This document shows positions 1-64,000 of a stretch of DNA of 64,000 nucleotides, in pieces. The stretch is from Amoebophrya sp. A120 (lineage: Eukaryota > Protista > Dinoflagellata). Below the pieces are notes generated by a model. The model had not been told where the DNA came from. It ran no database searches and worked only from the letters and a program-made list of their open reading frames with translations. The stretch spans positions 5,215,700 to 5,279,699 of the forward strand of contig CAJINV010000003.1 of NCBI GenBank assembly GCA_905178155.1. Direction: 5' to 3'. Position 1 is the stretch's first letter; each line of letters opens with the position of its first letter. The position numbers were made by a program, and so were the translations under genes.

Positions 1-708
1 CTACTTGTCGCAGTCGTGTTGGCTGAAAGAGGACGGACTCACGAGAGACTTCATCGCGGGCGTGCGCATCTACTTCGAAACCCAGGTACTTTTATTCTTT
101 TCCGATGGAAGGCCATGCATACAGTTTTTTTCTGTTTTCTGTTCTAGTTGCTTTCCGCTGTATCTTCATGAGGCGAGCTACTGTTCCCCTGAAGTGAGGA
201 CCGACCCATGGAACCGACTAGCTACGATACACGCACACATGTGGTAAATACAAACTTTTCTCATCGGCGATCTTACTCAACACTTAGGCACCTACGCCGG
301 AAGGCACTGCGCAAGGACGGCCCTTCGTACAGATCCGGCCCTACCGCCTGTCGTTGAAGGTGTGGCGTCCCGACCAACAAGTGTGCACTACGGAAGACTT
401 GCTAGATCTCATATTTCGCCGTATGGCAAAGTCAGCTTGAAGGATTGGAGAGCGTAGTACCGTAGACACAAATAAGAAGTCGCTGTTAGATGATGAAGGC
501 TTGCTAGAAGCACTTGCGCCAGCACTGCATGCAGAGACTCCTTGACGTTTCTTCCAAACATGGACGATACGAAGGATCGATCATCGTCATGCGGTTTCTG
601 AGTTCCAAGAAAATGGAAAATTGCGTGAAATTGCAGAGCAGCGGATCGATGCAGAAGCGGCGGCGCATTGCCAGAGACGCGCTCTACTCAGGCCCTGATA
701 AGTATTGA
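1..708 (+). CDS. 3' part of an unidentified intron-containing gene (partial)
   Basis: GC-rich coding-like sequence to about 85, then cag|gtactt donor and a T-rich intron; terminal ORF piece 514-708. No recognisable domain. Confidence 0.3.
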
Positions 709-1347
709 GCCGAGATGTTGATGAAGCTGTTGCACCTCTCTGCTTTATTTGGCACCAGATCCAGATATTTGGAAGCGATCAATAGTAAACAAAATGTCCG
801 ACTCGTCAATGAGCGCTCGTTTTTCCTCTCGCGCAGATCATTGTGGTGCAGACCTGACGGGATTGCCCGGACGATTCAGAAGAGAGCAACGAATTCTAGA
901 TCCACTTTTTTTCTCTCTGTAAGTTTTGTTGTTGGTACAATGTTCTCGGACCCCAGCAAGAACCCCAGAACTCAGAAAAAAGAGTAACATGCCTGACATA
1001 GTTTTTTTACTTAGTGGACACACTTCTAGAAGCTGCTGTGTAGTAGAGTATTCCGCCAACATTTGCCTACAACAATATTTGGTTCCAACTCCAAGCGTCT
1101 GACTCCTGCATCTTACATAGGTGGTCGCACGTTTGTCATGTCTAGTTCCTCGAGTCCAAGTGGCACTGCGCGCGTCCGGATGCAGATAGAGGAGGCAGTT
1201 TTGCGGCGATGACGACGAGCGGAAGGGCAACGCGGATGGTGCACATCCCGTCGATGTAGCAGGTTGGAGCGGTTTGTTCTACCGCGGTAGACATGTGGCT
1301 TAGACACCGGTCGGGGCAGCCTTCCAGTTTCTCGTTCTCCTCTGTTG

Positions 1348-4254
1348 ATGTCCCTCTCGCAGTTGAATCGGACGCTGCAGCCGGGTGCGCTGGAATGGCG
1401 GCGCCTGTCGCAGGTATCCGGGGGCGCCTCGTCCCCGAACTCTGTCGCGTGGTGTGCCTCGCGAGACCTGCTGGCGCTCATGACCGACACTGTCGTGCAA
1501 ATCCTGGATGTGTCGGAATACCTCTCGACCGAGGGGGCGCCCGAGGCAAAGTGCAAGATCGTCATCGAAAACTACTGCCCCCGCGGAAAGCGCAAGGTAT
1601 CGATACGTTTTGTTGAGTACTGCCAAGAAAGTAGAACTTCTTTCTTTCCACCCAATCATGCGCCGTACTTTTGCCGCCCGTAACCCGAAAGAACAAACGC
1701 ACTCGAAGATTTTGCTGCACTCAACTTTTTGACCTCTCTACTTCAGGTGATCACGCCAGCCCAAGCCGTGCGACTGCGCCGCGATGCGAAGCTCAGCCAA
1801 GCGGCTTTGCTGCAGCACGCCCTGCTTTCACAGCAGACGAAGTCGCATTTCACCTCTATAGCATGGGACGATCATACGAGTACCAGTTCTTCCCTGAACA
1901 AGCCAGGCGGCATTCAGGTGGGGCCGGGATCGAGTCCGGCCGGTGCGGCAGACGCCATGAAACGGCGGCGGGCTGCTCCGGCCACGAGCAAGGGGGCCAA
2001 GGCGAGTCCGGGAAAGACTTGCAACACCGGCGAAGAGGACGAAATGGACCAAACGGAATCCGGGGTGCTGGTACCGAAGAGCGACGGCGCATTCATCGAC
2101 GCCCGCCTCGCGGTCACCACCAGTTGCGGAAAGGTTCTCATTTTCGGAATCTCGGAGGTGTGGTCCGGACCGTACGACGTTCACTTGCTGCACCGCATCG
2201 AACCGCAGCTCGTACCGCAGCTGAAACAAGATCGCCACATGGTGTGTCCGGATCACACTTGCTGCGCGTTCGCAGCGGACCGTCAGTGCTTTTTCACGTC
2301 CTTTCACAACCACGTTCTCCGATGGGACCTTTCCACTACTACGGACACTTCTACGACCAGCACCGCCGCCGAGCAGGAGCATATAATTAGCAAGAACACG
2401 AAACTACAAACGGCGGGTAGCAAAGCGAGCGGCGCGGCCAAAAGCACTGGGTCCGGGGCGAAAAGCAGTAGTGGTGCCGCTAAGAGTAGTAAAGCCGTGG
2501 AGCAAGCACCATCCGCTGACGAGGCCGCTCAGTCCGCCGCGTGTAGTTGTCCGCGACTTGTGAGCAACTTGAAGCTTGTGGATGCAGAAGTGACACGACT
2601 CGCCTGCTGTGGGAACGCGATCGTGATCGGGCTGTCGAGCGGGAGGGTTGTGCATTCCGATACGGACTTCCGCCACTCCCACGTACTGTACCACCCTCGC
2701 AACACGACCAGTCCGGCGTTTTCGGCAAAAGTCGGGCACGACCGTCGCGAGTGCCCTGTACACATGTTGGACTTTCGGTACCCGAACCTCGTCGGTGTGG
2801 CCATCCAGGACAGTTTTCTCGTCTTGCGACAGCAGGGAGGAGAAGAAAAGCAATGGCACGTCATTCTGGAGTACCTGCAAAGCGGAACAATCGTTGGGAT
2901 GCACGTGGAGCCTGATTTTGCTTTGTCGGTGGATGCAGACGCCATCGCATGTTTCTTCTCGCTGAGGGGAAACCGGGAAAAGATGTCATCGTCCTCCACA
3001 CCGCAGGATGTTGACAAGGCCGGCCACCCGTCAACCAGTGCAGTTAGTAGCAGCGTGGCGGGAACGGGATCCCCCGCACGGAGGAAGATGTCGTTCGGGG
3101 GCAAGGAAAAGATGAAACGCCCCAAGGCAGCTGCAGACGAGGAGAACGGCAACGAAGGAAAGCAAGACGTTCACAACTTCACCGTTGTTGACAACCGACG
3201 GGCAAGTGCTAATGACAACATTTCCGTCACGGTAGGGCCACCCGCGTACTTTCGCACCGTGCCAGAGCCTGCGGAGCCCGTTCCGCAACCGGGGCAACTA
3301 CCGGTGTATCGTCCTGTGGTCGAGCTTGTGTTGCCCTGCTGCGGTGCGGCGTTTTCTCCGGGCCGCCGGGTGCTCGCCTCCGTCGCCACCGCCACTCCCG
3401 AGCACAGCAGCTCCTACCGACGGCTGCAAAGCAGCTTTGGTACCCACACGGAACTATGGTTGTGCGGACTCCCGCATGATCTGTTGGACCGCGGCAAAAC
3501 CACAGCGTACGCCTCCGAAGCAGGTCAAGAGAGCATTGGCACGGTCGTCACGCTGGAGCGAGGGCGTCTGGCGGAAGAGGCAGCCGGGGAGCCGTTCGAA
3601 AAGCGAGCCGGAGCCGAGCAGCTGGCCACCATTTCGGATTTGTGCGAGGTTTTCTGCGACTTCCTCCGTAGTGGCGGAGAGCGTTCGGTACGTGTCAACG
3701 AGCTCAGTTACAACGCCTTGCGTCACGAAATTTCCTGCAGCACGCGACTCTCTGCCTTTGAGTGGAAGATACTGGAGACGCTGCACGACGCGTCCAGCAG
3801 TGCGGTAGCTTCAGAGGACTCAACAGCGTTTCCATGCTTTCTCCACGGCTGGACGGACTTTCGAGGTCAAGTGGAAAACGCAGTGCGCATATTTGCGGAA
3901 CGCGTCTGGAAGGCCTGCACCACGGAGCCGGCGCTTGTGGAAGGGGCGGAGGAGTTCGCGCAGGAGCAAGAAGAGTTGTTGGCGAAGCGAAAGGCTCCCG
4001 GGCCGGCGGTTGACTTTTGGTGCTGGATCTGCAATCGAGCCAGGAGGCTGCAGCCGGACGTCACAGGAGAATGGTTTGTCTGCCCGGGTGGCCATCAGAC
4101 GCCGCGGTGTCAGCGTGGTGGAGACCCCATAGGCCCAGGCACCCACGTGGAGCGGTGTGGCACGTGCCAACGCATGTCGCGTCTGGCCCGCAGTACCGCC
4201 ACACTGCGGCCGTGCTATTACTGTTTGAGTAAAACGCGACACTGCCTCGTATAA
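1348..4254 (+). CDS. Putative TFIIIC subunit (GTF3C4/tau60-like): N-terminal beta-propeller-like region and C-terminal zinc ribbon
   Basis: Exons 1348-1596 and 1747-4254 join in frame across a GT-AG intron at 1597-1746. N-terminus PNSVAWCASRDLLALMT resembles the TFIIIC_delta start. C-terminus CWIC..CPGGH..RC..CGTC..CYYC resembles zf-TFIIIC. Family assigned by motif recall only. Confidence 0.55.
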
Positions 4255-4664
4255 TGATGGATAAGAAAGCACTTCTTTCTCTTGATCGATAGCGCAACGC
4301 GGACAAAGTACTAAAAGACAAGCACTCACGGAAGCGACTACTACATTGATAGTATGATCTAGGAGCGTGACGCAGATTGACATCGTGCACTCTGCAATTC
4401 TGCGTTAATGCGGCAATTGTTCAATCTCATCGTTTATACAAAGCCGCGGACCCAGCGCTGTCCGCTCGTATGCATTCGGTAATGGGGTGATCATCTATCA
4501 TGTTGGACTTTGCAACAGGAAGGTTGGGTCGTGGAAAACGAAGTACTTGTTGTTTGGCCAAATCTCGTTCATTGTGACCGCTCGTGGCACATCGCGCGTA
4601 GAGCGCAGCGTATACCGAAGGATTGCTTGCGTGTTTATTTGGAACCTGTCTGTCTCAAGACAAA

Positions 4665-7376
4665 ATGGGAAAGGACCCTGCAGGTGTGCGGGTGATGCAG
4701 TGGAACTTGCTGGCGACGGGTTTGCACACAGACGGGTTCGTCAAGGGCGATATGTTTGAAAGCGTTGCGGAATTGACGGAGCATCTGCACTTGACGAAGG
4801 ACTACAAGGCTCGACTGATGTCCGCAGGGGTGGATTTGGATCTGATGAAGCCGATGCAGCATCTCCTCAACCTATTCTTGTTTTCAGATGGCGTGCCACT
4901 CACTGAATTACCAGCGGCGTTACAATACGGCGCTGAAGGCCTCTCTGACAAGTTTCGCGGCGTCCCAGTGGAGGACTTCTATGCCTTTAGCGACGTTCCT
5001 GCGCGACGGACTGTGTGCGACCAAGCAGCGTTGTATGAACGAATGTGGAAGCCCCTGGCGGATTTTTTCGAGCAGGGATTGTATGTCGGGAAAACGCTTC
5101 CTTGCTTCATTTGACTGGAAGACCGCAATCACATGCGGGAAACAGGCCCGTAGTGGTCGTTTGCTCTGTAAGTAGTACACACAGGCTCAGCATGTACATT
5201 AAGTCGATGCATGTCACTTTCTTATTCGTCGCCAACCGGGAAGGGGAGTGCGTCTGCGTAGCGTGTCCCTGGCTTCCAAAGAAGAGCAAAAGCGTTGACA
5301 CCGATACTGCAGCCAGTGCGCTGGTGGAAGAATCGATCGAGACAATCTGGAGCAAGTACATCTCCCCGGAAAAGGCGCTGCACCCGTACGACGTGGTTCG
5401 TACAGTGTGCGACTTCTTCCGAGAACGATTTGCCAATCAGCAGGAAGCAATGCCTAACACCGCGGAATCTAACGCAGAAGCCGGCACCAGCGCACATCTC
5501 GCGGAGGTAAAAGTGGCCGTCCTTCCGGCGCCACAAGGGGAGGATCCGAGGGAGCTGAGTGGCGCGCTTGCAGACGGAGATGTGCCACCTAGTAGCACAG
5601 ATCCACTTTCGCTGTTGCGGAAATACCGGCGCGCATTTGAGCAGCTTCAACCGTCAGCTGATGCACTGTCAAGTAGCAGCGAAGGTCTACGTGCAGAGTG
5701 CGAAGCTCCCCGGGGGCGCAACGCGCAGTTGACACGGCTGGTCGCAGCGTTTGTGCCTGACGTGCTGACACTACAGGAGGTAGCGGTGGATCAGTACTTT
5801 TGCCTCACACGTATGCAAAACGGAGTCTACTTTCCGCTCTGGGAGCAGGACAGCAGGGACACGGATGATAGCAGGTGGCACGAAAAATGGAGCTGCCTCG
5901 TCCACCAGTACGCAAGTACAGGAGCCGCTCGTATGAACCGGAGCAACGGCGCCACATCTGCAGACATCTGCAGTTACTATACTGAATCAGAAGGCTCGAC
6001 TCGCGGAAAACATACACCAGTGCATGCCATAGCTGTAGTTTGCTTCCGCGGGAAGAATGCATGAGCTCACTCCTCACAGGGCAGTCTCTTTGTAGCCTTG
6101 AAACCTAAGGTTAACACGCGTGATGAAGTTCTGGCTGATTTCCCGTTGTACATTGAAGCAGCGAGATGTCGGATGGTTAAACGCGAACCTCTTCGGCAAC
6201 CACCCGTACCGCGTACGCAAGGTGGGAGTCAGCGTTTGCGGGGTCGCTGTGCTGGTCAATAGGCACCGATTTAGACTGCGCTCGGGAAAGGCACTGGGAA
6301 GCAGCGACGAGCAACGGTTTGCGTACGCAGCTACGATAGCTCCTTGTGACGAGCGTGTAACGGACGGAGATATCCACGAGGACGCGGCGTTCACGGTCTG
6401 TGCTGCACATCTGAAATCAGGAAAAGCTGTTGACGATCGTACGAAGCAAATCTTCGATATATGTGACAGCCTTGAGGCGTTTGCTATGCACGGCGACGTC
6501 GTCCTTGGCATGGATGGCAACTACGGTATGGGCAGAAGCAGGTGCTGTGAGTCAGTCTCGTTGCGGAATCTGAAATGAAATTCAACCAGGCTTGCGCAAC
6601 TTACGATAGCGGCCCGCGATCTGGTTGTAGGCAGGAAAAAATATGACCGCTCTCCTTGGACGAAATCCGCACAAAGACTGAATTTTTTTCTGGGTTTCCT
6701 TTCATATACGACCAGGAGCTCGGTGGATGCAATTACGATAATGGTATGTAGTGAGGTCAACGTATATTTTTGTTTCGTGCGTTAATACTCACAAGCACTT
6801 TCATTTCATGCTGTAGTGTTTCTTGAACATTGTCAAATTGTGTTGACTGCAGATACGGAGGCAGAATCGGGGGGCTGGGCGCGTCTTCGTTCTCTTGGCT
6901 ACTGCAACTACCTGGACGAGCTGAGGCAGTCTCAGCGTTATGGATCACAGGAAGAGCTCCTGACGGAGCGACTGCATGCAGTAACGGTAAACAAGATGCG
7001 TGGCATGTTCTCTGTGCAAGTAGCGAAGTGGGGATGCTATTCGTTGCGAAACATTGACTACCTGATGCTGCGTTCTCGCCCGGGAGAGGACCAAGGGCTA
7101 CGAATGTCGTATGTTGTTAACGCGCGGGAGCTTCAGGTATACGACAAGGAAAGCACGCTGAGGCAAATATCCGAGGATACGTCGATCGAGACCATCTTGG
7201 CGTTAGATGATCGTGTTGCGCGACCATTCATTCCAAGCATGATGCCGAGCGGATCGAATCCATCGGACCACAGACCAGTCGTGGTGCAACTGCAAAGACA
7301 GAGTTCGAGCAATCACAGTGGTTCGTCGCCGTGGTGGTGCTGTACTAACCGTGCGGCCAAGGGGAGGAAATCCTGA
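4665..7376 (+). CDS. Endonuclease/exonuclease/phosphatase (EEP) family protein, nocturnin/CCR4-like
   Basis: Ordered EEP motifs across 4 exons: VMQWNLLA, PDVLTLQEV, GVAVLVN, CAAHLKSG, VLGMDGN, NIDYLML, PSDHRPV. Intron 6526-6852 is GT-AG and in frame; the other junctions were not resolved. Confidence 0.85.
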
Positions 7377-8107
7377 CAGGGAGTCCCTGTTCGATTGTGC
7401 GGCGTGGACGAGGTGCAATGTGACGCTAATCACACCGGCGACGGCGCATCTCGCCATGCGGCGAGAACCGTGGCTAGATGCGTGGTTCGGAATAGCGAAG
7501 ATAGGTAAGGTGCAAGGTCAGCAAGGAAGAAATCGTGATTTGTGTGTGAAATTTCTGCCAGCTGGATTTCGTAGGAAGGGAGCAGCCACATAAAGTTCTG
7601 ATGTCTTCGCCCGTAGGATGAAAGTAAGTAAGTACTTAAGCATTTCATACGTAAGTGCAGTTTTCAGTCAGCCCACCATAAGTGGTTGCATCGAGGCGTA
7701 CTAACATTGAAGTAATACCTACATACAGAGATATTCCTCGTGTTGGTTCGAGACAGGGAATGTGGTCGGTTCGTCATGTTGTTCCTTGGGTGAAACCTAG
7801 AAATGCAATCTTCACGTGTGATCGAGCGGGCGAATGATCTGCAACATACGTCAAGGGAATCTGAAACGTGAGTCAACATCTTTTTCCAGAGTTGCTGCGA
7901 AAAAAACATTGGGGTAAAAGAGCGAATTTTTCAATCAGAGGCAAAGTCATGCTAAGCCGCCAACTTTGAAGAGCGTCCTCCTCTTGCTAGATAACGACAA
8001 ACAATTTTCCTCATGATCATCTGCCACCTGTTTCAATCCTGCTTTCTCTTTCCACAAAATTAGGGAAATCTTGTTTTTCTTTGGAAAACACAAAAAACTC
8101 GTCCAAC

Positions 8108-8200
8108 ATGGCCAAGATGATGAAGATGATGGCTGCCGCCCCGGCCCCGGTCATGAAGAAGATGTCCATGAAGAAGATGATGGCCATGAAGAAGAAGTAA
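8108..8200 (+). CDS. 30-aa Met/Lys/Ala-rich micro-protein MAKMMKMMAAAPAPVMKKMSMKKMMAMKKK
   Basis: Short ORF in AT-rich flanks with the codon bias of alpha-tubulin (all Lys AAG; GCC, CCG, GTC, TCC), an A/C-rich leader and an upstream pyrimidine tract. Below the ORF-track size cutoff. Confidence 0.7.
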   Translation: MAKMMKMMAAAPAPVMKKMSMKKMMAMKKK

Positions 8201-8814
8201 GTCATCAACTCCTGCAGGATATCACCACAATGATTTCCCTATGCAGATGAGCGAGAGCTCGCGTGTCGTGGTGGATCCACGCATGCTTGAGCGAATCTCG
8301 CCGAAAATTTGGTCTTCTATCGTAGGTACGTTCTACGACGCGTAGTCCAAATAGAAAAAAGCCATACGGTGCCTGGCGGACGCACCATGTTGTATCTCAT
8401 TGCGAAAAGTGTTCCTGTTGAACGTAGTTCAGTGCATCGTAATCGTCCGTCCAACACACCATGCGATTATTCATGTCCCGTACGTGTGAGTGGGATCTAC
8501 AAACGTTGTTTTACTGCGTAACGTTCGTGAAGTAAATGTGGAAGATGATGTGATACGTGTTGTACGTTGTAATTTTGAGGAAACTGTGTCTTGGCTGAGG
8601 CGAAAAGATCATAATTGTTATTGATGTACACATGGCATTACCCCACACTTTTTGCTATTTCCTCTCCCCCTACTCTCGTGATTTCTACCCGTAACTTCAA
8701 TTTTGGCTGTGCAATAATTTTCATTCAACCCAAAAACCGTAGGAATCGTTTTTGTAGGAGAGAGTCGTTCGGTCGACTTGTCTTGCATATAAAACTTTCC
8801 ACCCACTTTTCAAA

Positions 8815-10521
<1,707 letters not shown>

Positions 10522-11384
10522 GTCGCCTGAAGGACTTCTTCAGTTGTTGTCGAAGATAGTCTTTTTCCTCTCCACCTTCGGGTGAGGGCTAAATAAAAAG
10601 ATTGTTTAGTCTTTGCATGGAAACTGCAGTTCGACAATATCAAATTTTTCGGTTTAGATCAGCATCTTCGAAAATATGGTCTGTGAATGACCAATATCCA
10701 CCGATGTAGTTATGATATTCAGCGAGGCGACTCTTGGATGTTATAATGCTTTAACCATCCGACTGGATTGGCATTCCTTTCCATGGAGCTGAATCTGTAA
10801 ACCGTAGTAAGGAACTGATCAATGTGTCAGACAGAAAGTAAAAGCGTGCGCTTCCTTCGCAGTCCAGTGCCGACTAGCATTATTTTACTTTTAAAAGTTG
10901 TGTTGTTCAGAATGTCGCAGAGTTCGGTCACTATCAGAACGTTGATTGAGGAAAGGTCTTCCGAGGAGGCGGGCTTCGGCGCGATCCTCATGAAAACTAG
11001 CTCGGTCTTTCTGCTCTCCTTAAAAAAGCAAAATCGTCATGTCAGCGCATCGGTCTGATCGTTCGTTGTGGCAATAAGTATGTGAGCACCAAAGACTAGC
11101 CCATATTGGTCAAGAATGCTAGTAATACTGCACTCTAGCAAGTGTTTGAAATCGCATACGTGTGACGCACGACGTTAAATCACTTAGGAGGCTTTGTCTT
11201 AGTGTGGTGCTTCCGATGAAAACGTTGAAGTGGAATTTACTGACTAAAGAGAACATTTTATACTAGACTGTTTTGCGGCGCGATTTACATTGATTCTCGG
11301 GCTGTCCTGCGCCGGGTTCGCTAATTTAGATGCTACTTAAGAGTTTGTTCCAGCTATGTGACCACACTAGTTCTGCATAGCAAA

Positions 11385-14300
11385 ATGAGCATGGAGGGCG
11401 GGACTGCGACATCTTCGGCGCCGCCGAAGAAAGAACCGCCAGGGGAAGACGAGGCGCGTCAGAAGTTGTGGTCCATCACCACAGAATACGAAAACCTGCT
11501 GCAGGTACAGAACCAGCATTTCGAGTCCGTTCTCGCGACGAAGGATAAAGTCATTGACCAGTTAAAAGCTGGGAAGCCGCCGTACGACTTTTCCGACCCT
11601 GGCGTTGTTAGTGTTGCTGTGGAGGAGCGGGATCGCGAGATACGGCTCTACAAATGCCTGCTGGAGATCCGCGACAAGCAGGTACCCGATATTTTCGCTG
11701 CGCCGCTGCATCATGTCGCATTTTGTCGTCTTGGACGAGCGGCTAACGATATTTTTGAATCCGCATATCCTTCTACCAACTACTACAGCTTATGGAGCTT
11801 CAACACGTCATCGATTATGGCGCTGGAACGGCAACTCCGGGCGACATGTCGGACCTTGCTTCCGAGAAAAACGCACAGATACAAACGCTCATGGATACGT
11901 AAAAGGACACGCTTTAATGAGGTCGCATCGGGTCACACACTTCATATGCATGTCGAAAGAGCTCCAATTTCTCTTCACTTCGCTTAAACTGCGAGTGGTC
12001 AACATTGCATGTCAATCTCATTGACTGAAGCTGATGGTGTCAGTTTTGTTCCATAGCGGATGAATTGCAAGTGCTACGGGAAGAAGTCTTGCAGATGGTA
12101 CTCTTTGTCATTACCTTCTACACTTCGCGTTGCGCCATGTGCTTGTGCTCCGGGTGATGTTGCGCAGTATTAGCGAGAAGACGCAGTTCTGCGAATCCTC
12201 ACAACAGTTAGACATTTTGCTCAACAGAAATCATCGTCGTCCGCCCGTGGGCCAGTAGCGGGTGTCACGACGAGCACCAGCGATGAGCTACAACAGCTAC
12301 GGAAGGAGAAAGAAGATCTCGAGAAGATCGTGCTGCAAAAAGAAAAGCAAATCCAGGCCATCAGTACAATAGACACCACCAACAACGACATCAGTGCGCT
12401 GCAGCTAGGTGTGTACGATGTTTAGGCAGTTTGCTTGATCGTTGGGCATGCATGATGTTGACTATTTGTGTTTTGCACCGTTGCGCATCTTGAATCACCC
12501 AAACCAAAGGCGCGCGTGCGATTTCCATGTACACGGAAGCGATGCAGATGCGACAGGAAATCAAAGACCGAGATGGCACGATTGCAAGCCAGGGACAGGA
12601 GATCGCAGACTTGGAACTCAGAGTATGACGAGGCAGAATTGTGTCGAAGTACAATCGGCAGCCGCATTTACATACCGCGTTCGCGGTGTAACAAGGATAA
12701 CAAGGCTAGTACAAGACCTATGTTCATGCAGTAAGATTGTTCAGCTAGCGGAAAATTGGAATATCTTGACACTGAGCTCCCTGTCATATCCTGACCAGCA
12801 GCGTCAAACCGAGTTGGAGCAAAAGCGCGGTGAAATAGGTGATATGACGAAGGTGATAGCAGAAAAAACCCGGCGCGTCCTGGAACTGGAGAACGCATTA
12901 CAGGCCGCTCGACAGGATGTGGCAGACAAGACTCGTGAAATCGAGGGGCTGTACTGAAGTTTTTTTCGTTTCGCCAAACCTCCGCACGCCCTCCCCTAGT
13001 GCAGGATAAATGATGATGATGATGTTTCCCATTCGTTTTTTTCTCGCTTGCTTAGGTTCTTCTCATCTGTGCGATGCGCTCCTGCGGAATACTTTGCTTG
13101 CGTTATGATCTTCTATGTGCCACAACCTTCTTTTTGCAGGTGCGACGCGGTGGAGCAGGCACGCAAAAACACGCTTGCAGAACAGGGTGCATATGCAGAT
13201 TGAATCTTCCATCAGTGCATTGTGCTATTGAGCTTCTGCGTTTCTACTTGTCAGCAGAAAAGCACTCGCATTCGCAGCATTGCCACCGAGCATCATCTCA
13301 CCAGCATACCTTGATCTGGGCGACTGTCATCCCACCGTCCCAAGCTATGAAAGACAAGTGCAAAACTGCAGACTCACACACGTCATGAGATGGAAGGTTT
13401 TGCTCTGAAACGGAAAAGAATCGAATCATCGAGGAACTGCGAGAGGAGCTTTCCATCCGGGACCGAACTATTTTAGAGGAGCGCGCCGAGCGCGTCCGTA
13501 TGGAGACGCTAAACGAGGAACTGCAGGGCAAGTCGGGTGAGACACTCCAGCAGCTCAAGGAAGCACAGTCGACCATGGACCAAATGATGGCACATACGCA
13601 GTATCAAGGTCAGCTCGTGCGCGACATGACAAGTCAGGTACTTCTGATCTACATGCGGATAAGTAATTGGTCGCCACCGACAACCGCGCAGTTGCAGGAG
13701 TCGGTGGTCTGGCGACAGTGACGGGCCCGCTCGTTCGGCAAGGTCGATCAGAATACAAACCAAACACAATTTTTTTGTCAGGTGCAAGAGTCGGAGGCGA
13801 AGCTACACACGCTGCAAGTGCAAGAGATGTATGAGAAACGGCGGCGTGTCCTGGAGGAAAAGATTCGCGAGCAGGAGACCGCCGAAGTACTGCAGAGCAA
13901 GGACATTTTGCTCAATCAGGTGTCTCTCGAGTTGAACGAAACGCGGGAACGGCTCGGAAACATACGGCGCGATCTCGAACCGGCCAACGCAGCGCTCAAC
14001 CGGTCGTTGTTGGGCGGTACCACCAAGGTGAACCTGCATATGAGCACGCGGTCTCAGGCGGCGTCGGAATTCTCGCCCGCCGCCGGCAACCGCACAGGGC
14101 CGAGCAATTCCCCACAAGCACAGCTGCTGCCGCAACCTGCCCAGGTCCTAGGTCCGGGCGACGAGACCCAGCGGCAGCTAGTTGCCGCGCTACAGCCGAA
14201 TCCGGCCACCCTTCCCAGCGCAATTTCGCTGCTGGGAACCACGCAGGAACAACCGAACCTGAGCACGCTGTCGATGGAGGAGGAGCAAGTTCAGTACCAG

Positions 14301-14561
14301 CCGTATCCGGACGATTTGCTAGATGCCCAGCTGGCAAACTACTTGCTGGAGAACCCGAAGCATGTGCCGCTCTTTTGCCGTCTCTCGCACGGACAGTACC
14401 TCTACGGCACACACCGCGTCAGCATGCGGCTCCAGGAGCGGGCAGACAACCAGCGCGTCATCGAGGCTTTGGGCAGCGGCGGCAACTGGGTTCTCCTAGA
14501 GGAGCTGCTCCGAGACAAGCTGGGTCAAGCGCAAATGTTGTATAACAGCCAACAAGCCTGA
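11385..14561 (+). CDS. Coiled-coil protein with C-terminal GAS2/GAR-like microtubule-binding domain
   Basis: Several heptad-rich exons (11385-11681, about 12230-12410, 12545-12650, 12797-12950, 13415-13637, 13782-14561). C-terminal DLLDAQLANY..FCRLSHGQYLYGTHRV..GSGGNWVLLEELL resembles GAR. Some junctions unresolved or non-canonical. Confidence 0.7.
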
Positions 14562-15449
14562 AGTTGACCAGTATTGGCGGACGTCGCTTCTCGCTGGCGA
14601 TAGGAATTATTCGAATAGTTGTACTCGCAAGACGAGAAACGGAAACTTGAAACTGAAACATCTGATGCATGGAAAAAGCACACGCAAGAGAATTTATCAA
14701 AATGCAATTTCGTGTTGCGCAAGTAGTGCGCATGCACAGAGAATGGTTGTTGTAAGTATTTTCAATTTGCAATAAAAAATCCGATTGTAGTGAACTTCGC
14801 TGCATCCGCATCGGTAGAGACAGAGAAAAGTTTTTAGTGTAATCAAGGCAAAGGTCCGTCTTTGTCAGTAAGTATTCAGAAAACAAGGTGCACAGATCTG
14901 GTAAATTTTTTTTTACGAAATGTAATTGAACCGACTTTCTGGTTAAAATGGATAGTCGCGTTCGCAACGAACAATGGCCTGGGATTGAAGACGCAGGTCC
15001 ACATAATTGTACCAACTACTTGTTAATTTAACTTTTTTTCACCAACAGAAAGACCAAACCATCTTGTATTGAACCTTTTGTCCCCATTTCTCCCCGACAT
15101 CGTGCCTTCTGGACACCCGTACTCGTGTGGCCTGGCGCCATGCAACAAAGTTTCCTTTCTGGTAACTGGAGGCACGTGTTTCGCTTGACACCTGCACGAC
15201 AATAAGCGGAGCAGCGAGCGACGAGCGTGCGTCAGCCTAACCAAAACGGTGGACGCATGAGAGGGCAGCAAATCGTGTGTGCTATCACGAGGAGCAATGA
15301 TGAATGCTTCTGAATGATATGTACATTCTTTAATGAGGTAGCTCCGAGAAAACAAGCCTGCGCGTGGTCTGTGCTTGCAGAAGCTTTTTCGCAAGTAGAA
15401 GCAGAGAATTTTACGCGGATGCGTAAGAGCGTGCATTGATTGTGTGACA

Positions 15450-18400
15450 ATGGTTGAGAGCGTGCAGCCGGCCGTCCCGCCGGACCACGACCTGGAGATG
15501 GAAGCAGCGAAAGCCGCGAGCGAACCTTCTGGGTTTGAAAAACTGGCGACGTTGCACGCAGCTACCACCTCCTCCCTCGCTTTGCCGGTAACAACTAAAC
15601 TCCACACGACGACTGGCGAAACTTACACGGTTGTGCCACAGCAGAGCCAGGAAGTGGCTGCCGTTTCCCAAATTATGAGCACTTTTGCCCACGACCGCAA
15701 ACTTCGGGAGATAGTCTCGCTTGCAACGGAAAAGTCCCCTGCTTCCGCGGCGTCACCGGTTGTTTTCTCGGAGGATTACTTCGAAGCGGTCTGTTCCGCA
15801 CTACCACACACTGACCTCACGACAGGTATCTTTGTTGCTGCGGGACCGCCTTTGCGTGGCGCGAACCGTGCGGATTTCGAGTGCGCCGCGGCAATCCATG
15901 GTGCTGGTCGACCAGGAGGACCAACAGGAGGTACTACGGAAGATGACACCGAGACCACGACGGTTCCCGACTACACCGGAAAAGATGTTGCGGATCAGAC
16001 CGACTGGTTCTTTCGTCCTCCGCAAGTGGCGTCCCTTCTGTGGGACGAACGCATCACGGGGTTTCGCTTCGACGTTCGGGCATTTCTGCGCTCCCACGGG
16101 GCGCTGAGCTTTCAAGAAATGGTTACCGGTAAGGTGCTGGACCAATTTCTGCTCAAAGCGAACGAGCACCTCTGGCAAGCGCAGCAGGAAGACGAGGACC
16201 AGTTCCTGAACAGCAAGTACTTTGTAAAACCAACATCCGTGGCGTCGCTCTGCTCATCTACTCCGGACCACGGGTTGTCTCCCAGTCTATTTCCGGGGCT
16301 TTTCGTCGGTCCCGGCGGGGTCTTCAGCCTGTTCACGCGGAAAGAATTGGCTGTGAACGCCCTCGTCGCGGAAATTCTCAACCTGCTCGCACGAAATCCG
16401 CCCAAGGCACTGATTGAGGGGGAGCGGGCCGCGATTGCGGCGACGGAAGCGGAACGACAAGCGGGGCCGGTGGTGCTGCTCGAGCGACAGCTCGCCGAAC
16501 TGCAGCAGTTGATCGGTCAGGAGGTAAAACAAGGAATCAAGTTGAGATCATGGAATCAAATTAACTGGAATCAAGTTAAACCTGGAATCAAGTTAAGTAC
16601 ATGGAATCAAGTTAAACCTGGAATCAAGTTATATAGAATCAAGTCACTACCTGGAATCAAGTTGAATGGAATCAAGTAAACCACCACAACTTCACATCCA
16701 TCAACCCTTCGCCTCGCAATGCCTCCATGGAAGAATCTATCTGTTGCTCTTTTTGTGTTTTGTGATTGCCATACCCTCGTGCCTAAAGTTCTCCGCTATT
16801 TTTTTTCAAACGCGGCCACTTTTATCAAACGCGTCTGGCTTTTCTTCCTCTGGTCGATAGAGACGTCGCGGATAATGTTAGAGCTAAGCTTCGCGCGCTT
16901 GTCTTGTTTCACGACCCTCTTTCGAAAGTTGTCGGGGCTTTCGCCTTCCGAAGTTCCCGGGGTTTCATTTGTGCTTCCTTCCTTCGAAGGAAGGGTGTGC
17001 GTCTCTGGGGATTCCGCGCTTATTTCGCCTTTCCTCGGAAGACGAAGATCCATCCGTCCCTCTCGGAGTTCCATGCCCGCTTCACCTCCTCTCGGGAGAC
17101 CCATTGCTCTCGGGATTCCGTTTTCATTTCGCCTTCCTGGGACTGGTGTGTGTCAGTCTCGGAGGATTCCGCTTCGCCTTCCTGGGGAAGGTGCTGTCTC
17201 AGGGGACTCCATTTCGCCCTCCTGTGGAAGGTGTCTCGGGGCCTCCATTTCGCCTTCCTTGTACTTAGGCAGGTCTCTCCGGGGATTCTGTTTCGCCTCT
17301 TTCGGAAAGTATCTTGGGGGATTGGCAGGGATCTCCTTCCTGGGAGTTCCATCTTGTCTTCCCGATGTCCGGGGTTTCCGCCTGCAGCACTAAGGGGCCG
17401 AGCCGTTGCGTCAGGTGTTTGGCATTCGCCAACTTCGGCCCCTTCGCCTTGGGGAGATCCGGGGTTTGTACCTTCAGAAGCGCCGAAGGAAGCTTTCACC
17501 TCCGGAGGCTCCGAAGCTTCTTTGGCTTCGGCAGCCTCGGATATCTCGCCTTCGGAAAGCCCTGGCGGGTCTCTCCCCGGCGGAAGGTCCGCAGCTTGAT
17601 TGCCTTTCGGGGGAGTTGGAGTCGTTTCTTTACTGGCTGGCGCGAAGCTTTCGCCATCGACTTCCGATTGAATGGCCCGAGCTTGTTTACACCTCTTGCG
17701 CGACGTGGATTGTTCGGGGTTTTTCTGTGCCCGGGCTCGCCGAGGCGTTTTGGATTCGGTTTCGGAGGGCGCGAGTTTGCCGCCCTCCGGGGCTGCGCGC
17801 GTGTGCTTACAGCTTGTGCGCCGGGGGCCCCGGGTTTTTTCTTTTGTGTCCCGGGGCCTCGTCACATCCACGCCCCGGGGGCCCGGAACATGGCCCGTCG
17901 GAAGGCGGGCCGGCCAGCCTTCGGTAGAGGTAGGCGGGGGGGCCCGGGGCATGAAGCTTTCCTTTGCGGAAAGGCCCGGGGTTTTGTCTTCCGTGAAGCC
18001 AGGAATTGAATTCCGCTCGAGCGACAGCTCGCCGAACTGCAGCAGTTGATCGGCCAGAAACAGGACCGCGATGTGGCCCGCTTGCAACAGGAGGTGCGGC
18101 GCGAACGGGAGAAATTGGCAGAAATGGAGGAAAATCCATTTGGACCAAACAGCGACCCAGACAAGCAAATGCACGTCGTCGCGTGGAAGCAGGACGCGTT
18201 ATCGCAAGTCCAGGCCGAGTTGGATAAACTGAAGGAGCAGGAACTTGCGCTATTGCACCAGATCGACGATGTCGCGGAAAAAATGAAAATGGCAGCCGGA
18301 ACAACGGACGAGGGCGGGGCGCTGGCGAGCGAAAGTGCGGACGAAAACGATGCGCAGCACCTACCTCCGTTTTCTTTTCAAAGCGACTTTCGCTTGTTTC

Positions 18401-21400
18401 ATACGTACGCATGCGACGCTGGTTCATCTTCGCAAGACACCCCGACCGCAGATCTGCCTGCAAATCTCGGTGGTGCGCTGAACCGCAAGGAATTCAGCAT
18501 CTACCTCTTGCGCGCCGGCGAAAAGATTACGGACCCCCGCGGTTTTCTCGAGGGGATCATGAGCGGGGCGGCAGCGCTCTACAGCCGATCGGACGCCTCG
18601 GTGAACGTGCCGAAGCACAGCATGGAAATCTCGTTCTCGCGAAAAGCCCCCCAGGCCGAGCTGCTGTGCGTGTCTCCTTCGGCACCGGATGCGGAGGAGC
18701 AAGGAAAAATATACTATCCGCTCTGGCGACGTTGCTCGACAAACACAGAGGTCGTCAATGACCCAGTGCTCTTCGGAGACGGTAAGTGCGAGTTATTCTT
18801 GAACGTACACAATGTGTATGTGATAAGTTGTCCATGTGATACTAGTTCGCAGGCAGAATGAAAAGAAAGCCTGCGACATCTTTGCTTGACGTGCAGTTAG
18901 TATCGCAACGCACTTTCAGATGCTGTTTTCGACGTGCCGGATCACTGGCTGGCCTTGCGAGCAACGAACGGGCCGCTGCGGTTTCAGGTAGGATTTTCGG
19001 AAAGCGGGCTCTTTCACGGGGCGAACACAGCCGCGAACTTTTTCCTCGGCTTACGACACAACGCACTTGAGGTGTCAGATTTACTGCTGAAGGAGGAGGC
19101 GTTGCAGTGTCTGTCCCTCTTGTCGGCCTGCTTGCTCTCCACGCTTGTCTATTGAGAGGAAAAATCCCCCCTCCCCATATTGAAAAGGCATATTTCCGAA
19201 AATTTGTGTTGCTGATTTGAGGTCACAAATCGCGTTTGTTTTGCAAGAAGACAAGTGCAGAAGCTTCCGCACCATTATGGAAGCACTTTGTCATGCTGTT
19301 GGGCTTAAAGGGCCGCCGCTTGCCATGCTGAACAACTAGACGCATACGCCCCTCCCTAGCTTGGGGATCTGACCGCAGTGCTTTCCTGCAATACAAGTCG
19401 GATTTGTGTACGCAAATCCAGCATCTTTTTGGCTCAAGCCGTTTTGTCTTGTGGCCCATTTCCCACTTTAGAGACGGGGCCGCACCCCCGTAAGATCAAC
19501 TCGTCGGACTCATCGTGGAGATCAACCCCCGTGAGATCCAAGATCCGTAGAGGCACTCTGTAACAGGCACCAGGTGCGGCTGGTAGACTTTTAGACTCAC
19601 TCCGGGTAAGTTCCTAGTAATTCAAAGCAAAACAAAAACGAAGACACATCTGCCCTCCACCTGAAGCGCGCACGTGCGCAAAATGCTTCGGTGGCTCCAG
19701 CGGGCGTTCGCCCGGCTCTTCGTCTTGTCACCAGCGGCGGCGGACGGCGCATCTACTTTTGGTCGTGAACAGAGTACAATGACTCCGCAAACACAAGTTA
19801 GCGAAACGGACGAGGTGGCCGCCGGCACTCGCTAGTTGTGGACTCCATCCCCGAGCTGCCGATGGTGGATGAATTCTGCCGCCCATCTCCGAGTCACGAG
19901 GATGCCGCGTCCACTAGCGGATCGCCCTGCTGCGCTGGAGATCAGGGACTTTTATTTATTGTTTTCGTTCGTCTCACACTCACTCGCATGGATTCGATTC
20001 GTAGATCATACTAGCACCTGCACCATATCCAAGTTTATTTCTTTTGTATGTGTTTTTTTTTTCAGCCATCCTAAAACAAAGTCCGTCTGTGTTGTAGCAG
20101 CGGGTTGTCTTCTGGCCCTCCTGGTAACCGCATTCGATATAACTGACCTCAGGCTTGTCGTGGTGGCTGTGCGAGCAGCGGCTGTGCGCGGCTCTTTCCT
20201 CCTGCGCGGTGCGGCCTTCTCGATGCGGACGGGCCTTGAGGCACAAAGGTGGTGGTGGTGGTGGTGGTGGTGTTGACGGGATGGCTACGGAGATGGTATT
20301 CGGGTTGTCTTCATCGGATTTTCTTGCCGGGGGTACCGGGGCTGACCCATCTGTGTCAGTGCGCGGACCACGCCATCAGCTGTGATAGCGGCGCCCCATC
20401 TGCGGCGTTCGGTGTCCCCCGTGCGCCGGGTCCTGCGCGGTGCGACATTCTCGGAGTGGCCGAGCTTTGCGGCACCAAGTTACCATCTCCGAGTGCGACA
20501 CCAGGGTGGAGGTCGTCTCGTGGAGGGCGTCATCCGGCTCTGGCCACGAGTGGTGGTGTCCAGCGTGATGCGCTGTCTGTTCGACATCGCCCGCAGTTCT
20601 CCGTCACAGTGTTGTTGCTTTCGCAGTTGCTCTTCGAGATGCAAGCTGCGCTGGACGATGACGAGGTGGAGCAGCAGTTTGGGACGCGATTCCGTTTCAT
20701 TCGGCTCCGAGCTACATCGAGGTCTCAGTCTCACGCGCGGCTAGCAGGCGGGAAAGGACTCTCCGATATCGACACCGGCTGCAGACAGGCAGAGTGGGAA
20801 TTATCCACTGCCCATTCTTCATGCGGTCCTCCTGGGGTCTCTGGGGCTGTCCCTTCTGTGACAGTGCGCGGACCAACCCTTCTGCGTTGATAGCGGCACC
20901 CCTTTTGCGGTGTTCAGAGACCTCGGGCGCCGGTTCCTGCGCGATCCAGGACGCAGCGGAGGCAAGACAATGGGGTGGCCGGTAGGAGGGTGAGGAGTTG
21001 CCGCTCTACGCTTACAGCGGACGACGGTACCTGGTGGGCTCGTCACGTCATTCCCCGGATGCTGGATCAGGCAGCTCGGCCACGGTACTAGATCACATCA
21101 GTAAGTCGTCTTTGCATCTGCCTCTCTTTTCTGATTAATTTTCGTTTGTAGTTGCTCTGTGTGGTAGGTTTGCATGGTTACTTTTTGTTTGTACGTAGGT
21201 TTGCATGTGCATGCGTGTCGATGAATGATATCGAAACCTATGCCGCCATCCTGCGGGACGGCGGCGTTCTGGCTTTCCAACTCTATCCTCCCCAGGACCG
21301 TCAGCCCCGCCTCCATCTCGATTGGTCAGCGACTGCGTGTCCGAGCGATGGGTTGCTCTGGAGGCCAAAACCACTCCGCGTCCGATAGTTGCTCTCTCGT

Positions 21401-23015
21401 TTGGGAAAACGATGGCGATATGGCTTACGTCGGGGCTATGGTACGAATTTACGCTCTTGGCGGTCGGCTGTCTCCGGGTGTCCTTCCCAAGCTGTGGCTC
21501 GCGGCGTGGTGCGTTTGCCGGTGCCGACCCTTTTCTACGGAACGCTGTGGTGTCCTACTCTTCTGGCGGTCCTTCAAGAGCCCTTTCGCCTTCATCCCAG
21601 TGCTGTCGTTGACAGACCTTGGGCTGATAATCCCGTTGCAGGAGGTTCGGTCCTTGGCGCGTCTTCGCCACCGGCAGGAGTCAGGATGGGTAGATGGGTC
21701 TCCTCGTTGTTGCTTGAGCTTGCTCAGGTCTTCGCTGCTTTCGGTGGCTGGTGGCCGCTCTTGGGTTTCAGGTGTGGGTCGGAGTTCGTTTGCCTCTCGT
21801 CAGTTTGGACGGAGTGCTCTCGTTCAGCCACCCCCCGGCGGTCGACTGTCGGCGATCTGGCCCCCCCAGCTCATGATTGCAGTGTTGGCTGGTGATGACG
21901 AGGTTGCGGACAGTTGACTTGTCATCTGTCTGGTTCGCCCATTTTGCTGCCACGACTGTTTGGTCCCCGGTCCCCTGAGGCGGGGGGATACGGGTTACCT
22001 GGTCGGGATGTCGCGCGGAAGGTGTCTCTCACGTCCCTAGCTCTTCGTACTCGCCGCTGAGTACAGTCGAGCGCCTTGGTTGATCGCCACACTGTTTCAT
22101 AGTGCTGAAACGACCCGGCTTTCACTAGGGGGAGCATTCGTACACTTTGTGCCCTCCGGGACTATGCCTCTGCTTCCGTCTAAACTGAGGGGTCCACTTA
22201 TCCCTCTCGGTATTCGGTCGCAGGGAAGGGTTGCCGGGGTCTCCCTCGCATCGGTTCTCGATGTCGGGTGTGAGTTTGTGACTGCGGGGGCAGTGGTTGG
22301 CTTAGGTTTGCGGAGTACATCTGAAAAGAGGCTCCCATTCCTTCTTCCAGGTAGCGATCCTAGATCGCCGCCACGCGGAGCCACCCCCGTATTTCACCCC
22401 CAGGGGGTTGTGGACCTGGCAAAGCCGATGAGTTCGGGCTGCTGACTGTTCCACTTCTTCCGAGCGCGATCATGCTACGCCTCACGCAAATCCAGCATCA
22501 GAAACTTCGTTTTGATATGGGGAGGGGGGATTTTTCCTTTTGATATTGTCTTCCAGAACGCACCATCCCTCCGAGCGGGGAGATCAGTACAACCCTCGAC
22601 GCCACGAGCAGCTACACTGGGAATGGCACGCCTGCCCATCCTGCCGCTGTTACAAGCAGCGCTGTACTACGATGTAAAGATGTACCCAGTTTGCTTCGGC
22701 GCAGCAGCAGAGAAAGAGAACGATACCCACAGCCTGCCTCCCTTTCTCCTCGAAGTCATTCTCTGGAAACTGCGAGAACTCTCGCCGGAGCATTCCTACG
22801 AGGAGGACCACTTCCAGCTACTGTTGGAGACGGCCTACCCGAAAGTTTTGAAAAGTACTGGGCAAAACCGGGAGAGCCATTTGGACCGACTGAAGCGCAT
22901 GCAGCTGTCCTTTTTGCATTCGGTGCCGAAAACCAACAAGCACCTCTCGGCTTCCAAACTGCGGCGGGCCATCGACATCTACGAATCTTGCACTAGCTTG
23001 CGTTCTCGGACGTGA
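15450..23015 (+). CDS. Unknown protein interrupted by a 1.5-kb insertion-intron and a 3.4-kb nested introner
   Basis: Exons 15450-16523, 18058-18781, 19079-19149 and 22551-23015 join in one frame (..LIGQE|KQDRD.., ..FGD D LLLKEE.., ..STLV|FQNAP..). No recognised domain. Confidence 0.7.
16521..18014. mobile_element. 1.5-kb insertion flanked by a 43-bp direct repeat
   Basis: gctcgagcgacagctcgccgaactgcagcagttgatcgg(t/c)cag at 16478-16520 and 18015-18057 (1 mismatch). Interior is compositionally distinct (TTCGCC/TTCC-rich) with broken minus-strand ORFs. Confidence 0.8.
16533..16678 (+). repeat. Array of 9 GGAATCAAGTT-like units with 4-8 nt variable linkers
   Basis: Read directly; lies at the left end of the 1.5-kb insertion. 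Confidence 0.9.
19426..22483 (+). mobile_element. 3.06-kb nested insertion with 16-bp TSD, starting with a DinoSL 3' fragment (probable retroposed sequence)
   Basis: acgcaaatccagcatc at 19410-19425 and 22484-22499. TTTTGGCTCAAG at 19427-19438. No intact long ORF recognised. (GGT)n tract at about 20248-20272. Confidence 0.8.
19427..19438 (+). other. Spliced-leader relic (last 12 nt of DinoSL DCCGTAGCCATTTTGGCTCAAG)
   Basis: Exact 12-nt match at the insertion boundary, followed by CCGTTTTGTC (8/10 match to CCATTTTGGC), a possible second relic. Confidence 0.75.
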
Positions 23016-24214
23016 TTGCGGAGCGGACCACTGGATGTTTTCAGTATCTGTAGGTCGTGGTGCCAACTCTTCACAGAAGAGCCTCTGTGTAAACAAAAAT
23101 ACAACCACCTCCACGCCCCAGTCGGGTATCAATACGCGTCAATGATTAGCAACTGTCCCCGGAAAAAGTTCCGTTCTCCTCGGCTGCTTTTTCATGCCCT
23201 TGCGCGCCGCGACGGCCGTTCGGACGTGGCATGACGCAAATTCGTGTAGATTACTGCAAGAAACGGCGTGGGAATCTCAGGTCATTGATTTTGCAGAGCT
23301 ACTAGCGCCCTTTAGATTCATTACCACGCGAGACCGAAGCAGCTGCTCATGCGCATCAGCATTTGTATGTCGACTATGTGTTTCGTGCGCACACGCAGTA
23401 CGCTAATCCGGTCGAGATGAAGGAGTTTGGACTGCAAAAGTCTGTCGAGCGAAAATCGGTCCAGAAAAGTCGGTGGTGTTTGTCAGTCACTTTGTTTCAG
23501 CACGCACCGTCGGACAAATAATTTCACAGTCTTCGTTTTGATAATTACTTATCTGATTTGGATGATTTAGACGTGCGCCAGAGTCTGTGCTGTATGGCCC
23601 TGCTCTCCCCACCCCCATTACAAATCAAGAGAAATTCTGCCGACCGTAGACGTACTCTATACTCAACACATTATTTTTTACCATGCGCATCTCTTGGACG
23701 TCGAGGTGACACGATACGATACCAGATGACCGTTGCCAGTGCAGTTAGGTCTCGTCAAACATTCTAGACACGTAATTTTTGTAAAAAGACCGAAGTAGTC
23801 TGATAGCGAATAAAGCAACTCGAGTTATCTTTCTGCCTTTCTACACATAACGATAAGTAGTACGACACAACAAGGCGTTTATTTCCGTCACAGCCTCACT
23901 GCCTTCCATCGCGTGTGTAAGGCGTCTACGGTCTCTCAATCTCAACTAGGCAAATATTCGCAATGTCGTGTCATCAGCCAGGAAGGACTATGAAAAGCGA
24001 CAACGCGAAATGGAGCTCCGGGCATCCTCCACACATTTGCGCAGCGACAAGCAGTTAGTATCGCTCTGTCACGAGGACGGGGTAGGTTTCGGTTTCTCGC
24101 GAAAGAACCTCTACCTAGGGCACGCTGGCCTATCGGAAGTGCGTACTTAGACTGCAAAGCCAGGAAGCGACATAGCTACTAGGACGCCCGGCAGGAGACC
24201 ACCCTGCGGTGATT

Positions 24215-27200
24215 ATGGGCGGTGCGGTGGGGCAGCAGAAGAACGCGGAGGCGCGAGCGCTGAAGAGCAAGCAGGCGGAGCTTGGTTTTTTCCGAGACAC
24301 GCAGGAGCGGCGGGACATCGAGTGGCGGGACCGGCCGGATGCGGAGGTAGTGGTGGGCGAGGCAACGCACCCCGAGTGGGAGCAGACCGACAGTATCGTG
24401 TTCTCAAAACCGGTATCAAATGTAAAAATGTCTGGGTCTGGAAGAATGCATGTTTGTCCTGCTTGTCTGGCATGACTCTTAAATCTGTCATGCACATTGC
24501 CCAAAAGACGTTTTTTTCTGTCATGCGGAGACGCAGTTTGTCATGCAGAATAGGCAACACCTACAACCTCAGAAATTTGTCATGCTGAGCCAGCACTTGT
24601 GGCCTCCTCATGCTACGCCACTCAGCATCACAAGTTTCCAGACCCAGACACTTTTACATTTGATAACCGGTCGACTTCGCGAAGAAGCAGCAGCGGCAGT
24701 ATTACAATGAAAAATGCCCCCACCCCAAGCTTGGCAGCATTTGTATTGCAAACCTTTCCAACAGAAACATTCCCCGTCTTGCATATCTCAGCATCACAAA
24801 TTTGCCATGCTGAATAGCTCAGATTTGTGTTGCGAAGGAGCCCAACAGCAGCCGGATCTGTTATGGACAAGGCACCTTGCGCACCTAGATTCTGCATCAG
24901 AGAGGCTCGCAATCCTTTTATGCAAGACAAAAAGCTTTCATTTGGAAACTTTGCATGACAAACTTCTGCGAATTCCGGGTTGGGGGCATTTTTCATCGTA
25001 ATAGGCAGGGCCGGTTCTTTTCCAAGATGTATCGGTTCATCGGCACCTGGAAGGTGGACCAAAACTGCCTCTTCCTCCGCTGGGACGGAAAGGACGGCCA
25101 GATGGATGTGCTCCGCGCGGAGCGGATAGAAATCGAGTTCGCGAACTATGGCGTTGGCAAGCGTTTTTATTTACATAGATCGCCGTCAATTGTACGTGAA
25201 TCCTACTCCATTTGTGATGCAAGATTAGCAAACGCTAAAAGGGTCTTGCGCCTCCAGCACCACAACGAACTTCGGCACGGATTCTCACGTTGTTGAGCGC
25301 GTTGAAAGCTTAGCTTGCACAAAAACCTGGGCCACATGCAGATGAACGCGACACAGGTTCTGCATGACAGGATCCACGTAACAGCGATCCATGTAATATA
25401 ACGTTTGAGGGTGCCATACGAACCCACAGACCAAGATGATGGTCAAGGTTACGGAACCTAACGTCTTGCCGTGGTGGTTCACACCCGACTGCGTGTCGAA
25501 GCGCTTCGAGCGCTCGGACGAATCTCTGAAGAACTTCGAGTGCGGCGTCTGTTACTTCGAGCTGTGGAAAGCCCGCGGAGCAGCATATCCTATTGCACGA
25601 CTCCGCCTACTGCTTCGTGGACCCGCCTCGGCTGTCATGCAGAGTGAAACTAATACACATTGATTTGTGCAAGTGCGTGTAGTTGTGCTGTCACTTCAAT
25701 TTATTTCGGCCTGTCTGACAACGCTGCCTTGTCGCACTACATTGTTTGAAAGTCCTCTGTGCCTTTACAAAATAGAATCAAGCGTCCCTTAATGTCGTGC
25801 GTGAGCGTGTGACTTTCGTTTTCCGTGATTTACTTCAAATGTGGGTGAAAAGCACGGCGAGTTTTGCGCGCTCATACTGCAATGCGAAGGTACACACGCC
25901 GGGTATGCGAGCATTACATACACTACGAGTGTGCTGCGCATTTGCTGGAAGAGGCTCGGACAGAACACGGTAAGATTTTCCGCACTTTAGGCTGCGATGC
26001 GGTTCTACATGATTTTGATTTATTGTGCTCCTGCGCGTACTATTTTCTATAACGACGTTTTGTACGTCGTTTTGGTCTTCATACATTTTCAAGCTCAATT
26101 TTGTGCAGGTCGAAACGAAGCAGAGTGCCCGGTGTGCGGTGCAAGATTTAATGAGGTCAAAGAAATTTACGATACAGAACGAGCTTCGAGAAGTAAGTCT
26201 TTTTGCTTTATTCAATCAAACTCACTGCGGTGCAACGCTGCATGCCTGAATGCTGCGGAAAATGGTCGCGATTTGCGAGCAGCAAAGTTTCGATTCCGAT
26301 CTCGATCGTCATGTATGACCACGCAGTTAAATTCTGCAATGTGGTAGTTTTGAAAAAATGCCAAAAGTTCGAGTAAAGTCTTGCCTCTGGAAGCTTTTCT
26401 AAGCATATTTTGCCCGATATTTTGAAGGATCCGCGGGGGTGGTTTCAGATCGTTGATGCGGATTACGGTGGCGAGTTGAATCGAGTCGAGGTGCTGAACG
26501 GGTTGGGTACTACGATGCCCATCTCCCGCGAAAAACTTGAAGATGCAATAGAAAATCACTGGCACGAATGGGATCCCGATGGTACTACCACAACATGAAT
26601 AAATCTCATCTACGTCGCAGCTACCATCTGTTGCTAATCGGATCCGCTTGTTCATCTACTCCTGAGTCGTATGTGGAAGAATAAACTGAACAAACTTTAT
26701 TTGCAGAGTGGGTAGATAAGACCCGACGTCGTCCCGAGTTCGTTGCGCAGTCAGATATACGAGAATGAATGCGTCGGTTGAAAGGAAGAAACTCGTTCCA
26801 CAGGTTCTGGCACAATCACGGCGCGCGAATTTATGCTTGCGGGTAACGGGTTGAAGGACTACATCGTGCGGCACATCAAGGAGCTCGAGGGAAAGACGTC
26901 GGGCAAGGGCATGGCCATTCTGGACATCCCGGACCTGGATACCCACCCCCTTGAGTGGTTTGAGTACTGGGACGCGGACAATTCGGGCACGCTGGAACAG
27001 CACGAGATGGTGCGCGCCTTCGTTCGCACCTTCTGCGTGACCAACTGGGGCGAGCCCATCCTGCGTCGGGCCTTCGACATGCGCAAGCTGGCGGTCGTGG
27101 TGTGGAGCGAGCTTGGGTTCCACGCTCTGGATAGCATCGACTTCGAGACCTTTCTGGAACCAGACGGCCTCGCCGTATGAGAGTGGTGCACAACTAGCGA

Positions 27201-27370
27201 CCCCTCTCCCTCGTTTGCCGATTTTTCGTGCATGAAATATATACGGTTTAATACAATTACAAATGAGCGAGAGGCGGGGCGGGAGGTGTGCACCACTCTC
27301 ATACGCCGACACATTTATTCACAATCAAATCCATCTTAATGCTTTCGGCACGGGTTCGCAGGGGTTTTGA
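24215..27370 (+). CDS. RING finger + EF-hand protein with possible N-myristoylation (MGGAVG)
   Basis: RING CGVC..CEHYIHYEC..CPVC; EF-hand loops DADYGGELNRVE, DPDGSGTITARE, DADNSGTLEQHE. Frame restored by removing four introners; stop TGA at 27368-27370. Confidence 0.85.
24414..24665 (+). mobile_element. Introner family B (252 bp), TSD ACCGG
   Basis: 30-bp TIR tatcaaatgtaaaaatgtctgggtctggaa (1 mismatch). Removal gives ..FSKPVDFAKK.. Near-identical to the copy at 38810. Confidence 0.95.
24700..25003 (+). mobile_element. Introner (304 bp), TSD GGCAG
   Basis: 27-bp TIR tattacaatgaaaaatgcccccacccc (2 mismatches). Removal gives ..QQRQGRFFSK.. Confidence 0.95.
25147..25418 (+). mobile_element. Introner (272 bp), TSD CGAAC, degenerate TIR
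   Basis: Ends tatggc..caagcgtt / aacgtttga..gccata. Removal gives ..EFANPQTKMMVK.. Confidence 0.85.
26168..26407 (+). mobile_element. Decayed introner-like intron
   Basis: Left end tacgatacagaacgagcttcgagaagtaag vs reverse complement of right end tatgcttagaaaagcttccagaggcaag. TSD no longer recognisable. Separates ..KEI and LPDILKD.. Confidence 0.55.
27176..27303 (+). mobile_element. Mini-introner (128 bp), TSD CGCCG
   Basis: Perfect 17-bp TIR tatgagagtggtgcaca. Removal gives ..DGLADTFIHN.. Confidence 0.92.
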
Positions 27371-28777
27371 GTCCGACGAGGAACACCAGCGAAACCGCAA
27401 CTTTTGCCGTGCAAGCGCCTTCGTTGGCCTACTTGCGCCTGCCGATATCGTTGTTCTACGGTGTAAGATATGTTCCTTCTACTTCCTTGCAGCCGAATTT
27501 GTCCATGGTCTCGCTGGTGTCGAGCAGGCCGAAAGTGCTTAGGAAGACATGCGTCGGGTGCTTGCGCTACGTTTGCATTTCTCGGCGGTGGTCGGGATGG
27601 GGGGTGACGCCGAGCCGCTGTTGCTGGGTGGGCGCCGCGGTTGTAGGCGGTGTGATGCAGACGCGAGAGACGCGTATCGGCGGGGGCCTCGGGAGAGGAA
27701 TTCGCACTGTGATGTCCTCAGTACCTGCGAAAGGCATTTCCTTGCTTCAAAAATAAGGTGATGTGCTGGAGCTGCACACTGCCGCTGCATGCCAAGATGA
27801 TTTGAATTTACTAGCTTGGGAGGTCGGTGTGATGACAAATCTAGCGACACTAGAAGACGAAACCAAACTTAACATGAGTGTTTTCGTTTCCTCTCCGCAT
27901 TGTTCGTGCTCATGCGAAGCCGTGACCATGGTTACTGGCTCGAGTCGGTCATTTTTGCGTACACTTGTAAAGAAGTACTATACGCGGCTCCGTACCAAAA
28001 CCAAACGGGTAATCGTCCTCACCCAGAGAAATGAATTGATATTTTTTCAAATCGTACCCAAGTTTTTCGTTCGGTTATTGACATGTTTTTTCGGGTAAAC
28101 AGTCTATACGCAACTTACTGTAGCGGAACACAATAAGTGCAAAGACGCAAGCAAAAATGAACGTTCCCGCTATTGCTCTGATCTGCAACAATCGGACCAC
28201 TCTCGTGCATTCTGCAAAAGCGAGTATATTTTTTCGTGCAATCAGGCTAGCGAGCTGGGTTGAGAATCACAGTTCGCTGCGCAAAGTGGCAGGTCCATGC
28301 ACAGCTCCATACTGATGAAACAAAAACTAACAGTACCCTCCCCGTGATCTTCGGAAGAGCGATAATTCTATAGTACGCCGACACTGTAAACTGTATACAC
28401 CGACATCTTCTAGTCCGCTGATTGTCGTGTGAAAATTTGCTTCGTTCAGAACACCTTTCCGCCAGCTAGGTGCGGAGATACGACAACGCTATCGCATTGC
28501 TTTCAGTAGGTGTACAATAGTCAGGGCCAGTAGACTCAGATTCAAAGTGCAAACTGTTCAAGTTTGTGAATTTTGATGTTTTGTGGTTCAATTTTTAGCA
28601 CACGTTGCTCACTAAGTAGCTTCCCTCTGCGGCCTTGGTAAGAATTACATTCCAGCATCCTGTGTCGCTGCATCTACCCAACCGTGCGTGTGAGTGCTGC
28701 ACTTGCAATCGACGGCAATTCTGATTTAACTACAAGCGGAGTTGAGACGCATGTAGTACAGCTGCGAACATAAGATC

Positions 28778-31700
28778 ATGTCCAACGATACCCCTGTATG
28801 GAACGAAAAGGCCGCTTGCAGCTTAACGTGGAGATCGTAGCGCGTGAGGCACAGGCACCGCACTTGCATTTCTAATGACCGCCTTTGTTTCATTTGCCTC
28901 TGTGGCTGCGAAGCTATTTTCTCAACAGAGTGAGACTCAGAAAGAGAAAAGATAAAGATCAAATTAATGCAGTGAAGATCTCTCTCTCTGAAACAAGAAC
29001 GATAGCGAAGCGAAAGCGGTGCAGCTACGATTTCCCGGCAGTGCGAATGCAAGCGGCCCTTTGTGCTCTTCCATAGCAGACAACCGGAGAAGATCCACAA
29101 GACCCGGACCAGCAATCTTCCCACAGCAATAGTACGAGTGTGCAGAGCCTGCGGGACCTCCAACACCAGAAATGGCTGCAGAAGAAAGAAGCGGCCGCGG
29201 CCGAAAAAGCCAAAGCAGCACCCCCGCCCGCGGCGGCGCACCAGCCGCTGACCGGGAATTCGAGTGCCTCCTCTTCCTCCTCCAGCAGCGCGCGACCAGC
29301 GTCAGCACAAGAGGCGGACCACTCGATGCGGAGTCCGATATGACGGATAAGTTTGTAATGCACCCACAGCCCCACAGAGTACAAACTTGATCCACTCCAA
29401 TAGTCCAAAGATCTAGATAGCCTAAGGACATGAAGACGTAGGAAGATCCTTAGTGATGTAAACAGCGTGAAGAACTAGAGGAAGACACTGAGACAAGATG
29501 ACGAACATATACACACCCAGGGCCCTTGAGCTAGGTTAGACATAGACATTCAGCATTGCAGTACTAGTAGTCATGGCGCTGTAGATGCGCATAGTTGTTC
29601 TACCATTGTAGTTTGTAGTGCGTACTCCGTGGGAAGTTTGCGTGCCTATGCAGATTTTCCCTTTACATCCGAAGCTCGGGGCGCGTTCCCCGGTGCGGCC
29701 GTTGCGGGAACTAAGCAATCCGAACGCTGAGTTTCTGAGAAAGGTCCACATCTTGCCCCTGGGGCAAAGCCAGAGCGCGCCGAACGACATGCTGCAGTTT
29801 TTGAAGCCCGCACTGAGCAACTTCCGGAAAACAAAACGCGTCCTCTACACCGGGATGGTGTTTGAGCACAATAGTCGCGACTTCATTGTCGTGAAAACAG
29901 ATCTATCAACTGTAAAAATGTCGGGGTCTGGAAGATTCCGGGATTTGTGATGCATAATTTGTATGATCCATGATGCATGTAATGCATGATCTAGCATCAC
30001 AGATTTTTAGAGGGCTTCCTGATGCCTATTCCGCATGAGAAATGCCCTCTCCGCGTAACACAAACTGGGCTCCTGTTGCGGGTCACGCAATACAGATTTT
30101 TTTGGAATCCAAAGACAGCATGACAAGTTGAAATCTTCCAGGGTTCCAAAGACAGCATGACAAGTTGAAATCTTCCAGACCCAGACATTTTGCAATTCAT
30201 AAGATCCAGAGGGCGGCAAGGACCCAGGGATACTTGGGCCCGACACCGAGTACTACTTTACAGGGCCCGCAGTGGCGCGGTTCAAGCGCATTCAGTTTTC
30301 CGCACTGACCAATGTTCTGAGGCGCGTAAGTGGATCCGACCAGCTCGAAGAAGATGAAGAGCTGAGCGGCTACAGCACGGAGAGGCTATTTCAAGAGATG
30401 ATCGCGCCTTACTTTCAATCGCATTCCGATAACGAGAAAACCGGCGGCGTCTTCAAACTCCTCAACGTCAACGAGAGTATAACGATCAACGGCGTCCAGT
30501 TTGTCGTGATGGCAACCGACCCGGAGGCTTGCTACGGTACTAAGTCCTATACGCTTAGTTGTAAAGTTTGCCGATCGCGGGCGCTTGAGGGGTGTGCGCT
30601 GACAGGAAGCGACATCTCTTTGCGGACGTGAAGGACCGCGAACGCGGGAATCGCGTTGGCAAGGACGAGTAGCACATCAATTGTTCAGGCAGTGTCACAC
30701 GACCTAGGAGTGAGTATACATCGTATTGACCACTGCATCATATCCGTGAACGAAATCCAAATCTGACACACAGGCATCGTCGATAAGGATACACTTATTT
30801 TTGTGGACAAGGATGAAACGCCGGAGTACCGTCGGATACACATCGTGCCTTTCCAAGACACGCTACCCCGGAGCTACCAGTATTGCCTTCTTCTCTTTTT
30901 GGTCACGTGCAGTTCGTTGTTGAAACTATTTGCCTGTAGTTTCGCCCAGTTCTTGATTTGTTTTTGCGGTGTCAAAACCCAGCAAAAAAAAGTAAGTAAG
31001 TAAAAAACTCGGCGCAGGTACGACGTCTTCAACGACTATTTGAAGCCGTACTGCAAAGCGCACGCGAACCAGCGGTATCGGGTAAATGACGTTTTCACCT
31101 ACAATGCGGTGCAATTTAAGGTGGTCTGCTGCGACCCGGAGGAGCTTGGTATCATGTCTTCGCGTAGATGATTCAGATTCTTCAGAATTTCTTGTTGTCG
31201 CTAATTTTGTTGAACAAGGCACTGCTATCGACATTGGTGAGATCGCAGAAAGACACTTCCGGCAAAAATGCTCTATTTTCCAACACTGCACAGGCGGCAC
31301 AAACACTACTCCGGGCAGCGGGGCGCGCATCGGGCGAAATACCACTGTGTATTGCGAAGGAGTGCTGCACCCACAGCTTCGTGATCTGCTTCCGCCAGAA
31401 CTCGTTACGCAACTCGCCTATCTACCGCCCGGTCTACAGATGCTGCTGCTCTCGACGGACGCAGTCGGTGGGAATCAGGAGCTCTTCGAGAGGCTGATGG
31501 AAGTCCAGGATATGTTGCAACAAAGACGAGGTATGATAGATGATGAAGAAGCGGAGATGCATTTTCTTTATTTCATGTCGTTGCTTTGGGGCGCGAAGTT
31601 TTCGATCCACCTTTCTAAGTGAGCATAGATACCAGTACAAGGTGGAAATTTAGATCATGTGTACCACAACAAAGCAGGATCCTTTATGGCATTTTTCAAT

Positions 31701-32119
31701 TTTTTTGTTCCAGGTATGTCCGAGGAAACGATAGCAAACGTGGAGAAAGTAACAATCGACAAGAAAAAGATTGAGGAGGAAGAGGGCCAGCTGACCTGTA
31801 TGGTGTGTCTGTGCGATTTTGATGACGGCGAAGAAGCGAGGATGCTGCCGTGCAAGCACACTTTCCATGCAGGTATGATCTCCTACACTTGAAGATAAAG
31901 ATTAAGATTCGTTTGTTTTAATTCCTACGCGAGGTCTATTACCGTTGGCGATGTCTTTGTGCTTTTGCAGATAAGCCGATGAATAATGTCGGACCCTGCC
32001 ACCAGATGAACTCAGCGCCAAAAATTTTGATTTCAGATTGCATCGACGAGTGGTTGAGGCGAAGCTGCGAGTGCCCGATATGCAAGCATAACGTCGACCG
32101 GACCATCCGCCAATACTAG
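28778..32119 (+). CDS. RING-H2 E3 ligase with three tandem CDC48/p97 Nc-like (CDC48_2) domains
   Basis: Repeats KVHILP..FLKP..FIVVKTDP..LGPDT, RIQFSA..IAPYF..FVVMATDP..IVDKDT and RIHIVP..YLKPY..FKVVCCDP..IGRNTTVYCEG. C-terminal CMVC..LPCKHTFHADCIDEWL..CPIC; stop 32117-32119. Confidence 0.85.
28797..29075 (+). mobile_element. Introner-derived TIR element inside a GT-AG intron (28796-29076)
   Basis: tatggaacgaaaaggccgcttgca / tgcaagcggccctttgtgctcttccata. No 5-bp TSD. G+TAT..ATA+G splicing gives MSNDTP|QTTGEDP in frame. Confidence 0.7.
29904..30201 (+). mobile_element. Introner, family B-related (298 bp), TSD AGATC
   Basis: TIR tatcaactgtaaaaatgtcggggtctggaag / cttccagacccagacattttgcaattcata. 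Internal 34-bp duplication (30108-30141, 30145-30178). Removal gives ..KTDPEGGKDP.. Confidence 0.93.
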
Positions 32120-32917
32120 CGCTGCAAAAATACAGTGCGAAGAAGAATGCCGTGGCCGCGGGGTTTCTCATAGTCAGCGACTTTCTTGTAAGTGATTTTC
32201 CTGAAGAGTGCTTGCGGAGTGCGCGTTTCAACGGTTAGTTGTACGCACGACTCTTCAACAAGAGGGACAGCATTTTGGAGAAACACACACTTCATGTTAG
32301 TTTCGAAAACCGCTACTAGTGGTCTTTTTTGCCTACCGTGTGGGGAGACCTAGGAAGAAGGTATCTGATATTCGAAAACATTAACATTTAGAATACAACA
32401 CTTCGGAGCTGCTTTAGATGCGTAGCAAGAGGACAAGGCACGACTGCGACCTTTGGTGTCGCTGCCGCCACTACTGCGCTTGCGACATATTTTACTCAGC
32501 AACCAATTTTTTTTGAAGTGTGAGGTTGGCTCACAATGAGCAGACGCGACATGAAAGACACGAGAAGCGGGGACGTGTAAAAAGCGACATTCACATTGTA
32601 TAGTTGGACAAACAGCGTGTCAACCGTGAGCTCAGTCCTCGACAGCCCTCCAATAACCTGTGTTCAAGGTCGTGGGTACGGAAGAGTTTCTTTGTGTAAT
32701 ACCGTTTTAGGACTGAGACCAATGATATCAAGAAAATATCCCTATCCGAAATGTTCTGTTCGTGCACTTCGAGGTATTGAAGCCAAAGGGTCAAGAAATG
32801 CGACAGCTCATATATTTCAAGTGACAAGAAGAACAACAAAAGATGCGGTCTTTTTTGCCCAAACCCGTTGGGGGCTGTTTAGCCCTGCAAGTCCGGGCTG
32901 AAGACCTCAATGCCGCG

Positions 32918-34163
32918 ATGACGGACCCTGCGGAAGGCGAATTCGACATCAAGGGCGGGGGGGGGGAGCGAGCACCGAAAAACTCGGCGAGAAAGCACGG
33001 GTGCCGCAGTCGTTCGTGGAGACGGGGAAGAATAAGGTAGATACTGCGGAGTTAGCGTGAGTTTGTTCATCTTTGCCAAATATTCGACTGAATGCCAAGC
33101 AGAAGAGCATGCGGACATGATGAATGAATCACTTCCGAACCGCCTTTGTGTGATGCATAGATAAATGTGCGACGCAGCAAGCTTACAATCCGTGAAAAGT
33201 TCTTTGATCTACCAAAAACGCGGCTCGCAGGCATCAGCGGAATTGTACAGCGCCGCGAACTCGACTGTTGTCAACTTTTTTGCCAAAGTCATCAAGGACG
33301 AAACGGGGATGACCAGCTTGTCGGACCTCTTTTGCATGAAGTGTGCGATCGAAATGGAGGCGCTTAAGCGCGCCGGGGCGGACGGAAATGGCGATGACAG
33401 GGTGGACTACGACGAAAAACGTGCGTTCTGCTCGCGCTCATCAGCGTCCGGAAGCGACGGCTCGTTTCTCCAGGTACAGTTTTCGCTAGTGCTAGCAAAA
33501 GGAAAAGTCACCAGATTTGTCTTGCAGTGGCGCACTACAGGCATATGCCAAGCCTGATTCGCGAGGTTTTGACGTAGGCGCATGGAGTGACAGATGTCTG
33601 CGCTGCAAGCCCAACAGCACCACAAACCGCCTGTATAATGTGGCGGACCCTGCTCTTTCTAGATTTTCTCTCTTGCGAGACAGACAGGATTTCTGGCCAC
33701 AAATCTGCGACGCAAATTTTCAGAGCATGGGCGCGTTTTCAATATGGGGAGGGGAGATTTTTCCTCACAATAGATGCAATTTATTTTTGTGGGCCATCGA
33801 TTCGAGTATACTTACAATATTGATATACGAATTTAGCAGCCTACGTTCTTGCAGCCAGTGTAAAAAACCAAGAGAAGATCCGAAAACGGAATGAAATGAC
33901 GACATTCTGGGCAAAGTCTCCATGCCAAAAAAAAAACAACAACATGGGGCTGGTCAGTCCCCAATCCAACCACGCCCGGCCCAGCAACCTTCATCTTCTT
34001 GGATGCCCTCTTTATTTGGTTGCTGTGGCAGACAGCAGCCCAATACAACGAGTACTCCAACTCCGGCAATGAAGCTGAAGAACCTGAAGTGGTGATTACT
34101 CGTGGGAGCAGTATGGAGGACATGCGCCAGCAATTGAGCTTACCTTTTATTTTTCCAACTTGA
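32918..34163 (+). pseudogene. Possible degraded or misassembled gene with Cys pairs and a hydrophobic C-terminal segment
   Basis: Coding-like pieces (32918-33037, 33165-33473, 33840-34163) that I cannot join without stops or frameshifts; G and A homopolymers lie near the breaks. Confidence 0.3.
33493..33772 (-). mobile_element. Degenerate inverted family A copy inside a GT-AG intron
   Basis: 33688-33772 matches the reverse complement of the family A left end. Left end decayed (tagcaaaaggaaaagtc). Flanks agtgc/gatgc. Confidence 0.7.
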
Positions 34164-35455
34164 TGCACGTCCTATTCCTGAGCGTAACTTCGAGGTTTAG
34201 GATTTGCGTCAACTCTAAAAGGTTAAAACTAATCTCCAAGCTGGCGCCTGTCCCTCCATGACCAATGGCGGTGTCGAGGAAGTGTACGACAACGGCGATT
34301 TTAACATCTGCGAGCCCTCTCCGGCCTGCTGCTACCGAGCGGGGCGCGGTTGCATCCTCACTTGCGGAGGTCATTGACGTTTTGAAGTCTGATGATTTAT
34401 CTTGAGGTAGCCCATGGCGGAGAGGGCCGGCCACTGTCTTCGAGATCCGCCTATTTTTGTCTTGTGGCGCTTGTCGCTTTTGGTTTTGATGCGCGCGCCG
34501 CGCCGCCTAGCTTTCTTGCCATTCGTTCTTGCCTCTTAGTAGTGTCCATTTACTTTTATATTCTTTTTGACCTTTACGACTTCAGAGTTTATGCGATTAA
34601 GTTTGTATACTTCGTTCCACTAAGTACATTTTTTCAATGCACAACGAAAGACGAACAATGACAGCTACACATACGTAACGAAGCAACAGCATCTCTGTTA
34701 GCGGAAGAACGAAAGGCAACGGTAAAGCAGGCGCGTGTGGATCTTCATTGAAAGGAACAACTTGCAGCGACAGCGAATGTCGGCGGAAACCCAGACAAGA
34801 TAAAGCCCCGTAGCGCACAGACGTACTCCTGAGGATGATGCCGTGCCCCTCTGTTAGCAGGAGCGTGTTCGACATGCAGTCTGGACTTGATCCAGAACTT
34901 CCGCTTTTTGTGCCACTATTTCAGCAAAGATTGAGATATTCTTACCGAAGTCTTCTCGCAATAAGGTCCCCCACTTGACGTTGACTGTCCGACGGTCGAG
35001 TTAATATGGACTCGAGCTAATTTTCCTGAAAGAGGCGACTGTGCTCCTAAAGTTCCGACGCGCCAGACGTGTAGGCTAAGACTTTCAGTCGTGTGGTTGT
35101 CGGGTTTTACTAGCGATCGTATGCGTTTTCGAGCTCTGGTTCATGAAAAAGTCGGCTGTATTAAGCCTTGGAGTTCCGACACACCGAGTCCTTTCTTTGC
35201 TTCGTTGCTTCGACGCCTCCAATCCGTTCTAAAAATACGCCGCGCTAGATCAGTTGACTCCCTTGGTTGTTGCGCAGTTCCTGTGGTTCGTGTGTTGGAG
35301 TTTGGAATGGTGGAAAGAATTATTGTTGACTCGGATTTTCGGTAATTATTTCGGAGCTGCGCTGTTTCGCTTTCGACGACATTTTTTTCAACGAAGCCGT
35401 TGTTTGTAGGCCCGAGCCTACCACGCAGAGGAATAGGCGGCCGTCGTAGTAAAGG

Positions 35456-38400
35456 ATGAGAGGTTTGCTGTTAGCGTCGGCGTTGGCCGGTCAGGCCAGC
35501 GCCGAACGCAGTTTGCTGGCGCAGAAAGAACGACCAGTAGCGAAGATTCTGAAGTTATTGCGCGACATGGCGAAACAGATGGAAGCAGAGAAGGTGGACG
35601 ACGATGCCGTCCACGAGCACTACCAGTGTTGGTGCAAGCAGCAAAAAACAGTTACGGAGAGAAGAAATGGGGGGAAAAGCTAACTATTTTGGCCCTATGT
35701 AGTAAACCGAATGGGTACAACAACTGGGAGCTGTTCGCGAGAGGCAAGACGACTCCTTCTAGTTTGTCATGATGTTTTTGGAGGATTTGTGTGCAGCAAA
35801 GAGGCAGAAAGCTAATCTGTTAGTCGCACGCCAAAGCGAACTGCCTCTCGACTTGCGCCTTCGGTACAGGTTTCGACTCATGCTCTGAACAAACTAAGCA
35901 GACGTCGCCGGTTTTGCTCGAAAAGCAGCGTGATCGCTTTTCCCCTGCATTTACCCATCTTCATAGCCCAGAAAGAAAACGTTGTAAAAACCGAGACATC
36001 GAACATGGAAGCAGCTAAGGCAACGGCGGAAGCGTCGTTTCAAGAGGAGAAGGAGAAGCGGGCGGTTAGAAATAAAGCGTATGATGACATGAATTCGAAA
36101 AAGAAGTCGCTGCAGGAGGTAAATACTACTTACTAGGCGTTCTCCTGTGTCTTCAACTAGCGACGCAAACCAAGGCTCGATCGTTTTGTCGGTCGCAGTT
36201 GGATTTTGTTGCCCCGCAACGCAAGTGCGGCCAACTTTTTCGTTCTTCCTGAATTTGTTCATCATGTATTTCTAAATTGTGAATCGCTTTTCGATAGTTC
36301 TAAATTCTGATTCGAGCTTCACAAAATTCACCCAGACACGGGAGCGCTGCATGAAGGAGGCGAAAGAGGCCTCAAAAGAAGCCCAGGAGTACGTCAAAAC
36401 GATCACTGCGCTGAAGTCCGCCCTCACCATTCTCGGCGGCCACAACAAGGACCTGATGCAGCTCTCCGGGGCTCAGGCGTCGCAGGTTAAGAAGGTCGTG
36501 AGTGATTTGCTGGACGGATCCGACATGATTGACCGTTTGACCAGCACCAAGCCAGAAGACCTCATGGCGCTGCAGAACTTGCTTTCTGCAGAGCGATCGC
36601 CGAGCTCCTTCTTGCAGCAGCCGATGTACTCAAGTTACTCTGTATGCCGAGGAATTTGTTTGCCCTAAGAGCTTTTCGGCAAGCGGAGAATTGCTTGTTT
36701 TCCACATGCATGTGAGAGTGTATAATCTTCGCTGAAAAATTACAAAACAAAAGCATTTTCTGTAAAAATAATTCCTGCCCCCGGCCGCTCACCGTGAAAC
36801 GGGATCGGGTTTCTTTAGGTCCCAACATTACTTAGAGCTCCTTCGTATTGAGAAATACACGAATTCTCCGATTGCGTTTGCGAAGACGTTGCTTGTGGCA
36901 AATTTAGATTCCATAAAATAGCCAAAGCGGTCGCATTTTCGGCATTTTGTCGCAGATGCTGGATGAGTTTGAGCGGGACTCCTCGGCAGCCGCAAAGGCG
37001 GAAGAGGAGCGACAGGCCACCTGCGCCACCGTGATCAAGTCCACCCAAAAAGAGATCAGCGCCCTGCAGACCACGGTGACCGACTTGGACGCCCGCCTGA
37101 GCGAGCTGGAGCAAACCAATGCGGATGCCAAGGCCGACTATGCCGCCGCCGAGGAAAAGGTGGACGACGCGAAGGAGTTTTTGGACAAGCTTGCCGCGCA
37201 GTGCAGCCAAAACGAGTCCGACTACCAGTCGCGCACCAAGAGTCGCGGTGAGGAGCTGGTGGCCATCGACGAGACGATCAAAATCCTGGACAGCGACGAG
37301 GCTTTTGAGGCTTTCGGGAAGAGCCTGAGCTTCTTGCAGGTCAAGAAGGATGTGTCTTCCGACCAGGAAATGAAGGACGCCGCGGTCTTTGCCCTGCGAC
37401 CCTTTGCGCAGCGGTCTCCGGACGCGTTTTTGATTCAAACCATGATCAAGGCAGCGGACAAGGGCTCCATGGGCAAGGTCATCGAAGCAATCAAGAAGCT
37501 CATCACGAAGATAAAGGCGGAACTGAAAGAAGAAGTGGCTTTTCGGGATTCGTGTGTTTCCGACCTCGACGACATTGACGCAGACATGCGGGTACTGAGT
37601 TCTTAAGATATTACGACTTTCACCTTTCGTCCCTTTGTGTGCAACACTTCTTTCCGAAAAAGAGCGAAGCAGAATTTTTTTCATCTACACGTTCTTTGCG
37701 CGAGAATGGTGCGTACTACCCGTGATATTTATGAGATTGGGCTGACGATCTAAAAATCGCACGTGAATCTGAGGTAAAGACCGCGTCGCGACAGAAGAAG
37801 GAAACTGAAGCCGGTGAGCTGGAGCAGAGCATCGAGGCTTTGACCGCGGCCCTCGAGGCGTTGGCGGCTTCCACGGCAGAGATGCAGAAGGACCTGCAGG
37901 ATGCGGGTAAGCAGCGGGAGGAGGAAAACAAGGCGTTTGTCCAGGAAAAAAGCGAACACGACGCGACGCAGGCGATTTTGATGAAGGCCATCAAGCGGAT
38001 GCACCAGGTGTACGGAACCACGCAAACGTACGAACAGGAGGCCCTGGTGAAGGAAGAACTGGTGCAGCAACCCGGCGCCGACACCGTGCAGTTCTCTGCG
38101 ACTGCGGACACCCCAGGCTCCGCCCCGGTCGCCTTCGCGAAAGGAGGCAAGACCGAGCAGAACGCGGGCGGAAACAAGGTAAATAAGTAGTAGACACTGA
38201 GATGAAATAAAGCGGGGAGTGCTGGTTCAATATTTTAGAGGAATGTCCGAAATAGAACAGGAGTAGAGACATATCGCGCAGAAACAAACTAACGCGTAGA
38301 GTCGCCCGCATTCAAGTCGTTTTAGATGGTCATGCGAAAGTCTACATCAAAGCCATTGATGAGACGAGCTTCTAAGTAATTCCAATCTGTGAGTTTTTTA

Positions 38401-39321
38401 ATACGACAGGTCATCACCATGTTGGAGGATGTGATGAAAGATTCGGAAAAGGATGAGGCTGCAGCGGAACATATCCTGAGTAAAAACGTACCCACACCAG
38501 AGTTGTAATGCAAATCTGCATGCTGAAAATGTTTCTCATGCGGAGCTCCATGAGAAGCATTTTCTAGTCGTGTTTTGCAATTTGTCATGCTCCAATCAGC
38601 GTGGTATGCTAGATCTGTGATGCTGCTGAGCTAGCTCAAACAGCACTACACTACGAATCCAAATTTGTCATGCAAAACAGCCAAAACTTGTGGATTTGTC
38701 TAGCCGATTCCCCATCTTGACTCTGGTGTGGGTACGTTTTTACTCAGGATAGAACAGGAGGAGGCAGACTCGCAGTCCGCGTACGACGACTTTGTGCGAA
38801 AGACGACGATATCAAATGTAAAAATGTCTGGGTCTGGAAAAAAAGCACGTTTGTCATGCTTGTCTGGCATGACTTTTAAATCTGTCATGCACGTTACCCA
38901 AGAGCTCCGTTTTTCTGTGATGCAGGAGCGCAGTTTGTCATGCAGAATAGGCAAGACCTAGGAGCTCAGAAACTTGTCATGCTGAGCCAGCATTTGTAGC
39001 CTCATCATGAGACGCCGCCCAGCATCACAAGTTTCCAGACCCAGACACTTTTACAATCCATAGACGAACATGCTAAAGACGAACGAAAAGCAAACCGCAC
39101 AGAAGACCGAGCGGAAGGCGGGGGAAGAAGTTGCGCTGCAGGACACCACCGCCGCCATTAAGTCCCTCGGCCAGGCCATGTTCGACCTGACAGAGGAAAA
39201 CAAAGATGTCCACGCCAAGTGTGACTTCGTGCTGCAAAACTTCACGAAACGGCAAGCATCTATGACTTCGGAAATCGAAGCCGCGCAGACCGCCATCCAG
39301 TACCTCCAGGGGATGGCGTAA
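35456..39321 (+). CDS. Secreted long coiled-coil protein of dinoflagellate type
   Basis: Signal-peptide-like start, PVAKILKLLRDM..CWCK, SFLQ motifs, SQSGRIFGILSQM, C-terminal CDFVLQNFTKR..EIEA. Eight exons with several non-canonical junctions. Confidence 0.8.
38472..38751 (+). mobile_element. Introner (280 bp), TSD GAACA
   Basis: Perfect 32-bp TIR tatcctgagtaaaaacgtacccacaccagagt. Removal gives ..AAEQEEADSQ.. Confidence 0.96.
38810..39062 (+). mobile_element. Introner family B (253 bp), TSD GACGA
   Basis: Same TIR and body as the copy at 24414. Removal gives ..RKTTNMLKTN.. Confidence 0.95.
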
Positions 39322-40329
39322 ATACGGGTAGGACTACGCAGAGAATAGAGTTTTGCACGCTTTTTTGGATATTTAGATTCTCCGCAGTATTTTGCGAAAG
39401 GCGAGAGCGTCATGTTTCGGTGAATGCACTCATTTTAGCGCGCTGTCTTTTTTATCATTTTAGCGCATTATTTTGCACGCTCGCATTCCCATACGTAGCG
39501 TTTTTTGTTTCTATGAATAGGCTTTTGTTTCTCATTTTTAATTTTTCTTTAGGCAACGGTTTTAGGCAACTTTTTTATAGGCATATAGGCAAATAGATTG
39601 GAGTGAATTTCTTTAGGCAACGAAGTTTCGAACACGAAAGTGTGGGGGTGCGAGTGTTTGAGGATGTTACGCACGAGTGCTTGCAAGAACTAGAACTGCT
39701 CACGCGAAAACGAGAAACTAAATACTTTCAAAAGGCTTTTCAAAAGAGCGAGCACAATGATATTCGTCGTCCTAGTTGCTCAACCGGAGAACTACACTGC
39801 TGTCACTATCGCAGATCGAAGGCGTAGAAGCTCGGTTTTTTCCTATGCAAACCATTGTCCAAGACCAAGTTTCAGTCAGCGATAGTCTGATCGGTCGTGT
39901 ATCGGCAGGTGTGTCGGTTTTCGTGCGTTCACTGCAGTAATCGTAATAAGTACTTTCGGTTGTCGTGCGATTTCAATACGTATGTGTCGTGACGTAAAAA
40001 TGTTCGTTCACGTGTACCAACGTCGAGTCATCGTGTGTATGTGTAAGGACTCCCTCAGTAGAGCAAATTCACGTTCATTATCGTTCTTTCCGTCTTTGTC
40101 TCTTTTTGCTCACAGGTTTTCTCGTTTTTCCCGGTTGGCTTTGTGGTACCCCCACACGACCCGCCTGGTTAAGTAGCCTATTATTTCCGCCTCTCTTGGT
40201 CTTCTTGTTTTTCACGTTTACAACTACTGCTTAGTGCTCTGGCTTCATATCCAGAGCTATGAATTTTCCTATGACGGCTCCGACTCGTCGTGCGTACCTT
40301 TTTCTTTTTGAGCAGGCAGCTTTCGTCTA

Positions 40330-42238
40330 ATGGTAATGGACGACGACGAGAGAGCCACAACAAAGCCGCGGGGGTCCCTGTCCTCCAACCCCATCGGCAT
40401 GACGAGCGGCATGGTGTCCGGCCAAGGAGGGGCGACGTCTGTAACTGGTGGTGCGACGTCGGTCATGGGCGGTGCTGTGCAGCAGTCCCAAATGGGCATG
40501 ATGTCTGGAGTGCAGCAGCAGCCGGTGATACCCATGAATCAGGCTACCCTGTACTCGAACTCTCCGGGCGGGGGACCGCCGGGAGCGCCCGCGATGATTT
40601 CCGGAATTGTTTCCGGACAGAACAATGCGCCGATGGTGTCCGGCATGGTCTCCGGCATCGTTCCCGCGCGCGGCCAGGGGCCCATGCTGAGTGCCGCGAT
40701 GGCTCAGCCCATGTTGAGTGGCATGGTGGCTCCGGTCAGCGGGCAGCCCATGATGAGCGCCCCCATCGTGTCCGGAATGACCGCTACGCGGCAAGCGGCG
40801 AAGCAACAAAACAAACCGAAAATGGGCGGTTACACGCTTGAGCAGATCGACCGGCAGTTCTTCGAGCAGGCCCAGGACATGTGCAACCAAACCAAGGACG
40901 AGGTGCTCGCCGTCTGGCGCATGAGCGAACCCAACGAGGACGCCAAGAAGCACGCGATTGGTTGGACGTGCGGCCTGTACTTGCTGATCGTCGTCTGCCT
41001 TCTGGCGGGCGCGCAGGCCGTGTTTTGTTGCGTGGACGAGAAGGTCAACGAGGTTTCGCGCACGGAAGTAACGGTCGGGGAGTCGGATATGGGAGTGTCA
41101 GGATCGAAATCGACAAAATCGAAATATTTGTGATGCATGAAATGCATGACGCGAAATACGTGTGTTGCAGAGCAGGCAAGTGAGGCCGATTGTAAGCCTG
41201 TTTGGGGTTATAGCTCGAGCTGCTAAAGCAGCATGAGAGAATCAGTCTTGTTTGCCTAAACAGCATTACAAACTGGATTTTTTTAGGCACCACCAGAATT
41301 TGTGATGCGCCACTTAGAAACTGGGTTCGGGCTGGAATCCATTTTATGCATGGCAAATTATTTCGATTTTGCCAATTTCGATTCTGACACTTCCATATCG
41401 GAGACCGACACAACCGTCGAAAAGGAGTACGAGTGGACCCTGCATTGCGGGCTCACTTGGGCGGCCCTCGGGTCGTTGTTCCTGTTGCTGGTCCTCGGGC
41501 TCTTCTGCCGGCTGGCCGACGCAGAGGACGAGGGCGACCACACCTTGTATGTGCTGGGTCGCCGCAACTTCTACCGCCAAATCAAACCCAAACGATCGGG
41601 ATGCTGCCGCTGTCACCCGCTGCCGAAGAACGGAATTCAGCCGCTGGAAACCATCGTGCAGGTTAGTGGTCTATTTGTTCTTTGTGCGTCGGATATGTTG
41701 ATGTCGTGGCATTCGCACTTGCTATTCCTTTGTGTGGAATAGGAATTTGTTTTTGATCACGGCGCAATCCCCTCCTACGTTAGCGATATGATGATGATGA
41801 TGTTAGTGGAAGTGCGACTTCTGAAAGTACAAAAACGTATGAATTCGAATCCCCAATTTTTTCTCATGTGCGTTCGTACAGGTTACGACAGATACGGTGC
41901 CGACAACCGACGCGGCGGTTTTCGAGTTTACGATGAATGCCGTGGTCATCGATCTGCCCCTGGGAGCAGCGTTGAACGACAACAAGGACATGCACGGGGC
42001 GAAGAAGGCGAAAGGCCCCGTCCACTACAATTTACACCCCCGGGTTTATTGTTTCATGGACGACCCACCCCGCGCCGCCGCGGCCATCATGGAGGCCGTG
42101 CAGCTCCGGCGACAGGAGCTCGGCATTTCCGGCTTCCAACCCACGCCAATCAGCACGACGTATGTTGGGGGTCAGATTTCCGGGCCGCCTCCGCAGCAAT
42201 CCGCAATGCCCGCAATCAGCGGGTATGGTGCAATCTAA
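40330..42238 (+). CDS. Two-TM membrane protein with Met/Gly/Pro-rich N-terminus, unknown function
   Basis: Exons 40330-41087, 41403-41661, 41882-42238. Hydrophobic segments GLYLLIVVCLLAGAQAVF and AALGSLFLLLVLGLF. Confidence 0.75.
41088..41397 (+). mobile_element. Introner (310 bp), TSD TCGGA
   Basis: 39-bp TIR tatgggagtgtcaggatcgaaatcgacaaaatcgaaata (4 mismatches). Removal gives ..VGESETDTTV.. Confidence 0.95.
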
Positions 42239-43237
42239 TACAATCAAAAAGCTAAGCAAAGCTATCAAAAATAAAGCGTTTTCTTTGTTTCGATTGGTTT
42301 ATTTTAGTGTAGGTTGTTTTCACCTGTGCCTCATGACATAGTCATTCTCATTGTCATGGTCTTTGACGTTCCCCGTTTCAACTTTTCCGTTTTATTTGCA
42401 TTAGAGTTTTATTTTACATTGAAATCATGTGTCCTGTAAGTATTGCGTAACATCAGTTCAATTATCTTCATGTTTTAGCACCACCTTTCTTTTGCTTATC
42501 AAACTTTTCGTTTGCATTGTCGATCCCCAAAACCCGAGCAATTAAAGACGAAAAGAAGGACGACTGACCTATTCGCAGTAAGAACCGTTCTGGATCCCTT
42601 CAGTAAGAACGATAGAGCGACGAAGGACAGTGGATTTGCTCCGCTTTGAGGGCAGATAAAACTTTGCTGTAAACTATTTCGATCCTGACAGAATATGCGC
42701 CGGCGCCGTTTCCACCAAGTGATGCTCGGTAGTGACGCCTGTTTCCTTCTTCTCTCCGTGAGCATTGTTGCGTTTTCAAATTGTGTGCGTGTGTGTGTGT
42801 GTAGTGCATTCATTTTCCGTTCTGTGTGTCTGTCTTCTCCGTTTACTCGTAGGCGTCTGTCAGTATCGTAGCTGCAGCTTGTGAATTGAAAGAGCGGTCG
42901 AATATACCCATGAGCAGGGAACGAAAGCGAGTTGTTGCAGAAACATTGCCGAGAGAGGACGAGGTGGCCGCGTGTGCTGGAGAGATCAATTCTTCAATGA
43001 GTTCTCGAGTTTGCTGGAGGGGAGGCAGTGTGTAGAAATCACAAAAAGCAGAAGTCAAAGATTCTGTACATTGAGATAAGCATATCGTGGCACAAGAACA
43101 AAGTCGCAGCGACAAATAAGTAATCGCTTTCCAAAGCAACTACAGCGTTGCAGATGATCCAGTAAAAATAGTGTTTTTTATTGATTTAATTTGTATGTCG
43201 TAGTGGTCAACAACTCAACAACATCTGAAATTACATA

Positions 43238-46200
43238 ATGAACGGGAGGCATCCGCATCAGCACAATACGGGTCTCAGCTGGCTAACGCCTTCGGAGGAA
43301 ACGTTCCTGACTCCTTCTCCGGATGATGGGTCTTTGCGGGTCCCGGTAGCCGGCGGTAGTAAAGCCGCCTCGTCTTCCTCCACGGCGGCGCAGCACAAAA
43401 AGCAGTGCAACGGGGGCAGAGCCAACCCTTGGAGCGCCGAAACCAAGCAGGTGTTCGCGTTCTATCCGCCTACAAGCGGCGCCGAGGCTGCGACCCATGG
43501 TAGGGGCAGCAGAGACAGGCTCAGTGCGGCGAGCCGCGAGATCGAGAATTCCCGGAGAAAGCACAAGAGCGGCGCGCACACCGGCGAGAATAAGCGAAAT
43601 AATCCGGGGGACGACGGTATCCAATGTGCAGATATTTTGTGTCCGGTTTTGGAAGGATGCTGCAAGGTTTGATGGCACGCTTGTCTGGTATGACTGAAGG
43701 GCTTGTGATGCGTGTCAAAGAGGACTCGATCACCGTTTTGCTTGTCACGCAAAAACGTAGTTTGTCATGCAATGCTCGTCAACATGCGGAAATAAACGTG
43801 CTCGTGCATTACAGGGCAGATATTCACATTTCTCATGCTCTTCTGCTGTGCAACATTACATATCTAGGGTATTCAGTATTCACAACCCAGCATTACAACA
43901 AGTTTCCAGGCACATTTGCAATGCATAGACCGCACGTTTGATAGCAACGGCTTCGTGGACGAAATCCGGGATCGGAGTCTGATGGGGCAGTCGCTGTTGA
44001 TGCGGAAGCGCGCCGAGGCGCGCAACGCGCAGCCCGAAAAGCCGGTCCCCACCTCGATCTACGGGGAGGACGACCCGCTGCTGCAGTCCGAGGCCGGCCT
44101 GGGGCAGTTCGACCAGCAGCGCTACCTCCCGCTGGACCCCAAGCAGTTTGAACCGGACGTCCTGGCGGCATTGCGGAAAGCGCAGCGGACGGAGATCCAG
44201 AAGCTTGGCAAGTATTTTGCCATCGAGGACTATCGTACGAAAAAAGTGTTACAGTTAATACACATCGTGTTGCAGACCAAGCAAGACAGACAAGCTCTGT
44301 CATGCCAAATGTGCATAGGAGCCTGGCTTCGTGCGTGTTACTTATTTTCCCGTTGGATTTCTGCATTGCAAGTTCATCTAGCGAAATTCGATGTGTTGCT
44401 GCATTGACAACAAATGCGTAACTGCAACAGCACTTTTTTCGTGTGATAAGGACGCCGACGAAGTAGCGGCGGCGCTCGCCGCTGCGGTCAGCGCCGACGA
44501 AAAGCGGAATCTGTTGCTGAACGCACCGGAGCTGATTCCCCAGGACGACGTCGACTACGATGTGGAGGACGCCCGGTTGTATCCGCCAGAAGATGACATC
44601 AAATTTGGGAAGAAAACGCGTCCGCGCACCGCCCCGGGGCCTGGTCGTGGAGCGGGTCAGCCGCAGCACTTCCGCGACAACAAAAAGAAAGCAGCGGGGT
44701 CCACCTCCTCCGTGGGGGCGGGGCCGAGCGCGGCTCTCTCGGAAAAAAGCAAAGAAGAAACGATGGACGCGGCAGCACGGTACGCTGCCAAAGCGGAGGC
44801 CTATCCCGAGCACCATAACTACAGCTTCGAGGACACAACGGATCTACTGAACTACAAATTTGACCCCGAAGCCGGGGCCGACCCGCCAGACTTGGTGCGC
44901 AGAAACATCCTCAGCGAAGCGGTATTTGTTTGGTCCTCCCGGTATTATGATCTACAACTCAAAAATCGCGACACGAACATAGTATTTATGCTGATGTTCT
45001 TGAGTCGGAGTCGCGGCTGGTTGCAGTAGTATTAATTGCAGACGCAGAAGCTGAGGCTCTGCATAACATATCAATCAGCGGACCTGTACTATGTAAAGTA
45101 TGCAAAAATGTTGTTCTCTTGTGCTTGTTTTTGTACAGTTTTGTTCTTCGAGAAGTCTCTCTACCATTCTGGAAAAACATGAGATTTTGATCATCCGAAC
45201 AGGTGTACGCGCACAGCGATCGTGCAGAGCTCTGGTTGGAGCACGCGGAGAAGGAGGGTATCGACCTGTTCGCCCGTCCGGAGGGCGAGTATGTGCGCCC
45301 CTTTGAGCAGAAGCCGTTGGATCGCGACATGAACGCCACGACCTCGGGCAAGATGGTGCGCATGCCTGTGATGCGGCCCGCGGTGATGCGGCGGCTCCAG
45401 AAGCGGTACTGCAGCCACCACTTCGCGGCTGCGCGCGCCGTGCTGGCGCAGAAGCGGGAGGAGGTGCGGGGGCTCAAGGGTGTGAAGAAAGCCCTGACCT
45501 CGCAGGGCCGGGTAGAGATGGACCGCGCGCGGGAGGAGCTGCGGGGCGCGGAGGACGACGACGCGGAATTGAACGACCTCGCGAACGCGGGGGCCTGGTA
45601 CGTGCTCCAGCGGCGCGCGGAGCTGGACGAAGTGGACGAGGCGGAAGCGAGCAAAGCAGGCACCAACATCGGCGCGCGAGGAGAGCTACACGGCCCGAGC
45701 CTCGGTACGAATCCGAATCTGTGGAGCGACGAGCGGTTCTTCGGCGGCGCAGAGGAGGTTGAGGAGAAACGCTGGAAGGAGGCGGAGCCCGCGCCTCCTG
45801 CACCGTCGACGGCAAACAAAATAACCGGCGGCAGGGGCCGGGCGTACCGTGCCGGGTCGCCCGGAACGAGAGTAGACGGAGGACGCGGTGGAGTGGACTC
45901 AGAGGAGGAGGCCACCTTCGAGCAGACCGACCGGTCCAGTACTACATTAGAGGGGCAGACAACGATAGAGATCCCCTCCGCCGGGGTGGTCGTTGCGCCA
46001 CAACCGCGGCCGCGCCCACAAAGTGCGGTTGTCTCGCAGCAGCGTGGTCCCGCGCCGGGCGAAAGTAGACCGGCGAGTGCGGCTGCTCGCCCGAGAAGCT
46101 TCTCCGCACGCGCGCGCTCACCCAAGCATCAACCAGGCCGGGAGGGCGGAGGTGCTGCAAGGCCGCGAAAGCGCCCGAGCCGACACCCCCGCCGGCCCGG

Positions 46201-47639
46201 GTCTGCCACGGCGTACCGCCCGGGCTCGGCGAAAGATCCGCGAACGCCGCCGTCCGCCTACGAGGTGGTGCTGAACGTAGATGATCTACTTCAGCAGGTA
46301 GACGAAGAGGAGCTCGGCGCGGAGGAGTTTTTCGACGAGGATGTTGAGAGCGCGGGGCCGCCCTCGAGAAACATCACTTCTGCGGGGCAGCACCGCGCCG
46401 GTTCCACCACGGCCAGCGAGGAGCTTCGACGAAGACACAGCGAACTGCAGCGGCGTGGCGACGAGTACGACGGCGGCCCCACCGTGGCGGCAAACGGTGC
46501 GCTGGAGCAGCTGCGCGAGCCCAAGGACGTGCAGGCCCTCCGCGGTGCGGTGTCGTCGACCCAGGTCCAGGAGCGCGAGCAGGTGCAGGAGCAGAAGTAC
46601 GGGTACTCGTCCCAGCGCCGCCGGATGAAGTTGTCGGAGCGGATGAAGATCCCCATGGCGGTATCAAAAGGAAAAATCCCCGCTCCCCATATCGAAAAGG
46701 TATGTTTCCGAAAATTTGTGTTGCTGATTTGAGGCCACAAATCACATTTGTACTGCAAGAAGACAAGGGCAGAAGCTTCCGCCCCACTATGGAAGCGATT
46801 TGCCATGCTGTCGGCCCTAAAAGTGACCCTTTTGCCATGCTGAACAACTAGGCCCATACGCCCCTACCTAGCCTGGGGATCTGGCCGCAGTGAGTGCCCG
46901 CCTGCAATACAAACCTGATTTGTGTACACAGATCCAGCAGCAGAAGTTCCGTTTTGATAATATGGGGAGGGGGGATTTTTCCTTTCGATAGGCGGAGTTC
47001 CCGCAGCGGCCGTTGACCAGCGTGCCACGGCTGGACCAGATGCAGAAGCCGCCGACCCCACGGATCGTGGGTCGGCGGGTCCACAACGGGGTCACGATGG
47101 ATCCCGCCACCGGGCGCGAGTGGCACGGGGAACAGCCGAAGTTCGAACCGCCGCCGCCGCTGACCGGCACGCTCACGGACGGTTTTCTGAACCCGCGCAA
47201 GGCGGCGCTCCCGGAGCTGAAGGAGAAGGGCACGGGCGGCGTGGGCAAGAATTTTCAGCTGATTACGCCGTTGCAGCGGCGCGAGTGGTACGACTACTGC
47301 GCGTTCGCCGAAACGAATCTGGACCGCAAAGCGGCGGACCTCCGGGCACAGATCCGGTACCACCGGGATGCCATTGCCATTCATCTGCGGCGCAAGGAGG
47401 AGCAGAAGCGGCGCGCAGTCTGGGAGCAGCAGGCGCAGAAGCAGACTCTGCGAAACCGTGTGAACCAGGAGGGAGCGCACCTGCGGTCGCAAATCTCGTC
47501 CAAGCGGCAGCAGTCCGCAGATGAGAAGGAACGGGAGGCGCGCCAGCGCGGGGAGAAATTTGGATCTGAGAAGGAACGTTACGAAAAGATGAACGCTTTC
47601 TTCTCGCGCAACCAGAGGCACCTGCAGCTAAATCAGTAG
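43238..47639 (+). CDS. Large low-complexity/coiled-coil protein, unknown function
   Basis: ORF pieces join in frame after removing three introners and a GT-AG intron (about 44922-45202). Confidence 0.75.
43618..43927 (+). mobile_element. Diverged family B introner (310 bp), imperfect TSD GACGG/GACCG
   Basis: tatccaatgtgcag..cacatttgcaatgcata; body resembles the copy at 24414. Removal gives ..GDD(R/G)TFDSN.. Confidence 0.8.
44231..44448 (+). mobile_element. Introner (218 bp), TSD AGGAC
   Basis: tatcgtacgaaaaaagtgttacagtta / taactgcaacagcacttttttcgtgtgata. Removal gives ..FAIEDADEVA.. Confidence 0.9.
46662..46990 (+). mobile_element. Introner family A (329 bp), TSD GGCGG
   Basis: 31-bp TIR (2 mismatches). 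Removal gives ..KIPMAEFPQRP.. Confidence 0.95.
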
Positions 47640-48859
47640 CGCGGTGTTTCAGTTTCAGTTTTCCCAGGGGGAAAAGTATTCGATGTAAACTTCAGATTTT
47701 GTGTTGTCGAGGTAGCAGGCAGTAAATCTAATTTTTCACCTAGAGTCCATACATCTGCCTGCTTCAGCCCTGACAAGAGATACAGATGTGGGAGGAGATG
47801 AGCCTACAACTTGTTTGTCTCTGTTTCTGTATCACCCTTTCTCGCGCTGGATACGACTAAGAGAATTAAGATTTCGCGGAAGCAAGTGCAAGCGATGTTG
47901 TAGCCGAAAAGCAAATAAAGACGAAACAACTTTCCATGAACACACTGAATTTATGCGGGATCTTCAAGAAGTGCAGGAGGGACTTCATTGCGAAGATAGA
48001 TCAATCAATGATACAAAGCGATTACAGGCATCGAAGAAGTGGCGTTGGCCCTCAGCAGAGCAGCCAATGCTTCTTCGTCAAGAAGCGAAGTCGGAGTGTG
48101 GTGTGTGAGACACGGCTCATTTTTTGTTCCCTCCAGCTACCTTGCAATTTGCAATGGATGGCGAAATTACTATAGAGAAGCTGGGATTTGTATTTAGTTT
48201 TTGCGTTGAGCAGTCGATTCATTCTGAACGACAGAGATCACGAAATTATATAGCTTTTCTTCCTTTGCCCACTCAATTCACAGTCTGATGTCTTTCTTCT
48301 TCAGCTCTTTTTATTCGATATCCCTGTGCTTCTGTTAACTCAGTGTCAGTGCTGTACAAGAGGCGGCAACCAAAAATAACATCCGCATTCCACGTTGTGT
48401 ACATGGGAACAAAAGGAACATCAAAAGGAAATCCTGATCGCGTGAATGTAAGCAGTGGATATAAACAAATAGCGAATTATTAGAGCAGGTTTGTTTCCTT
48501 GCGTAGGACGCACGATGATTATATATGCGATTCCACTGCCAACGACAAGGGAAATGTTTTGATGAGCAGGCAGAAACATCATAGACCCCTTTGAGAGCGA
48601 ACGCGAGCACTGGTGTCCTTGTGTAGCATCATAGATGATACGCTTTGCATTGCGAAGTGCAAGGGTGTGCGTCATTGTTTCACGATTTGTCAGAACACCA
48701 AGACATGGCGATTTTCCGATTAGAACTTCCAGGGTGAAAAAGAAAGACAGGAGGCACAAGAAAGCAGATAAAACCAGCAAGAACGTCAAAATTCTGATCG
48801 AAGCGGAACGATAAGTAAAAGCTGTGTGAACAAATACAAGGAAGATGTTTTCACCATCA

Positions 48860-51426
48860 ATGAATCATCGCGAGTTAAGCCCGGAGGAGGCACTGGACAA
48901 GGGGGTCTTGGAGGCCAGCAAGGCGCACCAATCTCCGTGCGCGGAGAAGGGGAAGATCTTCTCGCATGCGGATGCCTTGGGTTTGACGGCTTCGGAGCGG
49001 CGCTTGGTGTATCGACAGCAGGAGCTGTATGGAACCAAGTGTCAGGTGGGATGAAAAAATTGTCAGAAAAATGGAAAAAACATAAAATATTATAGGTTTG
49101 TTACAAACCCATAATGCCCAAGCAGCTGGAATATCGATTCTATTACAAATTGTAACAGAATCGATATTTTTCCAATTTCAGCTGCTCGGGCATTTCTAAG
49201 CGGCGCCTGACAAATGTTGCAGACACTTAGAGCCAACCTTTCCTACTTTTCTGGGCAGCTTGAACTTTGTTTTGTCATCCCGGCCTGACTGCAGTAATTT
49301 TCTGTATGCAAGGCTTTTTCCAATCGGCATCGGCTCCGCTTGTCTTCTTTGCAAGAATAAAGACACTTGTTCAAAGCTCATGTTAGAGTGCCTAGCACAA
49401 TTTCACTTTTTTCTTGGACGATAACTACTTCCCACCTGGCACAACTGCCAGCCGAATAAGCCGCCGCTGGAACAACAAGAGCCGCCTTCAACGACCGACG
49501 CCGAGCAGCTGAATACCAAACAGCCGGATGTGGGCGGAAACAAGAGCAGTGGCGCTGCCGGGGCCGCGACGGGGAGTGCCACCGCCGCGCCGCGCCTGAA
49601 CGCGGCGTACTTGGCGACGTTGAAGCCGCCGTGCGTGTCCATGCCGCAGCCCGTGTCGCAGGTGTACCTGCAGCAGCTTGTCGACCACAAGGAACGGGAG
49701 CACCAGCTGGCGCTGGCGCGGGACCGCGAAATGGTAGAGCAGGCGCTCGCGGGGCGGAGCTGGGAGGAGGTGGCTTTGGAAAACCCGGTAGACCCCCTGC
49801 TCGGCAGCAAAATTGCCCAGCAGTTATGCATTGCAAATATGTCATCTGGGTCTGGAAGATTCCGAGATTTGTCATGCAGTTTTTCCAAGCTCCGCCAAGT
49901 CTGGAATGCAGCGAGTAGCATCACAGGTTCTGCAGCCCCTTGCGGATTCCTATTCTGCATGAGAAATGCCCTTTCAGCAGGGCCAGAAGTGGGGACCTTT
50001 TGCAAGTCATACAACACAGATTTTTGTATGATCCGCAACACGCATCACAAGTTCGCATTCTTCCAGGCGCAGTCATATTTGCATTTGATAGCAGTACTGG
50101 CTGGACGAGTACGGGTCGCTCCATCCCCCCGTGACCCGCACCCTCGAGCGGAAACGGGACCAGAAGCTCCAGGAGAAGCTCGCCTGGCAAGAAGCGCAGG
50201 CGGGCTGGCGAGAAGCGCAGGCGGGCCTGGCCGCCGAGAGTGGCGCCAAGATGAACGCGTTCCTCGGGGGGCTTAGTACAACTAATCCGAATGCTAACAT
50301 CATTAACCAGCAGGTGCCACCAGTGCCCGAGAAGGAGAACGTCGTCAATTCGTCCTTCGCGGTCGGTCATGGCCCGATGATCCACAACCCATTGGCAGGA
50401 CGAAGCCGTCCGGCGCCGTACGCGGGCGGAAAAAGCGACGCGATCGTTCCGGGGGCGCGGCCGCGCAACGCTAAGGAGCTCCCGCCCACGCGGAGGCATG
50501 ACAAATTGCCGGTCTTGCGAGAAGAGGAACGACCAGGAGAGCAGCCAGTACTCTCGGAGGACGAGGAAGAGGAATTGCTGTGGCCACCGGACCCGAAGAG
50601 ACAGTCGAAGTATCAAAATCACATTCGGAAGTACAACGCACCGATGATGATAGATTCACCGCCTGCTTCCCCTCGTGCTGGGGGAGAGTTTGGAGGGAAT
50701 AATATTTCCTCAGAACAGCGCGATTTGCTGAGCGATGATCCACCTGCTCGCGGGAAAGACCGTACTAAACCGCTCCTTCCCGCCGTCGAGAAAAATCCGA
50801 AACCCAAGAGCGGCGCCGCTGCGACCGCGGCGGCGAAGAAAAAGGCTGCTGCCGAGTCGGCGAAGATGAAACCGGCTGCTCCCGAGGCGGAGAAAAAGGC
50901 GGCTCCTGCTGCGACAGCAAAAAAGTCTACTACTGGTGCTGCTGCGAAAAAGAGGGCCGGTGCTGAGACGGCGAAAAAAGCGGTTACTGCTGCGACGACA
51001 AGAAAGACCGCGACGGCGAAGAAGGAGCCTGGTAGTACCGCAGCGGTGAAAAAAGCCACTCTGAATGCCGGGACTTCCTCGATGAAGAAGGCGGCTACGA
51101 TCGCCGAGACAAAAAAAAAGCCCACTGGTGCGGGGGCCGCGAAGAAGACTGCTGCTGTGGCTCAGAATGCCAAGAAGAACGGCGCGGTAGAGGGGGCTGC
51201 GAAGCACAAGGAGAGCGCGGAAGCTAAGACTGTGACGAACACTAAAGCACCGGCGGGACCCGCGCCCAAAGCCAAGGCAAAAGTCGCGAGAGCCGCGCCG
51301 GCGTCGACCAGCAAATCCATGAAAAAGGACCCTCAACAGTCTGCGCCGAGGAGCAAGCCCGTGCAGAAGCAAGGACAGAAGCCGAAAGCTGCTCCGAAGG
51401 CAGTGATGAAAAAGGAGAACAAGTGA
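48860..51426 (+). CDS. Protein with histone-H1-like Lys/Ala-rich C-terminal tail
   Basis: Exon about 49425-49824 joins 50096-51426 in frame; the last ~200 aa are AAKK-rich. First exon (48860-about 49045) and its junction are uncertain. Confidence 0.65.
49113..49194. repeat. Intronic foldback hairpin
   Basis: aatgcccaagcagctg..cagctgctcgggcatt encloses aatatcgattctattacaa-a-ttgtaacagaatcgatatt. Confidence 0.85.
49825..50090 (+). mobile_element. Introner, family B-related (266 bp), TSD GCAGT
   Basis: tatgcattgcaaatatg..catatttgcatttgata; body resembles the copy at 29904. Removal gives ..IAQQYWLDEYG.. Confidence 0.92.
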
Positions 51427-52539
51427 AACTTGAAAAAAATATTGCAGTGGCACAGAACAATATTAGGCCGTCGAAGCGGATGCAAGGACTTCGCGTATTT
51501 GATCGGTAGCGAGAGCGACACTGTCCGTTCGCTGCAGAAATTTTGGCGACTATATTTTGCTTTTTCTTCTTCATCTTTAAAAAGCTGTTACACAGACAAG
51601 AAAAATGTGTGCAACGTCCTCGCTGAGTGCGAGTACGCTTCTTATGTGGTAAATAAGCATAGACTTCAGTTGTACTTGATCTTCGACTCTTCCAAAGTGG
51701 GGGTCTCGATTCGGAACAAAATATCAGAGCTGCTGTGCGCTCCTTGCCATCGGCGATGGTATGACGAACGCAACGACTGCTCTCCGCCGTTTGCTGCGTC
51801 AGACCCGCGCGCACCAATAGTGGTTCAATGTTACACAGCTGGAATGATGACTCTGGTGCTCTGTATTTCCATCGTGTAGCTGCATTCTTCATGAATGTTT
51901 ATCGCGTTTCCGTACGTATAGACAACATAAACTTAGTCCCTGGCCGCATCGAGGTTTTTCGGTCGGTCTAATTTAATCTTTTCGGTCCTGACTTGAAACT
52001 CAAAGGAGGGCGTAAAGTCGTCGGTTCTGCTTACTTACTTAGGTCGTTCACAGCTCGCTGCAGGTCGGCTACGTCGGTCGTGCATTTCAATCAGCGTGAG
52101 TACGTTCAACATGCAACAGTCCCCTCGTTCAGAGCAAACCTCAGCCGTTACTTTCGTGCATCGTAAATTGAGAAATGCAAATGTACAGAAACGAAGTAAG
52201 CTAAACTAAACTCTACAGTTCCCAATCGACCACGCGTTTACTTCTTTCTTTTCCGCGTAGCGTCGGGTTTAGCTTTCACGTAGCTGACCTTGACTCTCTC
52301 GCGTTCGGAGAACACCGAACCGCCCTAGACATGTGGAACAAGAGAAAAATTTGAGTTTATTTGCAAGGAGGAGCGCGGGACAGGAGGCCTGCAGAACTGC
52401 TCATTCCTGATTCATCTTGACTGGATAAGCGAGTTAACGAAGCATTCGTATTTCCTCATTTTCGTACCGAAAGGAATTCTCCCCCCCAAGCGCGCAAGCT
52501 TTGATCATTGTGTTGCACCAGAATTTTGAAACAACAAAA

Positions 52540-54039
52540 ATGAGCACCGCAGACTCAATGGCCTACGAAGTGCTAGTGGCGAGTGCGCCATTGCTCCTGT
52601 ACTTCGGACCGGCCCAACTTTTTTGTCAACTTCGGAAACAAGAAGAGAAAAACAAAAGGCAGCGAGAGCAGGAAGCGAACAAAGGCGCAGAAACAACAGG
52701 AGTTTCGGGAAAAAAATGCAGCGGCTTCTTAGGAGATGGAACGGAATTGACTGGTCATTTTTCTGACGACGCGGAAGTAGGACAGATGGGCGGTCGATAT
52801 AATTCTACTGTGGCTCCCGCACCGGGCACTGAAAAGAACGATGTCGACAGCCTCAGCTCGCGTACAACCCCGCACGAAAGTAAAAAGTGCCAGATCAGAG
52901 CCGATTTTCTCAGAAAATTGGATGAAGAGGCAGAGCCGAACTTGAGTGAAGATGCACTTCTGCAGATGAAAAACCACCGCTCGGAAAATGATTTCACGGC
53001 GTCAACAACGGATACGTTGGTCGTTGGACGACCCGGACTGGCGGAGGTTTTTCCGCTCTCACCCACACCATCATCAGGCGAGCTGGTGATTGCAGAGAAC
53101 CTCCTTCATCACGCGGACCAGGCGGAGGACGAGGAGGTGGCACGCCTCCAAGTGGTCACCGTGCTACCTGGAGTTGATCCGGAGAAAGAGAATATCAATT
53201 TTCCGGAGATGGTGGACGAGGTCGATGTTTGTAGTGCACAAAGCGTGTCGGCTCCTTGTACACCTACAGTTGAGCGTCTACCTCGAGAAGCTAGTTGCAG
53301 TACTCGCTACGGAGAGGAACAACAAATCTCGACTGCAGACTCGGAGGAAATTATAACGCGGGCGGACCACAGTTGTGCTGAGGAAAAGCAAAAGTTGGAG
53401 ACGCCGCCGTTGCAGTTTGTTGCGCAGTGTGCGAACGGCTGGACTTGGTTGTGCTTCTCAATCCTGGAGGGTATGCGTGAATTGACGGCGCCTTGCGTGG
53501 TCCAGGTACTGACCGGATTTCTGTGGTTGTTTCTCTACTGTCAGTGCTACCGCGCCGATCTGTATCGCCGACAGTTGCGCTTTTTACTGGTTTCGCTGGG
53601 CTGCTACTTGACGCTGCTGGGGGTTTTCTTTGGTTTCGCACTGGCAGAGTCCCACGGCTACGTACGCGGCACCTTGCTGGAGGCAAAAGAGCCCGAACGG
53701 GTGGCGCATGAACGGACGGAGTTTTCGCGTGCCGTGCAAGCGACCATCGGTTTCTTTGGCACGGTGACATTTGCGACCTTGATGGGGTCGCCGGCGGTCT
53801 ACGCGTACCGTGCCTATTGCGAGCGCAACGCGTTGCTGATGGGGAGCTGGTGCAGTAATGCGGCCGGGGTATTCGTCTGCACGATTTGGGCGAACCACGG
53901 GCTCAGCGAGGGGATTCTCACCATCGCGATCGTCAATATGTTGTCGGTGGCCTTTTCCTTCGTGTGCCTGCTCTTGCGCCTGTGGCTGTACTGCAGTGAG
54001 AAGGGGAGGTCTAGTGCAACGGGAGGAAAGTGCGTATGA
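52540..54039 (+). CDS. SWEET/MtN3-like 7-TM transporter with a large acidic insertion after TM1
   Basis: Single exon. LLLYFGPAQLF (TM1), PPLQF..ANGWTW (TM2), TLMGSP (TM5), IWANHG (TM6), IVNMLS (TM7). Confidence 0.7.
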   Translation: MSTADSMAYEVLVASAPLLLYFGPAQLFCQLRKQEEKNKRQREQEANKGAETTGVSGKKCSGFLGDGTELTGHFSDDAEVGQMGGRYNSTVAPAPGTEKNDVDSLSSRTTPHESKKCQIRADFLRKLDEEAEPNLSEDALLQMKNHRSENDFTASTTDTLVVGRPGLAEVFPLSPTPSSGELVIAENLLHHADQAEDEEVARLQVVTVLPGVDPEKENINFPEMVDEVDVCSAQSVSAPCTPTVERLPREASCSTRYGEEQQISTADSEEIITRADHSCAEEKQKLETPPLQFVAQCANGWTWLCFSILEGMRELTAPCVVQVLTGFLWLFLYCQCYRADLYRRQLRFLLVSLGCYLTLLGVFFGFALAESHGYVRGTLLEAKEPERVAHERTEFSRAVQATIGFFGTVTFATLMGSPAVYAYRAYCERNALLMGSWCSNAAGVFVCTIWANHGLSEGILTIAIVNMLSVAFSFVCLLLRLWLYCSEKGRSSATGGKCV

Positions 54040-54899
54040 CTTTGGTGATAACCTTTCATTGTCGAGAAGCTGGGATGAAGATTCCTGATCTCCTCCGCTG
54101 CGGAGTCCGCTGTCGTCGAGGAAAGAGAGGACAGGAAGCGCACTGCTCTTTGTCATGAGTTTTCTATCGTTTTGTTTCAGGTTTACCTTTTCGTTACTCT
54201 GTTTGAATTCCAGTAAGAACCTAGGCCAAACGTTTTTTTTTCTTGTAGATACATATATAAGTACATCATAAATATGCGCTTCTCTCCTGACAACTCTGAT
54301 TCAGCATACTCACTCCGGCTGCTGCTTTTATTGCTATATGCGCCCCAAACACAATGTCCATGAACAAACCAAGTAGAAGTACATAAAGATCATGAGCGTA
54401 TAGATACGTCGATCCCGAACAACTTGTCTTGCGGCTTTGTCCGAAAACTAGTACCAGCAGTACGACGGAACGCTTGAGTGATTGCAGAACCTTTGCGCGG
54501 CTACGAACGAGAACATCGATTGTCCAAGATTACCTCCGTACGGCCACTCAAATTCGTATCGCATGTTCAACGGTAATATGAGCGCCCTCCGCGTCCGGAA
54601 AGCAAACATCGCAAGGAAAACTGCAAACTCGCTTTGTCTTCAGCATCAAACCGCAAAAAGTCGTGTCCCGTTGTTGCAAAAATCGTGCGTACAGCCGATT
54701 TGAAATCAGGAAACGTGATTACTTCTCTCTTTTTTCTACCTGACGTGCGTGACCGCTCAGCCACAGGTTCGCACGCTGGTGAAACCTACTTAGTAAGTAA
54801 GATATTTTTTAGTGCCTTCAGTACTTCACCTTTCAGAAACTGAAATAAAAGTGAAAGCAAAATAAAGCCCAGTTGTATAGAAAAATAAAACTCAAGAAG

Positions 54900-57800
54900 A
54901 TGGATAGGGACGTTCATTCCGGCAGTTGCGCGATGGATATTGATTCTGTCGGTGACGATGCAGGTGCTCCTCCCAATAGGCGACCGGAGGAACAGGAGAC
55001 GAATAAGCGTCGCAAAATTGATGACTCTGGCTCAGCCGCCGGCGGAGCGAGTAGCGCTAGCTCTGAGCTCCCAGCCACTGTCGATGGTGTGCGTGCTGGT
55101 GTGACAAAGCTGCGACAAGTCTGCGTGTCGCGGCTCGGTCTGGATGATGCGACCAAGAAGAAGATCGACGGCCTCATCGAGGATTTTGCGGAGTTTTCCG
55201 AGTTGGACGCCACAGATTTGGCCTCGCTGGTAAAAAACTTTCAAGATTGGGCTGCGTCGCACCGACCGGGGGCTCGCGAAGAGTTCGTCCGCTTTGGGAA
55301 ACTTTGCGCTCGCGTCGCAAGTGCCACCGGCAACGAATGCTTCACCGAGCTCTACCAGGCGGCGTGTGTGGAGGAGAGTTTGCTGGACCAGTGGGGAAAG
55401 ACCACCACCGCCCGGACCTGCCGGAAGTGGCGTGAGAGGTTCGAGGCACTCTGCGCCGGAGATCCGCACGGAGCACAGTGTGTGCTGCGGGAGATTAGAA
55501 GAAGCATACTCAGCAGCGCCTCACCTGGATCCGAGCTGCAGCAGGTTGGCCGCACGAGTGACGAGACGCTGCTCAGTTCCATCCTAGAAAAACAAAAAGG
55601 AATAAGCGCGACACTGTCTGAGGACCACGTCAATGTGATAGTCGAAGTTGAGAAGAAGCTGACGTACGCAAGCTTTTTTGCCGCTGCACCGTCTGGGCCG
55701 GACGATTTTCGGCGCCACCAGGCAATATTGAAGATTCTGCGAGAGTTGGAAATTGGTATAGAGGCCCGGGAAGCGGAAAAGGTGAATGAGGACTTGATTC
55801 CCGAGTTGAAAAAGCTTCATCCAGGGTTAGCCCGGAAATGGGTCAGTGACGCAGCAAAGAAGCATGCGTGGGTCCAAGCGGGCGAGGATTTTCACGACAG
55901 AGTTGTCAGGCAGCAGAAATTGTGTGCATTGCAAAAGCGATTCTTTTGTTTCGCGGAAGTAACACTTTCCGATTACAATCGCGTCACGCACCGTTACTCT
56001 GCGGAGCAGATGCGGCAGGTATTGATTCATGTATATAAATAAGTCTAAGTACTGAGCAGGTCAGGCTATTCCTGCCGCTCGTCGGAGGAGGGAGTAGTGC
56101 CGAGCCCAGATCGAAATCATCATCGTCATAGCTGAGAACCCTATGTGGGTGGAAGAAAAAGTGACATGCCGATTCGCATTCCTACTGACTTGATATCAAA
56201 ATGAATATAGGTAAATCTAAATTTGTTATGTATGTCGGAGGTGGAAAATGAAAATGTGCATTTAGAAATGCTTTGCTTCGGTCTGTGCCCAAGGAAAGTT
56301 TCTCACTGCTTCAGCGTTTTTTTCGAAACATTCAACAGTGCATCCGCGCCTGGTTAGCGTCGCCGCAGGCTTCATTCAAGACGGAGGTGCTACCTATAAT
56401 TCTCAACATTTTGAAGCGCGGAGAAGCTTGGGACGAGTTTTTGGCCGTCGGCATCGACGAAGTCAAGACTTTGCAGGACGAGGAAGGGCGCGTCGGACTG
56501 TCGGCGTTGTGGACGGCGAAATCGTTATTCTGCATTGTTTGCGAAAATGCGGAGCCCGGTGTTCGTTTTCGATTGCTAAGGGATTTTCGCGATTCTCTTC
56601 CTCTTCTGCATCCGTCATACCATAAGAGTTTTTCCGGATCAGATGATGGCACCAGGAGTGGTACCAGTTTGCTGACTTTTAATGCCGACATAAGCGCACT
56701 GATTCCGAAAGGTGAGTGCAGGGGCGCCGTCATCTCATTTGGCATCGGAGAAAACTCGCCCCCGCTTGGTAAAAGCGGCATTCTCAACACGCTCTTCCGA
56801 TGCAACTTCGAGGAGTCATCCAGAAACTTTGCGACGTATGGAACCTGCGACGTTGACCTCGGTTTCTCTTTCAAACCGCGGAGAGATTTGGTCTTCGGGG
56901 ACGTTACTGGGAGTTTGTCTTTCGAAGATGGGGACGCTGAGCAGGCCGCGGCGCTGCTGTCGTTCTTCCCGTCGTGGCTGGTTCACGTGCAGGCTGGGGA
57001 AGTTGACAAGGTGGAAGCTTTGCTGCAGTCTTTGAAGAGCGGAAAACTTTTTAAGTGTCCGCAGTCAGTGCTGGTTCTTATCCGTGACACAGATTCTTTC
57101 CAGGAGGCTCCTTTGCTGCGGGTCCGTGCCAACGGCGACGAAGGCAATGTCACCGACAATGCGTTCTTGGAAAAGCTGGTGCGCGTTGAAACGGTATTGA
57201 AGGAGGTGCACGGAGTGAAGCACGCCTACTGCGCAGGCATTCGCAATCTTACAAAACTTGCTCCCCGCGAGCGGGAAAATGTTTTGAAATTCGAACTGCA
57301 GCCGTTGCTGCTCTGTGATGTCATGCAGTCCACCGACAACGAACGCGGAACGGGAGAGCCATACGGCATCGGTGACCCACAGGTTTTCCACGATCGCGTG
57401 CAGAAGATCGCGCCCAAGCACCCCTATTTCCGCGCTGACCTTGTCCTTGTGGCCAAGGTGATGAAGACGCTCGAGTCCTTTCGCGATGATTTCTACAACC
57501 CAAAAGCGCTCGCCACGCGTGAGCTGTTAGCTCAGCTTCGGCGCTGTCGGCAAAAACTGGAAAATCCGAGCGCCACCTCGGACGCGATTGAAAAGGCGCG
57601 AGCAGAAGAAAAGCGGTTCCTTGACACCCTCGCTCAAACGAAGATGACGCAGCTGTTGGAGCATTTCCAGAGAGTACTGCAGTCTCCGAGCCGGGTTCTC
57701 CTCATGTCGGTTCTAGCTGAAAGAATTAAGCGCTTCTCCGACGATAACGTTGCGGAAAAAATCGAGGCGCGGAGGCGTACTAATGACGAGCGCACCGCAT

Positions 57801-60800
57801 TGTACGCGGCGGGAGCGCAACCCGGTGACGCAGGGGAGCGGAAGTACGCGGCGCAGATGGACAAGCTTACCAGTAAACTCACAACTGTCACGAATGACAT
57901 CGAGCGTCGACGGATTTCAGTGGAGCTGTTGTGGCGGGAGCTTTTGGTTTTTCATGAGCATGGCATTACCAGGAGTAAGTCTTTGCCAAAGAATCCGGTG
58001 TCCGAGCTTTGCAACTTTTTGCGGGTAGGAGAACCTTTCGAACTCATTGACGGCGACACACTGCAGATTCCGCACCGAACCTTGCAAGAGGCCTTCAAGC
58101 GGGTGGCGAGCATCGGGGCAGGCGATGCGGTGGTTCCCATGAATTCGCGGGAGTCGTTGCAAAGTGCAAAGCTCGCGGGTAAGAGAGTCATGGTGATTTC
58201 CATTCTCGGGCCGCAATCTTCAGGGAAGAGCACGCTGCTCAACTACCTGTTTGGCTGCAAATTTAACACCGCGAAGGGTCGGTGCACGAAAGGCGTCTAC
58301 GGGAGTTTGATCGAGATTACTCACGAGCACTACGACTACCTCCTCATCTTAGATACCGAGGGGCTGCAAAGCCCAGAGAAGCTTGACCACGAGTTCGATC
58401 GGAAAATCACGCTGTTTTGTTTGGCGGTGAGCCATTTTGTGATCATCAACGTCGCGAAGGACATGAATGCGCACATGCGGGACTTGCTGGAGATCTGTTT
58501 GTTTTCGTTGGACCAACTGCAGAAGGCACGCATGGCCATGCCGACGAACTTCATGGTCTTCAACCAGCACTCAGGTGACACCGCCGACAAGTCCGTATTT
58601 ATGGACCAAGTGAAAGGTATTTCCGAAGCTATCATTGCGGCCAAGCCAGAGGCGGTCGACGCAGCGCGCGCGATGCAGTTTCCCAGCGAGCGGATTAAGG
58701 TGCTCCCGCTGGCCACAAATTCTTTCACGGTGCCGAAAGACCCGGCGCGCGGCGTGCACAGTGACTGGAACCAGGAGCGCCCGGCGACCAAGTTTGCAGT
58801 GGAGGTTGCGCAGTTTGGTAAGGAGATTATGGACCTAGCTTTCAAAAGCACGGAGCGAAGAGTTGCCACACCAAACAGCGTCGCGCCTGCCGGCAGAAAG
58901 GTTTTGCACCAGGAAGACCTTGAAAGTTGGATCCGGATGGCCACCGACAACTGGACCACCATCACGGCTTTTCCAGACCTTTACCGCTTTGCGAATGTAA
59001 AGCTATTGAAGGACCACAAAAGGCTCACCAACATCGCTCAGGACAAGGAGCAGCACTTCCTGACCTCGTCGGCCGCCCAGCTGCGGCACGTGAAGGAGAA
59101 GAGGGATGCGCTCGCAGAGTTGGTGGGTAACGAGTCGCAGTTGTTGAATCGCGACTATTTCCAGAACGTCTCTCTGAAGGTGGAAAATCGAATTCGGGGC
59201 ACATATTTTGAGCACGTTTTGGAGAAAATCAAGCGCGACTTCGACGTGGTGTGCCGCGGAGAGCAGTTTGACAAGGACCTGATCGAGCAGTTTCTGAAGC
59301 ACATCCGGATACTTGTGAAAAATCAAGCCGATTCGATCGTCGGCGCTGCGCACTCCGAACTCAAGCAGAAACAGATGAACCAGAGCAAGCTGCGCGGAAA
59401 TGACAAGCTCAATGACCTAGAGCGAGACTTGACGAAATCGGCTCTAACGCAGAAATCCAAGGCGCAACGGACGAAGTTTGTCAACGATAAGTTTGAAGAG
59501 GTGTGGAAGAGTGTGATAGATGAGCTTGAGGGGGATTTGTCACGCGGTGGCGACGTGTCTTCCGCGCAGTGGGAAACGCTAAAATCAAATTACTCGACAT
59601 TGCAGACTTTGCCGAAGTCTCTCGGGGGACAAAAAGAAACAGAGTGGGAGCTTCAAGCAAAGTTGCACAGTGCCGATAAAGCTGCTGCGGGGAAAAGAAG
59701 ACCGGCCAAGTCCGAGTCTGCAATCGGACCGCAGTTGATTGAGCGTCTGCAGCAGAAAGATTTCCATTTCCTCACCCGTGCACAGGGAAGTGCTCTGGAT
59801 GCCGCTGCGAAGAGAGGTTTGCAAGGGATAAACGAGCTCTTAAGCCGGTCCAGCGAAGGAGGCACGCTGTACACCATCAACGTCTTTGATCACTTTGACG
59901 TTTTTCTGGAAACACGCACATGCGTCCTGGATATCGAGAAGCATATCAACTACTTCGAATTGCGAAATCAACTCGAGCATCTCGGCCGCCTCACGGGTAT
60001 GTTTAACAGTCAGGAAACCGAACGTCTTGCTCAGTTCACTGTTATTCGCAACCAATTTTCTTCCCTTGGGCTGTGGATGCAGTCTGAATTCATCACGAGC
60101 ATTGAAAACGTTTTGCGGGAATCAGGTTGGAAGGACTATGTTGGTCTCGAAGGTGAACGGGTCGCAAAAATTGCGGAGATACTGTCCTCCTACTCGTGCT
60201 TCAGTGTGACTGCGCCGGCAAGTTCTACTTCGACTCCGCAAAAGAGCAAGCAGACGGGGAGTCGTAAGACTTTAAGCCGCGTTCCCTTTATTTACCACGC
60301 CCGTGCAGACTCCCCGATCAAGCTGACCGTTCCGGCATGCATGGCGGAAAATTACCGACACAATACCTTTGTGCCGCCCATTTCGGAGATCGAAAGAAAA
60401 ACCCAGCATCTGCTCGCAGTCTCCAATCGGGGCCCAAAAAGAAGTCGCGCCTTCAAAAACCCCGATTACATAACGGAGGACCAGCTAGACGGAAGCCAAT
60501 GCTACTGCTTTCTTGCCAAGCAGGACGACGAGCACAGGCATGTGCTAGACGAGTTGCAGAAAGCGGATTGCCCCGTGCCCGCTGAGGAGATGCACCGTTT
60601 TTTCAAAGCCAACCAGAAGTGCTGGAAACGGTCGCTAACCACTCTAGAACAGCGACTGGATGAAGTTCTTCGTTGTGTCGACAGCACCAGCAGCGGTTGC
60701 AGCAAGCTGGTGAAACGTGTGCACGAAGTGGTGTCGACTTTTCTCAAAAACGACCTTGGGGGGAACTTCGCGCTCTTCGGAGTGGAACTGGACATGGATG

Positions 60801-63530
60801 GAAAGACGATTTTCCACAGTTTCGCGCTCCTGCATGTCCATCGCGTGCTGTCCGGCAAAGTCGTCGAGCGCAGTCGAGCGCCACTGCTCGAGTTTATTGA
60901 CACGAAGGACAAGTGGCGAGCGCATTTGCTGGAGGTGGTGGGAGCGGATCCGGCAGGAAAAACAGTTGCTGCCGCGAAGCGGTTCGTTCAAGAGCTGAGT
61001 GCTCACCTGCGTCAAGCGGAGAGCGAGCGTGCAGCTGAGCTGGCAAGTCCAGAAATGACCGAACTACTTGGAGAAAGCTTTACAGGCGCGGCAATTCAGG
61101 AACGACTCGACCAGACGTTGCTGTTCAACCCGAAAGCCGATCACGATGAAGTGGTACGGTCGTTTCTTGTGTTGCAGGCCTTTAGGAAAACGCTGCAGTT
61201 GTAGGTGCGAAAGTGTATGGTTCATCCGTTCTCGAATGAAGGAAATCCACAGTTATCCATTCGAAAAATTTCAAATTCAGGTTCGGTACGTGATCGACCA
61301 GCCAAATGTGATTGAGGAAGAATTCGAAAAGAAGTGGGAGCAGGAAAAAGCACGTTTGCAGAAAAGGCTCGTTGCTGATTGTGTAACCAATGTAAAGCGG
61401 GCACTGTCGCGAGTTGTCGATCACGTAGCCGGAGTGCTACAGTTTATCAATCAGCGAGAAGAATCGGGAACGGGGTCATCAAGGGATTGCGTGGTTGATC
61501 ATTCAAGTGATACCAGTGGCACTGCGTATTACGAACGCGACAACCAGCAAGTAGCCGCTGCACAGGCACAGTTTTTCCTAGCGACGTGCAAAGGAGGCAC
61601 AAGTGGCATCGCGGGGACACACTGGGGGCACAAAAACGAGGACGGCAAAAAGTTCGAAGTGGCGTTTCTTTCTTCGGTCGATCCGCAATCGAACGGCAGG
61701 AGCGGAAAGATGTCAGTTTCCGAGATCAAGTCCAACGTAATTACGACGTGGGGCTCCATTTCCGATGTGCTGCCGTCGGGTTTCACGATATCCGACATCC
61801 CAAAGTTTGAGCTCTTTTTGCTTGAGGTGAAAAAGATCGTGCACACAGAGTTGGCAAGTGTCGATATTCAGAATGTGGATATCGTTTGGGGATTGGACGA
61901 TCTATTTGATCGCACAAAGCGCAAGGCAATCGGGTGTTGCGAGCAGTGTCCCACATGTGGAAGGAAGTGTGACCAGCCGGTAAGTGACCACTTTGTTGCA
62001 GGTTTTCGTGTGAGGAAACCTAAATTTTAATTTTGAACATTACGCTGCCCTTGGGTACGAGCGAGCGGCTTTTCGCCGAGTACCGCCCAATTAGAAAGTA
62101 AATTTCTGTTTGTTAATTTTCTATTTCAGGTTGATGGCCCCGTGGAGCACAAGCATGCGTGTCGTTTGGGGCATCAGTTGCGCTGTATGGCGGGTGTTAC
62201 GGTGAAGAAGAACCCGAGCTTTCTGACGTGCGACGAAATCCCCGGCGACAGCCAAGTGCAGGACCTCAAAACAGGAGCTTGGCGCACTTGGGAGGAGCAG
62301 CAGAAGAAATACCCCACCTGGGAGTTTAAGTACAGCGAAAACGCTGCCGACGAGCTCCGCAACGTTCGCAAAATGCGCGAGTGCTGGAAGATTCACGGAA
62401 AGCACATCTGTGCGGCCTTTGCGGATTCGGGCATGAAGTACAGCGATGTGAAGCCCCGAGATTTGCACATAGTTTTTGTGGTGGAGGACGAGCCGAAAAG
62501 CTTGCAGCGTCTTTACGAGGAACTCGGTTCTGGCAGCATTCAGGAGCAGTACTGCAGTGTGGTCGTCAGCACTGCGCATTCCCAAAAGTTGATCGTTACA
62601 GAGAGGCGGGTCGCCACTGTACTTGACCGAAAAGCCCAACGCGTGAAGCGAAACCCGGCGGACGAGCAAGAAGCGTTGACCGTTTCGGAGCTCGTGCAAC
62701 GATCTGAGCAGTACTACTTAACTAAGTGATTCTATCGATCCCGCTTAATAATGATAAGATAATGATTTGGAATGTACAGCGACTGCGACAGCGTAGTTAT
62801 GTCATGAATATTGTTCACGTTCAGCAATTCAAGTAAGTACTTACGATGGGTACGTTTACCTTTTCGTGATAGGAGTGGCAATCTTTTTTGGTTTGGTACG
62901 TTGTTTCGCCGCTGCTTTTCCACCGCGAAAAAACCCGAAAAAAAAACCAGCTCCTACTACCGTCAGAAGCTGTGGCTTCTTGGCATCGCATCGTGGCCGC
63001 AAGAGGCTCTGGAAGACTTGTTGCGGAAGGAAAAGACCAAAGTCATCAATTTCAATGAGGGTCAAGTCTACTCCCGTTTTAACGACGCATACGGAAAGTT
63101 TGCTAACCCTTACGGAATCCGGCGGGCGCAGGTGATCGACGGAATCACGGAAAACCCAGCGGAATACATGGCGAAGTCGCTTTGCGATTTCGACGAGCGA
63201 ACCTTGGCGCATCTTCCAGAAGAAATCGGCGCAGCGGGAGGATTAGAGGGACTTCAAAAGCAGCTTACCGAGTTTGGCCCGGACGTCATGAAAAGGATAA
63301 AACGAATCGAGAGGATCAATGAAATCAAGGGCACGCTAGATGAGAAGAAAGCTCGAAAAATACTCGAATTGGATGCGAGCGAGGCGCTTACAAAGGCCAG
63401 CCTCAAAGCCGCGCTTAAGAAAGTCCAAGTGGACATTCATCCGGACCGCGTGCCTTCGAGGTTGCGACCTGCCGCGAATAAAGCGTTTCAGACTGCGACG
63501 GCAGCGAAGGATTACTTGGATCCGAACTAA
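54900..63530 (+). CDS. Very large GTPase (GVIN1/VLIG/URGCP-like) with C-terminal DnaJ-like domain
   Basis: G1 GPQSSGKS (58208-58231), G2 GRCTKG, G3 LDTEG, FDRKITLF. Degenerate upstream P-loop (..LGKSGILNTLF). Cys/His cluster GCCEQCPTCGRKC..H.C..GHQ. HPD at 63438-63446. Introns 61154-61280 and 61980-62129 are GT-AG; first and last junctions unresolved. Confidence 0.85.
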
Positions 63531-64000
63531 ATTTCGCGCAACGGCACGGGTGCTACGATACAAGCTAGAGCTGACTGTGATTTGTGATTGTGAGAAGCGG
63601 AAAAAGTTTTTACATACTCTTATGCAAACGAAGTTTATGCAAACGAAGTTGTGCCATACCCATTCTTAACGCGCGCTCTTGAGAAGTACCTATTCCAAAG
63701 CTGCTGCCTTTACAGCGCAATCTGACACTGAATTTTTTTGAACTTGCTTGCAAAATGGTGGTTGTAGTGCTATCGTACATTTCTTGCTGACTGAGCTTAA
63801 TTACTTACTTTTTTCTGGTGCAGTGTAGTTGGTCCCGATGGTGAGCATAAATATCCATCAATTCAGATGAGAGGAGGTCTCGTGAAACCTGATGACACAG
63901 TGATAACGTTGTCTCCACAAATTTACTTGGAAAGAAGTAAAAGTTTCGGTGGAAGGAGACAAAACGACAGGTCCTGGAAACATCGACGTGCACTAACCAC

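What the first reader, a model, noticed from the sequence alone, without database searches (positions are those of the whole stretch)
19150..22545. Nested insertion headed by a spliced-leader fragment, inside an introner, inside a coding exon
Seen: a family A introner (TSD TTGTC) is split by a 3058-bp insert flanked by a perfect 16-bp duplication. The insert starts TTTTTGGCTCAAG-CCGTTTTGTC. Established: TTTTGGCTCAAG is the 3' end of the dinoflagellate spliced leader, and long TSDs are typical of target-primed reverse transcription. Inference: a trans-spliced RNA (a non-autonomous retroposon or element transcript) was reverse-transcribed into an introner, which served as a safe landing site. 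The host frame remains intact (STLV|FQNAP), so a non-canonical intron may still be excised at ten times its usual length. Caveats: there is no 3' poly(A), and intron-like GT-AG segments (e.g. 21101-21151) remain in the insert.
Basis: partly seen in the sequence, partly recalled or inferred. Interest (0 to 1): 0.85.

Follow-up and report, generated by a model that had tools for sequence, protein, structure and literature searches.

The report
Leader-capped retroposon hiding inside introners
In a parasitic dinoflagellate, a 3-kb repeated element that begins with the mRNA spliced leader sits inside a transposon-derived intron within a coding exon, a spliced transcript of the host gene skips the whole 3.4-kb unit, and the element was likely copied from RNA and likely aims at a short motif that these introns share, which would give it a landing site that does the host gene little harm.

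Summary
Confirmed and extended. A 322-nt introner (5-bp outer duplication, 36-nt inverted ends) is split by a 3,058-bp insert with a perfect 16-bp duplication. The insert starts with the window's only exact spliced-leader (SL) 12-mer, then a probable degenerate second SL (10/15). The host protein is identical to an 839-aa Amoebophrya sp. A120 model that already joins STLV|FQNAP. A spliced contig skips the 3,401-nt unit, which has no GT-AG register, and its sample also holds the insert's unique middle.
The insert belongs to a family: its 3' 900 bp sits on DNA contigs at about 7-12 times flank depth. A second copy starts at the same SL base after GCATC. Another 3' end runs into the same site of a different introner and carries an extra 7-nt tail unit, so the tail is likely a short repeat, not poly(A). 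No reverse transcriptase was found.
Best reading (0.6): a non-autonomous non-LTR retroposon family, likely inserted by target-primed reverse transcription at an introner motif. Targeting rests on only three junction observations, the partner enzyme is unidentified, and no read spans the locus. New variant of known kinds (Tx1/SINEU; SL retrogenes).

The parts
15450..23015 (+). Host gene, 839 aa, unknown function; identical to a protein that NCBI labels Amoebophrya sp. A120 (P0001); 36% identical to an A25 protein (P0002)
18920..19149 (+). Host exon upstream of the introner (ends ...STLV), after a canonical GT-AG intron at 18782-18919
   Evidence: (X3 record 9)
19145..19149 (.). Outer 5-bp target duplication TTGTC, left copy
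19150..19425 (+). Family-A introner, 5' part (inverted end 19150-19185)
19410..19425 (.). 16-bp target-site duplication of the insert, left copy; ends in GCATC
19426..22483 (+). 3,058-bp insert: SL-headed, non-coding or decayed retroposon copy
19427..19438 (+). 3' 12 nt of the dinoflagellate spliced leader, exact, preceded by one extra T at 19426
   Evidence: DinoSL as printed in PMC6050394
19439..19453 (+). Probable degenerate relict SL (10 of 15 match the last 15 nt of DinoSL)
   Evidence: 98 of 127,986 window positions reach 10/15
19427..19965 (+). 5' region shared with several diverged genomic copies
   Evidence: tables 2, 3, 7, 8
20751..21569 (+). Single-copy middle (DNA contig 20408-21604 at depth 48.8, no differences); holds the unspliced GT-AG-like segment 21101-21151
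21570..22483 (+). 3' module shared with near-identical and diverged copies (DNA contigs at depth 292 and 491 against 40-42 on the flanks; A120 model P0003 is 60% identical over 21576-21830)
22477..22487 (+). 3' tail unit ACGCCTC plus ACGC, the last four bases also being the first four of the duplication; another copy has a second unit
   Evidence: (X5 record 31)
22484..22499 (.). 16-bp target-site duplication, right copy
22500..22545 (+). Family-A introner, 3' part (inverted end 22510-22545)
22546..22550 (.). Outer 5-bp target duplication TTGTC, right copy
22551..23015 (+). Last host exon (FQNAP... to stop)

Best explanation
The insert is one copy of a dispersed family that begins with the spliced leader and carries no recognisable enzyme; it was likely reverse-transcribed from a trans-spliced RNA by a borrowed non-LTR retrotransposon enzyme that likely cuts at the GCATC motif common in introners, and a spliced host transcript skips the enlarged 3,401-nt introner. 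Step 1 (shown): a 322-nt introner sits in the exon with a 5-bp duplication. Step 2 (inferred): an RNA capped with the SL, in front of an older relict SL, was bound at its 3' module by the enzyme of an autonomous partner. Step 3 (inferred): the enzyme made staggered cuts 16 bp apart in the introner's subterminal motif and primed reverse transcription on the 7-nt tail, helped by 4 bases of match to the target; the copy stopped inside the SL's T run. Step 4 (shown on contigs): both introner ends stayed intact and the transcript is joined in frame with no GT-AG register. Step 5 (inferred): splicing depends on the paired ends, not on what lies between them, so introners are tolerated targets.
For: Perfect 16-bp duplication, where the intact paralogue differs at 3 of these 16 bases. 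Exact SL at the boundary. The SL-plus-relict 20-mer lies within 35 nt of a contig's 5' end in 64 of 88 metagenome-collection matches, and 21 of 88 go on as a complete second SL. Family: single DNA contigs at depth 292 and 491 against 40-42 on the flanks, and a homologous A120 model listed with a longest contig of 4.6 Mb against 12.0 Mb for the host protein, so likely on another scaffold. Second 5' junction: X5 record 24 starts at 19427, differs at 7 letters and 1 gap in 142, and its own flank ends in GCATC; two of its variants also stand in a DNA contig at depth 43.8. That flank's best match in the window is introner C (6 of 300 shuffles as good). Second 3' junction: X5 record 31 differs at 7 of 414 letters, has an extra tail unit and continues into family-A introner sequence at the same site (23 of 26; 0 of 100 shuffles). 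The extended motif occurs 31 of 39 times in 2.8 kb of ten other introners against 8 in the other 57.8 kb. Splicing: X3 record 9 joins 18780>18919 and 19144>22546 with 226 and 555 letters beside the second joint, and the same run holds the single-copy middle with no differences. The public gene model has the same join. None of the six possible registers is GT-AG.
Against: Only three junction observations bear on targeting: this locus and one other end of each kind. One search showed 24 of 72 loose-end rows and 31 of 123 pieces, so other junctions were hidden and may lie elsewhere. The extended motif was defined after seeing the data; 3 of the 10 introners lack the GCATCA form and 2 lack the extended form, and plain GCATC is only about twice as dense in introners as outside. 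The introner-C match is weak (p about 0.02) and could be chance. No reverse transcriptase or endonuclease was found in 71 six-frame segments, in 28 of the window's 46 long frames or in protein searches, so the partner is assumed. No contig shows a full SL joined to the element in RNA. The three intron-like segments stay unspliced in the low-depth RNA contigs, so an independent element transcript is not shown. The tail has only about 1.6 units here. Contig depth is a rough guide to copy number, as the tool warns. No read or contig spans flank to insert, so the insert's place in this particular introner rests on the assembly. The relict SL is only 10/15. The repeat begins sharply near 21570 and does not taper as plain 5' truncation would.
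Confidence: 0.6

Rival explanations
1. Same SL-headed retroposon family, but without real targeting of introners: it inserts broadly, perhaps with a loose GCATC preference, and in this gene-dense genome copies survive mainly where they are spliced away.
For: Plain GCATC is common outside introners (138 of 152 sites). The 5' flank of the second copy is only weakly introner-like. Most junctions were not seen.
Against: The second 3' junction is at the same position of another family-A introner, which survival alone would not predict in a 322-nt element.
Confidence: 0.2
2. Hitchhiking: one insertion into an introner, after which the composite spread as a DNA transposon or by duplication, so that shared sites reflect descent.
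For: The inverted ends are intact, and the second 3' junction is in the same introner family. The same concern was raised and tested for SINEU-3 (PMC4494074, passages).
Against: The second copy's element sequence differs by under 2% (7 of 414) while its introner flank differs at 3 of 26, and its tail length and duplicated bases differ. The second 5' junction has a flank unlike family A.
Confidence: 0.07
3. A one-off chimera: a decayed cellular SL-capped transcript joined by template switching to the 3' end of an unrelated retrotransposon, that is, a processed pseudogene and not a member of a self-propagating family.
For: The middle is single-copy and the 3' module begins sharply near 21570; P0003's close match also begins at 21576. 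There are gene-like GT-AG segments and a short ATG frame at 19683. SL retrogenes that keep introns are known (PMC6050394).
Against: The 5' 540 nt is also multi-copy, and a second copy starts at the same SL base after GCATC. No parent protein was found.
Confidence: 0.08
4. Assembly artefact: the insert lies in another introner copy, and the host gene has an ordinary 322-nt introner.
For: No contig bridges unique flank to insert; the flank contigs stop at 19175 and start at 22521. Introner depth is in the tens of thousands, so collapse is possible.
Against: The two 16-mers are identical to each other and both halves continue one introner in register. The published A120 assembly broke chimeric joins with Nanopore reads (PMC7789003, passage); whether this window comes from that assembly was not established.
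Confidence: 0.05

Closest known systems
SINEU-3 with Tx1-Mar in Mariner-N4_AMi (crocodilians); Tx1 in Tx1D (Xenopus). PMC4494074, passages read
   Same: A non-autonomous retroposon with an RNA-derived head, inserted with a long duplication into a non-autonomous DNA transposon; transcription from flanking sequence is proposed there too.
   Different: Here the head is the trans-spliced leader, not U1/U2; the target is a transposon-derived intron inside an exon and is spliced out; the element is 3 kb with a short-repeat tail, not poly(A). Tx1 is described as an animal clade, and the partner here is unknown.
DinoSL-relict retrogenes of dinoflagellates (PMC6050394, PMC5585692, passages read; Slamovits and Keeling 2008 as cited there)
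   Same: A genomic SL plus a relict at the 5' end marks reverse transcription of a trans-spliced RNA; introns may be kept.
   Different: No protein-coding parent; a repeated family with a shared 3' module; a 16-bp duplication. The review leaves the enzyme open and favours Ty1/copia, whereas these junctions look like non-LTR insertion. Retroposition is reported as rare in Amoebophrya AT5 (PMC6482013, section 6).
Amoebophrya introner elements (PMC7789003; section 10, passages and supplement legends read)
   Same: Inverted ends, 3-5-nt direct repeats, non-canonical splice ends, repeated families.
   Different: That study analysed introns of 40-1000 bp (A120 non-canonical mean 240 nt), and 'nested' does not occur in its main text. 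This unit is 3,401 nt with a retroposon inside.
SL-gene-targeting non-LTR elements (NeSL as in PMC4640811, passages; SLACS/CZAR/CRE recalled, from no call)
   Same: SL sequence next to a non-LTR element.
   Different: There the SL belongs to the target gene. Here it lies inside the duplication, as the element's first bases, and is not followed by a GT donor.

Membership tests
Amoebophrya introner (outer element) | Terminal inverted repeats | tested here: met
   31 of 36 positions
Amoebophrya introner (outer element) | 3-5-nt direct repeat at the exon boundary | tested here: met
   TTGTC
Amoebophrya introner (outer element) | Repeated family | tested here: met
   Copies at 46662-46990 and near 33.4-33.8 kb; thousands of contigs laid
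Amoebophrya introner (outer element) | Removed from mRNA at non-GT-AG ends | tested here: met
   X3 record 9 joins 19144>22546; no GT-AG register. One contig, from a run whose RNA kind is the tool's guess; the contig also lacks the canonical intron
DinoSL retrogene | Genomic SL at the 5' end | tested here: met
   Exact 12-mer at the boundary
DinoSL retrogene | Older relict SL downstream | tested here: inconclusive
   10 of 15; background 98 of 127,986 positions; the same start is common at contig 5' ends
DinoSL retrogene | Protein-coding copy with a cellular parent and poly(A) | tested here: not met
   Longest frame 230 aa, no family hit, no poly(A)
Non-autonomous non-LTR retroposon | Long target-site duplication | tested here: met
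   16 bp, perfect
Non-autonomous non-LTR retroposon | Dispersed copies sharing the 3' end | tested here: met
Non-autonomous non-LTR retroposon | Poly(A) or short-repeat 3' tail | tested here: inconclusive
   7-nt unit, about 1.6 copies here and 2 in one other copy
Non-autonomous non-LTR retroposon | 3' end shared with an autonomous partner | not testable with these tools
   No genome is held
Classical SINE | Head derived from tRNA, 7SL, 5S or snRNA | tested here: not met
   No Rfam match at E up to 1 in 16000-23000; the head is the SL
Autonomous LINE | Reverse transcriptase and endonuclease frame | tested here: not met
   0 of 71 six-frame segments of 30 aa or more reach a Pfam cut-off
Tx1-clade or other target-specific system | More than 20% of flanks in one target type (criterion of PMC4494074) | tested here: inconclusive
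   3 of 3 visible junction observations at GCATC, 2 clearly in family-A introners; most junctions hidden
Tx1-clade or other target-specific system | Clade by reverse-transcriptase phylogeny | not testable with these tools
   No enzyme sequence found
SL-gene-targeting elements (NeSL; CRE/SLACS recalled) | Inserted in an SL RNA gene | tested here: not met
   The target is an introner and the SL lies inside the duplication
Penelope-like element (features recalled) | Terminal direct repeats with hammerhead ribozymes | tested here: not met
   No terminal repeat in self-comparison; no Rfam hit; one loose core-pattern match on the minus strand only

The most novel reading that the evidence does not exclude
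A promoter-less retroposon that lives on two host oddities at once. It targets a motif shared by many introner families, so it is always transcribed inside a host pre-mRNA and spliced away harmlessly. It frees its own RNA by trans-splicing at the AG that ends its integrated SL, so each cycle renews the leader. It would be a hyperparasite of transposon-derived introns that uses SL trans-splicing where R2 uses a ribozyme (R2 ribozyme recalled), and a natural proof that U1-less non-canonical splicing reads only the paired ends.
Probability: 0.25. Interest if true: 0.85.

Novelty: new variant of a known kind. Interest (0 to 1): 0.62.

Why it matters
First, how Amoebophrya removes non-canonical introns with no detectable U1 is open (PMC7789003). 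A tenfold-enlarged introner that is still joined in frame is a natural test showing that internal length and content matter little. Second, which enzyme copies SL-capped RNAs back into dinoflagellate genomes is stated as unknown, with LTR elements favoured (PMC6050394); a 16-bp duplication and a repeat tail point to a non-LTR enzyme, at least here. Third, if targeting holds, introners join rDNA, snRNA genes and DNA transposons as safe-haven targets, with the twist that the haven lies inside exons and works through splicing. No such case came up in the paper searches run, which cover open-licence papers only.

Tried and rejected
No whole genome is held, so no genome-wide copy list could be made. 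No listed holder of the stretch is on record as RNA. The metagenome scan with the SL-plus-relict 20-mer gave 88 loci, none similar to the rest of the insert at E 0.01. Pfam found nothing at cut-off in 11 frames or 71 insert segments, and no reverse transcriptase in 28 of 46 long window frames. Searches for longer homologues of frames 21389-21892 and 20240-20887 found none. The representative search gave P0003 and one bacterial repeat protein, judged chance. The Atlas gave only scores of 0.79 or less. Rfam found nothing. The last 204 nt fold no better than shuffles (z -0.52). All five mismatches in this introner's inverted ends are G-U pairs on the sense strand, but over ten introners the count is 13 G-U against 10 A-C (p 0.34), so RNA-level selection on pairing is not supported. 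Reading the element on the minus strand, with the T run as a short poly(A), was rejected: the exact SL, the relict and the repeat tail all read on the plus strand. A loose end in estuary run X9 shows a full SL before 19427 with GCATC just upstream, but the length of the match is not given and it may be an unrelated dinoflagellate SL array, so it was not counted. Earlier findings: nothing by place, by sequence or by the first word search.
Full report
Observation. The anatomy is as described. TTGTC flanks 19150-22545; a perfect 16-bp repeat (19410-19425, 22484-22499) encloses 3,058 bp; removing the insert and one repeat leaves a 322-nt introner that aligns end to end with the copy at 46662-46990. 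The inverted ends match at 31 of 36. The SL 12-mer at 19427 is the only exact one in the window, with a chance of 5e-8 at a fixed place. The next 15 nt match the last 15 nt of the published leader (PMC6050394) at 10 positions, a level reached by 98 of 127,986 window positions. The SL-plus-relict 20-mer gave 88 loci in the metagenome collection; 64 of 88 lie within 35 nt of a contig's 5' end and 21 of 88 go on as a full second leader. This supports reading it as a leader plus relict, though the relict alone is weak.

Host. The interrupted frame matches a protein that NCBI labels Amoebophrya sp. A120 (P0001, 839 aa), whose model joins STLV to FQNAP; an A25 protein is 36% identical over 756 columns, on both sides of the join. 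No Pfam family was found for the host frames scanned.

Splicing. In run X3 one contig (record 9, depth 30.7) runs 18600-18780, 18919-19144 and 22546-23100 with no letters between. It lacks the canonical intron, so it is spliced RNA although the tool only guesses the run's kind, and it skips 3,401 nt. None of the six equivalent registers is GT-AG. The same run holds the insert's single-copy middle with no differences at depth 3-4, so the sample carries the insert. Limits: it is one contig; contigs show neither level nor strand; no record bridges unique flank to insert; 15 of 35 joint rows and 18 of 209 loose-end rows were shown. The published intron survey kept lengths of 40-1000 bp (PMC7789003, passage), so this unit lay outside it.

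Family. In DNA-like run X1 the flanks have depth 40-42 and the contigs 19665-19908, 19924-20364 and 20408-21604 have 32-49 with no differences. Contigs 21669-22223 and 22286-22487 have 292 and 491, about 7 and 12 copies if depth scales, which the tool warns is rough; diverged relatives at about 85% also appear. The repeat starts sharply near 21570. Parts of the 5' 540 nt are also repeated.

Other junctions. One search showed 24 of 72 loose-end rows; two lie at element ends. X5 record 24 begins at 19427, differs at 7 letters and 1 gap in 142, and has its own upstream flank ending in GCATC; two of its variants stand in an X1 contig at depth 43.8. That flank's best window match is introner C (6 of 300 shuffles as good), which is weak. 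X5 record 31 differs at 7 of 414 letters, carries a second ACGCCTC unit and runs into sequence that matches this introner's 22488-22513 at 23 of 26 (0 of 100 shuffles): another family-A introner hit at the same site. So the tail is likely a 7-nt repeat whose first four bases match the target here. The site lies in a motif, GCAT[CG]A[CG]A[AG][AG], found 31 of 39 times in ten other introners (2.8 kb) against 8 in 57.8 kb. I defined this motif after seeing the data, two of the ten introners lack it, and plain GCATC is only about twofold enriched.

Coding. No frame exceeds 230 aa. None of 71 six-frame segments reaches a Pfam cut-off, two searches for longer homologues found none, and Rfam and the Atlas gave nothing. 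The intron-like segments at 19606, 19950-20067 and 21101-21151 are kept in the low-depth RNA contigs, so these contigs may be excised intron, pre-mRNA or DNA. An independent element transcript is not shown.

Mechanism. Shown: nesting order, duplications, SL head, family, two further junctions, spliced host contig. Inferred: an SL-capped RNA with an older relict was copied by target-primed reverse transcription with a borrowed non-LTR enzyme that cuts the introner motif, and splicing guided by the intact paired ends hides the insertion (0.6). Rivals: no true targeting, only survival in spliced sites (0.2); a one-off chimera (0.08); hitchhiking with the introner (0.07); misassembly (0.05). The bolder idea, that the element frees its RNA by trans-splicing at the AG of its own integrated leader, fits the intact SL in both copies seen but has no direct support (0.25).

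Comparison. Retroposons that target DNA transposons are known: Tx1 in Tx1D and SINEU-3/Tx1-Mar in Mariner-N4 (PMC4494074, passages); target-specific non-LTR elements and safe havens are reviewed in PMC4640811 and PMC6719617 (passages). SL-tagged retrogenes are common in core dinoflagellates, with the enzyme unknown (PMC6050394, PMC5585692, passages), and are reported as rare in Amoebophrya AT5 (PMC6482013, section 6). About 30% of transposon long reads in Hydra carry a leader (PMC12220107, passage), so trans-splicing of element RNA is not new in itself. A review of transposon-derived introns (PMC11282704, passages) mentions no nested retroposon in the passages shown. Of PMC7789003 I saw passages, section 10 and supplement legends; its SL figures are pictures and were not readable, so the exact truncated leader of A120 was not checked. 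Ten paper searches listed no introner-targeting retroposon; other hits were seen as listings only. Three unchecked notes of this scan on other genomes describe SL-headed retrocopies; they are not evidence, and they suggest that the SL head alone is ordinary.

Verdict. Real, and a new variant of known kinds: each ingredient has a precedent, while the combination (SL head, family, likely introner-motif targeting, splicing of the tenfold-enlarged non-canonical intron) was not found in print in these searches. Interest 0.62.

Noticed in passing
window 16521-18014: A second insertion in the same host gene: about 1.5 kb between 43-nt direct repeats (16478-16520, 18015-18057; 42 of 43), with a tandem array at 16528-16682 and a 330-aa open frame on the minus strand (17023-18012) with no Pfam hit. 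It has no introner ends. The public model P0001 removes it and keeps 10 duplicated residues, so it may be an intron gained from a retro-insertion.
   Followed up: partly
window introners at 24414, 24700, 29904, 38472, 38810, 41088, 44231, 49825: Introners with unrelated inverted ends share several copies, on both strands, of one internal motif (31 of 39 sites in 2.8 kb), a candidate binding site for a common transposase or splicing factor.
   Followed up: partly
window 19150-19185 and 22510-22545: All five mismatches between the inverted ends are G-U pairs on the sense strand; not general over ten introners (13 against 10).
   Followed up: yes
run X9, loose end before window 19427: An estuary contig shows a full-length SL preceded by GCATC and a further SL-like stretch; it may be a copy with a complete leader or an unrelated SL array.
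   Followed up: no
L074 (minus strand, near 750-790): An SL plus relict is directly preceded by 18 of 19 bases matching the family-A inverted end; probably low-complexity chance.
   Followed up: partly
window 33440-33772: A reversed family-A relative in which only one inverted end was found; its left boundary was not fixed.
   Followed up: no
window 30108-30178 and 43600-43930: A 34-nt exact duplication inside an introner, and an unlisted motif-rich introner-like stretch.
   Followed up: no
window 9005-10518 and 56252-61201: A tubulin gene, and a 1,650-aa frame with a URGCP/GBP-like GTPase domain.
   Followed up: no
window 20200-20479 and 20322-20922: Internal direct repeats of the insert (49 nt at 80%, about 100 nt at 76-80%); a diverged copy has a different arrangement there.
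   Followed up: no

Follow-up and report, generated by a model that had tools for sequence, protein, structure and literature searches.

How can genes whose exons carry insertions with terminal inverted repeats (TIRs) and short direct repeats (DRs) still encode uninterrupted proteins, and what placed the insertions there? Both questions are raised by the 64,000-nucleotide stretch of Amoebophrya sp. A120 DNA analyzed here (herein referred to as the window). An earlier sequence-only reading had recognized that the phenomenon is known in Amoebophrya, and indeed the elements match published A120-type introners. Those introners have inverted repeats that start with TAT, followed by ~7 nt and then a run of A, DRs of 3–5 nt (with a 5-bp example in the legend of Fig. 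S19), noncanonical splicing, a length of ~240 nt and very many copies (Farhat 2021; PMC7789003). The window elements share the TAT inverted repeat and A run, a DR within the 3–5-nt range, noncanonical removal and genome-wide repetition, and a window exon is 100% identical to an Amoebophrya sp. A120 protein. Because these elements are published, the finding as originally written is not new. The published account, however, gives DRs of 3–5 nt, calls the splice sites "variable" or does not place them with respect to the hairpin, deems splice positions within the repeats unresolvable and leaves the families unlinked. Here, by contrast, the repeat is strictly 5 bp, decayed copies in the window point to one register, an internal motif is shared, and a second assembly contains the same families. 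We consider it probable that the elements are published A120-type introners that reside in the DNA and whose removal from RNA takes exactly 5 nt along with the element, likely through splicing measured from the predicted TIR hairpin and likely after mobilization by an integrase-type DDE transposase.

Intact Elements Share Their Ends and a 5-bp Repeat

A blind scan of the window for TAT..ATA elements with an exact 5-bp DR returned 11 elements of 128–329 bp, and with TIR pairing added the window again gave 11, compared with none in 197 of 200 shuffles and one in the other three. A 12th element (43618–43927) has the imperfect DR GACGG/GACCG and a 13th (19150–22545, DR TTGTC) is 3,396 bp long, such that scan and inspection together confirm TAT…ATA ends and 5-bp repeats in all 13 listed elements (all on the + strand). 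The main family comprises 24414–24665 (DR ACCGG) and 38810–39062 (GACGA), as well as 29904–30201 (AGATC) and 49825–50090 (GCAGT), which lie opposite in orientation to 24414; genic insertions hence occur in both orientations. The others are 24700–25003 (GGCAG), 25147–25418 (CGAAC), 27176–27303 (CGCCG), 38472–38751 (GAACA, with a 32-bp perfect TIR), 41088–41397 (TCGGA), 44231–44448 (AGGAC) and 46662–46990 (GGCGG), the last sharing its TIR type with the 19150 element. The duplicated 5 bp show no base preference, and the assignment to seven host genes is consistent with open reading frames (ORFs) and RNA contigs. The elements are short, TIR-bounded, flanked by a target-site duplication (TSD), noncoding and present in high copy, as are MITEs (nonautonomous TIR transposons). 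The proposed minimum of eight TIR types holds roughly as a count (we find 7–8) but not as discrete types, since these grade into one another along a continuum with the pattern TAT-[C/G]-N6-AAAA.

The proposed size range of 128–329 bp is correct for 12 elements and fails for 19150–22545, which is long because of a nested insert of ~3.06 kb (19426–22483, no strand assigned). This insert lacks a TIR, has an identical 16-bp repeat on both sides and yielded no match in a six-frame Pfam search; it is likely a decayed non-LTR retroelement, and its host is a copy of the 46662 family. The 3,396-bp element was rejected as an autonomous progenitor on the grounds of these interior flanks, its broken frames and the lack of a Pfam match.

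Of 56 main-family pairs in the second assembly, 48 are flanked by a perfectly matched 5-bp DR. A wider scan, restricted to TAT..ATA ends or strong TIRs close to main-family matches, found an exact 5-bp DR in 276 of 401 elements; none of the 401 had a 6-bp repeat, and lengths of 7 bp and 8 bp were each matched once. An end-agnostic scan recovered TAT..ATA with 5 bp in 280 of 515 matches, most of the others looking like shifted registers within the same TIRs. One element lies within a GT-AG intron (L067:8308–8547) and has a near-perfect 5-bp DR. The TIR types have in common both TAT-S-N6-AAAA and an internal motif, TGT[CG]A[TC]GC, which occurs 33 times in 4,970 bp of window elements versus 8 times in the remaining 59,030 bp; in the second assembly it is found 1.9–3.4 times per element across nine TIR types. 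Summed DNA contig depth in element bins reaches 391,150 compared with ~47 for unique DNA, a figure that is not a true copy number. The proposal of a single end and TSD rule across TIR types is thus upheld by the scans of both data sets.

Elements Are Present in DNA and Removed from RNA

RNA contigs support removal of the element plus 5 nt for 8 of the 13 elements, by three direct joints and five exact length sums. The direct joints lie at 19150 (19144 to 22546, skipping 3401, the element plus 5), 27176 (skipping 133) and 29904 (skipping 303); the length sums are exact for 24414, 24700 and 25147 jointly, with a GT-AG intron at 25970–26108 read from the sequence, and for 38472 with 38810, where the annotated protein P0001 agrees. 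Among the joints listed there is none for 41088, 43618, 44231, 46662 or 49825, which are supported by ORF continuity and, at 43618, also by orthologues; for the 43934 exon, a HMMER search found homologues where a word-index search gave none. An RNA contig piece stops at 46656, just 5' of the DR of the 46662 element. All RNA contigs come from one sample and study, and their label is tentative ("RNA?"), yet GT-AG introns are also skipped in them. Two raw RNA runs gave no evidence on splicing, one covering repeat ends only (with unlike flanks) and the other element interiors only.

DNA contigs, by comparison, run unbranched from exon through DR into TIR at single-copy depth (~44), and one 2,926-nt DNA record spans the 43618 element. 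Three insertion points compared with six orthologues show no indel, and in RPB1 of the second assembly removal of 5 nt was the best of five values tried at six of seven elements, the seventh lying outside the aligned region. The claim that each element leaves with one TSD copy and restores the protein is therefore borne out by RNA contigs, orthologues and ORF continuity. One further copy, absent from the earlier list, is retained: RNA contigs run from 33229 to 34000 without a break across 33494–33772 (no strand assigned), a decayed member of the 46662 family in reverse orientation whose left end is TAG and whose DR has degenerated.

Decayed Copies Point to One Splice Register

Beyond the earlier list we identified six decayed but spliced copies, all on the + strand. 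RNA joints skip 296 nt (291+5) at 25586–25876 (flanks CAGCA/CTGCA), 245 nt (240+5) at 26168–26407 (TAC..ATA, flanks AAATT/TTTTG), 284 nt (279+5) at 28797–29075 (flanks CCCTG/GCAGA, with a TIR remnant), now a GT..AG intron at 28796–29079, and 334 nt (329+5) at 29339–29667 (TAT..ACA, perfect DR TCCGA). The copy at 35653–35965 (TAC..ATA, flanks ACAGT/GCCCA) corresponds to an intron at 35652–35969, which residue E66 of annotated P0001 requires and which leaves no gap against orthologues, and that at 36643–36915 (flanks CTCTG/AAATA) is supported by an RNA loose end at 36919 and by P0001. TIR scores of the spliced 25586 and 29339 copies are no better than those of shuffles. These six spliced copies begin with TAC, end in ACA or are flanked by degenerate DRs, so the proposed invariance of TAT/ATA ends applies to intact copies only.

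The mismatched repeats of decayed copies indicate the position of the cut, which likely falls after DR base 4. Six junctions are informative: 28797 and 35653 allow base 4 only, 26168 and 36643 allow base 3 or 4, 43618 allows base 4 or 5, a cut that orthologue conservation favors there as predicted beforehand, and 25586 allows base 2 or later. The sole register possible at 28797 and at 35653 is −1/+4, the latter derived from the annotated protein P0001 rather than from an RNA joint; the register accordingly has as its basis six junctions in one window, with 28797 the only RNA joint of the two unambiguous cases. From these copies we infer that the intron starts 1 nt 5' of TAT and ends 4 nt 3' of ATA, in one register for which GT-AG is unneeded. 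Across 23 junctions examined, −1/+4 fits 11 (10 without any GT..AG option and one that is GT..AG), such that the GT..AG ends of a canonical U2 intron are absent as a register in 10 of the 11; the remaining 12 are all readable as GT..AG.

A G occurs at DR base 5 in 37 of 130 oriented perfect DRs against a background of ~30%, indicating no preference. AG at DR bases 3–4 occurs in 16 of 130 versus 7–8 at other offsets, which hints faintly at selection favoring a canonical acceptor, although the value is near the base-composition expectation. Obligatory matching of DR base 4 on both sides was rejected, as mismatches occur at all five positions (23/18/13/14/16), and polarizing 32 decayed DRs in the second assembly revealed no register. 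For the largest family, the splice sites tallied in the literature (5' NT in 6,681/9,716; 3' AN in 6,598/9,716) count against a single register, since −1/+4 alone fails to predict the 3' AN tally; on our own reading, that tally may reflect aligner ambiguity within perfect repeats. We found no statement of a fixed splice register in the text of the published literature.

The Putative Mobilizing Enzyme

As the sequence-only reading had stated, no transposase was found in the window, in a Pfam search of 24 of its ORFs. Long candidates from 632 kb of second-assembly loci (150 of 367 locus ORFs read by eye) likewise yielded no transposase, and the main-family TIR pattern had no matches in viral contigs. 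Among the candidates rejected, L064:3562–9758 is a pair of copies in inverted orientation that enclose host exons, L067:6792–7763 and L006:9473–10727 have no Pfam match above the curated cut-off, L015:505–1608 appears by eye to be filled with repeats, L052:5538–7086 spans separate elements, and the long pairs of L043, L058 and L059 do the same, judging from coordinates. Farhat 2021 (PMC7789003) also found no transposase in A120 and argues against transposase-driven spread.

Known systems resemble the elements in part. Of 58 A120 families, 56 have no superfamily (Gozashti 2025; PMC12130899); published TSD calls across the 58 span 2–11 bp or are given as NA, and one family, fam65, is Mutator-like, its ends being GG/CC and its TSD 8–9 bp. 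Dataset S2 of the same study lists fam38 as "5-bp TSD, TA/TA Termini" with integrase-like homology, and its main text describes this family as without Ginger termini and TSDs; fam38 differs in its ~810 bp and ORF remnants, and the rule is given for it alone. IS3EU/GingerRoot elements (PMC10045372, PMC6839031) share TA..TA termini, TIRs, a lack of target preference and a proposed integrase-related DDE enzyme, but their TSD is usually 6 bp (0/401 here); GingerRoot has TIRs of 100–150 bp and lengths of 3.9–12.9 kb, and these elements are not described there as introns. Ginger1 and Ginger2 have TG..CA termini in contrast to TAT..ATA here. The TNT..AYA signature of IS481EU (PMC10045372) covers TAT..ATA; its TSDs are ~4, 15 or 25 bp, in parabasalids, versus 5 bp here. 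The earlier view that the termini fit no namable superfamily therefore stands as regards the TSD and gives way as regards the TA..TA ends, which resemble IS3EU/GingerRoot. On the shared ends and internal motif, one transposase lineage for all families is plausible, and we lean slightly toward a mobilizing enzyme of the IS3EU/GingerRoot-like integrase family that would cut with a 5-bp stagger and be encoded elsewhere.

A Proposed Hairpin Ruler and Competing Explanations

We propose that the cut would be placed by its distance from the predicted TIR hairpin and not by normal splice signals. In this register, +2/+3 of the intron would be the element's terminal T and A, as in GURAG, and since its 1+4 nt equal the 5-bp duplication, every insertion would be scarless in any frame. 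The hairpin may replace U1 within a modified U2 spliceosome, a step that we rate slightly above even; U1 has been reported undetected in A120, where U2, U4, U5 and U6 are present. The retained 33494 copy still has TA at its left end, an observation that counts against this reading, as do the shuffle-level TIR scores of the spliced 25586 and 29339 copies. Removal by a structure-specific endonuclease and a ligase at fixed hairpin distances, releasing a linear or circular intron, has been proposed for euglenid nonconventional introns; here it would account for the lack of a conserved GT or AG, for function in either orientation, for element ends that pair in predicted folds and for the undetected U1. 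Those euglenid introns (reviewed in PMC11282704) have TIR-paired ends, TSD-like repeats, no GT-AG and wide length ranges, and leave as full-length circles; they differ in their pyrimidine|purine junction and CAG/CTG pairing at +4..6, and have no TAT..ATA or 5-bp rule. Against such removal, U and A fall at +2/+3 in the −1/+4 register like those of a spliceosomal donor, the other four snRNAs are present, and decayed 28797 is a GT..AG intron in that very register (a single case that could be chance, at ~2% per element); we regard this alternative as unlikely.

The uniform duplication could instead be a filter, with several unrelated transposases and survival in exons of only those insertions that fit −1/+4. 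We infer that a 4- or 6-bp TSD would cause a frameshift under a 1+4 rule, there is little internal alignment between TIR types, and the published list does contain the Mutator-like family; yet no 6-bp class exists at any location among the 401 elements (from the scan that required TAT..ATA ends or strong TIRs), the element inside the GT-AG intron (L067:8308–8547) keeps a near-perfect 5-bp DR, and all these TIR types have both TAT-S-N6-AAAA and the internal motif in common, making a filter quite improbable. Excision at the DNA level, as for ciliate IESs, with RNA transcribed from cleaned somatic copies, is hardly credible: precise loss with one repeat does resemble pointer-guided excision, and 335 further joints lie outside those listed, but the unbranched, single-copy DNA contigs speak against it, with the proviso that rare variants may drop from contigs. 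Returning to measurement from the hairpin, a fuller version, which we advance tentatively, is that signal-free "ruler" splicing may have co-adapted with an integrase-type transposon clade that has no name yet and that cuts with a 5-bp stagger, and that aged copies may become GT-AG introns in the same register.

Implications for Amoebophrya Genes

Farhat 2021 (PMC7789003) describes as open the question of how, without detectable U1, tens of thousands of noncanonical introns are spliced in A120, and decayed repeats let the register be read directly. If true, a fixed −1/+4 rule would allow A120 gene models to be corrected, would reveal how a transposon can become a canonical intron and would confine the hunt for the missing transposase to integrase-like enzymes with TA..TA ends. 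Splicing by such a ruler, if true, would mean that insertions in any orientation and frame, up to kilobases in length, are erased from the mRNA.

Introners in the Window

The Amoebophrya introner system is real and was previously described, as published accounts make clear. In the sections of Farhat 2021 consulted (PMC7789003), A120 inverted repeats begin TAT, direct repeats measure 3–5 nt (with one 5-bp example), splice positions are given as "variable" or unknown, U1 is undetected and no transposase was found in A120. Gozashti 2025 (PMC12130899), compared through the complete set of 58 A120 entries in its Dataset S2, lists fam38 as Ginger ("5-bp TSD, TA/TA Termini", Copia/Gypsy homology), fam65 as Mutator and every other family as unknown; its automatically called TSDs span 2–11 bp or are NA. 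The unifying rule of the sequence-only reading (TAT..ATA ends, 5-bp repeat) stands and is sharper than in print. The exon at 36917–37603 matches a protein named Amoebophrya sp. A120 at 100% identity and an A25-named protein at 79%.

A repeat-bounded scan of the window recovered 11 TAT..ATA elements of 128–329 bp with exact 5-bp direct repeats; shuffle controls requiring pairing of terminal inverted repeats (TIRs) gave no match in 197 of 200 shuffles and one in 3. No strict introner was found at 1–19149 or 50091–64000, so the elements cluster mid-window. For the 13 elements originally listed the rule holds, but the size range does not: the TTGTC element (19150–22545) spans 3,396 bp, its ends matching the 329-bp copy at 46662 (84.5%) around a 3.06-kb insert with identical 16-bp flanking repeats. 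This insert, which had no Pfam match in a six-frame search, is probably a decayed non-LTR element. The nested sequence (19426–22483, 16-bp duplication) also contains an internal ~100-nt repeat (20338/20843), and substitutions seen close to its right end in a few RNA contigs point to further copies.

Several neighboring features were also observed. The gene carrying the element at 19150 has a ~1.5-kb insert (16521–18014, within 16478–18057) that lies between copies of a 43-nt direct repeat (97.7%) at which RNA contigs break, begins with tandem decamer repeats and holds a low-complexity minus-strand ORF lacking a match in a Pfam search. The 29904 element bears a 34-nt exact tandem duplication (30108–30178) in its right subterminal region. 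A tubulin gene at 9005–10521, presumably alpha-type, seems to have a single intron, and the scans detected no introner in it. A 1,650-aa ORF (56252–61204) encodes a very large GTPase domain resembling URGCP (Pfam PF25683, E 2e-32).

The elements are removed from RNA, not from DNA. RNA-type contigs of one sample (X3–X6), which also skip GT-AG introns, skip 3401 nt at 19150, 133 at 27176 and 303 at 29904, each the element plus 5, and RNA contigs give exact length sums for 24414+24700+25147 (1,018 nt) and 38472+38810 (112 nt). These joints and sums support the claim that element plus one TSD is removed; for the remaining five of the 13 elements, no joint is among the RNA joints listed. DNA contigs (X1) pass from exon into TIR without branching at depth ~44, and summed DNA contig depth in element bins reaches 391,150, a value that is indicative only. 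In the annotated protein P0001, three insertion points show no indel relative to six orthologues.

The 5-bp Rule in a Second Assembly

Scanning metagenome contigs with a TIR pattern yielded 154 stretches at 150 loci (632 kb; the 80 stretches listed are all JACKZZ01 contigs), a sample biased toward neighborhoods of the main family. These loci carry the same families at about 65–80% identity, and the rule extends to them. An exact 5-bp repeat flanks 48/56 main-family pairs and, across all types, 276 of 401 TAT..ATA elements; one mismatch is seen in 44 of the others, two in 20 and more in 61. None of the 401 matches at 6 bp, and a scan blind to end sequence returned TAT..ATA with 5 bp in 280/515 matches. 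The repeat lacks base preference, the three length phases are equal, both orientations occur within genes (20 vs 13), and in RPB1 removal of 5 nt is best at 6/7 elements.

That RPB1 gene (L067:1–12030), from an Amoebophrya-like organism, has seven introners in its exons, of which one measures 972 bp and carries a nested insert. An additional introner lies within a GT-AG intron, and there appears to be a local duplication near 1780/2720. Insertion phase appears skewed in the oriented set (80/45/37 of 162, L001–L150), possibly reflecting target preference or a codon-scoring artefact. Another locus (L015:505–1608) holds a TAT..ATA element of 1,104 bp whose 5-bp repeat is perfect and which is full of palindromic GC-rich repeats.

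Candidate Mobilizing Enzyme

The TIR types have TAT-[C/G]-N6-AAAA in common, and the internal motif TGT[CG]A[TC]GC occurs 33 times in 4,970 bp of elements versus 8 in 59,030 bp elsewhere. Since this motif was picked visually among the copies in the window, a fairer test comes from the second assembly; there the motif was found in nine TIR types, against a masked background of 1.2 per kb. Such sharing favors common ancestry or a shared binding factor, without thereby naming the enzyme. In the portions of PMC10045372 and PMC6839031 consulted, IS3EU/GingerRoot elements have similar TA..TA ends but 6-bp TSDs, a length that rules out membership for the introners; IS481EU has TNT..AYA ends with TSDs of 4/15/25 bp rather than 5, and 5 bp is the TSD length of most LTR elements (related literature, likewise consulted in part: PMC9860276, PMC11282704, PMC12005148). 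Our best guess, held with slightly more belief than doubt, is an integrase-type DDE enzyme.

A Proposed Fixed Splice Register

Where left and right direct repeats (DRs) differ, mRNA reveals the cut position. Four more RNA joints equal a decayed, previously overlooked element plus 5 nt (25586, 26168, 28797 and 29339), and 36643 and 35653 join the decayed spliced copies (RNA contigs and P0001). The cut falls only after DR base 4 at 28797 and 35653, after base 3 or 4 at 26168 and 36643, and after base 2 or later at 25586; for the GACGG/GACCG element (43618–43927), D-G-T-F-D was predicted beforehand and the G is present in orthologues, giving base 4 or 5. The sole solution shared by these six informative junctions is base 4, and the intron would comprise the left repeat's last base, the element and the right repeat's first four bases (−1/+4).

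The check covered 23 junctions, 17 taken from listed RNA joints, piece boundaries or loose ends and 6 from arithmetic or P0001. Eleven obey this register, and the other 12 are readable as GT..AG introns that lack TIRs. The annotated protein follows the non-canonical cut at 35653, where the alternative GT..AG reading would lose a residue kept in orthologues; at 28797 the −1/+4 register gives a GT..AG intron with TIR remnants, a single case that could be due to chance. Against the register stand published tallies with a symmetric AN excess at 3′ ends, two spliced decayed copies with weak TIRs and a decayed copy (33494) that stays in RNA. No paper in our literature search states the register; Farhat Figs 3, S21 and S23 may bear on the point. 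What this analysis adds is the proposed fixed −1/+4 register, drawn from six informative junctions, together with what would follow from it.
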